Source of the DNA: a virus
Taxonomy: Duplodnaviria; Caudoviricetes
Virus record (IMG/VR): IMGVR_UViG_3300037067_011302
Coordinates: 32,001 to 96,000 of that record
Strand: one strand, 5' to 3'
Length of the DNA stretch: 64,000 bases
The notes beneath the pieces were generated by a model. The model searched no databases. It saw nothing but the letters and a program-made list of their open reading frames with translations, and was not told where the DNA came from. Position 1 is the first letter of the stretch; the number at the start of each line of letters is the position of its first letter. This document shows, in pieces, positions 1-64,000 of this stretch. The translations under genes and the position numbers were made by a program.

Positions 1-203
1 CACCCTCTGATGCGTCGATTCGTCTCGATGACTTGTGCCAACAACACCCCTGACGCCTGAGATGCATTCGAACACTTCCTTGAACAGAAGTGAAATTTTT
101 TCAATCTCTTTGCGTAGCGTTTCTCGGTGAATTCTATTCCACACTCATCACAACAACACCTCAGGACATGACGAGTGCCCTCCACGATCACTTCGATTAA
201 CAT
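1..203 (-). CDS. Partial zinc-ribbon protein, probably a homing-endonuclease-type N-terminus (runs off the window edge)
   Basis: Hand-translated from ATG at 203: MLIEVIVEGTRHVLRCCCDECGIEFTEKRYAKRLKKFHFCSRKCSNAS...TNRRIRGV; CxxC...FCSxxC pattern; not in the ORF track. Confidence 0.55.
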   Translation of the reverse strand, partial: MLIEVIVEGTRHVLRCCCDECGIEFTEKRYAKRLKKFHFCSRKCSNASQASGVLLAQVIETNRRIRG

Positions 204-229
204 CAATCGACGAGAAGTTCCTCAAGTCT

Positions 230-556
230 TCAAGGGCACCAGGTGCGTTTCCATGAGGGATGAACTCCGGCCACACGTTCTGCGAGTCCACGATCGTCGT
301 CAGCGTAAGCAAGCGTTATGACGTCTTTGCAATTGATGTGAAACTGGCGAGCGAGTGCCTCAGTGACATCATCCTCGCTCAACAGGTTGAACGCTTCAAT
401 CACTCCGAACCTAATTTCAGTCTCATCGAGGTAGGCAATGGCGGCGATGATGCAACCCTTCGCAACGCCTAGACGGCCTGAATTCGCTGCCTCAATTGCC
501 AAACGACACATCCGCTGGCAACCATCAAACAACTGTTCAAAAGAAAATCTACTCAT
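230..556 (-). CDS. Hypothetical protein
   Basis: 108-aa ORF overlapping the upstream gene by 4 nt in a minus-strand operon. Confidence 0.6.
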   Translation of the reverse strand: MSRFSFEQLFDGCQRMCRLAIEAANSGRLGVAKGCIIAAIAYLDETEIRFGVIEAFNLLSEDDVTEALARQFHINCKDVITLAYADDDRGLAERVAGVHPSWKRTWCP

Positions 557-756
557 TTCGGGTTCTTCTTGTAAGGCTTTGATGCCTTCTTCATTCCTTT
601 ATCGTCACGTTTGCCGGCTCCGAGCGGCGCGGTGTAACCAACGATGCATGCCGTCGTTGAGAATTCGTCCAGTTGATCCTCCTCCTCGTCCTCGAGCACT
701 ACCTCGTCGATCGCTTCTTCGATCACTTTCCTCAGCTCACGCAAACTGATCTTCAT
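553..756 (-). CDS. Small putative internal head protein with capsid-targeting-like leader
   Basis: MKISLRELRKVIEEA..VLE leader; TACTTA box 5 nt upstream of ATG. Confidence 0.65.
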   Translation of the reverse strand: MKISLRELRKVIEEAIDEVVLEDEEEDQLDEFSTTACIVGYTAPLGAGKRDDKGMKKASKPYKKNPK

Positions 757-760
757 GAGG

Positions 761-1306
761 TTAAGTAGTCACCCGCGACCGCCTGACGCTGTCCTGCACG
801 AGGAAACACAACGTCCAGAAGTAAAATTTATCTGACACGGACGCCGAAAACTGCGTGCAACCCTTCTCGTACGTCGGAAGAACCCAATTCCTGTTAAACC
901 CCTCAAATCCGTAGTCAACCTTGCCGTCCCAATCGAACGTCAATGGTCTCTTGCTGACAAACGTCGCACAATAGTCGTAGAAGTTATGTCGAATGAGCAC
1001 CACGAGATCACCCTCACACGCGCGGTACTTGACGACAGGGAGCAGGATGTCCTTGCTCGTGTGTTCTCCGACGACGACGACCGCCGGATCGTCTCTCTCG
1101 TAGTCAGCCTGTGGTTCACCATCATCGCTACGATAGAGACGACTGTTCCCGATCAACAGGCAACCGACGGTGTGATACAAAAATTCGTGTTGAATGATTG
1201 CATCATCGAGCCATTCAGCATCCTTATCAATCTTGTGATCCCGTTGCCACAGGACCATCGATTTGCCGTTGAGAGCGTAAAAACGTTTGAATATATCGTC
1301 CATCAC
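761..1306 (-). CDS. Hypothetical protein
   Basis: 181-aa ORF coupled to neighbours. Confidence 0.65.
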   Translation of the reverse strand: MMDDIFKRFYALNGKSMVLWQRDHKIDKDAEWLDDAIIQHEFLYHTVGCLLIGNSRLYRSDDGEPQADYERDDPAVVVVGEHTSKDILLPVVKYRACEGDLVVLIRHNFYDYCATFVSKRPLTFDWDGKVDYGFEGFNRNWVLPTYEKGCTQFSASVSDKFYFWTLCFLVQDSVRRSRVTT

Positions 1307-1608
1307 TTCCCAGATCTATCAGAAACCACAGTTCCAGTTGGCAACGACGAAGAATCTACGCTTGGAATGTCATCAACGTTCCTTGCTTTAATCCTGTAAG
1401 GTCCGCCACACTCGGGTGCCGTCGTCACTGTCACATCCACCCAGGGCTTCAAGCTCGGTGTCATCTGTTCAATGAACTTCTTGAGATCACTAACCTGTTT
1501 TTCGAGCTCAACAATCTTCTGCTCGACCGTCGCGGTCCGACCCTCGAGCATCACAACGTGATCCCGCGTCCACTCAGTGATTCCAACTCCAGTTGCCGTG
1601 TTGCTCAC
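1303..1608 (-). CDS. Hypothetical coiled-coil protein
   Basis: Heptad stretch VEQKIVELEKQVSDLKKF; 4-nt overlaps on both sides. Confidence 0.6.
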   Translation of the reverse strand: MSNTATGVGITEWTRDHVVMLEGRTATVEQKIVELEKQVSDLKKFIEQMTPSLKPWVDVTVTTAPECGGPYRIKARNVDDIPSVDSSSLPTGTVVSDRSGK

Positions 1609-2240
1609 CCTTCACGCCTCTCCCATTCCTTCTCTTGGATTGTTGCAGAATAATCGGCCGTCATGACCACGTGTGCTAGGACGGGTTCCTTCATGCAGTA
1701 CGGTTTGTTCTCGTTCAAGACGAATCCGTCGTGAATGCAGATCGTGACCCACTCCTCGTAAGACAGAGGAATTCCGTACTTCTGCATCAACCACAGGCTC
1801 CTCTGTGCGACTGGCATGTAGGGAACTTTCTCGTTGTGCTTGTACATCTCGCCGCACTTTTCACGGTGCCAGGAACTGTCCTGCGGAACGTACACGTCAA
1901 CGAACTCTCCTCCGACGACGTGAACGCACTTTCCGATGTCGTGGAACAGTGCACTGACGATCAGAGATTCCAACGACACGTTCCACGAGCACGCCTTGCT
2001 GATGTTGACGGCGTTCCTCAACACGCGCAATGAATGATCGACGAGGCCACCCGGCGTTGCAAGGTGATATTCCACTCTTGCGGAAGCAGGAGCGAGTGCC
2101 AACCTCTCTCCGAGGATGTCAACGAATTGAACTGCCGCCGGGCTCCTTTCGCCGAGCTTTTCGCACTGTGCTCTAAACTTGTTGTAATTCTCTTCGATCT
2201 TTTCCGCTGTGAACTCTATCATGGTTACACCATACACCAA
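1605..2240 (-). CDS. HD-domain phosphohydrolase (YhaM/Cbf1-like); likely start 2222
   Basis: APAS..YHLA.PGGLVDHS, LFHDIGK, IHDG and TAD motifs. Confidence 0.85.
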   Translation of the reverse strand: MVYGVTMIEFTAEKIEENYNKFRAQCEKLGERSPAAVQFVDILGERLALAPASARVEYHLATPGGLVDHSLRVLRNAVNISKACSWNVSLESLIVSALFHDIGKCVHVVGGEFVDVYVPQDSSWHREKCGEMYKHNEKVPYMPVAQRSLWLMQKYGIPLSYEEWVTICIHDGFVLNENKPYCMKEPVLAHVVMTADYSATIQEKEWERREG

Positions 2241-2243
2241 AAT

Positions 2244-3452
2244 TCAACACAGGACATCGCACCTAACCGTAAATTTCTGCACGTAACCTGGAACCTTTAT
2301 TCTAGAAATTTCCTGAAGCTTTTGCAGCTCGCCAGGCGCACAGTCGACGAACAATGCATCGTGAAGCAAGAAGATGGGGTTTGAGTTCGGCGCAACGATT
2401 GCCATCATGTCAAGCACGTTCTTGTACCCGTGCATGACGACGTCTGCGGCCGAAGATTGTGCATAGTAGTTGATGAAGATGCGATCAAGTGGATCAGAAA
2501 CGACGATCGGTCTACCGTAGCGATTCAGGATTCGGCCGCTCTTCAGGAACTGTGTCTTGATTCGTTTCAACAATTTATCAACGTCAAAGAACGCCGCGAC
2601 CTTTTCAATGAACCCATCGACGTCGTCTATCACGCCGAACAACTTTTCCCTCAGCGCCTCCCTCGATTGCCCATAGATCCTAGCGAGGACGGCTTGCTTT
2701 ACTGCCGCGCGAGGAGCACCTCCGACCTCACGTGCAATGTGCTCGTACACGTCGCCGTCTATCCGCTTGCCTGCCTCGTATAGTAGGACGCTCGGTTCCA
2801 ACGCGTGAAAGTCATACATCACTATGTTCCCACCGACGCGTGATGGAGCGATGATCGACCTGTGCTCGTGCTTGAGCGTCAGGATGCTCGGACCCGACTC
2901 GACGCTCAACCTTCCGGTGCACGTGCCAAAACGATTGTACGTGATTGACCTTGCACGTGACCCATTGATAGGAACGAACGATTGTAACGCCGGAACGTTC
3001 CCCTCACCGGACGCCAAGATCGACCTTAACCGAGGTACATTGATCGTGGAAGGTTGGAGGGAACGCAAGACGGCATTTCCGTTCACCCAGGTCCTCTCCA
3101 GATACGTCCTTGGGCCCTTGGACAGGGTATCATTGGCCTGTGATAGGAGGCCCTCCACGAAGGTTCTGTGAACCCTCGTGGGCAATACCTTGTGCCACGG
3201 AATTGTCGTCGGTGATCCATTCTTGAATGCATGTGCGACTGACGCAACGAATTGCTTCGGTGGTAGGACGTTGAGCTCAATTCCACCCAACCTCGCCAAC
3301 GTATCGAGGCAGTGATCGTCACAGTATTTCACTGTGCCGGTCATGTACCACGAATTGGGAGGACGTTCGTCAACGAACGAATACGTTCCGTTCAGCGTGG
3401 CAAGGTGCTTGCCGGTGCCGAGCAGAGACGAATCAATGCAAATCAGGTCCAC
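2244..3452 (-). CDS. Family A DNA polymerase, polymerase domain only
   Basis: TGRLS, motif A YDFHALEP, motif B RAAVKQAVLARIYG, NYYAQSSAAD, motif C LLHDAL; no exonuclease motifs seen. Confidence 0.85.
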   Translation of the reverse strand: MDLICIDSSLLGTGKHLATLNGTYSFVDERPPNSWYMTGTVKYCDDHCLDTLARLGGIELNVLPPKQFVASVAHAFKNGSPTTIPWHKVLPTRVHRTFVEGLLSQANDTLSKGPRTYLERTWVNGNAVLRSLQPSTINVPRLRSILASGEGNVPALQSFVPINGSRARSITYNRFGTCTGRLSVESGPSILTLKHEHRSIIAPSRVGGNIVMYDFHALEPSVLLYEAGKRIDGDVYEHIAREVGGAPRAAVKQAVLARIYGQSREALREKLFGVIDDVDGFIEKVAAFFDVDKLLKRIKTQFLKSGRILNRYGRPIVVSDPLDRIFINYYAQSSAADVVMHGYKNVLDMMAIVAPNSNPIFLLHDALFVDCAPGELQKLQEISRIKVPGYVQKFTVRCDVLC

Positions 3453-3492
3453 TGCACGTCAACATACGACACGGACATTCAAGCGTTCACCA

Positions 3493-6400
3493 TCAAACCT
3501 TCAGCGATTGAACGAACTCAGCCAACGTCGGCGCTCCCTCGTATTGTCCATAGGCATCCGAAAACGTGAGCGTCATCTGCGTCTCAAATTTTCCTGGCGT
3601 CAGAGTGTGTGTCACGCCCGTCAGGCCGTAGATGTTGTCGACGGTCGTGCCGGTGTTCAGGTCGACGAAGAACATTTGGCCGAACGTCAACAGCGGACAC
3701 CCCAAGGACGTGATCGTCATCGTCGCCGGAATGATCCTGAGGGGTAATCCACGGACTCCTGATCCGTTCGGCTGCGCGACCTTCGGAGGACCCGACTTCT
3801 TTGCGACCGTCTGCATCTGAGCGACAGTCATCAGCGCGTCCTGCTTTGATGCAAGCGTCATGTTCGTGACGGTCGACGAGTTCATTCCGTAGATGATGCT
3901 CGGAACCATCTTCGACACGTAATCCTTGATTCCTTGGTTCGTCGTCGCATTCGCGTCACCGTAGCTCAACGTTCCGTCCTTCTGCATCTGAGGAATCAAC
4001 TTCTGCAGCTGATCGATGTTCAAGCCTGTCGCTGAATTCTTTGCCTTCTCAACGTCCGACGAATTGACCTCAACGTAGTGACCTGATGCATCATCCTCGG
4101 AACGCAGAAGCATCTTCTCGCTCTTGTATGGATCATTCACCCTATCGAACACGTGCAATCGCATGACGCGCTTGTACATCGTTCCATCAGAGAACGTGCC
4201 CGTCGTCGGATCAATGCTCGAATAGAACTCCAACGAATCACACAGCGTGCCGTCCGCACGAACGTACGTCGTCTCGATGTAGAACTCAATGACCGGCATG
4301 CTGAAGGGACCCCTCGATGAAAACATGCCAGACAGCGCATTCTCGTACGCCTGTTCGGCGTTGAAGTTCATCACCTTCTTGATCTTTGCGTCCTTGTTGA
4401 AGGGATCGTATGGCATGAAGAATGATCTGAACCCGTACCCGATCCCACGCATGTCGCCCAACTGAGCGTCGACGACCAGCCTAAAGAACTCCTCGATCGT
4501 TATGTTGCCTGAACCCTTCGCGGTGACGTACTCACGGTACTGGTCAAAGAACATCGACGTGTCAATCGGAAATTCTGCGATGTTTGAACCTCCTGCGGCA
4601 CCGGCTTGAGCGTTGAACTGGTAGAAGAATAGTTGCAGTTCATCGATTCCGTCCAACGAGTCTAGAATAGAGCCCAAGAACACCGCCGTCAACTTGCCGA
4701 ATGTCGTCACGCGGCGCCTGAACCCAGTCTCATTGCGAGAAAAATTCCCGACCGTCAAACTGATGGAATCCGGCATGCCGCCGGGGCGCTTCTGGGCGGC
4801 ACTCTTGGCAGCTAATTCTTCTGTCGTTCCTTTCACGGTCACCGACTCCGGTTCTGCTAGATATGCGTCAATTGCATCGCACATCGTCTCAAACTGGGTC
4901 GGGGGTGCCTGGTACGTGACCGGACTCTTTGCTTGCTTCTTTGCTGAACACCTGAATGGATCGTCGCCATTGAATGCCTTTCTAAATCTCTCATTAACAA
5001 TCGAGATTGTGGCGTCCTTCACCTGTTCTTTGAACGTCTGTGCGTTGTACCCCTTCGGCCTCGAATAGTAGTCCCTTAACGCATCGGTAAGCTTCTTGAA
5101 ATTTTTCTGCGAAACGCTCGGAGTCTTTCCCTTCGTCCTTGTTGCCGCAGCGTATCCTGCCTCGAGGTCCTTTATTGCTTGGTCAATTTCACCTTGTTTG
5201 AGCGCCGGAAACGTCTCGTTCACGGCCGATTCTAGCAACATCACGCCACGAGCGTCCTTGCTTGAACCGAACGAATATCCGGAATAGACGACGTTGGCCG
5301 CGGCCGCGACTCGTTTTGCTGCGGCACGCAGCTTCATGATCGTTGCGTTGCTGCTGAAGTTGTCGCTCGCAACGTTCAACGTACGCATCGTCGGCATTCC
5401 CTTCGTCCACAGTTCCAGCGTGATCGTCACCTGGCCAAATGCATCGAACGAAAACTGCGTGTTTGCTATGCCGTATGCCTCGCGCACGAGCATGTTCTTG
5501 TTTATGAAGTCAGCGTACGTTGACGAACCGACGACGGAAGTCGTGGAATCTTCAGGATAGTGCCACCCGTACGTGATCCACACCGTCGGAGCTGACTCAG
5601 CGCTCTGATAGACGTTTGGCCTGATCAGGTCACTGATGTCGCACAACCTCGAGCGATCGTGCAGCTTGATGACCAACGTTCCCTTCTTGTATGAAAAAAG
5701 GCCTGCTGTCGGCGCGACGGATATGTTGAAGCTCTCAATCGACATGAGAGGTCGCATGGGATCGATGACGTCAACGTACCGTGAACCCTGTGCCTTCTGG
5801 TCGAGGTTCAACAACGTTTGTGGCGCGGTGAAGGCCTCCATTCCCATCGACGTCACGACGGTGTCGTACGCTTCGGTTGAATCATTCGTCGAGTATACCG
5901 ACTTGACTGACTTTTCTCTGCCCGATATCAATGCATGCGTTCCGGTCCCGGGAACGTTCGGTGCGTTGTCAAAGCCGACCAAGAACTTGACGAGCCCCGG
6001 TGACTGGAGGTTGTCAGTTGAATCGATTCGATTAAACACGAACTCAACGTCCAACACAGGCGACATGCGGGACGCAATCATCGATGGCACGTAGTTTAAG
6101 AACTGCTCACACCGTTCTGCGTTCCTACACGATGGACTCAGGAATGGAGACGTGCACAGGATGATTCCCATCCGTTTTTCGAGCTTCGTTCCGACGATCT
6201 GTTCAAACGTCACGTTCTCTGTCGATCCGTCTGAACGCACTGACAAATTGTTCATCTTCGCAAATTCTTTATTTGTCGTCACGTCGCTCGATGCGTACAG
6301 CCTGATCACATCGTTGAACGTTTTGCGTAGTTCGTCAGGAATCTGCTTTCCAGACGTCCCCTGCAACAATTCGTTCAACTTCTTTGCGAGGTCGTCAATG

Positions 6401-6558
6401 CTTAGGACGCCGTTCACTCCGTATATCGTGTCAAGCACTTCCTTCGCGATTGACACGCTATTCACGTCAGACGATGACACGAGGCGGCGCGCACCGAGCA
6501 ACGTCGTCGGCGTCACCATCCTGTAGATTCCTTCGAGCGTGTTCTGTATGTCAGACAT
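3493..6558 (-). CDS. Baseplate hub-like protein (gp27/VgrG-type C-terminus)
   Basis: 1021 aa; C-terminal GCPLLTFGQMFFVD...NIYGLTGVTHTLTPGKFETQMTL; position after the LysM/gpX-like gene. Confidence 0.6.
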   Translation of the reverse strand: MSDIQNTLEGIYRMVTPTTLLGARRLVSSSDVNSVSIAKEVLDTIYGVNGVLSIDDLAKKLNELLQGTSGKQIPDELRKTFNDVIRLYASSDVTTNKEFAKMNNLSVRSDGSTENVTFEQIVGTKLEKRMGIILCTSPFLSPSCRNAERCEQFLNYVPSMIASRMSPVLDVEFVFNRIDSTDNLQSPGLVKFLVGFDNAPNVPGTGTHALISGREKSVKSVYSTNDSTEAYDTVVTSMGMEAFTAPQTLLNLDQKAQGSRYVDVIDPMRPLMSIESFNISVAPTAGLFSYKKGTLVIKLHDRSRLCDISDLIRPNVYQSAESAPTVWITYGWHYPEDSTTSVVGSSTYADFINKNMLVREAYGIANTQFSFDAFGQVTITLELWTKGMPTMRTLNVASDNFSSNATIMKLRAAAKRVAAAANVVYSGYSFGSSKDARGVMLLESAVNETFPALKQGEIDQAIKDLEAGYAAATRTKGKTPSVSQKNFKKLTDALRDYYSRPKGYNAQTFKEQVKDATISIVNERFRKAFNGDDPFRCSAKKQAKSPVTYQAPPTQFETMCDAIDAYLAEPESVTVKGTTEELAAKSAAQKRPGGMPDSISLTVGNFSRNETGFRRRVTTFGKLTAVFLGSILDSLDGIDELQLFFYQFNAQAGAAGGSNIAEFPIDTSMFFDQYREYVTAKGSGNITIEEFFRLVVDAQLGDMRGIGYGFRSFFMPYDPFNKDAKIKKVMNFNAEQAYENALSGMFSSRGPFSMPVIEFYIETTYVRADGTLCDSLEFYSSIDPTTGTFSDGTMYKRVMRLHVFDRVNDPYKSEKMLLRSEDDASGHYVEVNSSDVEKAKNSATGLNIDQLQKLIPQMQKDGTLSYGDANATTNQGIKDYVSKMVPSIIYGMNSSTVTNMTLASKQDALMTVAQMQTVAKKSGPPKVAQPNGSGVRGLPLRIIPATMTITSLGCPLLTFGQMFFVDLNTGTTVDNIYGLTGVTHTLTPGKFETQMTLTFSDAYGQYEGAPTLAEFVQSLKV

Positions 6559-6559
6559 T

Positions 6560-6853
6560 TCAACCCAACAACTTTGCGACCGCGGCGATGTCAGGAATTC
6601 TTAGCTCCGTTCCTGCCGGAACCTGCATTCCCCATCCTATCTCACTGGCGGCGGCAATCACCCACCAATAACGTCCATCGCCGTACACCGATCCTGCGAC
6701 GGTGTCCAATCTCTCTGCACCTCGTAAGACGTCGATCGTATACGACAACGTCCCAGCGGCCATGGCCGACCTGATCGTCTGAATGGCAATCGATGTTCCA
6801 AACTGTGTGCCGAGGCTCAACTTCGGCGAACGTGCGTACCTACTGAATGCCAT
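6560..6853 (-). CDS. LysM-like baseplate/tail protein (gpX/gp53-like)
   Basis: ERLDTVAGSVYGDGRYWWVIAAAS...VPAGTELRIP. Confidence 0.85.
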   Translation of the reverse strand: MAFSRYARSPKLSLGTQFGTSIAIQTIRSAMAAGTLSYTIDVLRGAERLDTVAGSVYGDGRYWWVIAAASEIGWGMQVPAGTELRIPDIAAVAKLLG

Positions 6854-6855
6854 TG

Positions 6856-9800
6856 TCAGTCCTCACTCTCAAGGTCGAATCCGTGCTTCATCGCGGCACC
6901 GACTGGATAAATTGGAGCGCGATTGTACCCGTGATGGTCGATGCCAGGAGATACGTCGTGGATCGGTGAGAACGCCAACGTCACCTTGCACGACATCGGA
7001 GCTATCCTACCAGGCGTCTCAGTCTCCCACAGTGAATCGAACCACTCAAAGCCCATCGACTCAATCACGCCGGCGAGACCCTTTCCTCGTGTTGTTCTGA
7101 AGGATCGCGTGATGGCGTTCGTCTTTTCACTCAAGAAGTTTGACAACGCATCAACGTCCTCAGCGCCGCTGATTCCGATCGTCGCCAACGCCTCGTGCAT
7201 CGCCTTCCTTGAAGGCTTTAATATATTGTGATTAATGATGAAATCAAGACCGATGAACTTTACATATTTCTTACTCAATTCACCAATGATCCTATTCGCT
7301 TCAGCACTAGCATAACCAGCTTGAATCAATTCATCAGCGGTGATCAATTCACATGTGGCCAACACTGACAAGTATTGATTAAGTGCATTCACCTTCAGTC
7401 CTTTTCCGAGAAATATGAAATAATCGAGATCAGCAAGGCTTCCTCCGAGATCAAATACTTGAACGGGAGGTGATGAACCAGGTGCAGACACAGCGTTGGG
7501 AGCCGCTGGAAAGCCATCAGAATCAACGTGGAACGTCTTTCCGGACGGCGACGACCAAATTGAATCGATGACCGTCTTGATCCTATCCTTGTACTGTGCG
7601 TAGCCTCTGAATTCTATCTTATTTCCTCCATTATTTCCTCCAATCGACATCACATCTGAGTCAGCACCAAACAGGCGCGCCAGAGCAAATCGTGAATAGT
7701 TCGACCTGATGAGGTCTCCAACGCGCAGGCGAATGAGAGGCGAAGAACCGATCAGCTGGCTGAACGGTTGGATGAACGTCGTTCCATCGTCGGCAACGAT
7801 CGATCGACCTCGCGTGTATTGCGGATAGATGAGGGTGACGAGCTTGTTGATCTTCATCCACATGTCGTCGAAGTCCTGCTTGCTCGTCGCGACGACGTAG
7901 AAACTGAGGTCGATCTTCCTCGCGGTGCTCTTGTAGATCTTCACCGGATCAACGCGACCAAATCCTTCAGGCGACTCATAATTTGCGACGTAATTTTCAC
8001 CGAGCGACGACAAGAACGCATGAAATCCAACGATCTCATTCGTCCTCAAGTCGTGAAAGTAAAACGGAACGTACTCAGCCTCGAGCATCGACTCCATCTT
8101 CTTGACGGTCGGCTCGTCCATCGCCTTCGACGTACGTGGAATCCTCTTTGTACCGTCGTTCGTCGTTGCCGCAAAGAACGTCCTTGAATTTGTGTCAGTC
8201 AGACCGAGCGGTCCGCGGAATCCACCCAACTTGTCGTCGAGCAATTGCATCGTCATCGTTGAGTCAGGGATCAGGTACAACGACGGTGCGCGGGAAGATG
8301 CCCAAGCGAGCTTAGCACAAGTATTTCCGCTCGAATCTTTCAACCTACTCTTCTTGACGTTTGCGTGTGGAACGTCGTTTGGCAGCCTGTTGACGTCGAG
8401 GTGACTCACGTTCTCGTCACTCTTTGATGCGACGGTCGCCAGGACGGCATCTCCGAGCGTTGTGAACACGTTCATTGCGGCAATGATCTTTGAACTCTTG
8501 ATCACGCGAAGGATGCCCACGGCGCCTTGGACGCCTGCGATCGGATTCCTAGCGAATGCGTCGGCAATCTTGTTGATGGCTTCGGCAATGATCTGTCCTG
8601 AACGAACGATCGTCCTGGCAACGTTAATGTTGAATCCTGCAGACGTGGTGTCGTCTAGAACGCCGGTCATTGCAGACGAAAGTGCACCGATCACCTGCGA
8701 GCCCACGCCGCCCATTGCCGCCTTCGCTCCTAGAAAGAACGCAGCGGCACCCGTCTGAAGCGCCGTGCCGAATGGATAGACGGTTCCGTGCAGGCCGAGC
8801 AGCGCCATCATATTGGGTGGAAAGCTAGTGTCATTCGGATCGGTCAACGAATCGTACGTTGAACTGCCCAACTTGTACATGTCATCGCGCTTCTTCAATG
8901 CCGGTGTCGTCTCTGATCCGATCGAGATCAGCGTACCAACGACCTCAAAGACGACCAAGACGCCGGCGGTGAGCGCCAACGATAGTGCTATCTGTCCAAC
9001 GTTCAGTGCACCCACGAACGGCTCGTTCACGTTGTTCACGGCGCCCCACGACTGACCTCCGAACGGCGCGATCTCAACCAACGCGTCGGTGGGGTACTCG
9101 TCGCTCGAGAGCCGTTCCAGAACGTCCCTTGCGCTCAACAGCTGGTTGTCCACCTTTGTGATGCCCATTTGATTGGGAGATGGCAAGAATGATGCTTCTA
9201 GGGCCGCGGAAGAGTTTGGATTGAACCCATCCTCACCCGACAACACTTCACCTGATGCACGTAGCGAGAGTGCAGCACCGACCTGCGCCATCTTCATGAA
9301 CGACACTGGTTTCTCGAACCCAGGAATTTTGACAGTCGTGTCGAAGTCTGCTGGAGGATTTGACGACAACGCAGGATCGATTATCGGTTCCTCGGCAGAG
9401 AATCGATTGTGCGACAGCACGGCGGACGCGTACTTTTTGGCAATGACGCGTGGTTGATCAACGTCTCCAATCAATAGGTTGTTGCCGTTCGCCGCGCCGG
9501 GCGGTGACAACTTCTTTCCTTTGTTGAGTTGATTGGCTATCGTCGGATAATCACGAGAGTACGTCTGGTCAATTCGTTGATATTCTCCTCCTGCAAAACC
9601 ATTTTCGTTCTGAGGTGATGGAGGAATGGGATAGCCCTTCTCGTCGGACACGCTGGTTTCGGACGTCTTGTAATCGACAAAATAATAGTTTGGCGTTCCC
9701 TTTGCGTAGCCGTGCCCACCGTGTGTTGATGTCGAAAGGTACCTACCGAGCGTCTCACGCGTTTGCTTGCTGACGTCCTTCTTTGGTGCCGGCTGCGACA

Positions 9801-10005
9801 TGTCGCCGTGGTCGGTCTCAACGGGATCAACGGGTTGTTCATTTTCTGAGATGACGTCGAGCGCATACGTCTTTCCGTCTATCTCAAAGCCACCGATGCC
9901 GGTGTCGATTCCTGCACCAACACGACCCGAGATCTTTGCCGCGGTGGACGTTTCATTCGTGCCCATCGCGTTTGCATTTGTGTTGGTGCCGTCGGGCTTT
10001 GCCAT
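6856..10005 (-). CDS. Large baseplate / tail-tube-initiator protein
   Basis: Internal tube-like domain VPFYFHDLRTNE..FHAFL..E.Y...Y....FGRVDPVKIYKSTARKI.LSF; lies between tape measure and LysM genes. Confidence 0.6.
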   Translation of the reverse strand: MAKPDGTNTNANAMGTNETSTAAKISGRVGAGIDTGIGGFEIDGKTYALDVISENEQPVDPVETDHGDMSQPAPKKDVSKQTRETLGRYLSTSTHGGHGYAKGTPNYYFVDYKTSETSVSDEKGYPIPPSPQNENGFAGGEYQRIDQTYSRDYPTIANQLNKGKKLSPPGAANGNNLLIGDVDQPRVIAKKYASAVLSHNRFSAEEPIIDPALSSNPPADFDTTVKIPGFEKPVSFMKMAQVGAALSLRASGEVLSGEDGFNPNSSAALEASFLPSPNQMGITKVDNQLLSARDVLERLSSDEYPTDALVEIAPFGGQSWGAVNNVNEPFVGALNVGQIALSLALTAGVLVVFEVVGTLISIGSETTPALKKRDDMYKLGSSTYDSLTDPNDTSFPPNMMALLGLHGTVYPFGTALQTGAAAFFLGAKAAMGGVGSQVIGALSSAMTGVLDDTTSAGFNINVARTIVRSGQIIAEAINKIADAFARNPIAGVQGAVGILRVIKSSKIIAAMNVFTTLGDAVLATVASKSDENVSHLDVNRLPNDVPHANVKKSRLKDSSGNTCAKLAWASSRAPSLYLIPDSTMTMQLLDDKLGGFRGPLGLTDTNSRTFFAATTNDGTKRIPRTSKAMDEPTVKKMESMLEAEYVPFYFHDLRTNEIVGFHAFLSSLGENYVANYESPEGFGRVDPVKIYKSTARKIDLSFYVVATSKQDFDDMWMKINKLVTLIYPQYTRGRSIVADDGTTFIQPFSQLIGSSPLIRLRVGDLIRSNYSRFALARLFGADSDVMSIGGNNGGNKIEFRGYAQYKDRIKTVIDSIWSSPSGKTFHVDSDGFPAAPNAVSAPGSSPPVQVFDLGGSLADLDYFIFLGKGLKVNALNQYLSVLATCELITADELIQAGYASAEANRIIGELSKKYVKFIGLDFIINHNILKPSRKAMHEALATIGISGAEDVDALSNFLSEKTNAITRSFRTTRGKGLAGVIESMGFEWFDSLWETETPGRIAPMSCKVTLAFSPIHDVSPGIDHHGYNRAPIYPVGAAMKHGFDLESED

Positions 10006-10013
10006 GATTCTAA

Positions 10014-10226
10014 CTACTCACTGTGTTTCGTTGTGTGCTCACTCGCGGTCGCGTTCGGCCTAACGACAGACGTCACTCTGCCAAGCGATGCCGCAAATTC
10101 AACGACGAACGTTGACGCCGCAGAGGTGATCCTCTTCCTCTCGTCATCGTCCTTCGCCAACGACAGAGCTCGTTGAAAGATAGGATTGTCACGCAATTTC
10201 TTCAGCAGTTCTTCATTCGATAGCAC
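10014..10226 (-). CDS. Hypothetical protein
   Basis: 70-aa ORF filling the gap in the operon, SD-like AGGTG upstream. Confidence 0.6.
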   Translation of the reverse strand: MLSNEELLKKLRDNPIFQRALSLAKDDDERKRITSAASTFVVEFAASLGRVTSVVRPNATASEHTTKHSE

Positions 10227-10234
10227 GCTTCACC

Positions 10235-13200
10235 TCATGAACTCGACTTCGTGATGTCGGCAACTGACGACTGGTACGCACCTGGAAGTGCCGGCTCTCC
10301 TCGTTGTCCTGCGGTGTCGCCGGTCGTCGCAAAGTTCAACCTCTGCCTGATGATCGACGACGACCTCATGATCATGACCTTCTCGACCTGACCGGCGTCC
10401 ATCGTGATGTTGAGGTTCAACTTGATGTTCACGGCCTTGTTCTTGATTGTATACTCCGCCTTGGCACCCAGGCCCAACGACGTTGCAACCTTCTCGAGCT
10501 TCGCCTTGACGTTGAACTTGTTGAGCGTGTCGTCAGACAATGCATCGTCCATTTCGTTGACGACCTTCACCATCTGTTTCACTGCGTTCATTGCCTCCTT
10601 CAACGCGCCAGAATTAATATTACCTATGAGTTGTGCAGAAGACGCTGCAATAGACGTCACAGCATCAGACATGCCAGAAAGTTGGCTAGATACGTTATTC
10701 AAATTTTCCAAATTTTCCAAATTTGATATCGCTGATGACGCACTATCAATTCCTAAGATCGATTCAAACATTGACGTCGTGTCTGCCGTACTGTCTTTCA
10801 TGACATCTGGCATGTCTTTTATGCCTAGACCCAGTCCTTCAACGATTCTTGAACCAATGCGTTGTGACCATTTTGAAGGACTTTGTACTTCATATTCTTG
10901 ACTCATTGCTTCTTTCGACTCTGCTGCGGCCGCTAACATTTTTTCTCTCACGCCAGGCAACACCTCTTCAAATGGAGCTATAACGTTATTGACGACTCCT
11001 TTAAAGAATTTCTTAATATTTTCCCATGAAAAGATCTTTTTTATAGTTTCCCATACTGTCTCAAATGCATTTCCAATTGGCGTGACAACGTAATCATCAA
11101 ACCACTTACACACAGAAGAGAACACATCTTTGATCCACGACCAAGCTTGTACAGCCGCTTCATAACATGCAGTAAAAGCTCTTCCTATTGCTCTACCGGC
11201 TGCCATGAATGCATCTGCAATTTCTTGAGCACCTTGTGCTAATTTTTCATTAATTTTGCTAAATGCTATTTTAAATTCTTCAATAGTTGGTCCTAACTTT
11301 TCTGATAACCAATCAACAGCTTCAGAAAATGCTAATCCTAACATTCTTACAAAGATCTTGATCCCTCTAAACGCATACATTGCGCCTTTGTAGATCAGTC
11401 CAATAAGCTTGAACAAATAACCTAAAATTGGTATGTCGCCTAATTTCTCACAAACTTTTGACATGACTTCATAAAACTTTTCGGTGAACAACAACCCAAG
11501 CTCGACAGCCTTCGTAATCACACGTGGTATGCCTTTGATCGTAAAAACAATCGCGGAAACAAGCACATCAATGATTTTTTCACCCACTGCGACAACGGAA
11601 TCAGAAATTTCGGCTGTATCACCAGTAAAAATAGCTTTTATTGCATTTCCAACTTCTCGCAAAAGGTTGAGCTCTTCACGTAAATACGTACCGAATGATT
11701 CGCTGAATCCGGGTCCAAAGCATTTCTCAAGTTTTTTCAAAACTTTTCCCGCAAACTCAGCCGAAGCAATTGATATTGATTCAATTGTGCTGTCAGGAAG
11801 CAATCCTAATGTCAAAGCGTTAGCAACGCCTCCGACTGATAAGCCAATCGTGCCCTCTGTTTCGCCACACCTCGTTTTCACGCTAGATTCAAACTTATCA
11901 AAGACAGTGTCAATGTTTGTTGACAACGCAATGACGGCGCCTGCAATACCAACGCCTTTACCGAGCGAACTACCTAGAATTTTGCCAAACAATGATGCCG
12001 CTTTAGAGAATGCACCAACAGCACCACCACCAGTAAACAAACCCGTTATAGCGTTAATAATCAGTGGTCCCGCTGTAATAATTGCGCCTATGGCTGCCTG
12101 AATTGCCGCAGGTCCAAACAGAATACCCACAGCCCAAGGAAGTATTTTCTTCAACAACTTACTGACTCTTGGTGATTTGATAAACTCAACGAACTTGTCC
12201 CAAATCTTACGTGCAAGTTCCTCAAGCGGACCCTTCAACCTGTTCCACGCGTACTTCAAAGAGTCGATGAGCGGACCAAAGAACTGCTCGAGGAACCCAA
12301 GCGCACCGGACGCCGCACCACCCACCGCCAACTTCTTCTTGCCAGTGACCAAGTCAGCGATCGCCTGAAGTCCATCGGCGACCTTGTCTGACACCCACCT
12401 GATGATTCCACTGAGTGCCTTGCTGAATTGCAGGCCGAACTCCTTTGCGCCATTCACGATGTTGTCAAATGCACCCTTTTGTTTATTGAAGTACTTGGAA
12501 AACTCACCACGCATACCTTCCATCTTTTCGGCAACTGACTTCTTACCGTCAGAAAGAATAGTGACGCATCCTCCAACCATTTCCTGCATCTTCTTAGGAT
12601 TGAAAAATTCTGCCAACCCGCCGAAGAACGACTTGATGGAAGGCATGTTAGCAAACGCCTTGCCGAGCCTGATGCCCTGCATGTAGACCATGCTCAACGC
12701 CTGCTTGATGCTGAACATGAGCGTCATGAACTCCTTCGACGACTGGATGCCACCAAAGAACCCCTTCACGAACATGTCCCAGAAACTGCCGAGCTGACCT
12801 CCACCCGACATCACCAATCGCTCGATGCTGTCGGCGAGCTTGCTCATCGCCTCTTCCTGCGTCATCTGCTTCTTTGCGGCCGCTTCGCTCTTTCTCTTGA
12901 TCGAATCATACGATGCACCGGCATTCTGCATCGAGAACGCCTGCTTCGCCGTGGCGGCATCCAATCCCGTCGTCTGCGCCACGAGCGCCAGCTGCTGCCT
13001 GCTGAACTTTGATGCGTCAACGCCGGCGGCGCGGAACGACTTTCGTAGTGCTTCGATCTGCTCGGCGGGGTTCTGTGCCTCCATCATCTTGAACGCGTCG
13101 ATCTGCACGCCGAACGTTTGTGACAACTTCGCGGCGTTCTCAGCGGCGGAATCGAACGTCTCGAACGCCGACAATGTGCCGACGATCTTATCGAGCTCGA

Positions 13201-14200
13201 GGCCCAACTTACGCGCGTACACAGACGCCTGAGCAATCTCTTTGACCGTGAGCTGGCCGAAGTGAGCGACGTTCTGCAACGCCTTCGCCATGTCCTTTCC
13301 GATCAACTTCTGGTCAATGTCAAACGCCTTGCCGAGCTCGAGCGTCTGCTTCGTCATGTCGAGGAACACCTTGTTCATCGGCTGACCCATCGTCAACGCA
13401 CGTTGGCCGATCGCACCCATCTGCTCATTGGTGACGCCGAGGCCCTTCTGGAACCCCATGAGTGCGCCGCCATTCTCAACGAACTCATTCTTCAGGACGC
13501 TGAATGTGGCGCCCATTCCCTCGGCGGTCTCACGCACCGCCTTGATGCGATCGTGCATGAATCCAAACACTCTGAACGTGCTGAGGCCGGTCGCCTCGAA
13601 TCCCTTGAACGATTTCGATGTATCGAGGATCGCCTTTGCACCCGCGGTGCGTAGGTTACCGAACGACTTTCTCACGTCCTCAATCGCCTGAGCGAGCTCG
13701 TTCATTCCGCCGCCTGATTGAGCTGCGATGCCGACGAGCTTCTTGAGCATGTGAAGTGGAGCCGCCAGGATCGCGGCGCCGATGTTGAAGATCGACTTCG
13801 CGGCCTGTGCGGTGAAGCCGACGAATCCCTTTCCGAGTGCAGTGACGTTTCGCAGACCCTGCCTGAAGCCGTTCATTGCAGCCGTCGCAACGATGAACGC
13901 TGGATGGACCTTCTTCAGCGTCGTTGCCGATAACTCCGTCATCCTGTTCGACAGTGCCTTGGCGCTGACCGTCGACTTGCCTGCCTCCTGTTGCAGTTCC
14001 TTCAACTTTGACGTGTCAATGTTTCCGAGCTTCTTTGACATCAACTCATCGACCGACTTCACGAGTTCCTTGAGCGAACCCGACTGAACGTCGAACGACT
14101 TCTCAAGTCCCTTCTGCATCGCGAGCATCTGATCCGTCAGAGTGTTCAACTTCGACGTCAACTCGATCTGCATCGTCAAATCTTTTGCTTTCGAGGCCAC
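10235..14200 (-). CDS. Tail tape measure protein
   Basis: 1321 aa, Ala/Gly/Lys-rich helical, spaced aromatic residues, VQSPSKW motif, canonical position. Confidence 0.85.
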   Translation of the reverse strand: MASKAKDLTMQIELTSKLNTLTDQMLAMQKGLEKSFDVQSGSLKELVKSVDELMSKKLGNIDTSKLKELQQEAGKSTVSAKALSNRMTELSATTLKKVHPAFIVATAAMNGFRQGLRNVTALGKGFVGFTAQAAKSIFNIGAAILAAPLHMLKKLVGIAAQSGGGMNELAQAIEDVRKSFGNLRTAGAKAILDTSKSFKGFEATGLSTFRVFGFMHDRIKAVRETAEGMGATFSVLKNEFVENGGALMGFQKGLGVTNEQMGAIGQRALTMGQPMNKVFLDMTKQTLELGKAFDIDQKLIGKDMAKALQNVAHFGQLTVKEIAQASVYARKLGLELDKIVGTLSAFETFDSAAENAAKLSQTFGVQIDAFKMMEAQNPAEQIEALRKSFRAAGVDASKFSRQQLALVAQTTGLDAATAKQAFSMQNAGASYDSIKRKSEAAAKKQMTQEEAMSKLADSIERLVMSGGGQLGSFWDMFVKGFFGGIQSSKEFMTLMFSIKQALSMVYMQGIRLGKAFANMPSIKSFFGGLAEFFNPKKMQEMVGGCVTILSDGKKSVAEKMEGMRGEFSKYFNKQKGAFDNIVNGAKEFGLQFSKALSGIIRWVSDKVADGLQAIADLVTGKKKLAVGGAASGALGFLEQFFGPLIDSLKYAWNRLKGPLEELARKIWDKFVEFIKSPRVSKLLKKILPWAVGILFGPAAIQAAIGAIITAGPLIINAITGLFTGGGAVGAFSKAASLFGKILGSSLGKGVGIAGAVIALSTNIDTVFDKFESSVKTRCGETEGTIGLSVGGVANALTLGLLPDSTIESISIASAEFAGKVLKKLEKCFGPGFSESFGTYLREELNLLREVGNAIKAIFTGDTAEISDSVVAVGEKIIDVLVSAIVFTIKGIPRVITKAVELGLLFTEKFYEVMSKVCEKLGDIPILGYLFKLIGLIYKGAMYAFRGIKIFVRMLGLAFSEAVDWLSEKLGPTIEEFKIAFSKINEKLAQGAQEIADAFMAAGRAIGRAFTACYEAAVQAWSWIKDVFSSVCKWFDDYVVTPIGNAFETVWETIKKIFSWENIKKFFKGVVNNVIAPFEEVLPGVREKMLAAAAESKEAMSQEYEVQSPSKWSQRIGSRIVEGLGLGIKDMPDVMKDSTADTTSMFESILGIDSASSAISNLENLENLNNVSSQLSGMSDAVTSIAASSAQLIGNINSGALKEAMNAVKQMVKVVNEMDDALSDDTLNKFNVKAKLEKVATSLGLGAKAEYTIKNKAVNIKLNLNITMDAGQVEKVMIMRSSSIIRQRLNFATTGDTAGQRGEPALPGAYQSSVADITKSSS

Positions 14201-14242
14201 GACGTAAATAGCGGCGGTGGGCGAGGACGATGCCTCCTACGT

Positions 14243-14515
14243 ATGATCATGTCGACGCAGAAGATGAACCTCTCTCAGGTGATGATGCTACGGGCAATCA
14301 GGTCGTGGATCACAGAGGGAAAGATGCCACTGAAAGTAAGAGGAACGCTGGATGAGGTAAGGATCGTGGGTGAGGTTGCTGAAGCCTCACGCGCACTACA
14401 CCTTGAAGTCAATGGCGATGATGCATCGTTGGTCAAGATCAACGAACTATTGTCGAGGAAATGTGCCGTCGCAAAAGAGTTCGAACGAACGTTTGGGTTC
14501 AAGTACCCATTCTGA
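14243..14515 (+). CDS. Hypothetical protein
   Basis: 90-aa ORF divergent from the tape measure gene. Confidence 0.55.
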   Translation: MIMSTQKMNLSQVMMLRAIRSWITEGKMPLKVRGTLDEVRIVGEVAEASRALHLEVNGDDASLVKINELLSRKCAVAKEFERTFGFKYPF

Positions 14516-15779
14516 TTCTTCTTTTTGCGGTTTCAATAACACGAGAAGACTTATCGTCTCGGAAAGACTCATTATTCATCATTTGTTGAAGATACTTGGG
14601 TTCAATTCTTCTTGCAACCATGTCACGTACATTAATGCTATCATCACTCATCATTTGTGAAAGATGTTGTACATCAATACGTTCTGCGACTATTAATCGT
14701 ACTCGTCCATCCACGTCATTCATCATCTTGATCAGATATGATGGTTCGATACATCTTGCGACCGCAGTACGCACGTCGGGATAAATACTTTTCATCATTC
14801 TTGGAAGATATGATGGATCAACGCGCCAAGCAACGGCGGCACGTACTCCACCATTTTCATCATTCATCATCTCTGGCAGATATTTTTGATCGATCACTCT
14901 AGCGATTAAGACACGAATATCAGCATTATGATGTTGAATGTAACGTGGCGCAATTTTTTTCATTGTGTTACCAGCGTTCTGCACAATTAGTCTAAGCATT
15001 GCGGCGTCATCATCGTACAATTTTAACGCTTGTTCGATCTCTTCTTCAGTCGCTTTTCCCAATTTGATCTTCGCCAACAGGCTCATCTCTCGCTTCGGAG
15101 CGTCCTGCTCAACAATTTTCAACAAATTTCTCAATTTAATGGGAACTTTTTCAAGTAATTTGTCGGTCGCGTCAAAGATGTCAACTCCTTGGACTTCATT
15201 CTTTACATCTCTCTTTGCCGCAAACGCCACCTTGTAGAGCGGATTCGTGTCGGGTAGTGTTTTAGAAAGCGCAAAATAGAACACAACATTTGCGCTCGTG
15301 TACTGTTCAAAGTATGTGTGATCCTTCATCGTGATACACCACTTGGTGCCTGAACCGTACAACTGCGATGCACCTTTGTTCTTCACGTGGACGAGCTCGT
15401 AATCATCATCCTCACCCATCTTCTCAACGCCGGATTCCTTTGTCGCCTTTCGTTCCTGAGTCTTCGTCGGCGAAATTGACTTCAATTCATCTTCAAGTTC
15501 CTTCAACGTCTTGTACGCGTTGATGTCCCTGTTCTTAAACTTAGGACCATTCTTATGGAAGAACTCAACGGTCGGAATCAAATCGTTGACGCTTACACCC
15601 AACGATAATTGCTTTGCACTCCACATCAAGTACTTCTGAGAACCTGAAGGATCTGAAGAAGCCAGCTCATCAATCTCTTTTTCGAGTTCAGGGTACTTTT
15701 TCTTCGCATCAGAAACGCGGTCCTCAAGCAGCAGGACCTCACTGATCAGGCGGCGCAACGTTCCGAGGACGATCTTCAT
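14499..15779 (-). CDS. Repeat-family paralogue 1: conserved N-terminal GxxWCIT domain plus ~6 24-aa LRV/HEAT-like repeats
   Basis: N-terminus nearly identical to 37174..38679 and 54481..55986; repeats MMxDxxxxVRxxVAxRIDxxYL. Confidence 0.85.
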   Translation of the reverse strand: MKIVLGTLRRLISEVLLLEDRVSDAKKKYPELEKEIDELASSDPSGSQKYLMWSAKQLSLGVSVNDLIPTVEFFHKNGPKFKNRDINAYKTLKELEDELKSISPTKTQERKATKESGVEKMGEDDDYELVHVKNKGASQLYGSGTKWCITMKDHTYFEQYTSANVVFYFALSKTLPDTNPLYKVAFAAKRDVKNEVQGVDIFDATDKLLEKVPIKLRNLLKIVEQDAPKREMSLLAKIKLGKATEEEIEQALKLYDDDAAMLRLIVQNAGNTMKKIAPRYIQHHNADIRVLIARVIDQKYLPEMMNDENGGVRAAVAWRVDPSYLPRMMKSIYPDVRTAVARCIEPSYLIKMMNDVDGRVRLIVAERIDVQHLSQMMSDDSINVRDMVARRIEPKYLQQMMNNESFRDDKSSRVIETAKRRIRMGT

Positions 15780-15783
15780 GCCA

Positions 15784-15824
15784 CTAAATAATCAAACGGC
15801 ACGTTAAAACGTGCCGCTCAATCA
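15784..15824 (-). terminator. Hairpin terminator fused to TATTTA late box (copy 1 of an exact 41-bp duplicate)
   Basis: Inverted repeat CGGCACGTT-AA-AACGTGCCG, then TTTGATTATTTAG on the minus strand; identical to 21708..21748. Confidence 0.75.
15785..15790 (-). promoter_or_regulatory. Putative late promoter TAYTTA (representative of 17 copies)
   Basis: Minus strand at 762, 14205, 15785, 20442, 21709, 24849, 27993, 30008, 31241, 37008, 38685, 45371, 46152, 54434, 58010; plus strand at 31709, 54470; all but 21709 lie just upstream of virion, lysis or candidate head genes. Confidence 0.8.
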
Positions 15825-15825
15825 T

Positions 15826-16101
15826 TCAACTGAACCTGCGCAATCTTGACGGTGAGTCTGTCCTCGTATTTCCCAACATCGCTCGCACCTCAGGAGAATT
15901 CTGGTGTAGTGCCCTTGAGTGCGACTCATTGTCCTTGTCGGAATTCCTGCTGAGTTCCTTTGAAATACGGGAGATGAACCACCTCTTGTACTCAACTGGC
16001 AACTCATACGTTTCCTTCCAGGTAAATCCTCCATAATAAATAAGGATGAAGCTGGGTTCGAGGATCAGCTTCTCTTTATCTGCCGACGTTAGGCCAAAGA
16101 A
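15826..16101 (-). CDS. Tail assembly chaperone C-terminal extension (gp51/GT-like), probably reached by a +1 frameshift
   Basis: FFGLT...LIYYGGFTWKETYELPVEYKRWFI; no credible own start; overlaps the end of 16076..16960. Confidence 0.6.
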   Translation of the reverse strand, partial: FFGLTSADKEKLILEPSFILIYYGGFTWKETYELPVEYKRWFISRISKELSRNSDKDNESHSRALHQNSPEVRAMLGNTRTDSPSRLRRFS

Positions 16102-16960
16102 AGGATACGCCGATCGGCATCGACACCTCTTCAACGTGGCCACACGATTCACACGCACACTCCTGCGTCATCATGATTCCTGGCTCGTTGTCCTTGATGT
16201 AGTTACGCAGTGCCAACGAATCACGGGCAGGCATTGACTTCACGAACGTTGCGATCTTGGACCGATCATTGATGCCGTCGATCGATATGATGCTATGAAG
16301 CAATTGCGTGGTCACCACGGCATCGTTCCTCATGCCGAGCTTCTTCTGTCGATCCTTCATGACCATGATCTCTTCTTCATCGGCACCGGTCATGAACTTG
16401 AACGCAACGCGCTTCTTCGTGTACGGAAGCAGGAACATGAACTCATTCACGCCGACGGACGTCGGTTCGAGTTCCAATCGCTTCACGGGAAGTGCAGTGA
16501 GGTCGAACACGTGTTTCGACTTCGCCTCGCACTCAGGACATTCGATCTCAGCGTCGTACTCTGCACCGTATCCCGTGATCCGGATCGCAATCATCAGGGC
16601 ATTCCTGTCGCCGGCGAGCAACGTTGTCGGTTCAACGTTCCTGTTGACGAGGCACGACTTGATGAGCTCAGTGATCACCGTGCCCTTCTTCAAGAGAGCA
16701 CGAGACGTCAGGATGTCCTCCTCCTTTGCCGTCATTGCCTTGATCTCGACCATGTCCTGGCGATGGAACGGGTGGGGCGGTGCGTACGCAACGCCGTTCG
16801 AAGGCAGAGGCACAATTTCAGTCGGAATCTCAAGGCTGAGCTCGTGCCTCTGTGGTTGTGGTTGAGGCTGCACGACGACCTGTCGGGGCACGGGCACGTC
16901 TTCCGTCGAATCAGTTGCAAACACCTTGTTCTTCTGCTCACGTTCGTCCATTGTGTTCAA
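16076..16960 (-). CDS. Baseplate hub assembly / tail chaperone (T4 gp26-like)
   Basis: VPLPSNG, MTAKEEDIL, GDRNALMIAIRITGYG, two CxxC pairs. Confidence 0.85.
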   Translation of the reverse strand: MNTMDEREQKNKVFATDSTEDVPVPRQVVVQPQPQPQRHELSLEIPTEIVPLPSNGVAYAPPHPFHRQDMVEIKAMTAKEEDILTSRALLKKGTVITELIKSCLVNRNVEPTTLLAGDRNALMIAIRITGYGAEYDAEIECPECEAKSKHVFDLTALPVKRLELEPTSVGVNEFMFLLPYTKKRVAFKFMTGADEEEIMVMKDRQKKLGMRNDAVVTTQLLHSIISIDGINDRSKIATFVKSMPARDSLALRNYIKDNEPGIMMTQECACESCGHVEEVSMPIGVSFLWPNVGR

Positions 16961-17136
16961 TTCTCCGCGTCAATTGTCGATTGTAAACCACGGACGATGA
17001 AATGTATGGTCGAGCGTCAAAACGTTGACATGAATTGCTCCACGATTGTCACGAGCACCGCTCGGCCAAGAACCATAGAACCCCTCACTCGGCCGACGAA
17101 TGCCCCTCCTGCCACCGTCTGACGCTCACGAGAGGT

Positions 17137-17433
17137 TCACTTCTTGGCTCGTCTTAGCTCCTGTTCAACGATCACTCGTAGGTCAGTCGCCGACAGCTTC
17201 ACGCTCTCCGACTGACGCACGGCTCCCGGGGACCTCTCACCGACCAATGCATGCGTGACAATGCTCACCTGCTTACGTAGTGGATCAAATGCACTCGCCT
17301 TCTTCAGAGCAGCGATGATGTCCTCGAACGCCTCAGCAGCTGAGTCGGCAATGTTCATGTCCTCAACGTACTCATTTACCGCCTCGAGCTCTTCCTTGAT
17401 GATCCGTTTGAGATCGTTGTTCGAAATTTTCAT
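17137..17433 (-). CDS. Small protein with two capsid-targeting-like motifs
   Basis: MKISNNDLKRIIKEEL and VKLSATDLRVIVEQEL. Confidence 0.65.
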   Translation of the reverse strand: MKISNNDLKRIIKEELEAVNEYVEDMNIADSAAEAFEDIIAALKKASAFDPLRKQVSIVTHALVGERSPGAVRQSESVKLSATDLRVIVEQELRRAKK

Positions 17434-17489
17434 CTTGCCTCGTAGACAAATATGTTGATCAACAACTCTCTAAGCGAGAAACGTTCGAT

Positions 17490-17780
17490 TCAAATGACGG
17501 GAGCGTCACTGTAAAAGATCAGCGACGACGGGATGGGCATCGGTTGGACGTCGATCACACCCTTCAGGTACGATGCTGAAAGAAGTCGACCCACTGTTCG
17601 CCACAACGCGTGTTCATTTGCCCACACGATCGTGATGATCGACTGTCCTCCTTCGTCGAACACAGAAACGACGGTGCCAACGCCTCCTAAACAACGTGCA
17701 ATTGCACCGGGCACAAAATTGCCGTCGACCTCAATGCCGTTCCAACGAAGGTCATCATGCGTGTAACTTTTGATGATCAT
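17490..17780 (-). CDS. SH3-like small protein ending in an MCP fragment (QPM / Gol-equivalent region)
   Basis: C-terminal QPMPIPSSLIFYSD versus MCP QPMSLPSGLIFYLD (10/14 identical). Confidence 0.75.
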   Translation of the reverse strand: MIIKSYTHDDLRWNGIEVDGNFVPGAIARCLGGVGTVVSVFDEGGQSIITIVWANEHALWRTVGRLLSASYLKGVIDVQPMPIPSSLIFYSDAPVI

Positions 17781-18031
17781 GCGTATCCCTGGTTCTTAAG
17801 CGCCCTCAAGATGTCACGATCGATCTCTTCTGCAAGTTGGCGTGTAAGTTCGTCAATGAGTGGTTGTCTGTAGTCAAAGGGATTCGTCGCCCACACGATC
17901 GTCATGCGCTCGTCCTGAATTGAGACGACGACACCGCACGACCTATTGACGTGCACGATCGATCCGGCAATGATCGGCTGTTCAACCTCGATGTCTCCTA
18001 GCGCACCGGTGAAGTAACTTTCAACGAACAT
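17777..18031 (-). CDS. SH3-like small protein ending in an MCP fragment (EIDREIL helix)
   Basis: LIDELTRQLAEEIDRDILRAL versus MCP LTSILSEQIALEIDREILNDL (11/21 identical); paralogous N-terminus with 17490..17780. Confidence 0.75.
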   Translation of the reverse strand: MFVESYFTGALGDIEVEQPIIAGSIVHVNRSCGVVVSIQDERMTIVWATNPFDYRQPLIDELTRQLAEEIDRDILRALKNQGYA

Positions 18032-18252
18032 AACAACACTCTATCACCGGACGAGCGTCGTTCATCATAGCACATGCACGATTCAGCTGCGCCCCTGTGG
18101 GGGTCAATTTTATTGTCCGTGATCGAACACCAGTCTGTCCGACGACACTTGTCGAAGACGCGCTCTGTCTTGGTGATGCAGTGCTTGCAGTTCCTACAAC
18201 GTTTGACCTTCGACGATTGTTCGGGAGTGATCATGGATTGAACGTACAACAT
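17998..18252 (-). CDS. Small Cys-rich protein; likely start 18234
   Basis: CRNCKHC...WC...C.CY pattern. Confidence 0.55.
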   Translation of the reverse strand: MLYVQSMITPEQSSKVKRCRNCKHCITKTERVFDKCRRTDWCSITDNKIDPHRGAAESCMCYDERRSSGDRVLLCSLKVTSPVR

Positions 18253-18272
18253 GGTGAGGTGTAGTTTTTTAT

Positions 18273-19910
18273 GTGTCGTCTATTGCCAGAATTACGTGTC
18301 CTCGATGTGAAGCGTCATTTGGACAGGAAAAACGATTCATTGAACACCTAAAAATCGTTCATGAAATTGATGACGTCCTTGAATTTTATGTCAACACATT
18401 TCACAACGGAATACACCCAACATGTTCCTGCTGTGACGACTGCAAAGAACGTCTGTCGTGGTGTAGTTGGAAAAAAGGATTCACATCGAAGTACATTCGA
18501 GGGCACAATGCACGAGTGTACAACGTATATGCGGATCCTTCTTATCGTGATAAACTCGCCGAATCAAGACGAAAGGCGATAGAAGAAGGAAGGTTTACTT
18601 CATGGAACAAAGGTCTCACGAAGGAAACCAACGAGAAAGTTGCATCTGCGTCTAAGAAAGCTGGTGTTACGCTACATGAACGTTATGTAACGGGTTCACT
18701 CATCAATTGGCGTATATCAGATCCAGACAAGGGGGCTGAGGCTGCACACAAATCATCGCTCACAAAACGTGCACAATTTGCTTCTGGCGAACTATCTGGT
18801 TCGTGGAATAAGGGTCTCACGAAGGAAACAAGCGTTGCTTTGATGAAGATTGGTAGAAATATTTCAAAGAGTTACGATCGTCGTGAAATAAAGCAACGTT
18901 TCAGTATAGAAGAATTTGATGCACAGATTGCTGCACACTCTGACAAATTCGAACTGATCACAGATCCATTGTTATATAGAAGTAGTAAACGAACGATCCT
19001 TGAATTCAAGTGCAAAAATTGTGGAGCAACACAATTCAAGACACTTGTAAAATTGAACAATACGCCGAGGTGCTTTGAGTGCATGCCAAAAGCGTCAATT
19101 GCACAAATTGAAATTTTTGAGTTTGTCGAATCACTTGGATTCAACACGATTCTAAATGACAGAAAAACAATTTCACCGTTAGAGTTAGACGTGTATGTCC
19201 CATCTTCATCATTCGCCATTGAATTTAATGGGCTCTATTGGCACAGTCGACCACCTCTGAATGATGAATTTAGAATGCAGAAAAAATTGAATACATGCAA
19301 AAAAGTTGGAATTGACTTGTTAAACGTATTTGAAGATGAGTGGGAACATCATCAAGAAATCATTGAATCACTCATCGCCACTAGACTTCACATCTACAGG
19401 AGAACTTTCAGTGCTAAAGAACTGAACGTTGTCATTTTGAACACTAACGACGCAAAATCGTTCTTTGACGAAAATCATCTCGAATGCTACGTCCCAACAA
19501 CTATCACATTTGCTCTACAAACAATTGATGGTGAAATAGTTGCTGCGATGTCATTGAAAAGACTATTTCACAAAGAAATCAATGCATCTGTCGAAATTGC
19601 CAGAGCTTGTTCATCGATGAATTGTCATGTCTTTGATTGGGTAGAACGTTTGTCAGAGGCGTCACTAAATTGGTCTCAACAAACGTATGGAATCGATCGA
19701 TTGACGATATTCATCGATGAACGCATTGATGATGTGAAACAATTTTCACCTTGTTGGACACAGATAGGTGCTGAACAAACACCTAGATCATGGATCACCA
19801 ACAACAAATCAAGATTAGAACCACTCGACGAAAATTATTTGTCGAAACACGACAAAAAGATTTTTGGATGTGTTAGAACGAAGTGGTCTTATCCAAGATT
19901 TAATTCCTAG
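18273..19910 (+). mobile_element. Free-standing homing-type endonuclease (C2H2 + Cys module, WNKGLTKET repeats, DUF559/Vsr-like nuclease)
   Basis: CPRC..HL..H, two WNKGLTKET, ELDVYVP..FAIEFNGLYWH, VFEDEW; AT-rich; antisense to the tail operon. Confidence 0.8.
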
Positions 19911-19913
19911 ATT

Positions 19914-20402
19914 TTAATAATCAAGGATCCAATTATCTCCACGTAGTGTTAATGCGATTTCGACCAACCCATGATCTTCATAAGTTAACTCCCCAAAATC
20001 GCAATCCGTTATCATAACACCTTTTCCGCGCCACATCTCTATTATTGTGCCGATGGGATCTACGAGCTTAAGGTCCGCGTCGCGCTTGTAGAAGTCAGCG
20101 TAACCCGCTCGGCCGGACACACTCTCGTAGTGCAGTCGAATCCACTCCATGACCTGTTGCGCTCCCGACGGTGCAATCGGATCGTGCAGCGTGATCGCCA
20201 CGGTCGAGAACTGTGGCTTGCCGGCAACGTAGCGGTGCGAGTTCATGAACGGGATCGGCACCTCTTCGATCGTCATCTGCGGTCGCTTCGCGGTCTTGAC
20301 GATGTACGCGTCAATTCCCTCAATCATTAAGACCCACCTGTTCTTTCGCTTTGGTTCGAAAGCAACATTCAGCATCGATGTAACGTCTAGTGTCTCGGCC
20401 AT
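19914..20402 (-). CDS. Tail tube protein (T4 gp19-like)
   Basis: Start corrected to MAETLDV (GGAGG SD); FEPKRKNRW, ITLHDPIAPSGAQQVMEW, GRAGYADFYK; follows the sheath genes. Confidence 0.9.
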   Translation of the reverse strand: MAETLDVTSMLNVAFEPKRKNRWVLMIEGIDAYIVKTAKRPQMTIEEVPIPFMNSHRYVAGKPQFSTVAITLHDPIAPSGAQQVMEWIRLHYESVSGRAGYADFYKRDADLKLVDPIGTIIEMWRGKGVMITDCDFGELTYEDHGLVEIALTLRGDNWILDY

Positions 20403-20475
20403 TTCTTCATCCTCCTGCGGACGCTCAGTTCCGCACGAACTTAAGTACAAGTCGTGGCGAACAATCTCTCGCTGA

Positions 20476-21693
20476 ATGATTATGTTCTCACAGACAATGG
20501 ATGGAATCACAGGATCAACGATCTCGATCATCACGTGTCCGATCTGTGGTGAGTACTCATCAAAGCGTGAAACTAACGTTGAACGACACATGTTCGAAGC
20601 GCACGGCACGACGCTCGTTGACGAATACGTCAAGCTGCACGGACGACGACAGTGTGCGTGTGGGTGTGGCGGCGCGACGACGTGGCACGGTTGGAGGAAG
20701 GGATTCAGCACCTCGATCTGCGGTCACAACGGTAACATCTACTCGTTCTACGACCACAACAAAGCAACCGCCATCAGCGAAAGAAGGCGCGCGGCACTAC
20801 GTGGCAAGCAAAGTTGGGCAAAGGGATTGACGAAAGAAACTGACAAACGCATTGCACGACGAGCAAAATTGTCCACAATCAGCAAGCGTAGGACTACCTC
20901 ATGTGCTCGTGGTTCACGTGGTCAGACTGAGCTGTCGAAGTTCGTCGAATCGCTCGGCTTCACTGTCGGAAACAACGTCAGAGGAATCATCGGAAACAAG
21001 GAACTTGATATTTTCCTCCCCGAACACTTGTTTGCAATCGAGTACAACGACCTCTACTTACACAGCGAGAGGTTCAAGAGTTCGACGTACCACGAGGAAA
21101 AGTCGTCTCGGTGTGAGGCGATCGGCCTGTCACTGATGCACGTGTTTGAAGATGAGTGGGTGTACAAGAGGAAGATCGTCGAGTCAATCATCAAGAATCG
21201 ACTGAACGTTCCCGACAAACGCATTGACGTCGGATCATGCACTGTGAGAACGATCGACAGGAACACATCCGACTCATTCTTCGACGAATGTCACCTAGAC
21301 GGAAAGAGCGACGTGTCAGGACAGTCAACGATCGCGCTCTTCAACAATGAAGAGTTGGTCTACGCCATTGCAACGACGAACGGTGAAGTCCTGAGGTGCT
21401 GCCCGGCGCTGGGAACGAATGTCCCGGGTGGCCTCGTTGAACTATTGAAACAGCGACCAAACGTCAACTCGATCATCGTCGACGAGAGGCTCGGCAGCAC
21501 GAACTCAGCACTTCGCTCTGCAGGGTTCTCTCCGACGAACGAGACAACACACCGCTCATGGTGGACAGACTACGATTCCAGGTACGACTCATCGCTGTGT
21601 ACTAGAGACGAAGCGGGCACAAGAGGTCTCTACTTCATCCACGGGTGCAGCGTTAGGAGGTGGAAACGAATCACTACTCGTCACGATTTATAA
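20476..21693 (+). mobile_element. Free-standing homing-type endonuclease, paralogue of 18273..19910
   Basis: CPIC..H...H, CACGCG, WAKGLTKETD, ELDIFLP..FAIEYNDLYLH, VFEDEW; sits between sheath and tube. Confidence 0.8.
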
Positions 21694-21707
21694 CATATCG
21701 CATGTCG

Positions 21708-21748
21708 CTAAATAATCAAACGGCACGTTAAAACGTGCCGCTCAATCA
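21708..21748 (-). terminator. Hairpin terminator plus TATTTA box (copy 2 of the 41-bp duplicate)
   Basis: Identical to 15784..15824; 20 nt after the sheath stop codon. Confidence 0.75.
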
Positions 21749-21767
21749 CTCAATCACCGTCAAAACA

Positions 21768-24700
21768 TCACAAGGAGGTCGCTGAATTACCAACCACGAA
21801 GTCCAGCGATGCGTACTCAAGTGCCTTGAGCGGCTTCACAAAGATCTTTCCACGGATCGTGTTGTTCTCAACGTCAGCCTGAGTCGTCGTCGAAGAATCG
21901 ATCATGATCTTGTACCTCTCGAGCCCCGACAACGCCTGAACCCTCTGCAACCTCGGTGTGACGGCCGCGGAGAACTTCGCCAGTGTCGTTTCCCTATTCT
22001 GCTCGAACATGATCGTGTCTGCGATCTCTCTGACCTGTCGACGAATGTCGATCATGAGTCGCCTGACGTTGACGCGGTCGAGCGACGAAGCGGCAGCCTG
22101 GAGCGTCTTCTGCCCCCACACCATCACGCCACCCTTCGGCGCAGTTCCAGACGACGGAGCGCCAGGGAATGCAATAAGCGGATTGATGTTTGCGTCGTAC
22201 AACACGTCCATGTTGTTCTTGGAAAGTTGCACCCGAGCTTCGAGGGTCGTCGACAGAGCACCTCGAGTGAAACCGGCAGGTGCAAACCAAGGATATCCAA
22301 CCGCATCATTCAAGGCCAGTGCTCCGAGGACAACGACCGACGGAGGAACGAACAGGTTGGTGTCCGTGTTTGGATCGGTGATGCTGACGTCAGGGAAGTA
22401 TGCAGCCGCGAATGACGTATCGAGCGAACGATCAGTCAGTTTCGTTGCCGTCAATTGGACGGCTGGGAACTGTGAATCAGCGGTGACATTCTCCTCATCG
22501 TTATCGACCTGTTCGATGTCCATGACGTACATGGCATCAAACCTCTCCTCGACGGCATCGATTGCAGCGTCTGTCACGATCGGATGCCTAATGCCAGGAA
22601 TCGCGAGCAGCTGAATGTCAACGTTCACGACGTTCTTCATCACCTCGATTGCCTTCAGGTACGCCCTGACGTTTGGACCGTTGTTGTACAGGCGATCTGC
22701 ATCGTTCATGTCAGCAACGACTGCGTTGTCATTGATGTTTGTTTCATCCTCATTGAAGAGGTTCGTTCCGTCAAATCCACCCTGCATGAACGCCGTGAAC
22801 TTAACGAATCGCCTGTTCGCTTGAGTGATGTCATCGACCGAGAACCTTCTTGACTTTGCCGTCTCGTCAGCCGAGATGACGCCGTTCCGGACGTACGTTG
22901 CCTGATCCCATTCCTGAGGATCGGCGAGCGTCGTCGATGAGGTGACCACGGACAGGTTCTCGAGGGTGAACATGTTGCGACAGAACTTGTCAGAATCAAT
23001 GATTCCATTCTCCGCAGACTCGGCTGTCCCGGCGTTGTCACCGGCCGCAAATCCCATGTTGGTGACCGCAAATTCAGGGAAGTACTTTGCGTACGATTCG
23101 AGCGACTCATTCTTGAGAGTGCTGGCGTTCTTTGTCGTCAACGACGTGACGTGCTCAAACTGCGTTCCCCAATATAGGAGAGGATTGACGAGCACCTTCA
23201 CGCCTGATCCCTGTGTGATATTCTCGCGGAATGGAACGGGCGGCTCGACTGCACGCTTGTACGCAGTCGGAACGATCAATTGTTGCGTCGTCGAACCACT
23301 GACGGGAACGAAGCTCGTCATTGGAAGCGAACCAGACGTCACAATGTGATAGGGACCTCGGAATCCAACAGGAAGTGCGGTGGGATCGACGGTCTCATTC
23401 TCAATTCCGGAGTCGACCTCGATGCGAATGAGGTTTGACTTATTCTCGTAGTTTCCCTCGACCACGAGCTTCTGTGCAGACTCCGTGCGATCGAAGTCAT
23501 AGAATGCGTGAACGTCGCCGATGATCTTTGAGATGTAGCGATCTGACGAAGGATCGAGGCTAAGACCTCTCCACTTTTCGAGCGCAACTTGATTGACGTC
23601 GTTATCGTTCCAATCTCGAACGATCAGATCAAACGTTCCGTACTTGTACGTATCGTCAGACGAAGGCGCGAGGTTCTCGATCGACAACTTATAGTTCGTA
23701 GAGATTCCGGAACCAGCATCGAGAGCATGGACCCTAAACAGGTTGACCGGATTTCCACCGAATTTCTGTGAAATGAACCACGGCGATCGAGCGTGCGAAA
23801 AGCGATCAACGAACGTCTCGTAGTTAGGAACGTATGCAGTTCCAACATTGCGAGCACACGAACCAGTTGTGATGAACGCAGCGGCTTCAGCTCCTGACTT
23901 GAACGCCGTCGATGCACCTGCACCGCTGAGGTTATCAACAATTCCTGTTCCGGTCACGACCGCCGTCGTCGGGTGAATGTCCCAGTGAGCGTACAGGTAG
24001 TGTCCGGCCTTCTGACAGAGCAACGGATCGGTGTTGAATACGTTCGCAAAGTAGTTCGGCGAAGTGTAGTCAAACGATGCAGTGAGCACGTTCGGATACA
24101 ACGAGTCGAGGCCCTGATGGCCATTCAGGAGCATCACAAACTCCTCCTTGGCGACGGTACCGTCCAACAACACGACCGCACCCTCGACCGCACCGTGGGC
24201 TGTGGTGGTGGTTGCAATGAGTGTCGACGGAGGAGGAGTGTTGTCGCCCTCACGAGAGTTCGACAACGTGAGGATGACGCCTGACGGTGCCATCAATACG
24301 CCACGAACGATCGGAATAGACGATGTGATTCCAGGCGTGATGCCCCCGGCACCCTGTAATCCTGCATCACTAAAGATCGTTGAACCCAAAGATTCAGACA
24401 TCAGTGCACAGAGAAAGTACGTCCGACCGAGAACGCTGTTGCTGCCTGAGTTTGCGTACTCATTGCCGAACAACGCTCCATCGCTCGCACGAGGTTGATC
24501 CTCACCGACGGTGAAGCCGGCGCTCGTGACGCTGCCATCTGCGTTGCGCTTGAGGCCATTTCCGACGCCGAGCACTCTGATGAATGTTGCGGCACCAGCA
24601 TTGCGTAGCCACTCTCTGACGGCCAACGGTCCGAACTTCTTTCCATCCGACAGCCCAAACTTCGAGTAAAAATCGTCGACGATGCCGACGGTGATCGGAA

Positions 24701-24830
24701 CGAATGCCGGTCCCTGTAACGACGTACCGATGACGCCCGCCGGAACGCCTACCGGTTCCTGAACTACCGGACCGGAGATGTCAATCTCACGCGCTGTCAC
24801 GCCCGGCGAACCAAATTTCATCTGCGCCAT
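21768..24830 (-). CDS. Tail sheath protein B (gp18-like)
   Basis: SPGVTAREID, GPAFVP, YPWFAPAGFTRG, WGQKTLQ..SSLDRVNVRRL. Confidence 0.95.
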   Translation of the reverse strand: MAQMKFGSPGVTAREIDISGPVVQEPVGVPAGVIGTSLQGPAFVPITVGIVDDFYSKFGLSDGKKFGPLAVREWLRNAGAATFIRVLGVGNGLKRNADGSVTSAGFTVGEDQPRASDGALFGNEYANSGSNSVLGRTYFLCALMSESLGSTIFSDAGLQGAGGITPGITSSIPIVRGVLMAPSGVILTLSNSREGDNTPPPSTLIATTTTAHGAVEGAVVLLDGTVAKEEFVMLLNGHQGLDSLYPNVLTASFDYTSPNYFANVFNTDPLLCQKAGHYLYAHWDIHPTTAVVTGTGIVDNLSGAGASTAFKSGAEAAAFITTGSCARNVGTAYVPNYETFVDRFSHARSPWFISQKFGGNPVNLFRVHALDAGSGISTNYKLSIENLAPSSDDTYKYGTFDLIVRDWNDNDVNQVALEKWRGLSLDPSSDRYISKIIGDVHAFYDFDRTESAQKLVVEGNYENKSNLIRIEVDSGIENETVDPTALPVGFRGPYHIVTSGSLPMTSFVPVSGSTTQQLIVPTAYKRAVEPPVPFRENITQGSGVKVLVNPLLYWGTQFEHVTSLTTKNASTLKNESLESYAKYFPEFAVTNMGFAAGDNAGTAESAENGIIDSDKFCRNMFTLENLSVVTSSTTLADPQEWDQATYVRNGVISADETAKSRRFSVDDITQANRRFVKFTAFMQGGFDGTNLFNEDETNINDNAVVADMNDADRLYNNGPNVRAYLKAIEVMKNVVNVDIQLLAIPGIRHPIVTDAAIDAVEERFDAMYVMDIEQVDNDEENVTADSQFPAVQLTATKLTDRSLDTSFAAAYFPDVSITDPNTDTNLFVPPSVVVLGALALNDAVGYPWFAPAGFTRGALSTTLEARVQLSKNNMDVLYDANINPLIAFPGAPSSGTAPKGGVMVWGQKTLQAAASSLDRVNVRRLMIDIRRQVREIADTIMFEQNRETTLAKFSAAVTPRLQRVQALSGLERYKIMIDSSTTTQADVENNTIRGKIFVKPLKALEYASLDFVVGNSATSL

Positions 24831-24941
24831 TGTTTAACCTCTGACGTGTAAGTATCGTTGTCATGGTGAACACGCAGCGTGAAATGCACATCGGCGCAGC
24901 ACCACTTGGCACCGCGCCGACTTTTATCGTATGATCGTCGA

Positions 24942-27900
24942 TCAGACGAACATGACGTTGTTGTTGGTGATGATGAAATCTACGGCGATGTTCTCAATCG
25001 TCTTCGTCGGAATGACAACGATCCTACCGTTCATCCTGTTCAACTGCACGTCCTCGGCCGTGTTGTTCGTCTCATTGCAGATGACCTTGCACCTCTCGAT
25101 TCCCTGTTGGCTCTGGATCAGTGCCAGTTGAATGACGACGTCGGCAACAAACTTATTTCGTAGCGCCGGCGTGATGTTGTCGAACATCTCCTTTCTGACG
25201 ATGTCAACAACGATCCTCTTCACCTCAAGCATGAGGCGACGAACGTTGACGCGGTCGAGCGATGACTTCGCAATCTGCAACGTCTTCTGTCCGTAGATGA
25301 CGTACTTGAGACGTGGGAACGTTGCAATCGGGTTGATTCGACTGTCGTACAACCTGTCACGGTCACTGACGTTCAGTCTCACGTCAACGTTCGTGACAAA
25401 GTCAAGCGACGCGCGGTTGAATCCTGCCGGAGCGTACCACGGGTACTTGACGCGATCGTTGAATCCAATGGCACCGATCGCCGCAATGGACGCCGGCACC
25501 TTCACCCTGCGTTTGTTTGTCAGGTCGTCAATGTAGACGCTCGGGAAGTACGTGCCGGCGTAATTGTTGTCAATCGCTCGTGTGTCCAACTGTGCAGCGG
25601 TCTGATCAACGTTCGGCCTGGCGGTTGAATCATCGTACAGTCGACCTGAATCATCGTCGTACGATGGAATGTCCATGATGTAGTACGCCAAGCCGTAGTC
25701 CTTTGTCTTGCTCATCGCATAGTCGGTCAGGAACGTCTCCCTGATTCCAGGAATCAGAATGACATTGTGATTGACGATCATTCCGTCGGTCATGATGTCG
25801 ATCGCCGTCTTGTAGGAGATGACGTTCGAGTTCGCCTGTCCCGCACCGTTCATGTTCGACAACATTCCCGGAGATACGTAATTCGCCTCAGCACCGCCGC
25901 CAGTGTCGAATGACGTTGACTTGTCGTTCATGCGCCGAGCATTGAGATCGAGGAAGTTCAATCCGTCGAATCCACCTCCCATGAACGTGACGAACTTTGC
26001 GTATTGCGCAAACTTGTTAAAATTTGCCGCCGTATCATTCGCGAGGATCGTTGCAAACGTGACGCGCTTTCCGAGAGCGTCGGTGATCGTGTAGTTCGTT
26101 CCGTCGACGACACCGTCGCGGATGTACGCCGCCTCACGCATGTGTTCCTTCAACGTTCCTGTCAGCGACGTGAGAGAGACCGCCGACAGAGCAACCTTCG
26201 ACAGAGAAAACTTGTTGTTGTTGAACGTGTCAGCACCTGAACCGGTGACGAGAGCATCGAGCTTCTTGATGCCGACGAACTTCGTGTACGCGTCAACGAT
26301 TGCATTCTTCTCTGATTCAATGTTCGTGTTGAGAGGAGTAGTGCAACGCTCGAACTTGACGCCCCAATAGAACTGGCTGCTCGCCATTTCATTTTGGCCC
26401 GGTTGACCGTCCCAAGTCGTCGACGACGGAATCGCTCCCTTCGTGATCTTGTAACGGAATGGAATCGGAGGAACGATCGCTCCAGACAACGTCAACTGCG
26501 TATCAACGCCCAGGCAACCACCGAAGCGAGAGAGTGCGGCGGTCGTTGGGACTGTGTCATTCAGCGAATCGTTCGTCTTGATCGTTTCAATTCCCTTGAA
26601 GCCGAAAGGCAATGACCTGGCAGGAATCGTTGCCTTTTCGACCGCGGTCGTGGGCAGCACGCGGACAAGCTTCGACATGTTCTTGTACTTTCCACTCATG
26701 ACGATGCGACGTTCATTTTCATCGACGGCATCAAAGTTGAACGTGACCTTACGATCACCGATCAATTTTGCGATGTACGTGTCAGAATTCGGATCCAACG
26801 AACAATTGTGAAACTCCTCGAGCGGCGTAGGATTGAGGTCATTGTCATTCCAGTCCCTGATCTGGACTGTGAACGTGCCGTACGGGTATGAATCATCAAG
26901 CGACGCCTTGAGGTTCTTGATCGCGATCTTGTACAACTTGTTGGCGTACTCGCCATCGTCGAGCGCCTCAAATTTGAACAGTTCGTACTCAGTTGTGCCG
27001 AAAGGTTGTGAGATGAACATCGGCGAAGCAGGCGTCGTGTATCGAGTGTTATAGGCGCCGAACACTTTCCTGAAAGGCAACGTTGTGTCGCCTGACACAC
27101 TCGACGTTGACGCAGAACCTGACAACACGCCGACGACTGTCGGAGTCGCCAACTCATCATCAACCGCAAAGTCAGCGTGCAGATAGTGCATGTCCTGAAC
27201 GAATCGATCAGGATCTCTTTTCAGCACCTTACCGATGTAGTCAGCACTGGTCGGATCAAGCGATGCCGTCATGATCCTAATTCCAGGATTGTTGTCAGTA
27301 TTGTAGTAGGCGTTACCGAGCGTTGACGAGATGACTAGTTTGAACTTTCCACCGACGAGCGTTGCACCGTCGTCCGGACCGTCTGCAGTGAACGCACCGA
27401 CAGCCGACTCATTTCCGTCCAAAACCATCAACCTAGCGCCCGTGGCGACCATGACGATGCCCCTGACGAGCTGTGCAGTCGTTGCGCCGTACGACGTATT
27501 GTCGGTGAACATCGGCATGCCGTACGCCTCTGACGTCTGAAGCGTGTGCTTTGCAACGATGAACTGCACGGCACCGTCGTGACGTCCACGAGAGTCATGT
27601 GTCGCGAGCGCACCGATCATCGAAAATCCTGCATTTGTCACCGTTCCCTTCAACGATGTCGTTGACATGTCAGTGACCGTGACATTTCCACCAGCACCCA
27701 ACACACGCATGTACGTCAGTGCAGAACGATTCTTCAAGAATTCATTGACAGCGTACGGTCCAAACATCTTCGTGTCTAGGCCGCCGAATATGCTGACGAA
27801 TTCATCGTAATTTGCCAACGTCACCGGCACAAATGCTGGACCCTTCCTTGACGTACCGATAACGCCAGCCGGAATTCCGGATGGCACTACGGCAACCGGT

Positions 27901-27962
27901 GCCGACAGATCAACTTCACGATCGTAAAAATTTGGTGAACGAAATGTTTGCTCTTGTGCCAT
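24942..27962 (-). CDS. Tail sheath protein A (gp18-like)
   Basis: SPNFYDREVD, KGPAFVP, YPWYAPAGFNR, YGQKTLQ..SSLDRVNVRRL. Confidence 0.95.
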   Translation of the reverse strand: MAQEQTFRSPNFYDREVDLSAPVAVVPSGIPAGVIGTSRKGPAFVPVTLANYDEFVSIFGGLDTKMFGPYAVNEFLKNRSALTYMRVLGAGGNVTVTDMSTTSLKGTVTNAGFSMIGALATHDSRGRHDGAVQFIVAKHTLQTSEAYGMPMFTDNTSYGATTAQLVRGIVMVATGARLMVLDGNESAVGAFTADGPDDGATLVGGKFKLVISSTLGNAYYNTDNNPGIRIMTASLDPTSADYIGKVLKRDPDRFVQDMHYLHADFAVDDELATPTVVGVLSGSASTSSVSGDTTLPFRKVFGAYNTRYTTPASPMFISQPFGTTEYELFKFEALDDGEYANKLYKIAIKNLKASLDDSYPYGTFTVQIRDWNDNDLNPTPLEEFHNCSLDPNSDTYIAKLIGDRKVTFNFDAVDENERRIVMSGKYKNMSKLVRVLPTTAVEKATIPARSLPFGFKGIETIKTNDSLNDTVPTTAALSRFGGCLGVDTQLTLSGAIVPPIPFRYKITKGAIPSSTTWDGQPGQNEMASSQFYWGVKFERCTTPLNTNIESEKNAIVDAYTKFVGIKKLDALVTGSGADTFNNNKFSLSKVALSAVSLTSLTGTLKEHMREAAYIRDGVVDGTNYTITDALGKRVTFATILANDTAANFNKFAQYAKFVTFMGGGFDGLNFLDLNARRMNDKSTSFDTGGGAEANYVSPGMLSNMNGAGQANSNVISYKTAIDIMTDGMIVNHNVILIPGIRETFLTDYAMSKTKDYGLAYYIMDIPSYDDDSGRLYDDSTARPNVDQTAAQLDTRAIDNNYAGTYFPSVYIDDLTNKRRVKVPASIAAIGAIGFNDRVKYPWYAPAGFNRASLDFVTNVDVRLNVSDRDRLYDSRINPIATFPRLKYVIYGQKTLQIAKSSLDRVNVRRLMLEVKRIVVDIVRKEMFDNITPALRNKFVADVVIQLALIQSQQGIERCKVICNETNNTAEDVQLNRMNGRIVVIPTKTIENIAVDFIITNNNVMFV

Positions 27963-28011
27963 TTTATGCTCCTACAACTGCGCTAGTCAGCATAAGTATG
28001 GCGTGCGTGAG

Positions 28012-29325
28012 TCACACTTCAGCATCGTCTTCGACGGTCAGAAGTTGCAGATCACCCAAATCAACATCAGACGAATACACAGTCTCTCCGACGTATGAAT
28101 TCATCGACGCAATACGTATGTACTTCGTCGTCTTTTTTCCTGACGAATCTGTCCTGACGATCTTCTTGTATCGCTTAAGACTGTGTCCTCGAGGAACGTT
28201 TGCCCTCGCAGGATCGTGTTGAGCAACAACACCTCGAGACGGATACAATTGAGTCTCTCCAACGCTTCGTCCATCACGACGTAACGTTGAACCGGCAACT
28301 GGAAGCGTCGGATCGTCAGAACCTATGAATGGTTCCTCCACATACCCATCGATCTTTCCCTCTCCGGTGTCGCCGGTTGAAATGTCAAACGTGATGAACG
28401 GAGCCGAAACGCTTCGCTTCAACGGAACAGGCGCACCGGGCACTGACGTTGCAAGTATGTACGATGGAACTTTCACGACAAATTTTGTCATGATCGTTCG
28501 TTCGTCCGTTGACATGTCGTCTGCGTTGTTCTCTGCATTGAACGAATTATCCTCAACGCTCGCTATGAACCAATATCCCTTCTTGGTGTCTAACCTCCAC
28601 GAATTACCTTGTGGGAGGAATGATGAAATTAACTGCTCGATCACCTGATTCATGTGCAGCAATTTTTGCGTCCACACGGTCACCTCATACGTTGCCGTGT
28701 AAAATTGTGGTGTTGGAATTGAGATCGTCTCATACACGTTTCTTCTACGATCGAGCAACAACAATCCGCCGTCCTCAACCGTCGGATCTTCTGATAGATC
28801 TCCTATTGTACGAGACGTCGTCAATTGAGATTGATCGCCCTCACCCTCAGAGACTGCCAAGTTCGATTGATGAGGAATCAACGTCCTGTTGATCAAATTT
28901 TGATACGTTCGATCGCTCGATGACAATCGTCTCCTGATTACAAACTCTCCGGTCTGTTGATTGATTCCTCTACCTGCAATGTCCTGCACGGGATCCTGAA
29001 CGACAGACGTCCTTATCATCGTGATCAACGGAAGGATCAGTGAACCATTCCTATCACGCAGTGCCCTGTTGTTCTTGATCATCGACCAACGTTCGCCACA
29101 CGCAAACATCACGGGAACGTTCACATTCGACTTTCCGTCGCCTCCAACCTGTGGCCTGATTTCCTTGTCGAATAAATTGAACAGTGCCTCGTCAACGTCC
29201 TCAAGACCGATGCACGGAACTGTCAAGTTACCTGCACTGATGCCGTCGTATCCAGAAGACAACCCAGGAACGTTGAACCTTGAACTGCTTCTCGAATTAA
29301 ATCGTGTCGCCATTCGCACCCTCAC
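28012..29325 (-). CDS. Tail terminator / sheath stabiliser (gp15-like)
   Basis: LEDVDEAL, VPVMFACGERW, RDRNGSLILPLI; between neck and sheath genes. Confidence 0.7.
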   Translation of the reverse strand: MRVRMATRFNSRSSSRFNVPGLSSGYDGISAGNLTVPCIGLEDVDEALFNLFDKEIRPQVGGDGKSNVNVPVMFACGERWSMIKNNRALRDRNGSLILPLITMIRTSVVQDPVQDIAGRGINQQTGEFVIRRRLSSSDRTYQNLINRTLIPHQSNLAVSEGEGDQSQLTTSRTIGDLSEDPTVEDGGLLLLDRRRNVYETISIPTPQFYTATYEVTVWTQKLLHMNQVIEQLISSFLPQGNSWRLDTKKGYWFIASVEDNSFNAENNADDMSTDERTIMTKFVVKVPSYILATSVPGAPVPLKRSVSAPFITFDISTGDTGEGKIDGYVEEPFIGSDDPTLPVAGSTLRRDGRSVGETQLYPSRGVVAQHDPARANVPRGHSLKRYKKIVRTDSSGKKTTKYIRIASMNSYVGETVYSSDVDLGDLQLLTVEDDAEV

Positions 29326-29996
29326 TCATCGTAGAAGCCGGGACTTGCTGTTGAGTTATCTTCACCAGTGCCCTTTTCTGACACTTCACGTTGACCAGTC
29401 AATGGTGCATCCAACACGTTCTCCTTTATCAGGTCACGGACGTCGCCGGTAGGACCTGACGAATTGCTCGCAAGTCCTCTCTGTTGTTCAAACTTCTTCT
29501 GCACCGCATCATCATCTGTGTACTTGATGTCGGTTGGACCCTTCAATTGTGCCTTAAATTGACTGTCACGTGCCTTCATTCCTGTCAACTTCACACCGCG
29601 TCGATGTTCAGGAAGGCCGAAGATGTTTCCAACGTACACGAGGTCAGTCACCTCATAGAAGATGTCGCTGAACGAAAAGAAATCACCGATGCACGCCTTA
29701 ATTCCCTTGTCGACCATGTCACGGTACTGAACGAATACCTCAATCTTGAACCTCGCATCAGGACCAAATGCCTGCGTCTTTGTCTCATCCTGAAAGTGCG
29801 AATCAACGATGCAATCAAGGACAATCGGATTGTCGTACACGTGTTCCATCGCTTCATTGTACACGCCGTGAACTCGAGTCTTCAACTCTGAGATCGGATA
29901 GTACGTGATGAAGAACCCGCCGACGTCCTTCACGAGTTCCTTCGTGACATCGCTGATGAAATTTAGGTCTCGTGGAGTGACAAACAGTCGTGACAT
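29322..29996 (-). CDS. Neck / head-closure protein (gp14-like)
   Basis: ITYYPIS...GVYNEA, IGDFFSFSDIFYEV; position. Confidence 0.7.
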   Translation of the reverse strand: MSRLFVTPRDLNFISDVTKELVKDVGGFFITYYPISELKTRVHGVYNEAMEHVYDNPIVLDCIVDSHFQDETKTQAFGPDARFKIEVFVQYRDMVDKGIKACIGDFFSFSDIFYEVTDLVYVGNIFGLPEHRRGVKLTGMKARDSQFKAQLKGPTDIKYTDDDAVQKKFEQQRGLASNSSGPTGDVRDLIKENVLDAPLTGQREVSEKGTGEDNSTASPGFYDE

Positions 29997-30032
29997 CGTG
30001 TTGAAACTAAGTATGATACAGACGACACGATG

Positions 30033-31235
30033 TCACCCGATGATGAGCGCCTTCGGGAATGGAACATAACGAAGTTGCTTCTGCATGTTCTCGGCCAACG
30101 TTGCCTGCTGTTCCATCAACGCATTGTGCGTCAACTTTTGCAACCACTCCTTGATCTGATCACGTAGGCGCGTTTGATCTTCTCTTCCTTCCGACCTCAG
30201 CGCATCACCGTTCAACGTCAATTCTGAATTTGGAATTGGAATTGATTGGTACTTTGAACGCACGAGTCCCAATAGTTCCTTACACAAAGCAAGACAATAT
30301 TGCCTGATCCACTGTCGACCAGGCTGCGTGATTGACGAGAACGGAATGTTCGACACTGGAAAATTGTTCGGTCCTGAAATGCCGTACAACGTTGAGTCGG
30401 CAGCCGATCCTGACATCAATCCTCCGCCGATCGCCGTGGGATCAACCGGATTTGTCGGGGACGTTCGCACCCGCAGGAACAACTTTCCCAACTGAATTGC
30501 AGTCGAAGGAACGGGAAAAATCTTCAAGTTGCTGCCGAATATGCCATAGCTATAGTTCGACCTACGCACTCTGAATGCAGTCTCCAACATTCCTCTTCGA
30601 AGGATGTCCTCAAACACAGGTAGCACATAGAAGACCGTGCTGTTGACGTAGCTCTCATAGTTGAAGTTAGTCGCAAGGAAGTTTGTGATGTTTGAAGCAT
30701 TCAAGAGAAAGTGCTGTGCCGCGAGCGGCTCAAAGTGAAACACCTCCATGATTCGCATTGCACTGCGCGAGCCCGATGGAACTGTCTGCCAAAGGTTGGT
30801 TCCACTCACTAGATGCTTGACGTCTGCATAGATGTTGTAATCTTGTTGTCCAGCGACGAGGTCGATGTAACCCATCTGAGCGTCGTACTGACCTCCGACG
30901 AACGCCTCGCCCGCGTAAGGCTCTGCCTGCCTGATCAGGTACTCTAATGATTGACGTGGATAGACGTTGGTTAGGTTCGTCGATCCTGTCGGAAGTCCAA
31001 GCACGTTGACGAGTTCGGATTGAATCTTAAGCTCATGAATCAAGCGACTGTATTCACAGACAGCTTCCTCAAAGCACGCCCAAATCTGCTTCTTGGTACA
31101 CTCAACGCTCAGGACGTCGTCGCCGAGCTTCCTTTTCACGTACGTCACCATGCCGTCGGCCTCAACCTGGAATGTGGCGTCGTCATCAAAGAATGAGAAC
31201 GGCGTTGGATTCGGCGTCTGTACGAATGTCGGCAT
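30033..31235 (-). CDS. Neck protein / head-tail adaptor (gp13-like)
   Basis: KRKLGDDVLSVE, WIRQYCLALCKELLGLVRSKY, LTLNGDAL; start corrected to MPTFVQ, 5 nt after TACTTA. Confidence 0.85.
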   Translation of the reverse strand: MPTFVQTPNPTPFSFFDDDATFQVEADGMVTYVKRKLGDDVLSVECTKKQIWACFEEAVCEYSRLIHELKIQSELVNVLGLPTGSTNLTNVYPRQSLEYLIRQAEPYAGEAFVGGQYDAQMGYIDLVAGQQDYNIYADVKHLVSGTNLWQTVPSGSRSAMRIMEVFHFEPLAAQHFLLNASNITNFLATNFNYESYVNSTVFYVLPVFEDILRRGMLETAFRVRRSNYSYGIFGSNLKIFPVPSTAIQLGKLFLRVRTSPTNPVDPTAIGGGLMSGSAADSTLYGISGPNNFPVSNIPFSSITQPGRQWIRQYCLALCKELLGLVRSKYQSIPIPNSELTLNGDALRSEGREDQTRLRDQIKEWLQKLTHNALMEQQATLAENMQKQLRYVPFPKALIIG

Positions 31236-31261
31236 GACACTAAGTATGCGCCGCGCGCAGG

Positions 31262-31465
31262 ATGGTATACGATGATCACATGACCGCGACAATTGAAAAG
31301 ATCATTGAGGACATTGACCGCTTGAACGTTGAGATCAACGAAGCGCGTGCCGAAGGAAAAATTGAACTCATCAGAGCACTAGAGGGACAGCGTAACACGT
31401 TGGAAAAGTGCCTGAAGACGTTCAACCGTGTTCTCAGCGAAAACATAAACGTCTTGAAAGGATGA
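31262..31465 (+). CDS. Hypothetical coiled-coil protein; likely start 31280
   Basis: Short helical ORF; TACGAT -10 box 6 nt before ATG 31280. Confidence 0.55.
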   Translation: MVYDDHMTATIEKIIEDIDRLNVEINEARAEGKIELIRALEGQRNTLEKCLKTFNRVLSENINVLKG

Positions 31466-31466
31466 C

Positions 31467-31688
31467 ATGACACAAAGAGTGAACCTATATCAACCAATCG
31501 CAGCTGACCGTGCCGGACCGCCGCCTCTCACGATCCGTGCAATCGTGATACCGAACGTCGATTACACGATTGGAGGAACGATCGGATCGACTGAGCGTGC
31601 AGAGACCTACGTGCTCTTGTCGGCACTTCCAGACGAAATACGATCACGTGTGATCACGGCCGTCCAAGCGTTGATCAGTTCAATGTGA
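31467..31688 (+). CDS. Hypothetical protein
   Basis: 73-aa ORF with AAGGA SD, coupled to the previous gene. Confidence 0.55.
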   Translation: MTQRVNLYQPIAADRAGPPPLTIRAIVIPNVDYTIGGTIGSTERAETYVLLSALPDEIRSRVITAVQALISSM

Positions 31689-31718
31689 CGTGTCCAGAAC
31701 ACGCTTCCTATTTAGAGC

Positions 31719-32504
31719 GTGCAGACACTTAGAAAAGGAGCAACAGGGGCAGAAGTCAAGTCGTGGCAGCTCTTCTTGAGGGGTAGCGTTCCTAACAGCG
31801 AGATGATCGTCGACGGCATGTTCAACGACGCAACGTTGATTGAGACGATCGCGTTCCAGAGTGCACATGGATTAAAGCCAGACGGCGTCGTCGGACCATT
31901 GACGTTCGCCACGGCAATGTCACTTGGCTTTGACCCAACACGTGATGACAGCGGCGACGAGAACGGTCCCAATTGGCCCCCGAAGCCTGATTGTTGGCCC
32001 ATCTCCTACTACGATAGGGAACACCTATTCGGCGTCATCAAGTACGTTCCAGCTGCCATTCCGGGGAATCCTGAAGCAGTGTCGATTGTGAACGATTGGG
32101 CAAGGCACAACATCATGACGATCGACGTTCCTCAACTCGTCGGCGTGAAGAATGCGTCAAAGGCAGGCACAATCTTCATCCACAAGGTGATCGCAAAGCA
32201 AACGCTCGACCTCTTCGCGGCATGGGAATCCGCAGAATTGACAGGTCGATTGCTGACGTGGGACGGCTCATGGGTGCCCAGGTTCGTCAGAGGATCACGT
32301 TCAGTCCTGTCGAATCATTCATGGGGAACAGCATTCGACATCAATGCACAGTGGAACATGATCGGTCGTAGGCCGGCGTTGAAGGGACACAAAGGTTGCG
32401 TCAGAGAACTCGTTCAAATTGCGTACGATCACGGATTCTACTGGCTCGGATGGAAGACACAGAACTGCGACGGAATGCACTTTGAAGCATTCAAGATAAT
32501 GTGA
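31719..32504 (+). CDS. Endolysin: peptidoglycan-binding domain plus M15-family Zn peptidase
   Basis: LRKGATGAEVK..Q..L, AFQSAHGLKPDGVVGPLT, SNHSWGTAFDIN, DGMHFE. Confidence 0.9.
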   Translation: MQTLRKGATGAEVKSWQLFLRGSVPNSEMIVDGMFNDATLIETIAFQSAHGLKPDGVVGPLTFATAMSLGFDPTRDDSGDENGPNWPPKPDCWPISYYDREHLFGVIKYVPAAIPGNPEAVSIVNDWARHNIMTIDVPQLVGVKNASKAGTIFIHKVIAKQTLDLFAAWESAELTGRLLTWDGSWVPRFVRGSRSVLSNHSWGTAFDINAQWNMIGRRPALKGHKGCVRELVQIAYDHGFYWLGWKTQNCDGMHFEAFKIM

Positions 32505-33320
32505 TTGAACGAGGACAACATGCACAACATCATCAACAAGAATGGCTTCATTTCAGAACGTGGTGGAACAAATTCACTGCACGTCGACGTTGACTCAACG
32601 TTCGTTGGAACAACGACGATCAGCGGTTCGCTGAGCGTTCCACAATCTCACAACGTCCTACACGTTGAAATCGGTGGAAATGACGTGATTGGAAATGGAA
32701 GCATAACTACACCATATGCAACGATCACCAAAGCGTGTGCCGTGGCAAGCGCAAGCACACCGACGATAGACAATACATGGGGAATTCTTGTCGGTGCAGG
32801 AACCTTCATTGAGTCAGAGATCAACGTTCCTCCTTACTCATCAATCTATGGATTGGGACCAGGTACGACGAAGATTTCTGCATCGTCTGTCGCGTCGTCT
32901 GTCGTCAATTTGAACGGTGTGCGAACGCGGTTAGAAAATTTGACAGTCGTCGGAATGGGCACAGGTTCAGCAAACGTTGGCGTCAATATTAACACGGGAA
33001 TTTGTGCCTACATTGAAACTCCAAGGGTTCAAAATGTAACGATCAGAGGATGTGAAATCGGAACGTGCGTTACGTCAGGTTCAACGGCTACGTACTTCAA
33101 CGTACGATCGTTCGACAATCGAATTGGCTATTGTGCCTCGAGCAGCAACGAAGTTGACATATATGTCGCGCCTGCATCGCGTGTGAGGTCTCCCGCAGTG
33201 AGCGAGCATGTGACTCCGGTGAGCACGTTTGCCACGTCGTTCATGCCGAATCGGATGTTGTCCCCCGCGATCGGCAGAGCTGTCGCGGCGGACTTAACGG
33301 TGACCGACGTAGTGGCGTAA
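32505..33320 (+). CDS. Tail fibre/spike N-terminal part with beta-helix (pectin-lyase-like); truncated
   Basis: GNDVIGNGSITTPYATITKA, ILVGAGTFIE, YGLGPGTTKI; last ~52 aa are the antisense reading of an inverted fragment. Confidence 0.7.
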   Translation: MNEDNMHNIINKNGFISERGGTNSLHVDVDSTFVGTTTISGSLSVPQSHNVLHVEIGGNDVIGNGSITTPYATITKACAVASASTPTIDNTWGILVGAGTFIESEINVPPYSSIYGLGPGTTKISASSVASSVVNLNGVRTRLENLTVVGMGTGSANVGVNINTGICAYIETPRVQNVTIRGCEIGTCVTSGSTATYFNVRSFDNRIGYCASSSNEVDIYVAPASRVRSPAVSEHVTPVSTFATSFMPNRMLSPAIGRAVAADLTVTDVVA

Positions 33321-33340
33321 TAGTACCCAGGGCCTACGAT

Positions 33341-34810
33341 TACACTACATGGTCGAACGAAGTCATTGAGTCAGGCTCATCATTGGCGCAAGATTTCAGT
33401 GTGTATGCAGGAAAATCCGGCCAAGCGTTGCAGTTCAAGGCACTCGTCGCAGGAACGAACATCACGTTGTCGTCGGCATCAAACACGATCACAATCGATG
33501 CTTCGGCAGCAGGAGAGGCCAACACAGCGTCGAACTTAGGTGCTGGCGAAGGAGTGTACAACAGCAAGTCGGGTGTTGACTTGCGGTTCCGGTCACTCGT
33601 TGCCGGCACGAACATCACGTTAGCGTCAGCCTCGAACACGATCACGATCGATGCATCTGCTGCCGGAGAGGCTAACACGGCATCGAACCTAGGTGCTGGC
33701 GAAGGAGTGTACAACAGCAAGTCGGGCATAGACCTGCGGTTCCGGTCACTCGTTGCCGGCACGAACATCACCCTTCAGTCAGGGTCAGACTCCATCACCA
33801 TTGACGCCTCGGCGGCAGGAGAGGCCAACACAGCGTCCAACTTGGTGCCCGACTTCGGTCTATACGCATCGAAGTCTGGCGTTGACATCAGGTTCAAGGC
33901 GCTCACGGGCTCAGGTGGCGTGTCACTGTCATCAGGATCGACCACGATCACGATCACCGGTGAACAATCGACCGGAAGCAACGTAGGAGGCTTCACAGAG
34001 GTGTTCAAGTCACGTCTGTCTGGTGGAACGCTCGAATTCAGGACGCTCGAAGCACTCACCGGAACGCTCGGCGGTACACTGAACGTAACTCAGACAACGA
34101 ACACGATTCAGGTCGGCGTTAGGGCACTACGCGGAGCATCATTCTTTGAGGATGACTTCTGTTCAAATTCATCCGTCGGTAGGCTCGACCTGTTGACGAC
34201 GTTGAACGGAAACGGCTCAGCAGTGGCACCGTCAACGGTTGGAATTGACACCGTTCCAATTGCACAGTGTTGTGGCGTGTTGGAACTAAAGACAGGAACG
34301 AATTCCTCAGGCCGCGCGGCGGTGGGTTCATACGCCAGTGCAGTTCGTTTGGATTTTGCACAATCAACGGTCATGGAGTGGCGCATGTCACTTCAGGCGC
34401 TATCGACTGCGACGCAAGAATACGTTGCAACGTTCGGTTGGATGGACAACTTCGCGGCCGGTGACCACGTTGATGGCGCATACTTCGAGTACGATCGACT
34501 CACGGCAGGTGACTTCTGGAGGTGTTGCACAGCGACCAACTCATCTCGAACGAAGGTCACGACTTCAGCACCGGTGACGGCGGGTTCATCGTTCGACAGG
34601 TTCACGATCTACACGAACTCTGGAAGCACTGTGGCAACGTTCTACGTGAACGACTCACTCGTGGCAACGATCTCATCCAGCATGCCGATCGGCGTCGGAA
34701 GGTCAACGGGATATGGCGCAAAGATCCAGAAGTCCGCAGGCACAACGAGCAGATCGCTCTACTCCGACTACATCAGTGCGATCATCAACTGGCCCAGTGG
34801 ACAACGCTAG
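33341..34810 (+). CDS. Tail fibre C-terminal part: 51-aa repeats plus lectin/ConA-like domain
   Basis: Repeats GEANTASNLGAGEGVYNSKSGVDLRFRSLVAGTNITL; C-terminal FFEDDF...ATFYVND...LYSDYI; frame open from 33158 with no good start. Confidence 0.75.
   Translation, partial: YTTWSNEVIESGSSLAQDFSVYAGKSGQALQFKALVAGTNITLSSASNTITIDASAAGEANTASNLGAGEGVYNSKSGVDLRFRSLVAGTNITLASASNTITIDASAAGEANTASNLGAGEGVYNSKSGIDLRFRSLVAGTNITLQSGSDSITIDASAAGEANTASNLVPDFGLYASKSGVDIRFKALTGSGGVSLSSGSTTITITGEQSTGSNVGGFTEVFKSRLSGGTLEFRTLEALTGTLGGTLNVTQTTNTIQVGVRALRGASFFEDDFCSNSSVGRLDLLTTLNGNGSAVAPSTVGIDTVPIAQCCGVLELKTGTNSSGRAAVGSYASAVRLDFAQSTVMEWRMSLQALSTATQEYVATFGWMDNFAAGDHVDGAYFEYDRLTAGDFWRCCTATNSSRTKVTTSAPVTAGSSFDRFTIYTNSGSTVATFYVNDSLVATISSSMPIGVGRSTGYGAKIQKSAGTTSRSLYSDYISAIINWPSGQR
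33512..33970 (+). repeat. 153-bp tandem coding repeat (3 copies plus partials)
   Basis: GGAGAGGCYAACAC unit starts at 33512, 33665 and 33818. Confidence 0.9.
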
Positions 34811-35040
34811 CCGACCCACGAACGACGCACGACCGAATTAACGACGACGACGTTCACTCGTAGTGGATCATAGTCGTTCACCATGTTACGACGAATGCCA
34901 TCAAGCGATGCGATCCGAAGGCGTAGGCCGTCAGACTTCAACCTCTTAAACGCAACGTCCAACATCGTACCAGCGAGACGATCAGACGTTCGACGAGCAA
35001 GTTGCTTCAACCTGTAATGATCAGCGATCACGTTTTGCAT
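34807..35040 (-). CDS. Peptidase-inhibitor I78 / potato-inhibitor-like small protein
   Basis: LAG..L..A...L...G.RLR...DG....VNDYDPLRVNVVV.N.VV....VG pattern. Confidence 0.6.
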   Translation of the reverse strand: MQNVIADHYRLKQLARRTSDRLAGTMLDVAFKRLKSDGLRLRIASLDGIRRNMVNDYDPLRVNVVVVNSVVRRSWVG

Positions 35041-35083
35041 TTTGCACTCCTAACATGATCATATCACACAGGCCGTCGATCGT

Positions 35084-35416
35084 TCACCGTCGCCGACGGC
35101 GGAACTTCGCCTTCTTGCCGATCGCCGGGAACCTCGGTTCAGGAGGTCCGATCGCATCATCAGGCTGCTCGACGTGTTCGAGAATCGGTTCGCACTCGGA
35201 TGATGACGTGATGCCATTGATCGTGGCTTCAGCGTCACGAAGCCACTTCTGTGCGAGGGGGGCTGACGCGGCCTTCGACTGTTCTGTCAGAGCGTCAATG
35301 ATGATGTACTTGTCCTGTTCGGCAACGTGATCCAACCCATCGCCCTTGGAGAGATATTTGAGCTCATCGTAAAGTGCGAGCAATTCGTCAGGTGTGAACT
35401 TGATCTTGAATGACAT
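35084..35416 (-). CDS. Hypothetical protein
   Basis: 110 aa, GGAGG SD. Confidence 0.65.
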   Translation of the reverse strand: MSFKIKFTPDELLALYDELKYLSKGDGLDHVAEQDKYIIIDALTEQSKAASAPLAQKWLRDAEATINGITSSSECEPILEHVEQPDDAIGPPEPRFPAIGKKAKFRRRRR

Positions 35417-35504
35417 ATTCCTCCGACATCAATCCTACGCCGCCCAAGAACCAACGAACACTTGAAACGACAAAAGGCACTGAATTTAGTGCCTTCACCC
35501 TTCA

Positions 35505-36068
35505 TCACGTAACGCCGTACGTGACGTTCAACTTCAGAGCCTTCGTCCACCCTGGTGGATAACGACTCACGTAGTAGGTATAGGAGGTGTCCTCAGAATC
35601 CCAGAGAGTGAACCACCGTCCTGAACGCATGATTCTCTTGACGTCACATACCACATCAGGTCCCAATTCGAAGCTGAGCCTACAATGATCGGCGGACGCG
35701 CTGAACTCACCGTATTCTTGTTCGTCATCAATCTTCACCGATGAAAGCACAAGCAATACGCTCTTGTCGATGAACTCAGAACACTTGTCGAGCGAGAACT
35801 CAGGCGTCTCATCTTCAGAATCGTCATCGTCTCCACACCCAGGCTCTTCATCGCACTCAGGTTCTTCACCATCGTCCCAATCAACGCTGGGACCATCATG
35901 ACAATCGCAGAACTCGGAGCACGACTTGCGATGCTCTTCAGCTTCAACAACGACATCAAGAACCTTCATGACAAGTTCATCAATGCCCGGACGTTCTTCT
36001 TCAAAGAGCGTCTTGCTCTGCATCAACACATGAACAATGTCAATCACATCACGTTCTGTCAACTTCAT
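35505..36068 (-). CDS. Hypothetical acidic protein
   Basis: 187 aa, GAGG SD, D/E-rich linker. Confidence 0.65.
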   Translation of the reverse strand: MKLTERDVIDIVHVLMQSKTLFEEERPGIDELVMKVLDVVVEAEEHRKSCSEFCDCHDGPSVDWDDGEEPECDEEPGCGDDDDSEDETPEFSLDKCSEFIDKSVLLVLSSVKIDDEQEYGEFSASADHCRLSFELGPDVVCDVKRIMRSGRWFTLWDSEDTSYTYYVSRYPPGWTKALKLNVTYGVT

Positions 36069-36127
36069 GATTCTTCCTCGCTATGTACAATAGAAGACAA
36101 CCCCACTACACCGTTCACTGCCTACGT

Positions 36128-36445
36128 TCAGACAGAAAGTCCCGTCTCAAGGTAGTGTTTGTAGAGAAGTAGGTACAACGTACGCGCCTGATGACCCGTC
36201 AATGTCATGCCGAAGCCCACGTCATCGCCCGATTGGATCGACAACCTCGTCGAATTCGATCGACGATCCGTCACGGCCTCAAAGTACGTATCGTTGTCAT
36301 CACGACGGGCGGTGCTCGTCCTACTACAATTGTTCCCGTGCTTGTGAACGATCCTTGCCGACTTATTCTTGCTCTGCATACGATTCCTACCTTTTGGATT
36401 CGACCGACGTGGCCGACAACAGAATCGTATGCTATGGAGTCTCAA
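36128..36445 (-). CDS. Hypothetical protein; likely start MQSKNK at 36379
   Basis: ORF behind a TGAACG-N17-TACGAT promoter. Confidence 0.6.
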   Translation of the reverse strand: MRLHSIRFCCRPRRSNPKGRNRMQSKNKSARIVHKHGNNCSRTSTARRDDNDTYFEAVTDRRSNSTRLSIQSGDDVGFGMTLTGHQARTLYLLLYKHYLETGLSV

Positions 36446-36476
36446 ACGTTCAAGCGTAAGATCAATTCGATATCAC

Positions 36477-36989
36477 TCAGGTGGGCAGCCCAGACAACGT
36501 GATCGAACCGGTGTTTGCCATGAGAAGCCAACGATAACCGTCAGAAATCATCGCAACTGAACCGCTAGCAGGCATCGACAACTTCGTGCCAACGCGTTGC
36601 ATGGTACCAGATGCCCACACAGGCATCACGAACACGCCGCCCAACGTTGAGAACGAAGAACCCGTCAACTGCCAGTCATAGATCCCAGCAGTGTCGGTCA
36701 CCACCAACGTCGAACCCGGCCACGTCTTCGCTGAAGGAACGCTTCCAGTAAAGTACCCTGCACCACCACTTCCGCTAGCAGCAACGGTGTAATACCCCGG
36801 TGCTGACAACGTCACAGAACCACTGGCGGTTGCAGCAACTGGAGTGACGGCAACAGTACCCATTGTGACAGTTCCAACGACGGACATTGCTCCAGCGACC
36901 GTCACAGCGCCAGCAACAGTCAAAGCATTACCAACCGACAGGTTCTGCGAACCGTCATCAACCAAACCCCTTGAATCAATCTTAGCCAT
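36477..36989 (-). CDS. Small Gly/Ser/Thr-rich virion (fibre/decoration-like) protein
   Basis: Beta-rich composition, ends MISDGYRWLL; TACTTA box and GAGGTG SD. Confidence 0.6.
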   Translation of the reverse strand: MAKIDSRGLVDDGSQNLSVGNALTVAGAVTVAGAMSVVGTVTMGTVAVTPVAATASGSVTLSAPGYYTVAASGSGGAGYFTGSVPSAKTWPGSTLVVTDTAGIYDWQLTGSSFSTLGGVFVMPVWASGTMQRVGTKLSMPASGSVAMISDGYRWLLMANTGSITLSGLPT

Positions 36990-37044
36990 AGCTCACACCT
37001 CAATGTCTAAGTATCGATGCGAACCTGAAGTTGACGACTCACCT

Positions 37045-37140
37045 TCACTCAACGCCGTCTTCCTTCGAAATTGCAAACACGAACACGAAGCAGATGACAA
37101 TCCAAAATATGATCTCGAGGACCTTCGCCAGAACGTCCAT
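37045..37140 (-). CDS. 31-aa single-pass membrane peptide
   Basis: MDVLAKVLEIIFWIVICFVFVFAISKEDGVE with GGAGG SD; below the ORF-track cutoff. Confidence 0.55.
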   Translation of the reverse strand: MDVLAKVLEIIFWIVICFVFVFAISKEDGVE

Positions 37141-37173
37141 TGCAGTACCTCCAAATTGAAGATGATCAGACAA

Positions 37174-38679
37174 TCACTTGCTCAATCTCATCATCCTAAT
37201 TGATGAAATTTCATTGTGTTCATGGCGAGCAAGAACGTTCGTTGACCGCTTTTGATCAAGCTTTTCCAACATCTGATCGAGAAATTTTACGTCAATTTTC
37301 TTTGCAACTTCAATTCGAACGTCGTAGCTTTCATCATCCATCATCCCAGGAAGGTACGATGGATCAATGCGTCTAGCGACCGCGAGTCGAACGCTATAGT
37401 GATCGTCGTTCATCATCTCAGACAGATGTGACTTATCAATCCTATGCGCAACCGCACGACGAACGGCAACGTCACTATCGTGCATCATCTCAGGTAGATA
37501 ATCATCGTTAATTCGTTCTGCGACTGAATACCTTACCTTCCAACTCTCATCATGCATCATCTTAGACAGGTGTTCCAGATCGACGGAATCTGCGGCTGCA
37601 AGTCGCATTTCCACGTCATCATCGTGGATGAAGTTGACCAAGTATGACGGGTGAATCCTCGAAAGGATTAGAAGTCGAACGTCGTGTGCTTTTTCTCTCT
37701 CAAGCATCTCAGGCAGGTATTCTTGATCGATGCGTTTAGCAACGTGATATCGAACGGTGGCGTCTCTGTCCTTCATCATTAACTGAAGGAAAAGTTTGTC
37801 AACGTACTTTGAGACAACTTGCCTCACCTTGACGCTCTTGTGCTTCACAAATTGTTCAATGATGTCGGCATCAATCTTTTCGAAAATTGCTTTCAACGTG
37901 ATTGAATCATCCTTGTACAATTCAACCGATGAGACGATCTCCTCTCGCGAGGCCTCACCCAACTTGATCTTTGCCAGCACACTCTTCTCACGTTCCGGAG
38001 CATCGTCGGTGACGATGTCGGCAAGTTTCTCAAGTTCCTCAGGAACGCCACCCAAATTATAATCGGCGGCATCGTAGATCTCTAACTCTATGACGTTGTT
38101 GATCAAATCACGTTGCACGGCAAACGCTAACTTGTAAAATGAGTCAGTCTTTGGCAACGTTTTTGATAGTGCGAAGTAGAACACCACGTTTGCACCGGTG
38201 TACTGCTCGAAGTACGACGCATTCGCCATCGTGATACACCACTTCGTTCCGGCACCGTACAACTGTGCTGCCTTCTTGTCCTTGATGTAGATGAGTTCAT
38301 ATTCATCATCATCAATGATTTTCTCCGCACCGGCGACCTTCGTCGCCTTACGCTCCTGTGTCTTTGTCGGTGCGATCGACTTCAACTCATTCTCAAGTTC
38401 CTTCAGAGATTTATACGAGTTGATGTCCTTGTTCTTGACCCGCGATGTGCTCTTGTGAAATAGCTCAATCGTTGGAATCAAGTCATTGACGCTCACGCCG
38501 GACGATAACTGCTTCACTCCCCACAACAGGTACTTTTGTGAGCCAGATGGATCTGAGGATGCGAGTTCATCGATCTCCTTCTCAAGATCAGGGTACTTTG
38601 TCTTCACGTCGGAGACGCGGTCCTCAAGCAGCAGGACTTCACGGATGACACGTCGCAGCGTTCCGAGAACGATCTTCAT
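37174..38679 (-). CDS. Repeat-family paralogue 2 (~8 24-aa LRV/HEAT-like repeats)
   Basis: MKIVLGTLRRVIREVLLLEDRV..., GTKWCIT; own TATTTA box. Confidence 0.85.
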   Translation of the reverse strand: MKIVLGTLRRVIREVLLLEDRVSDVKTKYPDLEKEIDELASSDPSGSQKYLLWGVKQLSSGVSVNDLIPTIELFHKSTSRVKNKDINSYKSLKELENELKSIAPTKTQERKATKVAGAEKIIDDDEYELIYIKDKKAAQLYGAGTKWCITMANASYFEQYTGANVVFYFALSKTLPKTDSFYKLAFAVQRDLINNVIELEIYDAADYNLGGVPEELEKLADIVTDDAPEREKSVLAKIKLGEASREEIVSSVELYKDDSITLKAIFEKIDADIIEQFVKHKSVKVRQVVSKYVDKLFLQLMMKDRDATVRYHVAKRIDQEYLPEMLEREKAHDVRLLILSRIHPSYLVNFIHDDDVEMRLAAADSVDLEHLSKMMHDESWKVRYSVAERINDDYLPEMMHDSDVAVRRAVAHRIDKSHLSEMMNDDHYSVRLAVARRIDPSYLPGMMDDESYDVRIEVAKKIDVKFLDQMLEKLDQKRSTNVLARHEHNEISSIRMMRLSK

Positions 38680-38714
38680 GGCGCTAAATATAGCGACACG
38701 ACATCATTCGTGGA

Positions 38715-40439
38715 TCACACCGCCTTCGTGAACGTCAGGTACGAGTCTGTGGTCGGTGCCTTCTTCGATGCCTTCCTTGCGAAGTGATCGTGCCTATTCT
38801 CAACGAGGACGTTCTCCGTCAGCTCGAACCCAACGCTCCGCGCCACCGCGATCGCAACCTCGTCGAGCGTCGTCGAGATGTTGATCACCATCTTTGCACC
38901 ACACTTCAACCCGTGGAACGCATTCTCAAACGTCTTCGTCAAGTACGAGTGCGTCCATGCCTCGAGCGTTGAGTAGTCGCGCCAACACTGGCCCGGCTCA
39001 TCGAAGTATTGCTCGAGGTCAAAGTAAGGAGGAGACGTGAAGACGAAGTCAAGGGATTCCTTTTCAGGGAGGAACTTCTCAGAACCAGTGTTGTGCAACT
39101 GCGTCCTGAATTCTGGGAGCAACGGTGCCAACAGCTCGCTCAGCCTACCTGCATCATCGTACATCGGCACTGCAGGATCTGTCCCAACGTAAGTTCCCGT
39201 CGGAAATGCCATCGCAAATCCTAGCAAACGCGCGGAGAACCCAATCGACGGATCCCAGACGACCGGACGCTCGATCCCCTTCAGGTGCTTTTCATACACC
39301 TCGCGAGCAATGCTGGGCTTGAACCACGACACCGCGTTACGCTGGACGACGAACCCTCGCCTGACGTTCTTCAAGTTGATGTCAAACGTCTCCCTCGTCG
39401 TGATGCTCTCACCTGACGAAAGCACGTACGTGTAGGGCTTGCTGTTGTTCAGGCCGAGGCGATACATCAACACACGCATCAGGACCTTGTCGTCCTCAAA
39501 CGCCTGTGCCGGTCCGTGATCGACGTCCCAGAATGACCTGACGAACGACTTGAGCCAAATCGATGAACTGCGATCACTCTCATTTCCCTTCAGGATGGTC
39601 CTGAGAGCCTCGGAATCCCAGGATGGATAGAACCACCCATGGAAGGACACGTGAGCACGGAACAGCCTCTGAATGGCAGGAAGGAGCTCCTTCGTCCTCC
39701 ACTCTGGACCTGGACCGGTGAGGAGCTGTTCCCTGGAGTGGATGGGCATTTCCTCATCAATCGCGAACGCTGAACCCTTCACGACCTTCCCTCCGACGAT
39801 CGCAAAGTATGACGCCGCGATGAGGTCATTCAACGAACGTGCCGTGGACACGTCAGTTCCCTCCTTGATCCTAACAAGGGTGAGACGTTCGTCGACGACG
39901 AGGCGCGCCTTCTCTAGGTCACCGGCGAGGCTCGTGATCTGGTCGAGAGTGAATGAGTTTGACCTGTCGAGACCGTGCCAGTATGATCCATCGTACTCGA
40001 CGATCGCAGAACAGGATGGAATCCACGCGTCGGCGCACCACGGACTAGAACAGTTGATCCACATTGCTCTGACGACGTCAGGAAACGACTTTGCGAGCGC
40101 AGCGATCATCGAGTCAGGCGAGGCATCGCGGTCGGACTCTGGCGGTGCGAACGACGGAACGAACTCCTTCACGAGATTCGGCACAGGCATGCGTGAAGAA
40201 TTGTGACCGTTCACGTAGTCATTGAAGCGATAGTGGACCACGTGCCACGACACCTCCTTGCCACACCCACAGGCACAGGTCGGAACTCGTCCGCACAGTA
40301 GGTGCTTGAGCGTGTAGCCACGTAGTCCGCCGAGGTCACGGTGTACGCGGTTGACGTGGTTGCCGAGCGAGCGCCGGTTCTTGCACGTCTTATTGCACTC
40401 GAGGCAAACCTGTGGATCGTTGGTGACTTCAATTCCCAT
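38715..40439 (-). CDS. Amino (N6A/N4C) DNA methyltransferase fused to a zinc-finger and DUF559-like N-terminus
   Basis: VWDPSIGFSARLLG (motif I-like), DFVFTSPPYFD (motif IV); N-terminal CLEC..H...H, PTCACGCG, IVEYDGSYWHG. Confidence 0.85.
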   Translation of the reverse strand: MGIEVTNDPQVCLECNKTCKNRRSLGNHVNRVHRDLGGLRGYTLKHLLCGRVPTCACGCGKEVSWHVVHYRFNDYVNGHNSSRMPVPNLVKEFVPSFAPPESDRDASPDSMIAALAKSFPDVVRAMWINCSSPWCADAWIPSCSAIVEYDGSYWHGLDRSNSFTLDQITSLAGDLEKARLVVDERLTLVRIKEGTDVSTARSLNDLIAASYFAIVGGKVVKGSAFAIDEEMPIHSREQLLTGPGPEWRTKELLPAIQRLFRAHVSFHGWFYPSWDSEALRTILKGNESDRSSSIWLKSFVRSFWDVDHGPAQAFEDDKVLMRVLMYRLGLNNSKPYTYVLSSGESITTRETFDINLKNVRRGFVVQRNAVSWFKPSIAREVYEKHLKGIERPVVWDPSIGFSARLLGFAMAFPTGTYVGTDPAVPMYDDAGRLSELLAPLLPEFRTQLHNTGSEKFLPEKESLDFVFTSPPYFDLEQYFDEPGQCWRDYSTLEAWTHSYLTKTFENAFHGLKCGAKMVINISTTLDEVAIAVARSVGFELTENVLVENRHDHFARKASKKAPTTDSYLTFTKAV

Positions 40440-40477
40440 GTGATTTCTTCTTATCTTAACACATTGTGGTGATATTG

Positions 40478-41446
40478 CTAGACGATTGAGAACCAGGTGC
40501 TGTCGGAGACACACGCATTCGTCGAATCTAGGACGACGAATGAAGCGCCGAGGTTTGAACAGTGGACCTGCGCAAAGGAAAATTTCACCGCGTCGATCGG
40601 CGTCATCATTCCCTTCACCTCGATCACTGTCTTACCCGAGAGTGTGACGAAGTCCGGAACGTAGCGATGGTGCTTGCCTTCAAAGTCATCGTACGGAATG
40701 AAGATCGTCTTGTTTCTGGTGATAGGAATGTTGCGACGGATCGCCTCCTCGAGGACAATCCTTTCCCATCCGCTGTCAAGGTGTTCGTCGACGCCAGTGA
40801 AGGGATTGAACATCCAGGAGCGCTTGGTACGATTGGGCGCGATGATGCCGAGTGCTTGGTTACGTGAGGCACGGATCGACAACATTTCACGGGACTCGTC
40901 GTTGTCGAGAGCAGCCTTCGTCGCGACGGAGACTTTGTCCCTGAATTCTTGAGAACGCATCGTCTCGCGGTACTGATCACCCTTCACTTGCCAACGCTCC
41001 TTGGCTGCATCAGAGACTGCTTTCCGGAAGTGCTCAGACTCATAGACGCCCGCCGCTCGACGAGCAGCAGTGAACATCTCACCACGTTCTTTTTTCTTCT
41101 CGTCGCCAGCGTTGTCCCAATATCTCTTGAGCGCTTCACTGTTCTTCTGACGCTTTTCGGGATCATGAGCCGCGGCGGTGCCAGCAGCGATCATCTGAGC
41201 ACGAATTTCGGGAACACGGTTCGCGTGACCTCTTATGAATCGCCTGAATGACTTAGTCAATTTATGCCAACTGACTTCTTCGCCACATCCACATTCACAT
41301 GTTGGAATGATGCCGTTGTACTTCATGAGGACATCATAGTCACGACGACCGTGCTTGTGAATTCGACCCGAGTGTCGAACGACAGAAGACTCTGACGCAA
41401 ATTGTTGATCACACCAAGGACACTTGAACATGAAATGAACATACAA
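40478..41446 (-). CDS. Zinc-finger homing-type endonuclease with TnsA-like PD-(D/E)xK domain; likely start 41431
   Basis: CPWC..H...H, PTCECGCG, NUMOD3-like helical stretch, DSGWE, RYVPDF..IEVKG. Confidence 0.8.
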   Translation of the reverse strand: MYVHFMFKCPWCDQQFASESSVVRHSGRIHKHGRRDYDVLMKYNGIIPTCECGCGEEVSWHKLTKSFRRFIRGHANRVPEIRAQMIAAGTAAAHDPEKRQKNSEALKRYWDNAGDEKKKERGEMFTAARRAAGVYESEHFRKAVSDAAKERWQVKGDQYRETMRSQEFRDKVSVATKAALDNDESREMLSIRASRNQALGIIAPNRTKRSWMFNPFTGVDEHLDSGWERIVLEEAIRRNIPITRNKTIFIPYDDFEGKHHRYVPDFVTLSGKTVIEVKGMMTPIDAVKFSFAQVHCSNLGASFVVLDSTNACVSDSTWFSIV

Positions 41447-41480
41447 TGACCTGTGTTCCCGTTCAAGCGTCAGAACAAGT

Positions 41481-41581
41481 AGGAATTAAATCTTTGTTCA
41501 AGGAGCTAAATCTTGAAGCTTTTAGGAGTTAAATCTCACAATTTGAGGAACTAAGTCTTGAGTTCAAGGTATTAAGTCTTG
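41481..41581. repeat. Five-copy micro-array of AGGWRYTAARTCTTG-like 15-mer
   Basis: Copies start at 41481, 41501, 41524, 41546 and 41567 (period 20-23 bp). Confidence 0.85.
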
Positions 41582-41640
41582 AGACGTTGAACTCGAAATA
41601 ACGTCAACAACACAATGAACCATCTTCTGAACGCAAATGC

Positions 41641-41670
41641 AAAAAGGGTCCCGGTTTTCCAGGACCCTTC
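41641..41670 (-). terminator. Rho-independent terminator after the MCP gene
   Basis: AAGGGTCC..GGACCCTT stem followed by a T-run on the minus strand. Confidence 0.85.
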
Positions 41671-41697
41671 TGCTGCCACCTAACTAGTTGAAACTAA

Positions 41698-43599
41698 TCA
41701 GATGATGTTCATGTCCAGCACGGTCACGGTACCGTAGAAGTCCGAACGAACCATCTTCTTCCCGTACCGCGTCATCACGCCCTTTCGCGGCGTGAAGTCT
41801 TCAGGAGCGAAGATCGTCGGCGTGACTATCATCGGGACGTACGGAGAGTACACATAACCGCACTCGAGGTAAGAACCACCCTTGTAGCCGACGAGAATCT
41901 TGTTCTTCGGGAAGTATGGATCCTTGTAGACAGTGAAGCGGTTCGACACCGTACCGATCGCCTCGGCACCGATGGTGAATGGACTTCCGACCTGTCCCTC
42001 ACCGTCCATCGTGTACTTCGGCTTGTAGAGCACCGAGCTCTCCAGGATCGTGCAAACGTCGGGTCCGGTGACCATGAAGTTCGCGCTTCCGCGGAGGGTC
42101 TTGCGGTGAATGGTGTTGGCCACATCGATCACGGTCTCGATGAGGGTCTCGTACCACTCGCGCACGGTGCCGGTGAACTGCGGTCCGATGGACAGGGACG
42201 TCGACAGCGTCTGAGGCTGACCGGTCGTCTTGTTCACGAACCTACCAGGAGCGCGCGACCAGAAGTAGTTGGCGCCGTTCGCCTGAGTGACCAGATCGTT
42301 CAAGATCTCGCGGTCGATCTCGAGGGCGATCTGCTCGGACAGGATGGACGTCAGCTCGACCTCGGCATCCAGCGAGTGGTATGCATTGAGGTCCTGTGCG
42401 AGTTCCGGTGACCAACGAGCGCGCAGCTTGCGGGTCGTTGCGGTGATGGCGATCGACTCGATCTTGATGTCAATCTCAGGAATCGCCGGCGTCGGTGAGG
42501 CACCGAAGTCCGACTCGAACGAAGGCACGGTGACGGTGGCACCAGTGGAGGTGTCAACTGACAGTCCAGCGTTGATTGCACATGAGGCCTTCTGGGTCGC
42601 GGTCGTCATGGTGGGAATCGAGCCGCCGTTCGACAGCTTGATGACCATCTGCACGTGAGTTCCGTTCATGGCATCGGGAGTGAACACGCCCGTGGACGAG
42701 GACCAGTTACCACGACGATTCAGCCTGCGAAGGTTGAACGCGCCGTAGCCGGATTGGTAGGACTGTCCCCACGCAACCGCGCCAACGTCACCCTGGAAAC
42801 CAAACAGCGCGATCTGGTCGATTGCCGTGAGGTCAATCTTCGGGAGCACCGATTGTAGTGCAGCAACGGTGAAGTGGACGAACGTCACGTCCAGGTCATT
42901 GTTGGTCACCGCGTTCTCAACGTCGGGATCGTACTGCAGCTGCCTGATGTTCGTTCCCGTCAGGTCAGTGGAAGCCTTGATGATTCCGGAGGCCGCCCAA
43001 GCGTCAGCCGCACCGGTCCAAGCGCCGATGTCCAGGCCAGAGCCGGACAACGACAGAGTTCCGGAGTGAACCTTGCTGTAGCCGCTGCCGACGAGGTCAT
43101 ACATGCCGCCCGTGGCGAGAGAGCCCGATTGGATGCCCTTTGCCGTTGGGTTGGCATAGATGCTCTGCCCACGCTGATAGGTCTCATACGTTGCAGAATT
43201 GGACAGCGAAGAGCCAGCGTCGCCGCCGACGTTGCTACCGTAGGTATAGTCGAGATAGAAGATCAGTCCGGATGGGAGCGACATGGGCTGAATGGAAACC
43301 AGCTCATTCGCGACCAGTCCACCGAACACCTTGCGGACGATCGGGAAGGCAACGTTCGAGAAGCCCTGGATCTGCCCGCTGGAGGTCACAGTTCCGCCGC
43401 CGGTCGAGATTGCATTCGACTCGCGGAGGCACTGGGCCGCCTGGTTCTCGAGCAGCTGTGCCATCGTCTCGCGCTTGAAGCCGTCGAGTCCGCGGAGCAA
43501 TCCTGTCCTGCTCCACTTCTCGATGAGTCGGCTGCGCTCGGCACCGATGTTCCGGTCCTTGAGCCCGGACGTCAAAAATTCGTGTGTAATGTGTTTCAT
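41698..43599 (-). CDS. Major capsid protein (T4 gp23-like)
   Basis: KWSRTGLL, LLENQA, VSIQPMSLPSGLIFY, RKLRARWSPELAQDLNAYH, EIDREIL, FTPRKGVMTRY. Confidence 0.97.
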   Translation of the reverse strand: MKHITHEFLTSGLKDRNIGAERSRLIEKWSRTGLLRGLDGFKRETMAQLLENQAAQCLRESNAISTGGGTVTSSGQIQGFSNVAFPIVRKVFGGLVANELVSIQPMSLPSGLIFYLDYTYGSNVGGDAGSSLSNSATYETYQRGQSIYANPTAKGIQSGSLATGGMYDLVGSGYSKVHSGTLSLSGSGLDIGAWTGAADAWAASGIIKASTDLTGTNIRQLQYDPDVENAVTNNDLDVTFVHFTVAALQSVLPKIDLTAIDQIALFGFQGDVGAVAWGQSYQSGYGAFNLRRLNRRGNWSSSTGVFTPDAMNGTHVQMVIKLSNGGSIPTMTTATQKASCAINAGLSVDTSTGATVTVPSFESDFGASPTPAIPEIDIKIESIAITATTRKLRARWSPELAQDLNAYHSLDAEVELTSILSEQIALEIDREILNDLVTQANGANYFWSRAPGRFVNKTTGQPQTLSTSLSIGPQFTGTVREWYETLIETVIDVANTIHRKTLRGSANFMVTGPDVCTILESSVLYKPKYTMDGEGQVGSPFTIGAEAIGTVSNRFTVYKDPYFPKNKILVGYKGGSYLECGYVYSPYVPMIVTPTIFAPEDFTPRKGVMTRYGKKMVRSDFYGTVTVLDMNII

Positions 43600-43651
43600 G
43601 ATTTGAATCTTTCTTTATCAGATGAGAGACTTGAACCTTTTCTTCCCGCCT

Positions 43652-45352
43652 TCACTTCGTCAGTCCGGCGAGCTTTCCCCAACGCTCGATGTCAGAACAC
43701 TCCGTCATGGGTGCTGACCCCTGGCGCTCGACTCGCGAAGAAGAACCGAGCACTCTTCGCTCGTTCGACTCGTTGACTCGATTGCCCCCGTCCTCGGCAG
43801 CGACCTCCATGGCCCTTGCGTAGACGGCCTTCGCCTCGCGGATCGTCTTTGAGGCTTCGAGCCGCTTGACGACCTGAGACTTCTGACGCTGCGAGAGTCC
43901 TTCAGTTTGGAGGACCTTATTTGCATACGTCAGCCTTGCGTTGACCAGATTCGTGTCTGCCAACCTACTGCGGAGGTCTTGTAGCGCGACGTTCTCCGCC
44001 TGTCGCGGTCGTCCCTCATTCATGGGGGACCTGTTTGTCTGCCCAAGCAGACGGTCACGGAGCCTGTTGTAGCGCTCACGTAGGAATGATTGCTTTCGCG
44101 TGTCACCGGAGCGAGCGGCTTCCATCGCTGCGTGGCGAACTGCCTTCATGCGACGACGAATGCCTTCCTTCATCGACGAATGACCATCAGCCACGTCAGT
44201 TCCCTGCTCTTCGCCCTTGCGACGATTCTGCAACTCGTCGAGACCTTCCTCGGCCTCGCCGACGAGTTCCTCTTCACCCTCGTCGTCCTCTTCACAGATG
44301 CCCTCGGCACCGCACTTCTTGCCACCGCCGAAGTCCTTGACGCCCTTCTTGGCATCACCGGTCTTTGCTGGCTTGACAATTCCTGGCTTTGCCTCTTCGT
44401 TGATCCTGCGAGTTCGCATGCGGGCGACCTCACGGGCGAGCATTCGCTCATCAATCTCAACGATCACATCGTCGCCGAGGCGCTTGGACTCGAACTTCTC
44501 AGGTTCCTCTTCGTCCTCACCAGCGGCGCCACCTTCAGGAGCCTCATCAGGAGTCACGTCAAAGTCGAGCTCTTCACCGCCCTCATCGCCCTCAGCATCA
44601 GGACTGGGCTCAACAGCAACGTCACCCTCTTCACCTTCCTCGTCAGAGACGAGGTTGGCGCCGATGCCGTCGAGGTCGAGGTCGTCCGGAAGACCAGTCA
44701 ATTCGAGAGTAATTGTCTTTGCTTCTTTCACCGGCTTCTTCATTTTCATTGACTCCTGCAGCTCATTCAGAGCGCTAAAACACGATTCCAACCTTTTCTC
44801 CAGCGCACCCTTTGATTCACGAACGATCTTGAGTGCCTGCACTTGCTCGTAAGTATCCTCTACGTGTGCAACTAATCGTTCGATTTGTTTGTTCGCTTCG
44901 ACGAACCTAATTCGACCCGCCGCAACGTCGCCGCTCAGGCGGTCAACCTCATACTGCGCATTCCTCACGAGTGCCTCAACACGAGGTGCACGGGCGAGCG
45001 GCGCCAACTTCTCAGCGGAAGAAGAAGTGAGCTCGTACTCATCGTCAGTCTCCGGCTCAACGTCTACGCCTGGAGCATCATCAAGCAACGAGGCCATTCC
45101 ACCCGGTTGCTCCTTTTCGCTCTCTTCACTATCCTTCGCTGATGCCAGTTCGTCCGTCAACAGTTCCTTGCCGTCGAGCTCATCATCGAGGTCAGAGTCT
45201 TCTTTCTCTTCCTCGCCCATCAGTTGGCTCTCAATCAGCTCACGGATCCTCGGCGTGACGACGTCCAGGATTGCCCTCTGTGCGTTCGCCTCGGCGAGCT
45301 CCTTGACTTTCCTCACGTCAGCCAGCGCTTCGTCGTATAGTTGTTTCGACAT
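43652..45352 (-). CDS. Prohead scaffold/core protein
   Basis: Acidic coiled-coil gene directly upstream of MCP; NLVNARLTYANKV, ends RWGKLAGL; start MSKQLY. Confidence 0.8.
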   Translation of the reverse strand: MSKQLYDEALADVRKVKELAEANAQRAILDVVTPRIRELIESQLMGEEEKEDSDLDDELDGKELLTDELASAKDSEESEKEQPGGMASLLDDAPGVDVEPETDDEYELTSSSAEKLAPLARAPRVEALVRNAQYEVDRLSGDVAAGRIRFVEANKQIERLVAHVEDTYEQVQALKIVRESKGALEKRLESCFSALNELQESMKMKKPVKEAKTITLELTGLPDDLDLDGIGANLVSDEEGEEGDVAVEPSPDAEGDEGGEELDFDVTPDEAPEGGAAGEDEEEPEKFESKRLGDDVIVEIDERMLAREVARMRTRRINEEAKPGIVKPAKTGDAKKGVKDFGGGKKCGAEGICEEDDEGEEELVGEAEEGLDELQNRRKGEEQGTDVADGHSSMKEGIRRRMKAVRHAAMEAARSGDTRKQSFLRERYNRLRDRLLGQTNRSPMNEGRPRQAENVALQDLRSRLADTNLVNARLTYANKVLQTEGLSQRQKSQVVKRLEASKTIREAKAVYARAMEVAAEDGGNRVNESNERRVLGSSSRVERQGSAPMTECSDIERWGKLAGLTK

Positions 45353-45387
45353 TCGTTTCTCCGTGATCACTAAGTATGCGGTGCTCG

Positions 45388-45855
45388 TCAGACGTTCGCG
45401 CCCGAATCACCCTTGACCATGTCTTTGCCGAGAACGACGTGTGCGTCCACCTTCGAGCTCGTCTCGAGCGGAAACTTCGTTCCATTCGTGCCAACAACGT
45501 AGTTCGGCTTGATGTCCTCAGGTTTGATGTCCGGATCATCGAGCTTTCCATCGTCATTCGGCCCAGGAGACCTGATGTCAGGAACGTATGCGTTCGCCGG
45601 ATCATTCTCCTTCGTCCACTTAACGTCCTTCATTTCTGGAGCGTCAGAAAAGTCCAACTTGACCTCGCCGACCGACTTCAGATCTCCCTGTTGTAGATCA
45701 GGAATCAACAGGGCATTGCCCATGTTGACCGTCTGCTTCATCGCCTGTTGCTCTGTCATGCCCGCCGTCGGATGACCCTTGAACAACTTTCCCAGGAAGA
45801 TTCGTTTATCATCCTGTGGAGCTGCGTACTGCGTGTATTTTCCTTTGCCGGGCAT
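45388..45855 (-). CDS. Hypothetical head-module protein
   Basis: 155 aa, GGGAGG SD. Confidence 0.65.
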   Translation of the reverse strand: MPGKGKYTQYAAPQDDKRIFLGKLFKGHPTAGMTEQQAMKQTVNMGNALLIPDLQQGDLKSVGEVKLDFSDAPEMKDVKWTKENDPANAYVPDIRSPGPNDDGKLDDPDIKPEDIKPNYVVGTNGTKFPLETSSKVDAHVVLGKDMVKGDSGANV

Positions 45856-45868
45856 GTCTTCCTCCCAA

Positions 45869-46132
45869 TCAAACCTTCTTTGACGCCAACTTCTTCAGCA
45901 ACAGGCGCTTCTGCTCGCGTAGTGTCGCCAATCTCTTAGCGACCTTACGTTCTTCGATCTTCAACGCCTTGTACATGTCGATCTTCTTCTCAAGAGCATC
46001 GGCATACTCATCGGCGTCGACCTCTTCAGTGTCGGAGGCAGCATCCTCAGTGCTCTTCTCTGCGCCAAACTTCGCCGCTTCTTCCATCACGAGTCGCTTC
46101 AACATCTCATTCGTCAGCTTCACAGACTTCAT
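45869..46132 (-). CDS. Small prohead core-like protein with capsid-targeting-like leader
   Basis: VKLTNEMLKRLVMEE; TACTTA upstream. Confidence 0.65.
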   Translation of the reverse strand: MKSVKLTNEMLKRLVMEEAAKFGAEKSTEDAASDTEEVDADEYADALEKKIDMYKALKIEERKVAKRLATLREQKRLLLKKLASKKV

Positions 46133-46210
46133 AGTGTACCTACTCGTCAGGTAAGTATCGACTAATCATCACTTACGTTGTCAAACGCCATCAAGGCGGC
46201 AACGTGAGCG

Positions 46211-46618
46211 TCATGTGCCCAAAAGCTTTTTCTGTGGTGTGGCAAACGCTAGGTCTGCCCAACGAGACGAACCATCTCCAAACACCTCCTCAGGAGTTCC
46301 GTCAAAGTGCTCAAGGCCGGCGCCGGCGATGCCAGAAGAATCTCCCTTGATCATCTCGGGCAGCGTCGTTGCCGCAGTGTCAGCAAGAATCGCCTCCATG
46401 AGTGGGTTACCACCAGCGTTACGCTTGATGGCCTCTGCGACCTCTGGTGACGGTCCGGTGGGCCTCTGCTGCCTCATGCCAATAGTTCTCTGTTGCTTGG
46501 GTGACTCGCTCACCTGGGGACGGCGGTGTTCCGTCAACGCTCCAGACAAACCCTCGTCAAGGATCTCAACCAAGCACTCCTTCACAATCTTCTTCAAGTC
46601 ATCCCGCGACAGTTTCAT
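46211..46618 (-). CDS. Head-module protein with capsid-targeting-like leader
   Basis: MKLSRDDLKKIVKECLVEILDEG; GGAGG SD. Confidence 0.7.
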   Translation of the reverse strand: MKLSRDDLKKIVKECLVEILDEGLSGALTEHRRPQVSESPKQQRTIGMRQQRPTGPSPEVAEAIKRNAGGNPLMEAILADTAATTLPEMIKGDSSGIAGAGLEHFDGTPEEVFGDGSSRWADLAFATPQKKLLGT

Positions 46619-47117
46619 CACAACCTCCAAAAAACTTTCCGACCACGTCGATCGTCAGACCGTCGAGGTGATCCACCTCGTGCTGCACGATCCTCGCCGC
46701 CACTCCGTCGTACACGACGGTGGTTGGCGTTCCATCCAAACGAACATACTTCACGGTGCACGCCTCGCAACGTTCAACGTCGTACAGTCTGCCGGGCAAT
46801 GACAAGCATCCTTCTGAACGAACTGACCGCGCTCGAGAACGACCGACGATGATCGGATTGATCATCACGATGTTCTTTCTGTACGACACGATGATCACTC
46901 GCAACGATGAACCGACCTGGGGTGCGGCTATTCCTGCACCGTGCATTGAGCAGACGATGGAATTCATTTCGTCGACCAACAATCGAACGCCATCGTCAAT
47001 CGCGACAATCGGAACGCAAGTTGTGCTCAATATCGGATCTGGGACACGCCTCAACGATGCAACGACTGGAACAACGTATGCACACGACATACAAAAGAAT
47101 TCTAACTCACGCGTCAA
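46599..47117 (-). CDS. def: Peptide deformylase
   Basis: All three motifs: GAGIAAPQVG, EGCLSLPG, QHEVDHLDG. Confidence 0.93.
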   Translation of the reverse strand: MTRELEFFCMSCAYVVPVVASLRRVPDPILSTTCVPIVAIDDGVRLLVDEMNSIVCSMHGAGIAAPQVGSSLRVIIVSYRKNIVMINPIIVGRSRARSVRSEGCLSLPGRLYDVERCEACTVKYVRLDGTPTTVVYDGVAARIVQHEVDHLDGLTIDVVGKFFGGCDETVAG

Positions 47118-47488
47118 CCGATGCCAGAATAACCGTCAGAACCCGTCAGGATCGGTGCATATTTCACCGGAATACCTGAAAGACCCGCTAACACAGAGTA
47201 CTCAGCATTTGTGCCGCTGACGAACAATTGAGTGATGCGCAGTTCCTGATCCAACGTTGAGCCTGACGTCAACCTAAAGTAGTTCGTCAACAGTCCGTTC
47301 CTGCTGAACGCAATGCGCAGGTCGCCGGAGCTAGAGACATTTGTGACGACGAGCGTCTTTGACACGAACGGAAAGTCGTACCTGTCGATGATGTTTGCTC
47401 CCATGATCGACGACGTCACCCAGGGAACGCCTGGCACTTGGAGCTCTGACGCTAGGTTGTAGCCGGGAATCGGTGTGTTAAGTCCCAT
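47114..47488 (-). CDS. Hypothetical beta-rich virion protein
   Basis: QVPGVPWVTSS, FPFVSK; head module. Confidence 0.6.
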   Translation of the reverse strand: MGLNTPIPGYNLASELQVPGVPWVTSSIMGANIIDRYDFPFVSKTLVVTNVSSSGDLRIAFSRNGLLTNYFRLTSGSTLDQELRITQLFVSGTNAEYSVLAGLSGIPVKYAPILTGSDGYSGIG

Positions 47489-47501
47489 GGCATATGTAGG
47501 A

Positions 47502-48554
47502 TCATCGAGCGTTTAGAATCTCATTCATGATGCGATCGATCCTGTCGCTGCGGTTGAACACCCTACTCAGTTCCGCCGCCGTGATGACCCTTCCCTCTGG
47601 GAGCATGAACGCCTGAGCCGTCGATGGATCAGAAACGACGTCGAAGCAGATCAACTGAAAGTCATCCTGAACAACGAAGTAATCGCCTTGTTGCTTCGTC
47701 GAACCAACGCCCCGCGAGGAGATTCCGAGCTTGACGCCTGACTCGACGAGGCCCTTCAGGATCTGACCTGACGGAACCTTATCCAAGATCTCAATCGCGC
47801 CGCGGGCCTCATTTCCCTCCATCTTCACCTCGCGCACGATGTGAGAGACATTCTTGAGGTTGACGACGGACGTCTCCGGATGATCGCAGTTGCCCGTCCA
47901 ACAGACGTGACCATTCTGCTTCATTAGCCACGTTCCGTTCTTGACGGTCACACAATAGACCCTTCCATCGTAGTCGATGACGTCGACGCTCTCACGAGCA
48001 ACTCTCTGAAGACGTTCACTTGTGAACAGTTGAAAACTCGTCGAAGAGTTCTTCACTTCATCGAACAACGCACTAGACTTAATCTTTTTTGGTCGTCCGC
48101 ACAAGTCAGTGATCAAGATGTTGTGGTTTGGCGTCAGACACACGTCATGTGCACGTGAAACACGAATTCTGTGCATCGGTCCACGATACCTACGATCGAT
48201 CTTCCTATCGATTCGTTGAAATTCAAGTTCATTGTTCTCAACGTTCAATGTCGCAATGACTTCATCGTTGGCAATGTCCTTGATTGACTTCCAACCATTC
48301 ACCGTGTAAATTTCAGTCTCAGGTGGAACGCATTCACCCAAGCTCCTGTTTTCATTGATGAATTTCTGGTAGTTTCTGATCTCACGCTCGAGAATCGCCT
48401 TCGGGTAAATTCTACCGTTCTGGTTCAGAGCATCCGCCTTCTGCATCAGGCCGCGCAGGATGATCCTTCCGTCGTTCTTCTCGTACGATTCCTTGATCAT
48501 CTCGGGCGTGTACTCGAGCGGTTGAAACGAACTGATGAGTCTAAGTTCAGACAT
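47502..48554 (-). CDS. Prohead protease (T4 gp21-like) containing a mini-intein
   Basis: NQNGRIYP, LGE|intein|CDHP, LGISSRGVGS, FDVVSDPS. Confidence 0.93.
   Translation of the reverse strand: MSELRLISSFQPLEYTPEMIKESYEKNDGRIILRGLMQKADALNQNGRIYPKAILEREIRNYQKFINENRSLGECVPPETEIYTVNGWKSIKDIANDEVIATLNVENNELEFQRIDRKIDRRYRGPMHRIRVSRAHDVCLTPNHNILITDLCGRPKKIKSSALFDEVKNSSTSFQLFTSERLQRVARESVDVIDYDGRVYCVTVKNGTWLMKQNGHVCWTGNCDHPETSVVNLKNVSHIVREVKMEGNEARGAIEILDKVPSGQILKGLVESGVKLGISSRGVGSTKQQGDYFVVQDDFQLICFDVVSDPSTAQAFMLPEGRVITAAELSRVFNRSDRIDRIMNEILNAR
47889..48332 (-). mobile_element. 148-aa mini-intein without endonuclease
   Basis: CVPPETEI...LTPNH...VYCVTV.NG...WTGN|C. Confidence 0.9.
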
Positions 48555-49416
48555 TTTTGTCTCCGTCCGGCGTCGTGATTTCAGACGCGAGCTTCATGTA
48601 CATGAGGAACCTCGACACTCGATCGTCGTCCACGGACCCGACGTCCTCCTTGAGGATTTCCGCCTTGACGCTCTCCGCCTTCTCTCGCACCGCGTCAGGA
48701 GTTCCATCCTCGGACGCGTACGAGTCGAGCTGCCTCACGACGCGTTCCTTCGTCTCGACCAAGAATTGGGACAACGACGAACCATCGTCGGACGCCGTCG
48801 AGAATGCGTACGCCCTAACGAGCGCGCGCTGGTCGTCGGTCAATTCACGACTGTACTTTTCGTTCAATTTCTGCATCATCACTCTGACGAGCGCCTTCGC
48901 CGTCCCAGGAGATTCCTCAACGACAGCTCCGGTGGGTGCTGAAGGCTTCTCAGAGACCAACCACGAGTGCACTCGCTCCTCGTACATCGCCATCCTGGAG
49001 AGGTCGGGCTCCGCGGCGCGCCAATCGTTGAGCAGCGTCTGGATGGTGGCGATCGTCCTGTACTCAGACACGTGTTGGTCATAGAACGCCGGGTCGTTGA
49101 TCACGTGGTTGATGTCACGGATCAACAGCGACTTCTGCCTGTCGAGCTGTGCCGGATCGTGTGCCTTCGCGGCGCGCTTTGCCTCGTTCATGATCGACGC
49201 TGCCACGGCGGGCGTGGACACGGTGGTCTTCACGAGCGAATTGATCAGTCGAAACTCTCGGTACAACTCCGTGCCTGGCTTGAAGTGTCGCCTGATGATC
49301 TTGAGCGCGGCGTTTGCCGTCCTCTTGTCGCCTGAGACCAGCGACGACGTCACCTTCCTGATCAGGAACTCCCACAAAAGCTGTGCGTTTCTCTTCTTTG
49401 AATGTTGCTTCGGCAT
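48547..49416 (-). CDS. Conserved-position head protein between portal and protease
   Basis: Starts MPKQHSKKRNAQLLWEFL; helical. Confidence 0.7.
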   Translation of the reverse strand: MPKQHSKKRNAQLLWEFLIRKVTSSLVSGDKRTANAALKIIRRHFKPGTELYREFRLINSLVKTTVSTPAVAASIMNEAKRAAKAHDPAQLDRQKSLLIRDINHVINDPAFYDQHVSEYRTIATIQTLLNDWRAAEPDLSRMAMYEERVHSWLVSEKPSAPTGAVVEESPGTAKALVRVMMQKLNEKYSRELTDDQRALVRAYAFSTASDDGSSLSQFLVETKERVVRQLDSYASEDGTPDAVREKAESVKAEILKEDVGSVDDDRVSRFLMYMKLASEITTPDGDKNV

Positions 49417-49438
49417 TGTCAACCATCGCTCTTCTACG

Positions 49439-52400
49439 TTAACTATCATCGCGATCCGTGAAATCATCGTCGTCGTCATCAAGCTCGACGATGCCGTCGA
49501 CCTCGTCCTGCACGTCGCGCTGCTCCGACAACACTCGCTCGCGTGGAGCGGAGATTGCGCCGGCGGACTGCGCGTTCCTCAACATCGACAGCACGTCTGG
49601 GCCCAATCCGATCCTAGGACGAGCAGGAACTGACTCCTTGAACGGATCCTTCAACCACGAAGTGTCGTTCGGGTCGCTCAGCGACGAAGCACTGGGACCG
49701 GTCATCTTGACAAAGTCAGGACGGTTCGTCTTCATGCGACGACGGGAGCGATTGTAGAGGTACTTGTGAAGCGTTGGGTTCGGCTTCACCGGAGTGCGAT
49801 CGTTGTCCTGGACGATCTCGAGGTCATCCTGAGCGTTGTCAGAAGACGTCAAGAGCTCAAGCTCAGGAGAACCCTCTTCTTCAGGCTCCTCACTCGCGTT
49901 CTCAGGGGCAGGCTCCGTGGGCTCCTCAGCGGGGGCCTCAGTACCACCCTCTTCACCGCCTCCGGCGGCACCGAATAGGCCCTCAGTGGTCGTGTCATCA
50001 CCCTCGCCTCCTCCGCCACCGCCGGCCGCGACCGCCGCCTCGAGCTGAGCGTCGAACAGTTTGTCCTCGGTGCGCTGGCGCTTGATCGCCTTGATCTGCG
50101 CGGCGTTGAGCCCCCAGACCTCGCTCATGACAAACTCCGTCGAACCCATCGTCTCGGGCAGAGAGGCGGCGATCTCAAACTTTTGACGCCACAGCTCAAG
50201 CTTCTGTTGCTGAGCGACCGTGGACGGGTTGGACAGGCGGAGCGTGAAGTTTTGGAGGTCGTCTCCGTCGAACCCATTCGCGTACAGGTGGATGACGGCG
50301 AGCTTGTTGAGCTCGGCTAGGATTGTCTTTTGGATGGAGGTGATTGTACGGGAAAAACGTATATCCTCCTGGGCGAGTGTAGAACGACTACTATTATGAA
50401 CGAACACTGCACTTAGTACACTCGTAGATGCACAATCATTGGTATTCAAAGGAGATTGTGAACGACAAATGATCGGGAAGTTATGCGTTCCTTCAATTTC
50501 GAGATCATAAACAGGGACAGAGGAGTTAACTCTTGAGTCTGAGGAATTAACTCTTATGAGTTCAATGTTAACAATTTTATGATTGCGACCGACGGACGTG
50601 AAGAATTCAAAAGCAGTCATTCCGTGATCACTCAACATACCTTTCAAGGCAGCACAACCAAAGTTGATCAATCCAGATCTACTCGCTGCAACAACATCAT
50701 CTGACGAACGCAATCCATGCTTCAAACACGCTTCACGTGCCGTCTCAGGTGTCAAGTTCAATTCTGCATTTCGTCTTGCACGTTTAACACCCCAGAGAAT
50801 GTGTTTTTTAGGAACATAGTTCAATGCCTTGACGGCAAAATCATACCAGTCCTCAAATCCTGACCTCATGATCAGAGAACGCACGTATGAAAATCCAATA
50901 GGTAACGAAGCGATTGCAGGAATCGTCTTTCTGCTCCAACACGACCACTCGTACGCTTCGTTCTCCTTGCAGAACTTGATCAGCCAATCGATCGTGTACT
51001 CAGCCTTCTTGCGACGAGACCAGTGACCATCGCCGACGTACTTCGAACGGTACTTTGGATCGTTCCACAGGTCCCTGTTCTGTTGTGACTTGACAGCGCG
51101 GTACTCGGGATCGTTCCAGTTGTCACGCATGACGCTCGACATCTTTTCGTGGATCTCATCACCGTGCACCCATGCACTCAGTGCAGAGTTCTCATCAGCG
51201 TGCTGTGCCTTCATCTGCACCGACTTGAGCTGCCTATGATGAGGAGACTTCAGTGCTGCAATCTTGTTTATCTCTCTGCGCTCAATGACGTCAGGTCGAA
51301 ACCACGTTGTCTCGAGGTTGTCAGAATGGAACTTCCTGTGTTCTGCCCACGTCATCTCAACGAGGTTCTCTGGTTGGTTGTTCTTCTTATTGAAGTCAGC
51401 ATGGTGAATGACTCGACACTTGTTGACCTTGTGATTTCCACCGGTGACATGTTCGTTCACCAACTTATGCGTGTATGACCATTCGCCGTCATTGTTCTGC
51501 AGGACCATCTCATACCCATCGATCAGGTCAAGTCCACCACGCTTCTTGTTGACGGACAATCTCCTGTACAACGGCATCAGGCTGGTCTCTGGAGTGAGCT
51601 CGTCGGCCCTGCGGTACGATCCGTCCCTGAGCATGAACGGATGATTTCCGGTGCATTCTAGAACAGACCCGTCATCCAACGTCACTCTGTAGAGCTCGTC
51701 CACCGTCTTCGTTTGCCACGCATTCAGGATCCTCGACGGAACGATTGTTCCATCTTCCAGAGATGAATACGTCCACAGAATTGGTTTTTCTGCACCCTCA
51801 AAGAGACGCGCGAGTTCGTCGATCCTCTTTGAAGTACCGTCCAACAGAGGAATCTCTGTGTCAGGTGCCAAGCACAGCATGTCGTCGTAGCCGAGATATG
51901 CCCTTGGTATCTTTAAGGCTGCAAATAATTTCTTCTGTATGTACGAAACATCTTCTACGGCCGCTGTATTTTGTCCACCCGGCAGAGTGTCGATCTTCGT
52001 TCCTGTCTCGGCGCCTCGCACCGGGACCAGAATGTCCTCATCGACCGACAAAGCATTGTACCTCAGGTCGACCCGTCCCTGCGTTTGGTCGATCACCTGC
52101 GAGGTCCTGAGCTGCTTCCTCTGCTCTTCAATGTAGTTCTGCACGTGCTCGGGTGGAACGTTGCCCACGTCGATGTAGAAGACCCTTCGCTCCGGCGCTC
52201 GGATCACGCGGTACACGAGCATTGCGTCCTCGATCAGGATCAGCTGTCGCCAAATCCTCCTAGCCGGATCCAAGATTGATGACCCGTAGGGCAGGAATTG
52301 GTCGTTGCCGAGGATCCTAAAGTGCAGCACCTCCCAATTCTCGAGCGTCCTGTTGCCAAGAGTGACCCACCTGAAGCGTACGGCGAATGGGTCGTTCCTG

Positions 52401-54055
52401 TCGTAGTTTTCCTCACGTTCAATCTCGTTGACGGGAATCGGGAATGCATTCACCACGCCGTGCTCCTGAGAGACGTTGACGTACAGGAACGCATCGCCAA
52501 ACTTCACGACGTTTCTGACCCACGGGCGCAGGTTGAACTCAACGTTCAGGACGTTGTAGTAGAGCTCCTCGAGCGTCTCCCTGATCTTAGGATTGTCACT
52601 GTGTATGTGGAGGATGCGGCCCTTATCATCCTGGGCAACTGTTTCGTCGGAATAAATATCTAATGCCGCGCTTATCTCCGGAGTCAGCTCCATCTCGCAA
52701 TTGTGAACAATTACAGTACCTTGCGTAATAAGTCTATACTTTTGTGCTGATTCAACACTGCAAGATTTAATTCCAACGTCACAAGATTTAACTCCTTGAT
52801 GATCGCAAGACTTAATTCCTTCTTTTGCGTACTTCGCCAAAGCAAAATTGTGATGTCCGGCAACTTCGAGGTCATAGACGAACATTGTTTCGCCGTGATC
52901 GATGACAGAGACAACCTTATGATTCTGATATCTCTCGACGAAATCGACAAAATTTTCATAACCCTGCCATTTGATTCGATTTATGACCTTGCACCACGTA
53001 GAATTTACTTTTCTCGCCAATCCCTTCAACGTATCTCCGGGTTGATATGCGTCACAAATCATCTGAAATGTCAACGACTTGTCAGCATTTGCATTTTGCG
53101 AGTGTTTTTGATCAGTCCTACCAGCATTAAACCGACCAGGCTTTTCAGTCTTGTTGTACTCGATCCGCCGTTGACGACGACTGTCGCTTAACATTTGAGA
53201 AGTTCTATCGAGATTGATCCTCAAATCGCCATCATTCTGCCAACGCTTCTTCATCACCGTTGACATGTGTTGTCTTGCGGCAGGATCATCAAATCGTTGA
53301 TTGTTGATCTTAGCGTGCAACGACATGTGATCGTGTACCGACAAAACTTCCAAATTTTCTATTCTATTGTCGCGATGTTTGAAATTTTTATGATGTACGT
53401 GCTCTCCGACGATGAGTTGACGATCCAAGATTGATTCAACGACCATGACGTGCTCAGAACGCCAACGTTTCCCATCATGAATGTATCTGTATGGCGAATC
53501 ATATGTTCGTTGATTCAACGGCATCAATGCAGTGTCAGTCGTCAATTCACATGCCTGCAGGTATGAACCATCTCGAAGCATGAACCTGTGATCTGGCGTG
53601 CACTTTATCTCTGACCCGTCGTCCAACGTGACGGTGACGACCTGTCTGACGCCGTTGCACCTCGCGCCGGTGACCTTCGCAGGAACTATTCTGCGCTTCT
53701 CAGTGTCGTAAGAAAACACCCACTGGTTGACGTCACCCGCCTCCCATGCATCAACGATCTCCTTGATCGATAGTGCACCGACCTCAGACGGCATTGCGAC
53801 CAACGTGTCTCCTGCGAGGCAGAAGTCTTGGTACCGCATCAACCGCTCTGAAAGGTTGTACGCGTTCGACGTTATCGTTGCATACGTCGGCGACAGCGAC
53901 TTCTGGAACAATAGCGCACCGGACGTCTTCGACTTGTCCGGCACCGCCAGCACGGTGTCTCTACCTCTGACCTTCCTCCTGACGATCGGGCCAGCCTTGA
54001 AGATCCGCGTCAACCTCTTAAAGAGACTTCTCTGTTCTCGTTCGCTCTTTGCCAC
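49439..54055 (-). CDS. Portal protein (T4 gp20-like) with two inteins; ~670 aa after splicing
   Basis: PEISAALDIYSDE, EDAMLVYRVIRAPERRVFYIDVGN, TKIDTLPGG, QKKLFAALKIP, QEDIRFSRTI. Confidence 0.95.
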   Translation of the reverse strand: MAKSEREQRSLFKRLTRIFKAGPIVRRKVRGRDTVLAVPDKSKTSGALLFQKSLSPTYATITSNAYNLSERLMRYQDFCLAGDTLVAMPSEVGALSIKEIVDAWEAGDVNQWVFSYDTEKRRIVPAKVTGARCNGVRQVVTVTLDDGSEIKCTPDHRFMLRDGSYLQACELTTDTALMPLNQRTYDSPYRYIHDGKRWRSEHVMVVESILDRQLIVGEHVHHKNFKHRDNRIENLEVLSVHDHMSLHAKINNQRFDDPAARQHMSTVMKKRWQNDGDLRINLDRTSQMLSDSRRQRRIEYNKTEKPGRFNAGRTDQKHSQNANADKSLTFQMICDAYQPGDTLKGLARKVNSTWCKVINRIKWQGYENFVDFVERYQNHKVVSVIDHGETMFVYDLEVAGHHNFALAKYAKEGIKSCDHQGVKSCDVGIKSCSVESAQKYRLITQGTVIVHNCEMELTPEISAALDIYSDETVAQDDKGRILHIHSDNPKIRETLEELYYNVLNVEFNLRPWVRNVVKFGDAFLYVNVSQEHGVVNAFPIPVNEIEREENYDRNDPFAVRFRWVTLGNRTLENWEVLHFRILGNDQFLPYGSSILDPARRIWRQLILIEDAMLVYRVIRAPERRVFYIDVGNVPPEHVQNYIEEQRKQLRTSQVIDQTQGRVDLRYNALSVDEDILVPVRGAETGTKIDTLPGGQNTAAVEDVSYIQKKLFAALKIPRAYLGYDDMLCLAPDTEIPLLDGTSKRIDELARLFEGAEKPILWTYSSLEDGTIVPSRILNAWQTKTVDELYRVTLDDGSVLECTGNHPFMLRDGSYRRADELTPETSLMPLYRRLSVNKKRGGLDLIDGYEMVLQNNDGEWSYTHKLVNEHVTGGNHKVNKCRVIHHADFNKKNNQPENLVEMTWAEHRKFHSDNLETTWFRPDVIERREINKIAALKSPHHRQLKSVQMKAQHADENSALSAWVHGDEIHEKMSSVMRDNWNDPEYRAVKSQQNRDLWNDPKYRSKYVGDGHWSRRKKAEYTIDWLIKFCKENEAYEWSCWSRKTIPAIASLPIGFSYVRSLIMRSGFEDWYDFAVKALNYVPKKHILWGVKRARRNAELNLTPETAREACLKHGLRSSDDVVAASRSGLINFGCAALKGMLSDHGMTAFEFFTSVGRNHKIVNIELIRVNSSDSRVNSSVPVYDLEIEGTHNFPIICRSQSPLNTNDCASTSVLSAVFVHNSSRSTLAQEDIRFSRTITSIQKTILAELNKLAVIHLYANGFDGDDLQNFTLRLSNPSTVAQQQKLELWRQKFEIAASLPETMGSTEFVMSEVWGLNAAQIKAIKRQRTEDKLFDAQLEAAVAAGGGGGGEGDDTTTEGLFGAAGGGEEGGTEAPAEEPTEPAPENASEEPEEEGSPELELLTSSDNAQDDLEIVQDNDRTPVKPNPTLHKYLYNRSRRRMKTNRPDFVKMTGPSASSLSDPNDTSWLKDPFKESVPARPRIGLGPDVLSMLRNAQSAGAISAPRERVLSEQRDVQDEVDGIVELDDDDDDFTDRDDS
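50393..51874 (-). mobile_element. Portal intein 2 (494 aa) with HNH endonuclease
   Basis: L|CLAPDTEI...CTGNHPF...IHHADFNKKNNQPENL...VYDLEIEGTHNF...VHN|S. Confidence 0.92.
52700..53821 (-). mobile_element. Portal intein 1 (374 aa) with HNH endonuclease
   Basis: F|CLAGDTLV...CTPDHRF...VHHKNFKHRDNRIENL...VYDLEVAGHHNF...VHN|C. Confidence 0.92.
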
Positions 54056-54104
54056 TCGCGTGCCTCACTATTTCCAGTTGGGCTCTATCCTACAACAATT
54101 CTAA

Positions 54105-54413
54105 TCACTTCAGGACGTCTTTGCCCTGTTGGACCAACTTTCGCACGACCTTCTGCCTGAGCACTGGAGACACAACGTACGACGAGGGTTCCGTCATCAT
54201 CTTGTCGAGCTTCGTGCAGAGGTTGTCAACGTCGTCCAACAGTGCGTCCTTGACGGGCTTTGGCGCTGAGTCCTGATATTCCTTGAACTGCTTCAGCGCC
54301 TTCATCAGCTTCTCTGCCGACGTCACGAGGTCCTTGATTCCGCCGTGGTCAACGTTCGACAATTCTTCATTGATGATCTTGCACAGCTTATCGTAGGAAA
54401 TTTCGCGCTTCAT
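54105..54413 (-). CDS. Small protein with capsid-targeting-like leader
   Basis: MKREISYDKLCKIINEEL; TATTTA and GAGG upstream. Confidence 0.65.
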   Translation of the reverse strand: MKREISYDKLCKIINEELSNVDHGGIKDLVTSAEKLMKALKQFKEYQDSAPKPVKDALLDDVDNLCTKLDKMMTEPSSYVVSPVLRQKVVRKLVQQGKDVLK

Positions 54414-54480
54414 GTTTAATCCTCGCACACTTCTAAATATGAACGTCAAAGAATCAGCGCATCATAATGTATTTAGCAGC

Positions 54481-55986
54481 ATGAAGATCGTCCTCGGAAC
54501 ACTACGCCGCCTGATCAACGAGGTCCTGCTCCTCGAGGACCGCGTTTCTGACGCGAAGAAAAAGTACCCTGAACTCGAGGCAGAGATCGACGAACTCGCG
54601 TCCTCAGATCCCTCGGGTTCACAAAAGTACTTGATGTGGAGTGCAAAGCAGCTGTCAGCAGGTGCCGATGTCAATGAACTGATTTCAACGATCGAGTCAT
54701 TCCACCAGAATGCGTCGCAATTCAAAAACAGGGACATCAACGCATATAAGACTCTTGGTGATCTTAAGGACGAACTGAATTCAATCACGCCTTCGAAGAC
54801 TCATGAGCGAAAGGAAGCAAAGGAGTCAGGTGCTAAGAAGATGGGTGAGGACAACGGCTACGAACTCGTCCACATAAAGAGCAAAGCCGCAGCACAGTTG
54901 TACGGTGCAAACACTCAATGGTGCATCACGATGAACGGTATGCCGCACTTCGAACAGTACACTGGTGCGAACATTGTGTTCTACTTTGCACTATCGAAGA
55001 CGCTGCCCGACACGGATCCGTTGTACAAGGTTGCGTTCGCAGTGCACCGTGACGAGAACAACAAGATCATAAAGGTCGAAGGCTGGGACGCGGAGGATGA
55101 AAAATTCGACGAAATTCCCAGTGAATTTAACGGTCTCTTGAGGATCGTTGAACAGGACGCTCCAAAGCAGGAGACGAGCCTGTTGGCGAAGATCAAACTA
55201 GGAAAGGCGACTGAGGAAGAGATAGAACAGGCACTTGAACTGTACGATGACGAAGAAGACATTCTGATCATGATCCTCAATTCACCGCGAACTCCATCAT
55301 CGGTGCTTGCGAGGTACATTAATTTTGATTCTCGCTCAAAGTTACGCGTAAGTTCGAGCCGCATTCGTGAAATTGTTGCAGCAAGAATCGACCCGTCGTA
55401 CCTTCCCAAGATGATGAAGGATCGTGACAATGATGTACGACAGGAGGTCGCAAGGCGAATCGACCCGTCGCACCTTCCTCGAATGATGTACGACCCATCG
55501 TTGTCAGTTCAAGAGATCGTCGTTCGTCGAATCGATCCAGAATTTTTACCTAATCTTCTGCACATTCGTAATGTGCCGGTGCGTCTTGAAATTGCACACC
55601 GAATTGACGTCCTCGAGCTCCCCAAGATGATGGATGACATGTCAACAGGTGTGCGTGCTGAGGTCGCAAGGCGAATCGACCCCGAACGCCTACCTGAGAT
55701 GATCGACGATGAATCGGCGGAAGTTCGTAGGATTGTCGCTGAACGAATCGACGCCGAGCATCTCATTGACATGATCGAGGACGACGACTACTACGTCAGG
55801 AGCATCGTCGCCGGCAGGACGAACACGTTGGACCTTCCACACATGATGAAGGACGAGGACGCGCTGGTGCGAATGCAGGTTGCACTACGAATCGATCCAA
55901 AGTACCTTCCCATGATGAAGAACGACGCCAACGATAGGGTCAGGAACACCGTCAGAGATCGACTAGAACAAATCGTCAAGTCTTAG
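54481..55986 (+). CDS. Repeat-family paralogue 3 (~9 24-aa LRV/HEAT-like repeats)
   Basis: Start corrected to MKIVLGTLRRLINEVLLLE, 5 nt after TATTTA; antisense between terminase and portal. Confidence 0.85.
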   Translation: MKIVLGTLRRLINEVLLLEDRVSDAKKKYPELEAEIDELASSDPSGSQKYLMWSAKQLSAGADVNELISTIESFHQNASQFKNRDINAYKTLGDLKDELNSITPSKTHERKEAKESGAKKMGEDNGYELVHIKSKAAAQLYGANTQWCITMNGMPHFEQYTGANIVFYFALSKTLPDTDPLYKVAFAVHRDENNKIIKVEGWDAEDEKFDEIPSEFNGLLRIVEQDAPKQETSLLAKIKLGKATEEEIEQALELYDDEEDILIMILNSPRTPSSVLARYINFDSRSKLRVSSSRIREIVAARIDPSYLPKMMKDRDNDVRQEVARRIDPSHLPRMMYDPSLSVQEIVVRRIDPEFLPNLLHIRNVPVRLEIAHRIDVLELPKMMDDMSTGVRAEVARRIDPERLPEMIDDESAEVRRIVAERIDAEHLIDMIEDDDYYVRSIVAGRTNTLDLPHMMKDEDALVRMQVALRIDPKYLPMMKNDANDRVRNTVRDRLEQIVKS

Positions 55987-57617
55987 ATCAACCACGACGT
56001 ATCACGCACAAACTTTGCGTACTCCGCGGTCCCCGTCTGCGGCACCTTCTGCTCCTGAGGCTTGTACGGATTGCTCGTACCGGCGATCGAATACCTGGCA
56101 TCATTCACCCTTGGCATTGCCTCGTCGAACATCCTGCTCGTCCTCGTCGTTGACGCAAGTATTGCCATCGACATCTCAACGTCGTACGCACTCGAGGTAG
56201 TCGCGCCGTGAGAGATCCAACAGCCGATCGCAAGGCTCATCACGAGGTCATCGAATCCTCCGTGACCGGCGGCGGCGCGCCCGTTGATCCAGATGAACGT
56301 TTGTAACTGATCGCACAATCGTGCCGAGTAAACGCTCAGCTTCTTGAGCCTGATCACTTCCTCAAGCTTCGTCAGTATTTGCTCGCGCGTCTTCTGGTTC
56401 GTCGGAAATCCCGCAATCTCCGTCGGATCGTTCGGAGAATAGTTGAATGGATCGCCCCTGTGCTTGTGGTAGTAGAGCCGCCTGTATCCTGCGTCCCTGA
56501 TGCGTGTGCAGACGAAGTAACCGAACGTGTTATTCTCAGGGATCAACAACGCATTGTTGTATTTTTTCCCCCACTCGATGAGCAGATCTGCCAACTTCTC
56601 CGGAGGTAACTTGCCCATGTACTCAGCGGCAACCTCGTTGTCGACGGTGTCAATGACGTGAAATGCAGAAAAATCGTGTGCATCTCCTCGAGCAATGTCT
56701 GCAGATATCACGTATTGACGACCCGCGATCGGGTATGACCACAACCAAACGTTCCTATCACATCCCAACTTTTCAATCGGTGCCTTGATGCGTAGCCTCA
56801 AATCATAAAGGTCATCTGGATTGAGGAATGTGTCACCGGAAGACGTAAAGTTGCACTCGTACTCTTGACCAAGCTCACGCTTGGGCAAGCCCATCGTTTC
56901 CTTCTGAAACCACGCTATGTCGTGTTCAGGGTGCACGTGCCATGGAAGCTTGATGGGATTGAACCCATTCACGCCCGCCTCCGCACCGACCCACAGGCTG
57001 TGATATTGTCCTCCCACGCCGTTCGGCGTTGACAGCACGATCGCGCGACCTCCTGTTGAAATCGTCGGATAGATTCCTGTCCAGATTTCCTTGAAGTTCT
57101 TGATCCACGCCGCTTCGTCAACAATCAGAAGCGACAGACCTTCGGAACGGCCTGCATCCTCTGACGTCGGAATTGCGGTGATCGTCGAACCGTTGTTGAA
57201 CACGACGGCCTGCTTCGTGGGCTCGAACTTCGGAAGCAACAACCACGGAGGCAAGTTCTTCAAGATCACCTTCACCTTCTTGATGAAGTTGACGGCAACT
57301 GACAACTTCGTCGCAATGATGAGGATCGTCTTATCCTTATAGAATGACGCCAACCACGTTGCGTACGCCGCGCTGACGGTCGACAGACCGATCTGCCTCG
57401 ACTTCAGGATGATGTTGAAGCGATGTTCCTCGAATGCCCTGAGACAATCATCCTGAAATTCAAACGTCTCGAACGGAATCAAACCCCTGACTGGGTGTTG
57501 GATCTTTGCCCACCTGTTGATGAAATACGACGGATCCTTGCCACAGCGGATTATTTCATCAACGCGTTGTTTATTTGTCGTGAATGATTGTGGGTTAGCG
57601 GGACAATTACCCGACAT
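55983..57617 (-). CDS. terL: Terminase large subunit (T4 gp17-like)
   Basis: KSRQIGLST, LLIVDEAAWI, LSTPNG, QEYECNF, ISADIARG, DDLVMSLAI. Confidence 0.95.
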   Translation of the reverse strand: MSGNCPANPQSFTTNKQRVDEIIRCGKDPSYFINRWAKIQHPVRGLIPFETFEFQDDCLRAFEEHRFNIILKSRQIGLSTVSAAYATWLASFYKDKTILIIATKLSVAVNFIKKVKVILKNLPPWLLLPKFEPTKQAVVFNNGSTITAIPTSEDAGRSEGLSLLIVDEAAWIKNFKEIWTGIYPTISTGGRAIVLSTPNGVGGQYHSLWVGAEAGVNGFNPIKLPWHVHPEHDIAWFQKETMGLPKRELGQEYECNFTSSGDTFLNPDDLYDLRLRIKAPIEKLGCDRNVWLWSYPIAGRQYVISADIARGDAHDFSAFHVIDTVDNEVAAEYMGKLPPEKLADLLIEWGKKYNNALLIPENNTFGYFVCTRIRDAGYRRLYYHKHRGDPFNYSPNDPTEIAGFPTNQKTREQILTKLEEVIRLKKLSVYSARLCDQLQTFIWINGRAAAGHGGFDDLVMSLAIGCWISHGATTSSAYDVEMSMAILASTTRTSRMFDEAMPRVNDARYSIAGTSNPYKPQEQKVPQTGTAEYAKFVRDTSWLI

Positions 57618-57996
57618 CGAAGAACGCCTTTCGCCTGAAGTAAGCAGTGCGCTTCGCGTTGTGAACATTGAAGCTGATGATCTCAACGGAATCACTGATT
57701 GTTCGTTGGTCAATCTTCATGCTCAACGTGTTGCCTGTCAGGTCCTTGTACACGCTCTTGATTCGCTTGATTGCATCAGCGATCACGGCGCCGGCCTCAT
57801 CGGCATACGCTCGCTTCATCTCAATCATCTGACGTTCCGTGCCAAAATTGACGATCACAGCGTAGGACACCAATAGGCGATCCTCACCGGCGAACGTGAA
57901 CTTCACGGAATACGATGACGTCCTTGGCGTGGACGACCTTCCCCACGTTGTATCGATCGATTGATTCAGGGCAGCATAGTCAATGTCGGACATCAC
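57607..57996 (-). CDS. Hypothetical late protein upstream of terminase
   Basis: 129 aa; TACTTA and GAGG upstream. Confidence 0.65.
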   Translation of the reverse strand: MMSDIDYAALNQSIDTTWGRSSTPRTSSYSVKFTFAGEDRLLVSYAVIVNFGTERQMIEMKRAYADEAGAVIADAIKRIKSVYKDLTGNTLSMKIDQRTISDSVEIISFNVHNAKRTAYFRRKAFFDVG

Positions 57997-58008
57997 ACAT
58001 CCTCACAA

Positions 58009-58320
58009 CTAAGTAGGATGTTCGTCGAATGTCATCACCGCATTGACGATCGCAAGTGCACGTACGTCACTCGGATCAGGTCTCCACCCTTCGTTCCACT
58101 CCTTCCTATGAGGATACACCCACGTTCGTGCACACAGCGAACAACACTCAAACTTCTTCCATGAATCCTCGTCATCCTCGGTCCTCATCACGACGCCACA
58201 CATTCCGCAGTACGTCGGAGCGCGTGCAGTCAATTCAGCAGGCTTGATGACAAAGAATCCACTCGAGTGCTTTCTGATCACACGTCCATGCCCATACGAC
58301 CTCCAGTCACTATCATCCAT
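58009..58320 (-). CDS. Small Zn-binding protein
   Basis: CGMC...CCSLC...W..GWRP; start MDDSDW. Confidence 0.6.
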   Translation of the reverse strand: MDDSDWRSYGHGRVIRKHSSGFFVIKPAELTARAPTYCGMCGVVMRTEDDEDSWKKFECCSLCARTWVYPHRKEWNEGWRPDPSDVRALAIVNAVMTFDEHPT

Positions 58321-61300
58321 ATTGCACCGACGCATCCTTTTCATTCTTAAAGATCTCAATCACGGTGTCGGCGACATCCTTGATTCCATCAACGTGTGTG
58401 ACGACAATGATTGACTTAAAGTACCTCTTCAACGACGTCAACAGGCGATTACAGGCCTCGATGCCAGACTCGTCCAACGCACTGAAACCTTCATCAATGA
58501 TGAAGAAGTCTGTCTTTGGAAGTGTCGACACGTTGATCAGTGCCACTCTGATCGCAATCGACGCAATCATCTTTTCCATTCCTGATGCCAACTCAATGAT
58601 CCGACGACTGTCACCGTAGTTGATGTACACGTCAAGCGAATCGCTCTCCTCATCAGATTCAAGTTCAATTACGAAGTCAACGATTCCCTGCAGGATCGAC
58701 GCAATCTCACCGTTGATGATCGGAAGCTGTGCGGCAATGATCCTACCAGGAACACCGTGCCTAGAAAATGCTTGAACTATGAGCTCATGACACTTCATCC
58801 GCTGCAACAATGCCGAATGTGCCTTCTTGTCTGAGACACACTTATCAATCGCTGCCTTCGCGCGACCAACATCCTTCGCCGCGGCGACCTTCGCGTCATC
58901 GACTTCCTTTGCTGAGGCAATCAATGTCGCCAGATCGTTCTTCAACGAATTCACTCGCTCTATCGCGGCGCTGTCAAATGCCCGCTCGAGCCTACTCAAC
59001 TCATCTCTCGCAACGATCAACGACGATTTCGTCTCCCCGAGCGCCGTCTCGAGGCGATTAATGTCGATTGTACGCTGCATCGCGTCCATGTGCAGCTTAG
59101 CAACCTTCTTGCCCAACGTTTCAACGCGCTCCAACTTGACATCAACTTCATCTCCCTCCAAATCTTCAAGCGCATTTGAAGCAACATTCAGTGCGTTGAG
59201 TGCATCATCGGCCAATTTTCTCTGTTCATCCAATCGTCCCTTGATCGCGTATGCATCCTTGATGAACCTACACGTCGGATATTCATCACCGCACGGAACG
59301 GTGTCCAACACTGCGGTTGAATTCTCGTATCCTCGTAGGACGGATTGTTCCTTTTCACACGCATGTCGTAACTTTTCAATCGTTGAACGTGCGTTGACCA
59401 ACAAAGAACTACGTCTCTTCAAGTCGTCAACGTCGTACGATTTTAACTCATCTGAAAGAACGTCGATCGACGACACCATCGTTTCATGTTGATTTTTCAT
59501 CGCACCGAGGATCAAAGAAGCCTTCTCCTCTCGCTCCTCCAACGAACGCACGGTGGCGCGCTGCGACTTCACCTGTTCTGAGCGAACTGGAATGATTGTG
59601 CATTGATCCAACGACCTCTTGACAGAATCAATCTGATCACGAAGAGAATCGTGTTCCAACGTCTTTTGCTCAATCAGGTCATCGCACATCACAATCTTGT
59701 CGTGAAGGCTCTTCTCCAGTGAGCTCCAATCACGTTCAGGAATGCCCTTCAATAATCCCTTGACGATGTTGATCTCTTCCTTCGATTGACCGTGGAGCGC
59801 CTGAAATACGTCAAGGTCCAAAAATCTCACCACGATCTGACGACGTTTTGTTGAACCATGATTTATGAACAACTTCAGGTCGTCCTGTGCAGACAATGAC
59901 GTGAGCACAAAGTCGTCGAACGTGCCAATCAACTTCCTGATCACCTTCTCTGTGTCATACCTCTGCTCGCCGTTGAGGTCGACTAACTCTCCGTTGACGA
60001 TCCTGAAGACGTTCAGTGCGGTGTTCGAATAGACGACGCCCTTCTTTGATTCCGTCTTCGTCGTCTGACGTTCAATCACGTAATCTTGTCCGCCGACGTT
60101 CAACACGCAGCGAGCAAGGCAATATGGCTTTCTAGCGTTTATGATGTGAACATTCTTCATGCACCCACGGTCGGTTCCATTGAACAATGCATACGTCAAC
60201 GAACCGACCAACGACGATTTTCCTATCCTATTTGGACCGAACACGCCGACGATTCCTCGTAGGGCATCAAACTCGATGAAGTTTCCTTCACCATACGCAA
60301 ATGTGTTGTCGAATTCCAAACGTTTCAATGACCACGATGTATTCCTCAACACGTCCTGGTCGTTGACTGCAACCAAATTTGCATTGATGATCGCTGACGT
60401 TGACTCCCACTCATCATCATTAACGTCAGCATTCGCGTGAAATTCCTTCAGCAACTTCACCAACACGTCAACGCTTCGTAGGTCATCCTTCTTTAGGACC
60501 ATCGTGTCCATTGCAATGACCGAACTTCGCTGCACGTCGTCGCACTTGAACGTAACCTCTGAAACGTCCAGTGCATTCTTCAATTCATGAGTGACATTGA
60601 CGGCTTCCTTGTGCCTCAATGATTCATGGCTTGAGATCCTCACGCGGCTCTTTGCAGGAAACTTTCCCTGTGAATACGCAATCGTGGCGGCAGCGCTTCC
60701 CTGCCACGGAACGGTGACGTACGGACGATCGTTCGGCAATTCAACGAATGACACATCGTACGTTGAATTGTCCTTGATGTCCCACAACAGGTAGCCGTGT
60801 TCGATCGACTCACCGTAAGAATTCTGCATGAATGAACCAGGATACGCAACGTTTGGAACAACAACATTCACTCGCTTTCCATCGACGATCCTAACCTGTT
60901 CTCTCTCTGACAAGAATTGCTTCCTGTGAATGTCGCCCAACATCGCACATGTGTATTCACTGAAGAAATCGGACGTCATCTCCGACTCAACCTTCCAATC
61001 GATGTCCAACTTAGCACCAGCGACCGGACCGTGATAGCACGCAATGTTTACCTGATCCGGTTCTGGATAAACGTTCTTCCAACCTTCGAGGTCAAACACG
61101 CTGAACACACACCAATTGAACCCACGTTCGAATTCATACACGCCGCTCTTCTTGTACATGTGTATGCGTGGATTTCCCAATAGGTCAATGATCGGCGACA
61201 CAGCGTCCTGTCGACAAGCATTGCTGCAGATGCCATCGTGGTTGCCGAGTATAAAGTGAACCGGCGCAGCATCCGCCAACGACTTCAACCACCAACTCAT

Positions 61301-61480
61301 GAAGTCAATGTATTCAGGAGAGATGTTCTGCGTCTTTGTGTGATAGATGTCACCTGCTATGTAGATGGCATCGACCTTCTTTTTTGTCACGTCATCGATG
61401 AACGCTTCAGTGACCGACTTCACTTCGTCATGACGAGATAACGAGCGAATGTGTATGTCTGCGGCGTGGGCAATCAACAT
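58313..61480 (-). CDS. Fused Mre11/SbcD nuclease and Rad50/SbcC ATPase (gp47-gp46 fusion)
   Basis: ADIH, AGDIYH, GNHD, LGDIH; Walker A GPNRIGKSS, coiled coil, ASGMEK, IIDEGF, VTH. Confidence 0.92.
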   Translation of the reverse strand: MLIAHAADIHIRSLSRHDEVKSVTEAFIDDVTKKKVDAIYIAGDIYHTKTQNISPEYIDFMSWWLKSLADAAPVHFILGNHDGICSNACRQDAVSPIIDLLGNPRIHMYKKSGVYEFERGFNWCVFSVFDLEGWKNVYPEPDQVNIACYHGPVAGAKLDIDWKVESEMTSDFFSEYTCAMLGDIHRKQFLSEREQVRIVDGKRVNVVVPNVAYPGSFMQNSYGESIEHGYLLWDIKDNSTYDVSFVELPNDRPYVTVPWQGSAAATIAYSQGKFPAKSRVRISSHESLRHKEAVNVTHELKNALDVSEVTFKCDDVQRSSVIAMDTMVLKKDDLRSVDVLVKLLKEFHANADVNDDEWESTSAIINANLVAVNDQDVLRNTSWSLKRLEFDNTFAYGEGNFIEFDALRGIVGVFGPNRIGKSSLVGSLTYALFNGTDRGCMKNVHIINARKPYCLARCVLNVGGQDYVIERQTTKTESKKGVVYSNTALNVFRIVNGELVDLNGEQRYDTEKVIRKLIGTFDDFVLTSLSAQDDLKLFINHGSTKRRQIVVRFLDLDVFQALHGQSKEEINIVKGLLKGIPERDWSSLEKSLHDKIVMCDDLIEQKTLEHDSLRDQIDSVKRSLDQCTIIPVRSEQVKSQRATVRSLEEREEKASLILGAMKNQHETMVSSIDVLSDELKSYDVDDLKRRSSLLVNARSTIEKLRHACEKEQSVLRGYENSTAVLDTVPCGDEYPTCRFIKDAYAIKGRLDEQRKLADDALNALNVASNALEDLEGDEVDVKLERVETLGKKVAKLHMDAMQRTIDINRLETALGETKSSLIVARDELSRLERAFDSAAIERVNSLKNDLATLIASAKEVDDAKVAAAKDVGRAKAAIDKCVSDKKAHSALLQRMKCHELIVQAFSRHGVPGRIIAAQLPIINGEIASILQGIVDFVIELESDEESDSLDVYINYGDSRRIIELASGMEKMIASIAIRVALINVSTLPKTDFFIIDEGFSALDESGIEACNRLLTSLKRYFKSIIVVTHVDGIKDVADTVIEIFKNEKDASVQYG

Positions 61481-61490
61481 TCAAATTTCC

Positions 61491-62459
61491 TCACCTGATC
61501 TTTAGATTGACGTGTACTGCATTCGACAATCGATCCATGAACGAGTCAATCCACACTGGGGACTTTGCTTCATTGAGCGCCTCAGCAAATCGCTGCTTCG
61601 ACACATTGCCAGGATCTCCGAGTTCGCGCGTGTCGACCACCTTCACGTCAATGTCATATTCCAAGAATTTTGCAACGATCCGCGGCGTCTTCGTGTACCA
61701 CATGTCACCGTCCAGTGCCAACGCGACGGGTGTCTTGTTCACAAGAATCTCATTGAACAAGGCGTATTCCTCGTTGATGTCAGAACCAAGCAGTGGCACG
61801 ACGTTGTCACCGCACTTGAACATGTCGAACGTTCCCTCACAGAGGACCAATCGCTGCGCCCAATCAACGTTGAGCTCATTGAAGACAAGTGACGTCCTCT
61901 CGGTCACAAATGGGTTGTCGTACTTCGGCCAACGACTGTCATCTATTGCCCTACCGACGAAGTAGTTTAGCTTTCCCGTTTTATCGTAGGATGGTATGAG
62001 CACGCGCCGGCGCCAGTGACTCTCATCAGAAAAACCAACCTTGTAGAGCCACAGTTCACGTTCAGTGACACCACGCTTCGTGAGGTACCTCAACATCGCA
62101 CGAGCGTCAGGATCATTCGACGTGACGAGTAGCTTAAAGTCCGACGGAAGCGATACCTCGTGCTTCTCCGGTTCAACTGTCTTCACGTTAGCGAGGTGAG
62201 GAGCAAAACGTTGAACGTATTCGTTGTATTGATCGTATGTACAATATTTTTTGACAAGAGGGGCGATTGTACGTGCACGATAGCCACACACCCAACAGTG
62301 CGTCCTCTCATCGTCTGTCCTGATCGCCAACTTACGTTTTTGCTTGTCACTCGACGCGCAGATGGGACACCAGACGGTCGCATTCAATCCGTCACGAGAA
62401 ATGTGTGCCTTTCCGAAACATCGTTCAATAAATCGCAGCTTTTCGGTGACGCTCAGCAC
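61491..62459 (-). CDS. DNA primase (zinc finger + TOPRIM)
   Basis: CPIC...HCWVC, YLTKRG, YFVGR, LCEGTFD, LALDGD, DPG. Confidence 0.9.
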   Translation of the reverse strand: MLSVTEKLRFIERCFGKAHISRDGLNATVWCPICASSDKQKRKLAIRTDDERTHCWVCGYRARTIAPLVKKYCTYDQYNEYVQRFAPHLANVKTVEPEKHEVSLPSDFKLLVTSNDPDARAMLRYLTKRGVTERELWLYKVGFSDESHWRRRVLIPSYDKTGKLNYFVGRAIDDSRWPKYDNPFVTERTSLVFNELNVDWAQRLVLCEGTFDMFKCGDNVVPLLGSDINEEYALFNEILVNKTPVALALDGDMWYTKTPRIVAKFLEYDIDVKVVDTRELGDPGNVSKQRFAEALNEAKSPVWIDSFMDRLSNAVHVNLKIR

Positions 62460-62465
62460 ACATTC

Positions 62466-62494
62466 ATTCTATCACATTTCTCATTCACCGTTCA
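62466..62494 (-). promoter_or_regulatory. Putative early/middle promoter TGAACG-N17-TAnnnT (representative)
   Basis: Also at 3484 (polymerase), 35081, 36447, 41460 (N16) and 36112 (weaker) on minus, and 18239 on plus; all precede non-structural genes. Confidence 0.7.
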
Positions 62495-63032
62495 ACAGGC
62501 GAATCATGCCCGCCTTGGCAATGACATACGCATCGACCTCATCGTGTGACCAATCGACAAACTTTTCACTGTTCCTCTTCTTCGGCCACACAACGTTTGA
62601 CAGTTCATTCGCCGAGATGTGTTGAAAGACCTGTTCCTTGTGATCGATTCCACACTTCTTCTTGTTCTGCAGCTTGACTCCACACGCCTTTCTGGCTGTG
62701 GGTGCCGCAATGTACGCAGGATCGACAAGGAACGTCTGCCTTGCAAAGTAACTGACGAGACCGTTGAACTTCGACAACGTCGTGAGCGTGGCGGCACTGG
62801 AGAATCCAGGCCTGAACGATTGAAGAGATTCCTCAATGAACACGTCAGTCACGCCGGACGCAAATGATGCCTTCGCACTTACGAAGTACTCCATGATGAG
62901 GTCAGCCTTGTCCCACAACGTGTTACACTTCGACAACGACACGTGATCTAATTTCACAACGTTAAATGATTCGTCAATGACGCAGATACCAGTGCACGTC
63001 GTCGAAACATCAAGACCAAGAACAACTCTCAT
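62481..63032 (-). CDS. RuvC-like Holliday junction resolvase
   Basis: VLGLDVSTTCTG, VFIEE, DEVDAYVIA. Confidence 0.85.
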   Translation of the reverse strand: MRVVLGLDVSTTCTGICVIDESFNVVKLDHVSLSKCNTLWDKADLIMEYFVSAKASFASGVTDVFIEESLQSFRPGFSSAATLTTLSKFNGLVSYFARQTFLVDPAYIAAPTARKACGVKLQNKKKCGIDHKEQVFQHISANELSNVVWPKKRNSEKFVDWSHDEVDAYVIAKAGMIRLLNGE

Positions 63033-63074
63033 GAGTCGACTATATCACTTCACGTGACACACGGTGCCGCCGAC

Positions 63075-63482
63075 TCACAGGACCCCAAGACCCTTCAACT
63101 CATGTTCGGTGATCACTTCCAGGGTACACTGGTGTTCACTGCACCACTGTTTGGCCGCCTCGGTCTTCTTCATCACCTTGGCATGGGCCAACTTGTTCGA
63201 AGGCTTGATTTCGACTAGACGATCCTCACCAGATGCGTAGTGAATGAGAAAATCAGGGAAGTATCTCTTGAGCGAGCCGGTGCGCACGTTGGACACGTAC
63301 ATGATTATGACCTTCTCGTACTCATAAGACGTGACCGTCGGGTCTTCGTCCAAATACTTCATGTAGGCGAGCTCCCATGACGAACGATAGGCACACTCGC
63401 CTGCCTTCGGAGACACGTGGATTCCTGTCTTGTAGTGACCCTTACGGGGCTTCTTACGAGGTCTCGTTTTTTTCGTTGCCAT
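63075..63482 (-). CDS. Head-completion nuclease (T4 gp4 / TnsA N-terminal-like)
   Basis: YRSSWE, YEYE, RYFPDF, LVEIKP, ITEHEL. Confidence 0.85.
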   Translation of the reverse strand: MATKKTRPRKKPRKGHYKTGIHVSPKAGECAYRSSWELAYMKYLDEDPTVTSYEYEKVIIMYVSNVRTGSLKRYFPDFLIHYASGEDRLVEIKPSNKLAHAKVMKKTEAAKQWCSEHQCTLEVITEHELKGLGVL

Positions 63483-63512
63483 GTCAAGATCCTATGTCAC
63501 GGCACGTCACTT

Positions 63513-64000
63513 TCAAAAATCGTGCCTGATCGTGAACTTGATCTTCGACCCGGTCCTCTTGATGATGGGCTGTGCCAGCTGTGACTTCATCACAACGTTC
63601 ATGTTGTCGTCGTGGAAGTTAATGCCGGTGATGTAGACAAAATTTTCGTCAGGATCGTTCGGGTATGCCGACGGAGGAACGTCAACGTAGTTCAAGTTTG
63701 ATGAAGAGTTGAGTTGATTTGCCGGAGCGATCACGTCCAACCTCATGACGTGTATGTTCTGCTCACCCCTAAAGCTCAATTCGTAGCCCTCCTTGCCGAA
63801 GAAGTACAGGTGTGGGCTCTTGATCGCAATGATTCCTTCGTCATAGAACACCGTTCCGACAGCGTTCCAGGTCGACGCTGACGTCACACAGTCAGCCCTG
63901 TACAACGTTCCTCGACCGTCGTCCTTCAACGTGATTCCGAACGCATCATCAGAACCGTACAACGACGAATCTTTCAACGTGACGCTGCCAGGTAGGATCC
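63513..64000 (-). CDS. C-terminus of a large virion structural protein (partial)
   Basis: Frame open to the window edge; VGTVFYDEG, YITGINFHDD..LAQPIIKR..DF. Confidence 0.6.
   Translation of the reverse strand, partial: ILPGSVTLKDSSLYGSDDAFGITLKDDGRGTLYRADCVTSASTWNAVGTVFYDEGIIAIKSPHLYFFGKEGYELSFRGEQNIHVMRLDVIAPANQLNSSSNLNYVDVPPSAYPNDPDENFVYITGINFHDDNMNVVMKSQLAQPIIKRTGSKIKFTIRHDF

Follow-up and report, generated by a model that had tools for sequence, protein, structure and literature searches.

Three long open reading frames spread over the window, the 64,000-nt stretch of viral DNA analysed here, begin with similar N-terminal sequences and end in short repeats. What kind of proteins do they encode, and why does one phage carry several of them? 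The window is part of a contig of 184 kb that comes from a jumbo phage of the T4 superfamily and covers ~54% of the phage genome. A megablast search with 20 kb of the window gave no match among cultured phages.

A paralogous family with a three-module architecture

The three genes, here called c3, c4 and c5, are paralogues. The first 262 aa of their products were aligned without gaps at 63-73% identity (P0003 shared 73% of residues with P0001 and 63% with P0002), confirming the shared N-terminus noticed in a sequence-only reading of this DNA. That reading counted three members, which was an undercount: the 184-kb contig contained six intact copies together with a decayed mini-copy and an orphan 5' scar. 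The protein architecture consists of three modules, namely a leader, a constant N-domain and an alpha-solenoid of LRV repeats (Table 1).

Table 1. Features of the window, with positions counted from its first nucleotide
Feature	Position	Strand	Remarks
Paralogue c3 (P0001)	14499..15779	(-)	426 aa
c3 leader	15723-15779		
c3 N-domain (weakly PcfJ-like)	14994-15722		
c3 LRV array	14502-14942		5 full units + 1 degenerate
c3 TATTTA motif	15785..15790	(-)	stem-loop just upstream
c3 53-nt unit	15777-15829		stem-loop + TATTTA + ATG
Paralogue c4 (P0002)	37174..38679	(-)	501 aa
c4 leader	38623-38679		
c4 N-domain	37894-38622		
c4 LRV array	37270-37851		8 units
c4 TATTTA motif	38685..38690	(-)	
Paralogue c5 (P0003)	54481..55986	(+)	501 aa; antisense, between TerL and portal
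c5 leader	54481-54537		
c5 N-domain	54538-55266		
c5 LRV array	55339-55983		8 units + 1
c5 TATTTA motif	54470..54475	(+)	
Orphan scar	21701..21753	(-)	stem-loop + TATTTAG + ATG; 9-codon ORF only
T4 gp21-type prohead protease (Peptidase_S77)	47502..48554	(-)	49.7 bits; apparent insertion
67-aa acidic protein	553..756	(-)	similar leader MKISLRELRKVIEE...; TACTTA-N5-ATG
98-aa protein	17137..17433	(-)	looser leader-like N-terminus MKISNNDLKRIIKEE...
135-aa protein	46211..46618	(-)	looser leader-like N-terminus MKLSRDDLKKIVKE...LDE/G

The repeat arrays vary on one helix face

The C-termini of the three window paralogues are made of 24-aa LRV repeats. The Pfam LRV model (PF01816) scored 31.5, 48.7 and 74.4 bits (cut-off 21.6), PDB entry 1LRV matched the arrays with an E of 6.6e-14, and the 24-residue spacing was kept in 31 of 32 repeat intervals. 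The counted units (Table 1) bear out the earlier estimates of ~6, ~8 and ~9, and array length among the paralogues ranged from 4 to 9 units. The arrays share the 24-residue repeat and the predicted helix pairs with the Azotobacter vinelandii LRV protein (1LRV) and HEAT-like solenoids; unlike the Azotobacter protein, they have no Fe-S domain and are fused to a viral N-domain. A search with PADLOC defence models returned only a sub-threshold HEAT match.

One face of the longer repeat helix is randomised between copies. Columns 1, 2, 4, 9, 10, 13, 14, 16, 17, 18, 21, 22 and 23 form the framework of the repeat, and the most variable columns are 7, 8, 11, 12 and 15. Identity between copies was 0-15% at these five positions, compared with 60-82% in the N-domain. 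In the AF2 model (pLDDT above 90), 10- and 7-residue helices alternate in each repeat, and the five positions lie together on a single side of the 10-residue helix. The between-copy dS of 1.1-2.6 (one pair was not computable) and the unequal unit numbers make dN/dS unusable on the repeats, and with saturation at synonymous sites, neutral drift of exposed residues fits this pattern as well as does the diversification against targets suggested in the sequence-only reading. Variation driven by a diversity-generating retroelement was considered and rejected for the part of the genome (~54%) that the contig covers, as the 184 kb contained no RVT_1 match.

The N-domain belongs to an almost purely viral family

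The N-domain is a virus-restricted alpha/beta domain of ~240 aa for which Pfam holds no model. Its family comprised 4,347 cluster representatives (50%-identity clusters, E<=1e-3), and genomes of 185,579 prokaryote species yielded only 6 matches, all of them in MAGs; the family is almost purely viral. The cultured phages that carry it are all jumbo phages (the PA5oct group, CcrBL9 and SCTP-2). An LRV/HEAT partner was fused to the domain in 44 of 104 representatives, and in distant relatives the partner was an ankyrin array; one such ankyrin-type relative, P0020, had no match in cultured phages. The domain is under strong purifying selection, with a dN/dS of 0.06-0.2, and D85, W147, C148 and D206 are its invariant polar or cysteine residues.

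The N-domain of PA5oct gp205 (QCG76086.1), from a Pseudomonas jumbo phage, is homologous: identity was 31% over residues 39-172 (E 4e-11), and the BFVD fold match had an E of 2.4e-10. The C-terminal half of gp205, in contrast to the paralogues, is not an LRV array, and by tblastn the PA5oct group has the N-domain at a single place per genome, unlike the multi-copy phage studied here.

The AF2 full-length model of c5 reached a pLDDT of 94, and we used structure and profile searches to follow up the guess that the domain is PcfJ- or GNAT-like. Against the PDB, sequence matches were at chance level (E>=0.026) and Foldseek returned nothing at E<=0.001. With membership set at 25 bits or more, the Pfam PcfJ model (PF14284) found no match in the paralogues at E<=1 or across the contig at E<=10, and PcfJ membership was rejected. 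Weak signals were nevertheless present: the model scored 16.5 bits on the corresponding region of a relative's copy, it matched 1 of 104 representatives (E 3.5e-4), and in BFVD Foldseek many PcfJ-annotated phage proteins ranked below nearer relatives, with E 2e-3 to 0.1, probability 0.5-1.0 and TM only 0.24-0.3. A GNAT-like core at residues ~117-232 gave a VIA-align Z of 5.0-5.8 against a guide value of 8. The guess was reasonable as weak likeness in both its halves, neither of which amounts to membership, and the N-domain is at best distantly and weakly PcfJ-like, with a slight resemblance in profile, and possibly in fold, to the group that includes pCF10 PcfJ and many phage ORFs. Our literature search on PcfJ function returned nothing useful; PcfJ being without known function, the link yields no mechanism.

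A start-proximal motif suggests late expression

TATTTA was located exactly 5 nt upstream of the ATG in c3, c4 and c5, as had been claimed for each copy. The pattern TAYTTA-N5-ATGAAGAT occurred at 4 sites in the window versus 0 in 100 shuffles, and the fourth site preceded the unrelated 67-aa gene. Of all hexamers, TACTTA came first and TATTTA second for start proximity; their values within 40 nt upstream of ORF starts were 43% and 35%, against a background of 2%. Tape-measure and sheath genes are among those preceded by TAYTTA. Since the start-proximal motif is common to tail and head genes and the copies have no Shine-Dalgarno sequence, the copies are probably expressed late from leaderless or nearly leaderless transcripts, the timing being judged solely from the genes downstream of the motif.

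The leader and a plausible route into the head

The leader is an amphipathic segment of ~19 aa with L-L/F-E at residues 17-19 in all six copies. Among 104 family members, the E19-equivalent position was Glu in 71 and Ala in 24; Gly followed in 70 and then Lys or Arg in 92. Given the 24 members with Ala, cleavage at this position cannot be universal. In the AF2 model, residues 5-28 formed one helix in which the leader runs into the domain start (pLDDT 67-79), and by this prediction the leader may be part of the fold.

The phage has T4-type head genes (gp23, Portal_T4 and Terminase_6N) and a gp21-type protease, the presumed processing enzyme for L-x-E sites. In the capsid protein, LLE51 and LRE60 lay no more than 6 residues from the point that aligns with the cleavage site of T4 gp23; a motif as short as L-x-E is frequent by chance. 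The propeptide of T4 gp23 has 65 residues (PMC9958956).

In T4, varied cargo enters the capsid by means of a 10-residue capsid targeting sequence (CTS), which gp21 removes, and the internal proteins differ between phages (PMC9026906). Our family resembles T4 IPI, IPII, IPIII and Alt in several respects: the phage has gp23, gp20 and gp21 protease counterparts, the short N-terminal leader ends in Glu with Leu at P3, the genes are accessory, multi-copy and variable between related phages, and a similar leader also heads proteins unrelated to the family, just as happens in the T4 group (PMC9026906). It differs in having no sequence homology to them, a leader about 19 aa long that is conserved family-wide with Ala replacing Glu in a quarter of members, and a putative cargo that is a 240-aa domain plus solenoid rather than a small basic protein.

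The unrelated proteins in question are the three small ones of Table 1, of which the 135-aa protein has the protease gene on one side and the scaffold-like and major capsid genes on the other. Once the paralogues had been left out, leader-like N-termini were ~95-fold enriched at the starts of proteins (p 1.3e-5), in a test that is partly post hoc because the pattern was designed after the paralogues had been seen. In the relative L016, a 119-aa protein similar to the 98-aa protein adjoins its copy.

The N-terminus of PA5oct gp205 reads ...TLYE/DK, and its record marks it as a structural/virion protein by ESI-MS/MS; the main text of the PA5oct paper does not mention gp205. Mass spectrometry of PA5oct listed 93 particle-linked proteins, 7 'virion-unrelated enzymes' among them (PMC7318152), so detection there is not specific. 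Taken together, the leader, the gp21-type protease, the TAYTTA motif common to structural genes and the PA5oct homologue found in virions are indirect clues that plausibly fit capsid loading in the manner of T4.

We consider the chance about even (roughly 0.5) that the locus is explained as a whole by a lineage-expanded accessory family, driven by TAYTTA, loaded into the head through its leader and given specificity by its LRV set. The leader would dock the protein onto the prohead core, as for T4 internal proteins and Alt, and the gp21-type protease would cleave behind its Glu. What is left, a mature protein of ~45-55 kDa, would then remain in the head and exit with the DNA. In such a scheme, all copies would share the activity or docking function of the constant domain and differ in the binding specificity that their LRV arrays confer. 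We put forward a broader version far more tentatively: the portable amphipathic L-x-E leader might serve jumbo phages of the T4 superfamily as a general means of loading the capsid, with the PcfJ-like domain, possibly an enzyme, as main cargo and the interchangeable, rapidly diverging LRV or ankyrin solenoids aiming the injected protein at host targets. If this reading of an injected repertoire is true, its logic would be comparable to that of repeat-containing effectors of bacterial secretion systems.

The same helix can be read differently. The proteins could be expressed late and stay unpackaged in the cytoplasm, serving for instance host takeover, anti-defence or assembly, with the conserved domain as the active part, the LRV array picking different partners from host or phage and the N-terminal helix belonging to the fold. 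The helix continuous with the domain and the Ala at position 19 in 24 of 104 homologues suit this view, as do the invariant residues and the weak GNAT-like core, which suggest an enzyme that would need no virion location, and the non-structural proteins in the PA5oct list (PMC7318152). We regard it as possible and clearly less probable than head loading, as it does not account for similar leaders on unrelated small acidic proteins, one of them within the head-morphogenesis block, for the concentration of the family in jumbo phages with very large heads, for a promoter-like motif common to structural genes, or for the virion annotation of the PA5oct homologue.

Solenoid repeats are common in binding proteins, and the copies might instead be external or peripheral virion parts (head decoration, or tail/baseplate accessories) whose LRV arrays bind varied host surface structures; the repertoire would then consist of modules for binding receptors or matrix and not of injected cargo. 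Some adjoin tail or baseplate genes (c3 the tape-measure-like and hub genes, the orphan site a sheath gene), and PA5oct gp205 lies amid several proteins marked structural by mass spectrometry. This seems unlikely to us: domains of the fibre, spike or decoration type were not recognised in any copy, other copies lie in head/packaging regions or beside a methyltransferase, and a short leader with a protease-type site is a typical mark of the internal head proteins of T4 rather than of its tail parts (PMC9026906). The copy number of 1 to at least 6, with the single copy split in a 95%-complete relative, also speaks against a fixed structural role.

What stands in any case is a clear modular pattern of leader, constant domain and swappable repeat array in a family of thousands of 50%-identity clusters, almost entirely viral. 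If the leader is a capsid-targeting signal, much jumbo-phage dark matter would gain a functional meaning through the family, the T4 internal-protein model would come to cover cargo that is large and modular, and natural leaders would be at hand for loading proteins into big capsids.

Copies occupy variable sites

The six contig copies formed one clade (support 100/98), which indicates a lineage-specific expansion; the copies of L012 and those of L017 each formed a clade of their own. The family consists of accessory genes expanded within a lineage of T4-superfamily jumbo phages. Copies occupied sites that were empty in syntenic relatives, and vice versa. L012 was without c5 and c6 and had two tandem copies at a site empty in our phage, L014 and L027 had a copy at another such site, and L015 and L016 had a full copy where our phage has the orphan scar only. 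Positions were thus not fixed in synteny. The claim of the sequence-only reading that copies interrupt normally contiguous blocks held for terminase and portal, since in a syntenic relative TerL, a 117-aa gene and portal are adjacent with no copy between them; c3 is flanked by a T4_baseplate hub gene and, on its other side, by a gene resembling a tape measure.

The orphan scar is 94% identical to the c3 5' flank, and this 53-nt terminator/promoter/ATG unit marks a lost or moved copy. The composite of stem-loop and TAYTTA was tried as a mark of every copy and rejected, being confined to c3 and the orphan site; the 5' flank common to copies is only ~11 nt upstream of the ATG. Duplication of gene copies is well supported by the single clade, the differing sites and the scar. 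The suggested 'duplicating cassette' is, however, not a defined mobile element, because the duplications are old, as judged by dS, and so little 5' flank is common.

PeSL promoter/terminator cassettes shuffle accessory genes in T4-like phages (PMC2839356, PMC4122927). They are similar to our case in the duplicated 53-nt unit and in the variable sites between conserved core genes; they differ in that our motif looks like a late promoter, not an early one, and in that the composite unit is common to a single pair of sites. The copies would have spread by duplication or illegitimate recombination beside promoter or terminator sequences, and would be readily lost.

Homing endonuclease genes as well as the sheath gene neighbour the orphan site, and a GIY-YIG-like fragment adjoins the L016 copy. 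Such neighbours, together with the variable positions, the scar and repeat positions diverged as neutral sites would be, could be taken to mean that the copies are selfish hitch-hikers duplicating near promoter/terminator units or homing endonucleases, of little benefit and with repeats in neutral decay. We find this very improbable, as six frames remain open with low N-domain dN/dS despite dS above 1, the repeat framework is maintained, and the architecture is conserved in thousands of clusters; neither terminal repeats nor a transposase was linked to the copies. With several lineages having expanded it independently and at variable insertion sites, the family is a good system for studying how accessory repertoires grow in phages.

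The decayed mini-copy contains two TAG codons, and no tRNA or suppressor genes able to read them were found. Stop-codon use of the phage was ordinary, though TGA-rich.

Three paralogues with a modular architecture

The phage is a member of the T4 superfamily. The window spans bases 32001-96000 of a 184,219-bp IMG/VR virus contig (C1), for which CheckV estimated 54% completeness, implying a jumbo phage. No close DNA relative of this phage was found among cultured phages.

The three window ORFs described in the sequence-only reading were all present, and a tblastn search of the contig raised the number of intact copies from the three proposed to six. Residues 1-262 of the window copies aligned without gaps, as expected from the proposed common N-terminus, with P0003 sharing 73% of its residues with P0001 and 63% with P0002. 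Each copy consists of a leader, an N-domain and an LRV repeat array, and this three-module architecture is firmly established.

Coordinates of the paralogues, leader-bearing proteins and other features
Feature	Position	Remarks
P0001 (c3)	14499..15779 (-), window	
P0002 (c4)	37174..38679 (-), window	
P0003 (c5)	54481..55986 (+), window	
Tandem pair of copies	C1 18251 and 19531	
Further intact copy	C1 100575-101969	
Decayed mini-copy (L048)	~C1 113480-113762	outside window
67-aa acidic protein	553-756, window	unrelated; leader-like N-terminus; also TACTTA-N5-ATG
69-aa and 78-aa proteins	elsewhere in contig	unrelated; leader-like N-termini
374-aa protein (L046)	C1:8330-9454	similar leader (MKVNLRSLQRVVNE...)
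98-aa protein	17137-17433, window	looser leader match
135-aa protein	46211-46618, window	looser leader match; between protease and scaffold-like + capsid genes
385-aa protein		looser leader match
Gp23-type major capsid protein	41698-43599, window	633 aa
Portal_T4	49439-54055, window	1538 aa; intein-splicing and HNH endonuclease insertions
T4-type large terminase	55983-57713, window	
T4_baseplate hub	16076-16960, window	
Tape-measure-like	10235-14200, window	
Peptidase_S77 (gp21-type) prohead protease	47502-48554, window	350 aa
Two adjacent tail-sheath paralogues	21768-24830 and 24942-27962, window	~1000 aa each
Orphan scar	21701-21753, window	
Homing/HNH endonuclease pair	18273-19910 and 20476-21693 (+), window	
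Fused SbcD-like/SbcC-like ORF	58313-61480, window	1055 aa

The C-terminal repeats are genuine LRV repeats, scoring 31-74 bits with Pfam LRV (cut-off 21.6), and the solved LRV protein 1LRV matched the same parts with E 6.6e-14. The unit is 24 aa with one exception of 25 aa. Counts of 5 plus one degenerate (P0001), 8 (P0002) and 8 + 1 (P0003) agreed with the ~6, ~8 and ~9 proposed. The alternation of fixed and varying positions was also borne out, the framework being columns 1, 2, 4, 9, 10, 13, 14, 16, 17, 18, 21, 22 and 23. When positionally equivalent units were compared between copies, framework columns were 46-73% identical, all variable columns 5-23%, and the columns of highest entropy (7, 8, 11, 12 and 15) 0-15%; the N-domains were 60-82% identical. 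In the full-length AF2 model (pLDDT 94), each unit folds into two helices, the first of 10 residues and the second of 7, and the five hypervariable columns occupy i, i+1, i+4, i+5 and i+8 of the longer one, that is, a single face. A constrained N-domain thus stands firmly apart from a randomised repeat face. Because synonymous sites are saturated, the pattern of this face would fit diversifying selection and a mere lack of constraint alike. Pairwise dN/dS of the N-domains was 0.06-0.2 with dS of 1.1-2.6, indicating that the duplications are old and that every copy is under purifying selection.

The tandem pair had identical 36-nt 3' ends and a repeated 25-nt upstream segment. In the mini-copy, a recognisable leader (MKMRIFVLRRLIRES..LLEDR) was fused straight to three LRV units without the N-domain; its frame was broken by two in-frame TAG codons, for which no suppressor tRNA was found in the contig.

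A large viral family of N-domains

No Pfam family covers the N-domain. A profile of the six copies, searched against 1.84 billion proteins, retrieved 4,347 cluster representatives at E<=1e-3 and 302 at E<=1e-30. Most members were 350-700 aa long with the domain at the N-terminus, and among 104 representatives the repeats present were LRV (in 44), HEAT (28) and LRV_2 (21); more distant members carried ankyrin repeats and were also seen as neighbouring paralogues, several together. Genomes of 185,579 prokaryote species yielded just six loci, every one of them in a MAG, and the cultured phages with the family were exclusively jumbo phages. Both the size of the family and its restriction to viruses are firm: it is essentially viral.

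W147 and C148 were invariant in both alignments (60 and 104 sequences), and D85 and D206 were invariant among the 60 and nearly so among the 104. The AF2 model of the domain was confident (pLDDT 93) and showed an alpha/beta core preceded by a helical N-terminal part. In the PDB, Foldseek found no match to it, and an exhaustive structural scan gave weak GNAT-like matches to the core (Z 5-5.8). The closest predicted viral structures were a 'structural protein' of the Pseudomonas jumbo phage PA5oct, Caulobacter phage CcrBL9, ankyrin proteins of marseillevirus bins and phage leucine-rich-repeat proteins, with PcfJ-annotated phage proteins as weaker matches behind them. The suggestion that the domain might be PcfJ/GNAT-like was a reasonable one. 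The Pfam PcfJ model weakly matched this region in the copy of a relative (16.5 bits) and had no match on this contig, so that 'remotely PcfJ-like' describes the domain better than membership in PcfJ.

Expansion and movement among relatives

In the maximum-likelihood tree of N-domains, the six copies formed a single clade (support 100/98), and the two copies of the relative L012 and the three of L017 formed clades of their own. The expansions are firmly lineage-specific, or the copies were homogenised within genomes.

Insertion sites were compared with those of relatives, as the sequence-only reading had proposed, and no fixed synteny was seen: sites differed in L012, L014, L027, L015 and L016. 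In L012, whose core proteins are 30-66% identical to those of this phage, the genes flanking c6 (a copy outside the window) directly adjoin each other, and TerL, a small gene and the portal gene form an uninterrupted run, so P0003 is absent there. The two L012 copies lie in tandem between homologues of C1 95075-95482 and 94481-95032, which adjoin each other in this phage. The closer fragments L014 and L027 carry a copy at another site that is empty here. In L015 and L016 the copy is beside sheath and homing-endonuclease genes; at that site this phage has just a 53-nt stem-loop + TATTTAG + ATG, with a 9-codon ORF, between a homing endonuclease gene and a tail sheath gene. This orphan scar matches the 5' flank of P0001 at 94% identity. 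Non-syntenic sites and loss scars are thus firmly documented. The composite shared by P0001 and the scar resembles the promoter/terminator (PeSL) shuffling of T4-like phages (PMC2839356, PMC4122927), but unlike in PeSL shuffling it is common to one site pair only, the remaining copies sharing ~11 nt upstream. In L016, a 76-aa GIY-YIG-like endonuclease fragment (L016:5199-5429) and a 119-aa leader-bearing small protein were also found between the sheath gene and the paralogue.

Relatives had 1 to 5 copies, and the sole copy in a 95%-complete 406-kb jumbo phage (G002:C1:213256-213965) was split into two frames with TAA between. The variable number and this split copy point to an accessory role. 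With shifting sites on one side and purifying selection on every copy on the other, we consider it very improbable that the genes are largely selfish cassettes.

A putative late expression signal

As noted from the sequence, TATTTA stood exactly 5 nt ahead of the ATG in each window copy. The window has 4 occurrences of the extended pattern TAYTTA-N5-ATGAAGAT, and 100 shuffles produced none. Among hexamers with at least 8 occurrences, TACTTA ranked first and TATTTA second for position no more than 40 nt ahead of ORF starts (43% and 35%, background 2%), and they preceded tape-measure, sheath, scaffold-like and other structural genes. The paralogues had no Shine-Dalgarno sequence, and several of their ATGs had stop codons just upstream. 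The TATAAATA element of T4 late promoters ends ~5-6 nt ahead of the start site. By analogy with this geometry, the 5-nt spacing suggests that the paralogue mRNAs may be leaderless or near-leaderless.

A leader compatible with head packaging

All copies start with a basic amphipathic stretch of ~19 aa ending in L-L/F-E, followed by D-R. Of 104 family members, 71 have Glu and 24 have Ala at the leader-end position; the first residue beyond it is Gly in 70 of the members, and the second is Lys or Arg in 92. With the paralogues excluded, a strict leader pattern was matched at four protein starts and at one internal position (odds ratio ~95, p 1.3e-5), a test that is partly post hoc because the paralogues themselves supplied the pattern. 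One similar leader belonged to the 374-aa protein, which has a few HEAT/LRV-like ...VR..AA... segments, lacks a PcfJ-like domain and had no match in Pfam.

T4 gp21 cleaves after Glu, taking short N-terminal peptides off internal proteins and Alt, 65 residues off gp23 and 10 off gp24 (PMC9958956), and a 10-residue CTS alone brings foreign proteins into the T4 head (PMC9026906). In the major capsid protein of this phage, LLE51 and LRE60 lie within 6 residues of the position aligned to the start of mature T4 gp23. PA5oct gp205, an N-domain homologue, has the N-terminus ...TLYE|DK and is recorded as a virion protein by ESI-MS/MS; the study in question listed 93 particle-linked proteins, some enzymes among them (PMC7318152).

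We give roughly even odds (about 0.5) to the paralogues being capsid cargo. The copies would be expressed late from leaderless mRNAs, the leader would target the protein to the prohead, cleavage would follow Glu19, and the product would be delivered together with the phage DNA. Of the rival readings, we hold it to be unlikely, though next in order, that the paralogues are late proteins of the cytoplasm, and we assign a still smaller chance to their being binders on the outside of the virion. As capsid cargo, the paralogues would not be categorically new: T4-style leader-bearing head cargo is a known kind, built here on a large uncharacterised domain family.

Other features of the contig

The Peptidase_S77 match of the prohead protease fell in two pieces, so an insertion is apparent. 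The Gp23 match of the major capsid protein was likewise in two parts (~residues 73-124 and 341-613), implying an insertion of ~200 residues relative to T4 gp23. The tail-sheath paralogues showed ~34% identity in comparisons with a relative. The two homing/HNH endonuclease genes are related and lie within a structural block that otherwise runs on the minus strand. The 184-kb contig yielded no tRNA genes, and stop codons of the 188 called ORFs were heavily biased to TGA (TGA 143, TAA 24, TAG 21). SbcD-like (Metallophos) and SbcC-like (SMC_N/AAA_23) parts were fused in one ORF, and L012 has the same fused form.

Follow-up and report, generated by a model that had tools for sequence, protein, structure and literature searches.

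The window analysed here (64,000 nucleotides, bases 32001-96000 of a 184-kb phage record) belongs to a distant T4-like phage, the genome of which is rich in homing endonucleases, other selfish elements and inteins. In its minus-strand (late-strand) tail module lie two small overlapping genes encoding proteins of 84 and 96 amino acids (P0002 and P0001, respectively). Each protein begins with a module that we call the handle and ends with a tail resembling a piece of the phage's own major capsid protein (MCP). The pair and its surroundings are arranged as follows (coordinates are those of the window).

19914 to about 20430, minus strand: tail-tube gene (tail module context)
18273..19910, plus strand: homing-endonuclease gene of low GC beside the pair (PHROG homing endonuclease, 6.7e-45)
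17777..18031, minus strand: P0002 gene, 84 aa, subfamily B, handle module and a tail like the MCP spine helix (ORF, translation, coding score)
17876..18031, minus strand: handle module of P0002, residues 1-52 (alignment with six other modules from three phages; family HMM E 1e-18)
17786..17863, minus strand: tail of P0002, residues 57-82, resembling MCP 415-442 (BLASTP; subfamily profile versus MCP profile)
17777..17780, minus strand: ATGA stop/start overlap of 4 bp joining the P0002 and P0001 genes (sequence)
17490..17780, minus strand: P0001 gene, 96 aa, subfamily A, handle module and a tail like the MCP N-arm/QPM hairpin (ORF, translation, coding score)
17607..17780, minus strand: handle module of P0001, residues 1-58 (module alignment and family HMM)
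17499..17606, minus strand: tail of P0001, residues 59-94 (BLASTP; MCP-clade HMM per-sequence p 1.2e-5; profile-profile)
17505-17564, minus strand: core of the P0001 tail, residues 73-92, with the QPM..P....FY motif of MCP 100-117 (alignment)
16076-16960, minus strand: gp26-like hub gene (tail module context)

Read in the minus-strand direction, the module starts with two sheath genes, a plus-strand endonuclease gene, the tube gene and a second plus-strand endonuclease gene (18273-19910), which are followed by a doubtful Cys-rich ORF, P0002, P0001, a 98-aa ORF, the gp26-like hub gene and the tape-measure gene. The N-terminal leader of the 98-aa ORF recalls the T4 capsid-targeting sequence. The gap between the tube and hub genes is hypervariable and a recombination hot spot; in eight IMG/VR relatives (hub protein 58-65% identical) it spans 0.47-4.5 kb and holds endonucleases and unrelated small ORFs, and no homologue of the pair was found in the gap of any of the eight. 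We assessed coding potential with codon statistics trained on 91 long genes of this genome, which themselves score 0.26 +/- 0.09. In both the N-terminal and the tail halves of the two ORFs the annotated frame scored best, at 0.15-0.33 bits/codon, and GC3 of the pair is about 0.6. The adjacent endonuclease gene is foreign-looking (0.04 bits/codon, GC3 0.36). The idea that the pair merely hitch-hikes with this endonuclease was rejected, as the codon usage of the pair is native and that of the endonuclease foreign. Judging from the ATGA overlap, translation of P0002 and P0001 is probably coupled.

The two genes had been predicted to be made before the late genes. They do lie far from the MCP gene (about 24 kb as measured here, ~25 kb as first given), and the late TAYTTA box is indeed missing, with none on the minus strand between 16043 and 20441. 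This motif is enriched in the window (23 matches versus 9.6 expected) and precedes the starts of several late genes by 3-6 nt; directly upstream of the MCP and hub genes, however, there is likewise no TAYTTA, and thus its absence is uninformative on the timing of the pair. The pair is also located within the tail module and on the late strand, and the proposed early expression is not supported.

The proposal that both ORFs share an N-terminal module and then part ways is borne out by our analysis. The module of about 50 aa is followed by different tails, the two N-modules align at 21/61 (pairwise E 1e-5), and the 14 identical bp at 17620-17633 and 17889-17902 were found as described. Seven modules from three phages can be aligned, with G, G and W invariant and T-I/V-V/L-W at the module end (the signature reads G..V, then G.[VI][VI], then T-[IV]-[VL]-W). 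A local HMM of the handle detects each of these seven at E 1e-15 to 1e-21, the next match standing at 0.06, even though the handles have diverged to 11-33% identity among family members. A Pfam search with the module gave no match. Neither profile comparison nor shuffle tests show any similarity of the N-modules to the MCP. A two-module profile run against 1.84 billion representative proteins returned no relatives beyond P0001 and P0002, plus four giant repetitive proteins that we judged spurious; word-indexed searches with P0001 or P0002 singly gave self matches only, tblastn of cultured phages gave weak rows only, and a related-loci search with the subfamily B alignment gave no confirmed relative. 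A 94-aa hypothetical protein of Krischvirus and phrog_16264 are unconfirmed leads. The handle is very probably an orphan, beta-rich domain of about 47-58 aa.

As to its fold, the original prediction spoke of SH3-like proteins, for which only weak leads emerged: Atlas feature leads to SH3-like families (DUF3104, PSHCP, R67 DHFR) reached only 0.83-0.86, and Pfam SH3_17 matched a relative from a metagenome contig (P0017) at E 0.15. Single-sequence AlphaFold models are of low confidence, with pLDDT of 62 for P0001 and 46 for P0002. The former, read with this caution, suggests one compact alpha/beta domain instead of an SH3-like one, with the hairpin of the A tail packed into it rather than displayed, and the latter has a predicted helix at residues 56-80. 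Foldseek found nothing in the PDB at E 0.001 or better, and the best rows (E 0.02-0.09) were alpha/beta domains of the GspL/PulL type. When P0001 was co-folded with the MCP from a 35-row alignment, without controls, the score was 0.00, a value that speaks neither for nor against binding.

The comparison of the tails with the capsid protein involves the following features of the window.

41698..43599, minus strand: gp23-type MCP gene (P0003), source of the copied segments (Pfam Gp23, 1.7e-75)
43225-43365, minus strand: MCP residues 79-125, counterpart of segment A
42274-42357, minus strand: MCP residues 415-442, counterpart of segment B

P0003 also matches the solved structures of T4 gp23, and its identity to the nearest cultured relatives is 45-49% at most. 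The segments copied in P0001 and P0002 are almost invariant across 74 MCPs of the clade (73 from relatives and the one of this phage). No gp24-like paralogue was found in this genome by BLASTP.

Residues 75-92 of P0001 are identical to MCP 100-117 at 10/18 positions (pairwise BLASTP E 3e-5), and residues 48-82 of P0002 to MCP 406-440 at 14/35 (E 2e-4). The likeness of the tails exceeds that of shuffled controls, since the observed score was reached by 0/5000 shuffles for P0001 and by 1/5000 for P0002. The alignment originally given for the 96-aa protein, to MCP 84-117, holds in the part corresponding to residues 100-117, while residues 84-99 show a single identity in the pairwise comparison and that part does not stand. 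For the 84-aa protein, the stretch first given as MCP 416-436 falls within the BLASTP match, and the two quoted DNA 21-mers are present in the sequence and 17/21 identical. When all 1352 six-frame ORFs of the genome were compared, the MCP and the two ORFs were mutual best non-self matches (E 0.007 and 0.053), and an HMM of the clade MCPs placed P0001 and then P0002 directly behind the MCP (E 0.017 and 0.47), ahead of a further match at 1.7. None of 6504 ORFs from 1.16 Mb of tail regions of relatives attained the score of P0001. Within the family, tail divergence is greatest in this phage, whose A tail ends prematurely after FY.D. At identical residues the same codon is used in only 4/11 and 5/14 cases, so that synonymous sites are randomised. 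The tails are therefore not recent DNA copies of the MCP gene, and their likeness to the MCP has been maintained at the protein level.

We searched whole records of relatives with an MCP alignment for extra MCP fragments. Such fragments are present in G001, an uncultured phage with a 309-kb record (91% complete) and an MCP 80% identical to that of our phage, while seven were found in G009 (318 kb, 93% complete) and one in G013. G001 has a row of three small genes (P0013, P0012 and P0011), each encoding an N-module and then an MCP piece. The members of the family found outside our phage are listed below.

P0013 (G001), 111 aa, subfamily C: tail versus MCP 368-412, 23/45, E 4e-13
P0012 (G001), 96 aa, subfamily B: tail versus MCP 415-437, weak match
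P0011 (G001), 119 aa, subfamily A: tail versus MCP 80-125, 25/46, E 3e-15
P0014 and P0016: members in a near-identical strain of G001 (contig L211)
P0015: member in G013, where the neighbouring gene has the module and a tail of obscure origin
P0017: short metagenome contig, B-type tail
P0018: short metagenome contig, A tail versus MCP 86-122, 24/37, E 1e-16

In three of these homologues the relationship to our two proteins extends over module and tail: P0012 (E 5e-8) and P0017 (E 2e-4) correspond in this way to P0002, and P0011 to P0001 (E 1e-6). The B and A genes of G001 (L170, 5039-5329 and 5326-5685) are joined by an identical 4-bp ATGA overlap, and the B-then-A order with this overlap is thus common to both phages despite only about 26-29% protein identity. 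In the relatives the Pfam likeness to gp23 is limited to the tail, an outcome that the original prediction had named as one in its favour: Pfam Gp23 matches P0011, P0013 and P0018 with 30, 34 and 44 bits, respectively (gathering score 24.4), over 36-45 tail residues only, at profile positions 4-48 or 135-170 of 376. In profile-profile comparison subfamily A corresponds to MCP 79-125 with a probability of 98.6% (E 7e-16), and subfamily B to MCP 413-440 with 69.7% (E 4.2e-5), which is of moderate significance only. The MCP HMM recognises the tails of six of seven members (per-sequence p 1e-16 to 1.6e-3), the exception being one member from G013. While the handles have diverged, all five A tails keep the P, M, P and F of the QPM hairpin unchanged.

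A further check named in the original prediction was whether relatives have the carrier on other virion epitopes, and a third MCP segment, 368-412, is indeed attached to it in G001. With three MCP segments on one handle, the description as a constant carrier domain plus a swappable capsid peptide proved apt. Because the homologues in relatives bridge our proteins to unambiguous MCP tails, we regard the MCP origin of the tails in this phage as well supported for A and likely for B. It is thus very likely that both ORFs are real genes of a small accessory family, in which a handle carries a C-terminal MCP-derived peptide and which belongs to a clade of large uncultured T4-like phages; we are just as confident that three interchangeable peptides occur, namely A (in the 96-aa protein), B (in the 84-aa protein) and C (in the relative only).

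The family is scattered. A clear handle family is present in 3/21 related large records searched (this genome, G001 and G013), and it was not found in the 18 others, most of which are fragments. Its position differs as well: the genes occupy the tube-hub gap here, a small same-strand ORF array (16.5-17.7 kb) in G001, and a neighbourhood of NUDIX, AAA, UvdE and Cpn60 genes on a G013-like contig, where Cpn60 is 4 kb away. In G009, which is without the handle, small ORFs join MCP 95-123, 377-439 and 571-593 to other sequences. Both G009 and G001 encode 'mini-MCPs' of 131-168 aa (MCP 425-536 plus the C-terminus), and G009 also has proteins of 176-229 aa that begin like the MCP propeptide. Among the large proteins that small ORFs of G001 and G009 match, the MCP comes up most often. 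The other ORFs of the G001 array gave no match to other core proteins at E up to 2, and an additional MCP match in that genome contains in-frame stops. The only close pair available in the family for substitution ratios is G001 and strain L211, which are 99.74% identical over 8.9 kb and 97.3-97.5% identical in genes B and A; the 17 differences in these two genes give pN/pS of 0.46 and 0.24, values that point to maintenance of the tails as far as so few sites allow. The sporadic distribution, variable position and local excess of strain differences fit a role in conflict without showing one.

Several known classes of proteins were considered and rejected. At 84-119 aa, the proteins carry MCP fragments only and are not complete HK97-type capsid subunits, and a decayed second MCP gene would not give segments that are not colinear, nor a handle without MCP similarity. 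A split-intein C-fragment with its C-extein, considered in view of the many inteins of this genome, does not match either: it would have a block G ending in His-Asn and then Cys, Ser or Thr at +1, whereas the modules end in T-I-V-W-A-N/T, contain no His-Asn and are followed by Glu (P0001) or Asn (P0002). A pair of tail assembly chaperones (G/GT) is contradicted by the absence of the pair from the syntenic gap of eight relatives, and frameshift products of the G/GT kind by the fact that the shared N-termini are separate paralogous DNA copies rather than one reading frame.

To place the copied segments on a known structure, we used T4 numbering derived from the alignment of the MCP to T4 gp23. 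Segment A (MCP 79-125) corresponds to about T4 gp23 90-138, that is the end of the N-arm and the first ordered strand; the Gol region falls within it. The earlier assignment of the 96-aa tail to the counterpart of this T4 region (PMC3014915) agrees with this alignment. In T4 the Gol region binds EF-Tu, which activates the Lit protease of prophage e14, and the QPM motif is the most conserved part of gp23 (PMC3014915). In the T4 prohead the N-terminal arm of gp23 contacts the scaffold, and after expansion the N-arm and I-domain linkers make inter-capsomer and Soc-binding contacts (PMC9546572). Segment C (MCP 368-412) corresponds to about T4 gp23 242-286, the second I-domain linker and P-domain, and includes the counterpart of T4 His282, a P-domain residue that anchors the portal (PMC9546572). 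Segment B (MCP 413-442) corresponds to about T4 gp23 288-314, the spine helix.

Few triggers of bacterial abortive-infection systems (Lit, CapRel) are as well documented as capsid proteins. The reading we favour, with a probability of roughly 45%, is competitive mimicry, in which P0001 and P0002 would imitate freshly made MCP that is still unassembled. In this mechanism the tail would occupy a site on some factor that normally binds the respective MCP segment, and the handle would supply folding, solubility or oligomerisation. Competitive mimicry is favoured because the accessory distribution, mobile position and strain-level variability resemble those of a conflict gene more than those of an assembly gene, and because the copied segments are those that other molecules read on the MCP. 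The recurrence of MCP pieces on other carriers in G009 would also count for it. If the factor were a host sensor reading the MCP in the manner of Lit/EF-Tu or CapRel, the proteins could be decoys that blunt abortive infection; by analogy with these systems, this more specific version is conceivable and rather doubtful. Similarly tentative is its modular form, in which the family would provide 'trigger mimics', the handle displaying conserved capsid pieces gene by gene and thereby jamming or soaking up host sensors that detect the MCP. Against a decoy it may be said that a Gol-like peptide would be expected to trigger a Lit-type system unless bound unproductively, and against mimicry in general that the low-confidence AlphaFold model packs the A tail instead of displaying it, that the tails have diverged most in this phage, and that the B tail resembles the MCP with moderate significance only. 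The position in the late-strand tail module is equally compatible with counter-defence and with a role in the virion or its assembly.

The main rival is that P0001 and P0002 are capsid assembly or virion accessory proteins, whose MCP-like strand or helix docks into the MCP lattice, scaffold or portal and replaces the segment of a neighbour; they might then be subunit-mimicking chaperones, capping factors, or minor head proteins loaded into the prohead. On T4 gp23, segment A lies in the N-arm/N-fist, B in the spine helix and C in the second I-domain linker/P-domain; the N-arm and I-domain linkers of T4 contact the scaffold, neighbouring capsomers and Soc, with P-domain residues anchoring the portal (PMC9546572). 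The genes are on the late strand in the tail module, next to the 98-aa ORF with its capsid-targeting-like leader, and in one relative a phage Cpn60 gene is located 4 kb from the family genes. However, factors of this kind are normally core genes, and this family is missing from most relatives, including the 93%-complete G009, never adjoins head genes and has no conserved position, so we consider an assembly role somewhat unlikely. Still less credit, and the least among the functional readings, is given by us to weapons against co-infecting relatives, that is dominant-negative MCP fragments poisoning capsid assembly of competitors from the same clade. One mimic would fit all relatives, as the segments are almost invariant in the 74 clade MCPs, and both the accessory, variable distribution and the abundance of homing endonucleases and other selfish elements would suit such a role; yet the phage's own MCP has the same segments and would be poisoned too, and no feature of self-protection was seen.

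It might also be argued that the genes have no function, being recombination scraps of MCP genes around mobile endonucleases that came to be joined by accident to a small ORF which had been duplicated. In favour of this, the pair has a homing endonuclease gene beside it, recombination concentrates in the tube-hub gap, the extra MCP match of G001 has in-frame stops, and the tails in this phage are weak, with a truncated A tail. We nevertheless find debris improbable, because the frames are intact with native codon usage (unlike that of the endonuclease gene), because gene order and the ATGA overlap, together with the architecture, are kept at 26-29% protein identity, and because the pieces are not colinear with the MCP gene, B (413-442) lying upstream of A (79-125). 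Moreover, the tail motif is invariant while the handle diverged, and synonymous sites are saturated, which makes the pieces old yet still open. A chance resemblance of two orphan ORFs to the MCP is by far the least probable of these explanations. In an all-against-all comparison of 158 genes the two matches have E of 0.003 and 0.021, levels at which chance alone would yield about 0.5 and 3 pairs, so that taken alone they are within the multiple-testing expectation; Pfam, too, finds nothing in P0001 and P0002 at E up to 1, and neither reaches the 24.4 bits of the PF07068 gathering score. However, both matches are to one protein and come from adjacent paralogues, for which we estimate a joint chance of 1e-4 to 1e-3, and the homologues with unambiguous MCP tails link P0001 and P0002 to the MCP. 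A chance resemblance is thus refuted for subfamily A and unlikely for subfamily B.

A literature search found no published description of such capsid-fragment mini-proteins, and the apparent newness of the family lies in its architecture, not in its mechanism. The family bears on the question of how phages with an almost invariant capsid protein escape capsid sensing. If the sensor reading of competitive mimicry is true, the phage would have turned its own structural gene into a counter-defence, and if the partner is the capsid protein or scaffold, these would be a new class of assembly regulators that mimic a subunit. Either way, the sequences show pieces of an essential structural gene put to new use as genes of their own, to which annotation pipelines give the name 'hypothetical' or, wrongly, Gp23.

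Among known systems, the closest to the A tail is Gol/EF-Tu/Lit of prophage e14, as this tail is the counterpart of the Gol stretch, QPM motif included (PMC3014915), and as in that system a short MCP piece acts alone as a ligand, which the A tail might do here. For a functional Gol peptide, which binds EF-Tu domains II and III and leads to cleavage of EF-Tu by Lit, the sequence points here only to a positional homology. Gol, moreover, is a part of the full-length MCP, whereas here the peptide is on an unrelated handle and diverged (10/18 identical). A likeness in concept only is offered by DSAD1 of SPbeta, which blocks DSR2 by competing with the tail tube trigger, so that a small phage protein stops a sensor from reading a virion protein via an overlapping site (PMC11087589). 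In our case, by contrast, the candidate competitor literally reproduces parts of the trigger; DSAD1, to our knowledge, does not originate from the tail tube protein. The vertex protein gp24 and full-length gp23 paralogues resemble our case in that MCP sequence is duplicated within one phage genome, but gp24 is a complete HK97-fold subunit, and here 20-47 MCP residues are placed on a foreign domain.

Eukaryotic microProteins and dominant-negative fragments (Id, LITTLE ZIPPER), as well as capsid-derived restriction factors (Fv1), compete via a retained interaction segment. The likeness consists in a small protein keeping one such segment; these examples come from another domain of life, and a dominant-negative action is only conceivable here. 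T4 internal proteins combine a constant 10-residue N-terminal capsid-targeting leader with cargo unrelated to the MCP and are encoded in a hyperplastic locus. Our family shares with them small, variable accessory genes, a constant module joined to a variable part, and a plastic region; it differs in that the variable part is an MCP-derived peptide, and the leader, absent from P0001 and P0002, is present in the neighbouring 98-aa ORF.

Small proteins that resemble portions of MCP, the major capsid protein, are also encoded by two related large phages, G001 and G009. The free-standing 'mini-MCPs', 131-168 aa long, match MCP residues 425-536 (E-values of 1e-27 to 4e-11), and their C-terminal ends are similar to that of the MCP; the genome of the window's phage yielded none. 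G009 also encodes two proteins, 176 and 229 aa long, whose N-terminal ends resemble the propeptide and N-arm of MCP (MCP 18-98). The gene for one of them is some 5 kb away from that for MCP, and both may be head proteins having a scaffold-binding region in common with MCP.

L171:4340-4735, plus: mini-MCP, G001
L174:2049-2555, minus: mini-MCP, G009
L175:2349-2837, plus: mini-MCP, G009
L176:2568-3098, minus: propeptide-like protein, G009
L174:4664-5353, minus: propeptide-like protein, G009

Fragment reuse may be wider than MCP alone, because further small G001 ORFs copy pieces of two other large proteins, taking either 70-90 residues from the C-terminal end or 50 residues from the interior.

78857-79333 and 85495-85992, both minus: small G001 ORFs, versus the large gene 86077-87762, minus
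115064-115462, plus: small G001 ORF, versus the large gene 81837-83570, plus

G001 and a near-identical strain share 99.74% identity over 8.9 kb, yet 17 of their differences cluster in the family genes B and A (L170:5039-5685 versus L211:5335-5981). The cause is either a patch of recombination or rapid evolution. On a Logan contig resembling another relative, G013, the phage encodes a Cpn60/GroEL-type chaperonin of 532 aa roughly 4 kb downstream of the genes of this family. This neighbour is of interest because folding of T4 gp23 requires GroEL.

The TAYTTA motif is over-represented in the window (23 matches against 9.6 expected) and precedes many structural genes. As it lies only 3-6 nt from their starts, it is too near for an ordinary -10 box plus leader, and its presence may point to late transcripts with almost no leader, or to a translation signal.

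14205-14210, 15785-15790, 16037-16042, 24849-24854, 27993-27998 and 45371-45376, all minus: TAYTTA examples
19914-20711, minus: tail-tube ORF, 265 aa
20476-21693, plus: second endonuclease gene, between sheath and tube genes
21709-21714, minus: TATTTA just past the sheath stop
17998-18252, minus: Cys-rich 84-aa ORF, overlapping the P0002 start by 34 nt
17137-17433, minus: 98-aa ORF directly downstream of the P0002/P0001 pair

Relatives match only residues ~99-265 of the tube ORF, which places its true start near 20430, just after a TACTTA (20442-20447); the TATTTA at 21709-21714 could once have served as the signal of this gene. The Cys-rich ORF may not be a gene, given its poor coding score (-0.14), in which case 18032-18272 would be the leader/promoter region of the pair.

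The 98-aa ORF opens with an amphipathic leader (MKI..N.LKRIIKEE), and a similar one begins otherwise unrelated small proteins from the hypervariable tube-hub gaps of relatives.

L007:5720-6016, L007:6013-6615, L008:4124-4420, L004:8377-8673 and L003:5720-6514: leader-type small ORFs of relatives
136829-137041 and 23698-23976, both minus: leader-type ORFs listed for G001

T4 internal proteins, encoded in a hyperplastic locus, bear a capsid-targeting sequence, which these leaders recall.
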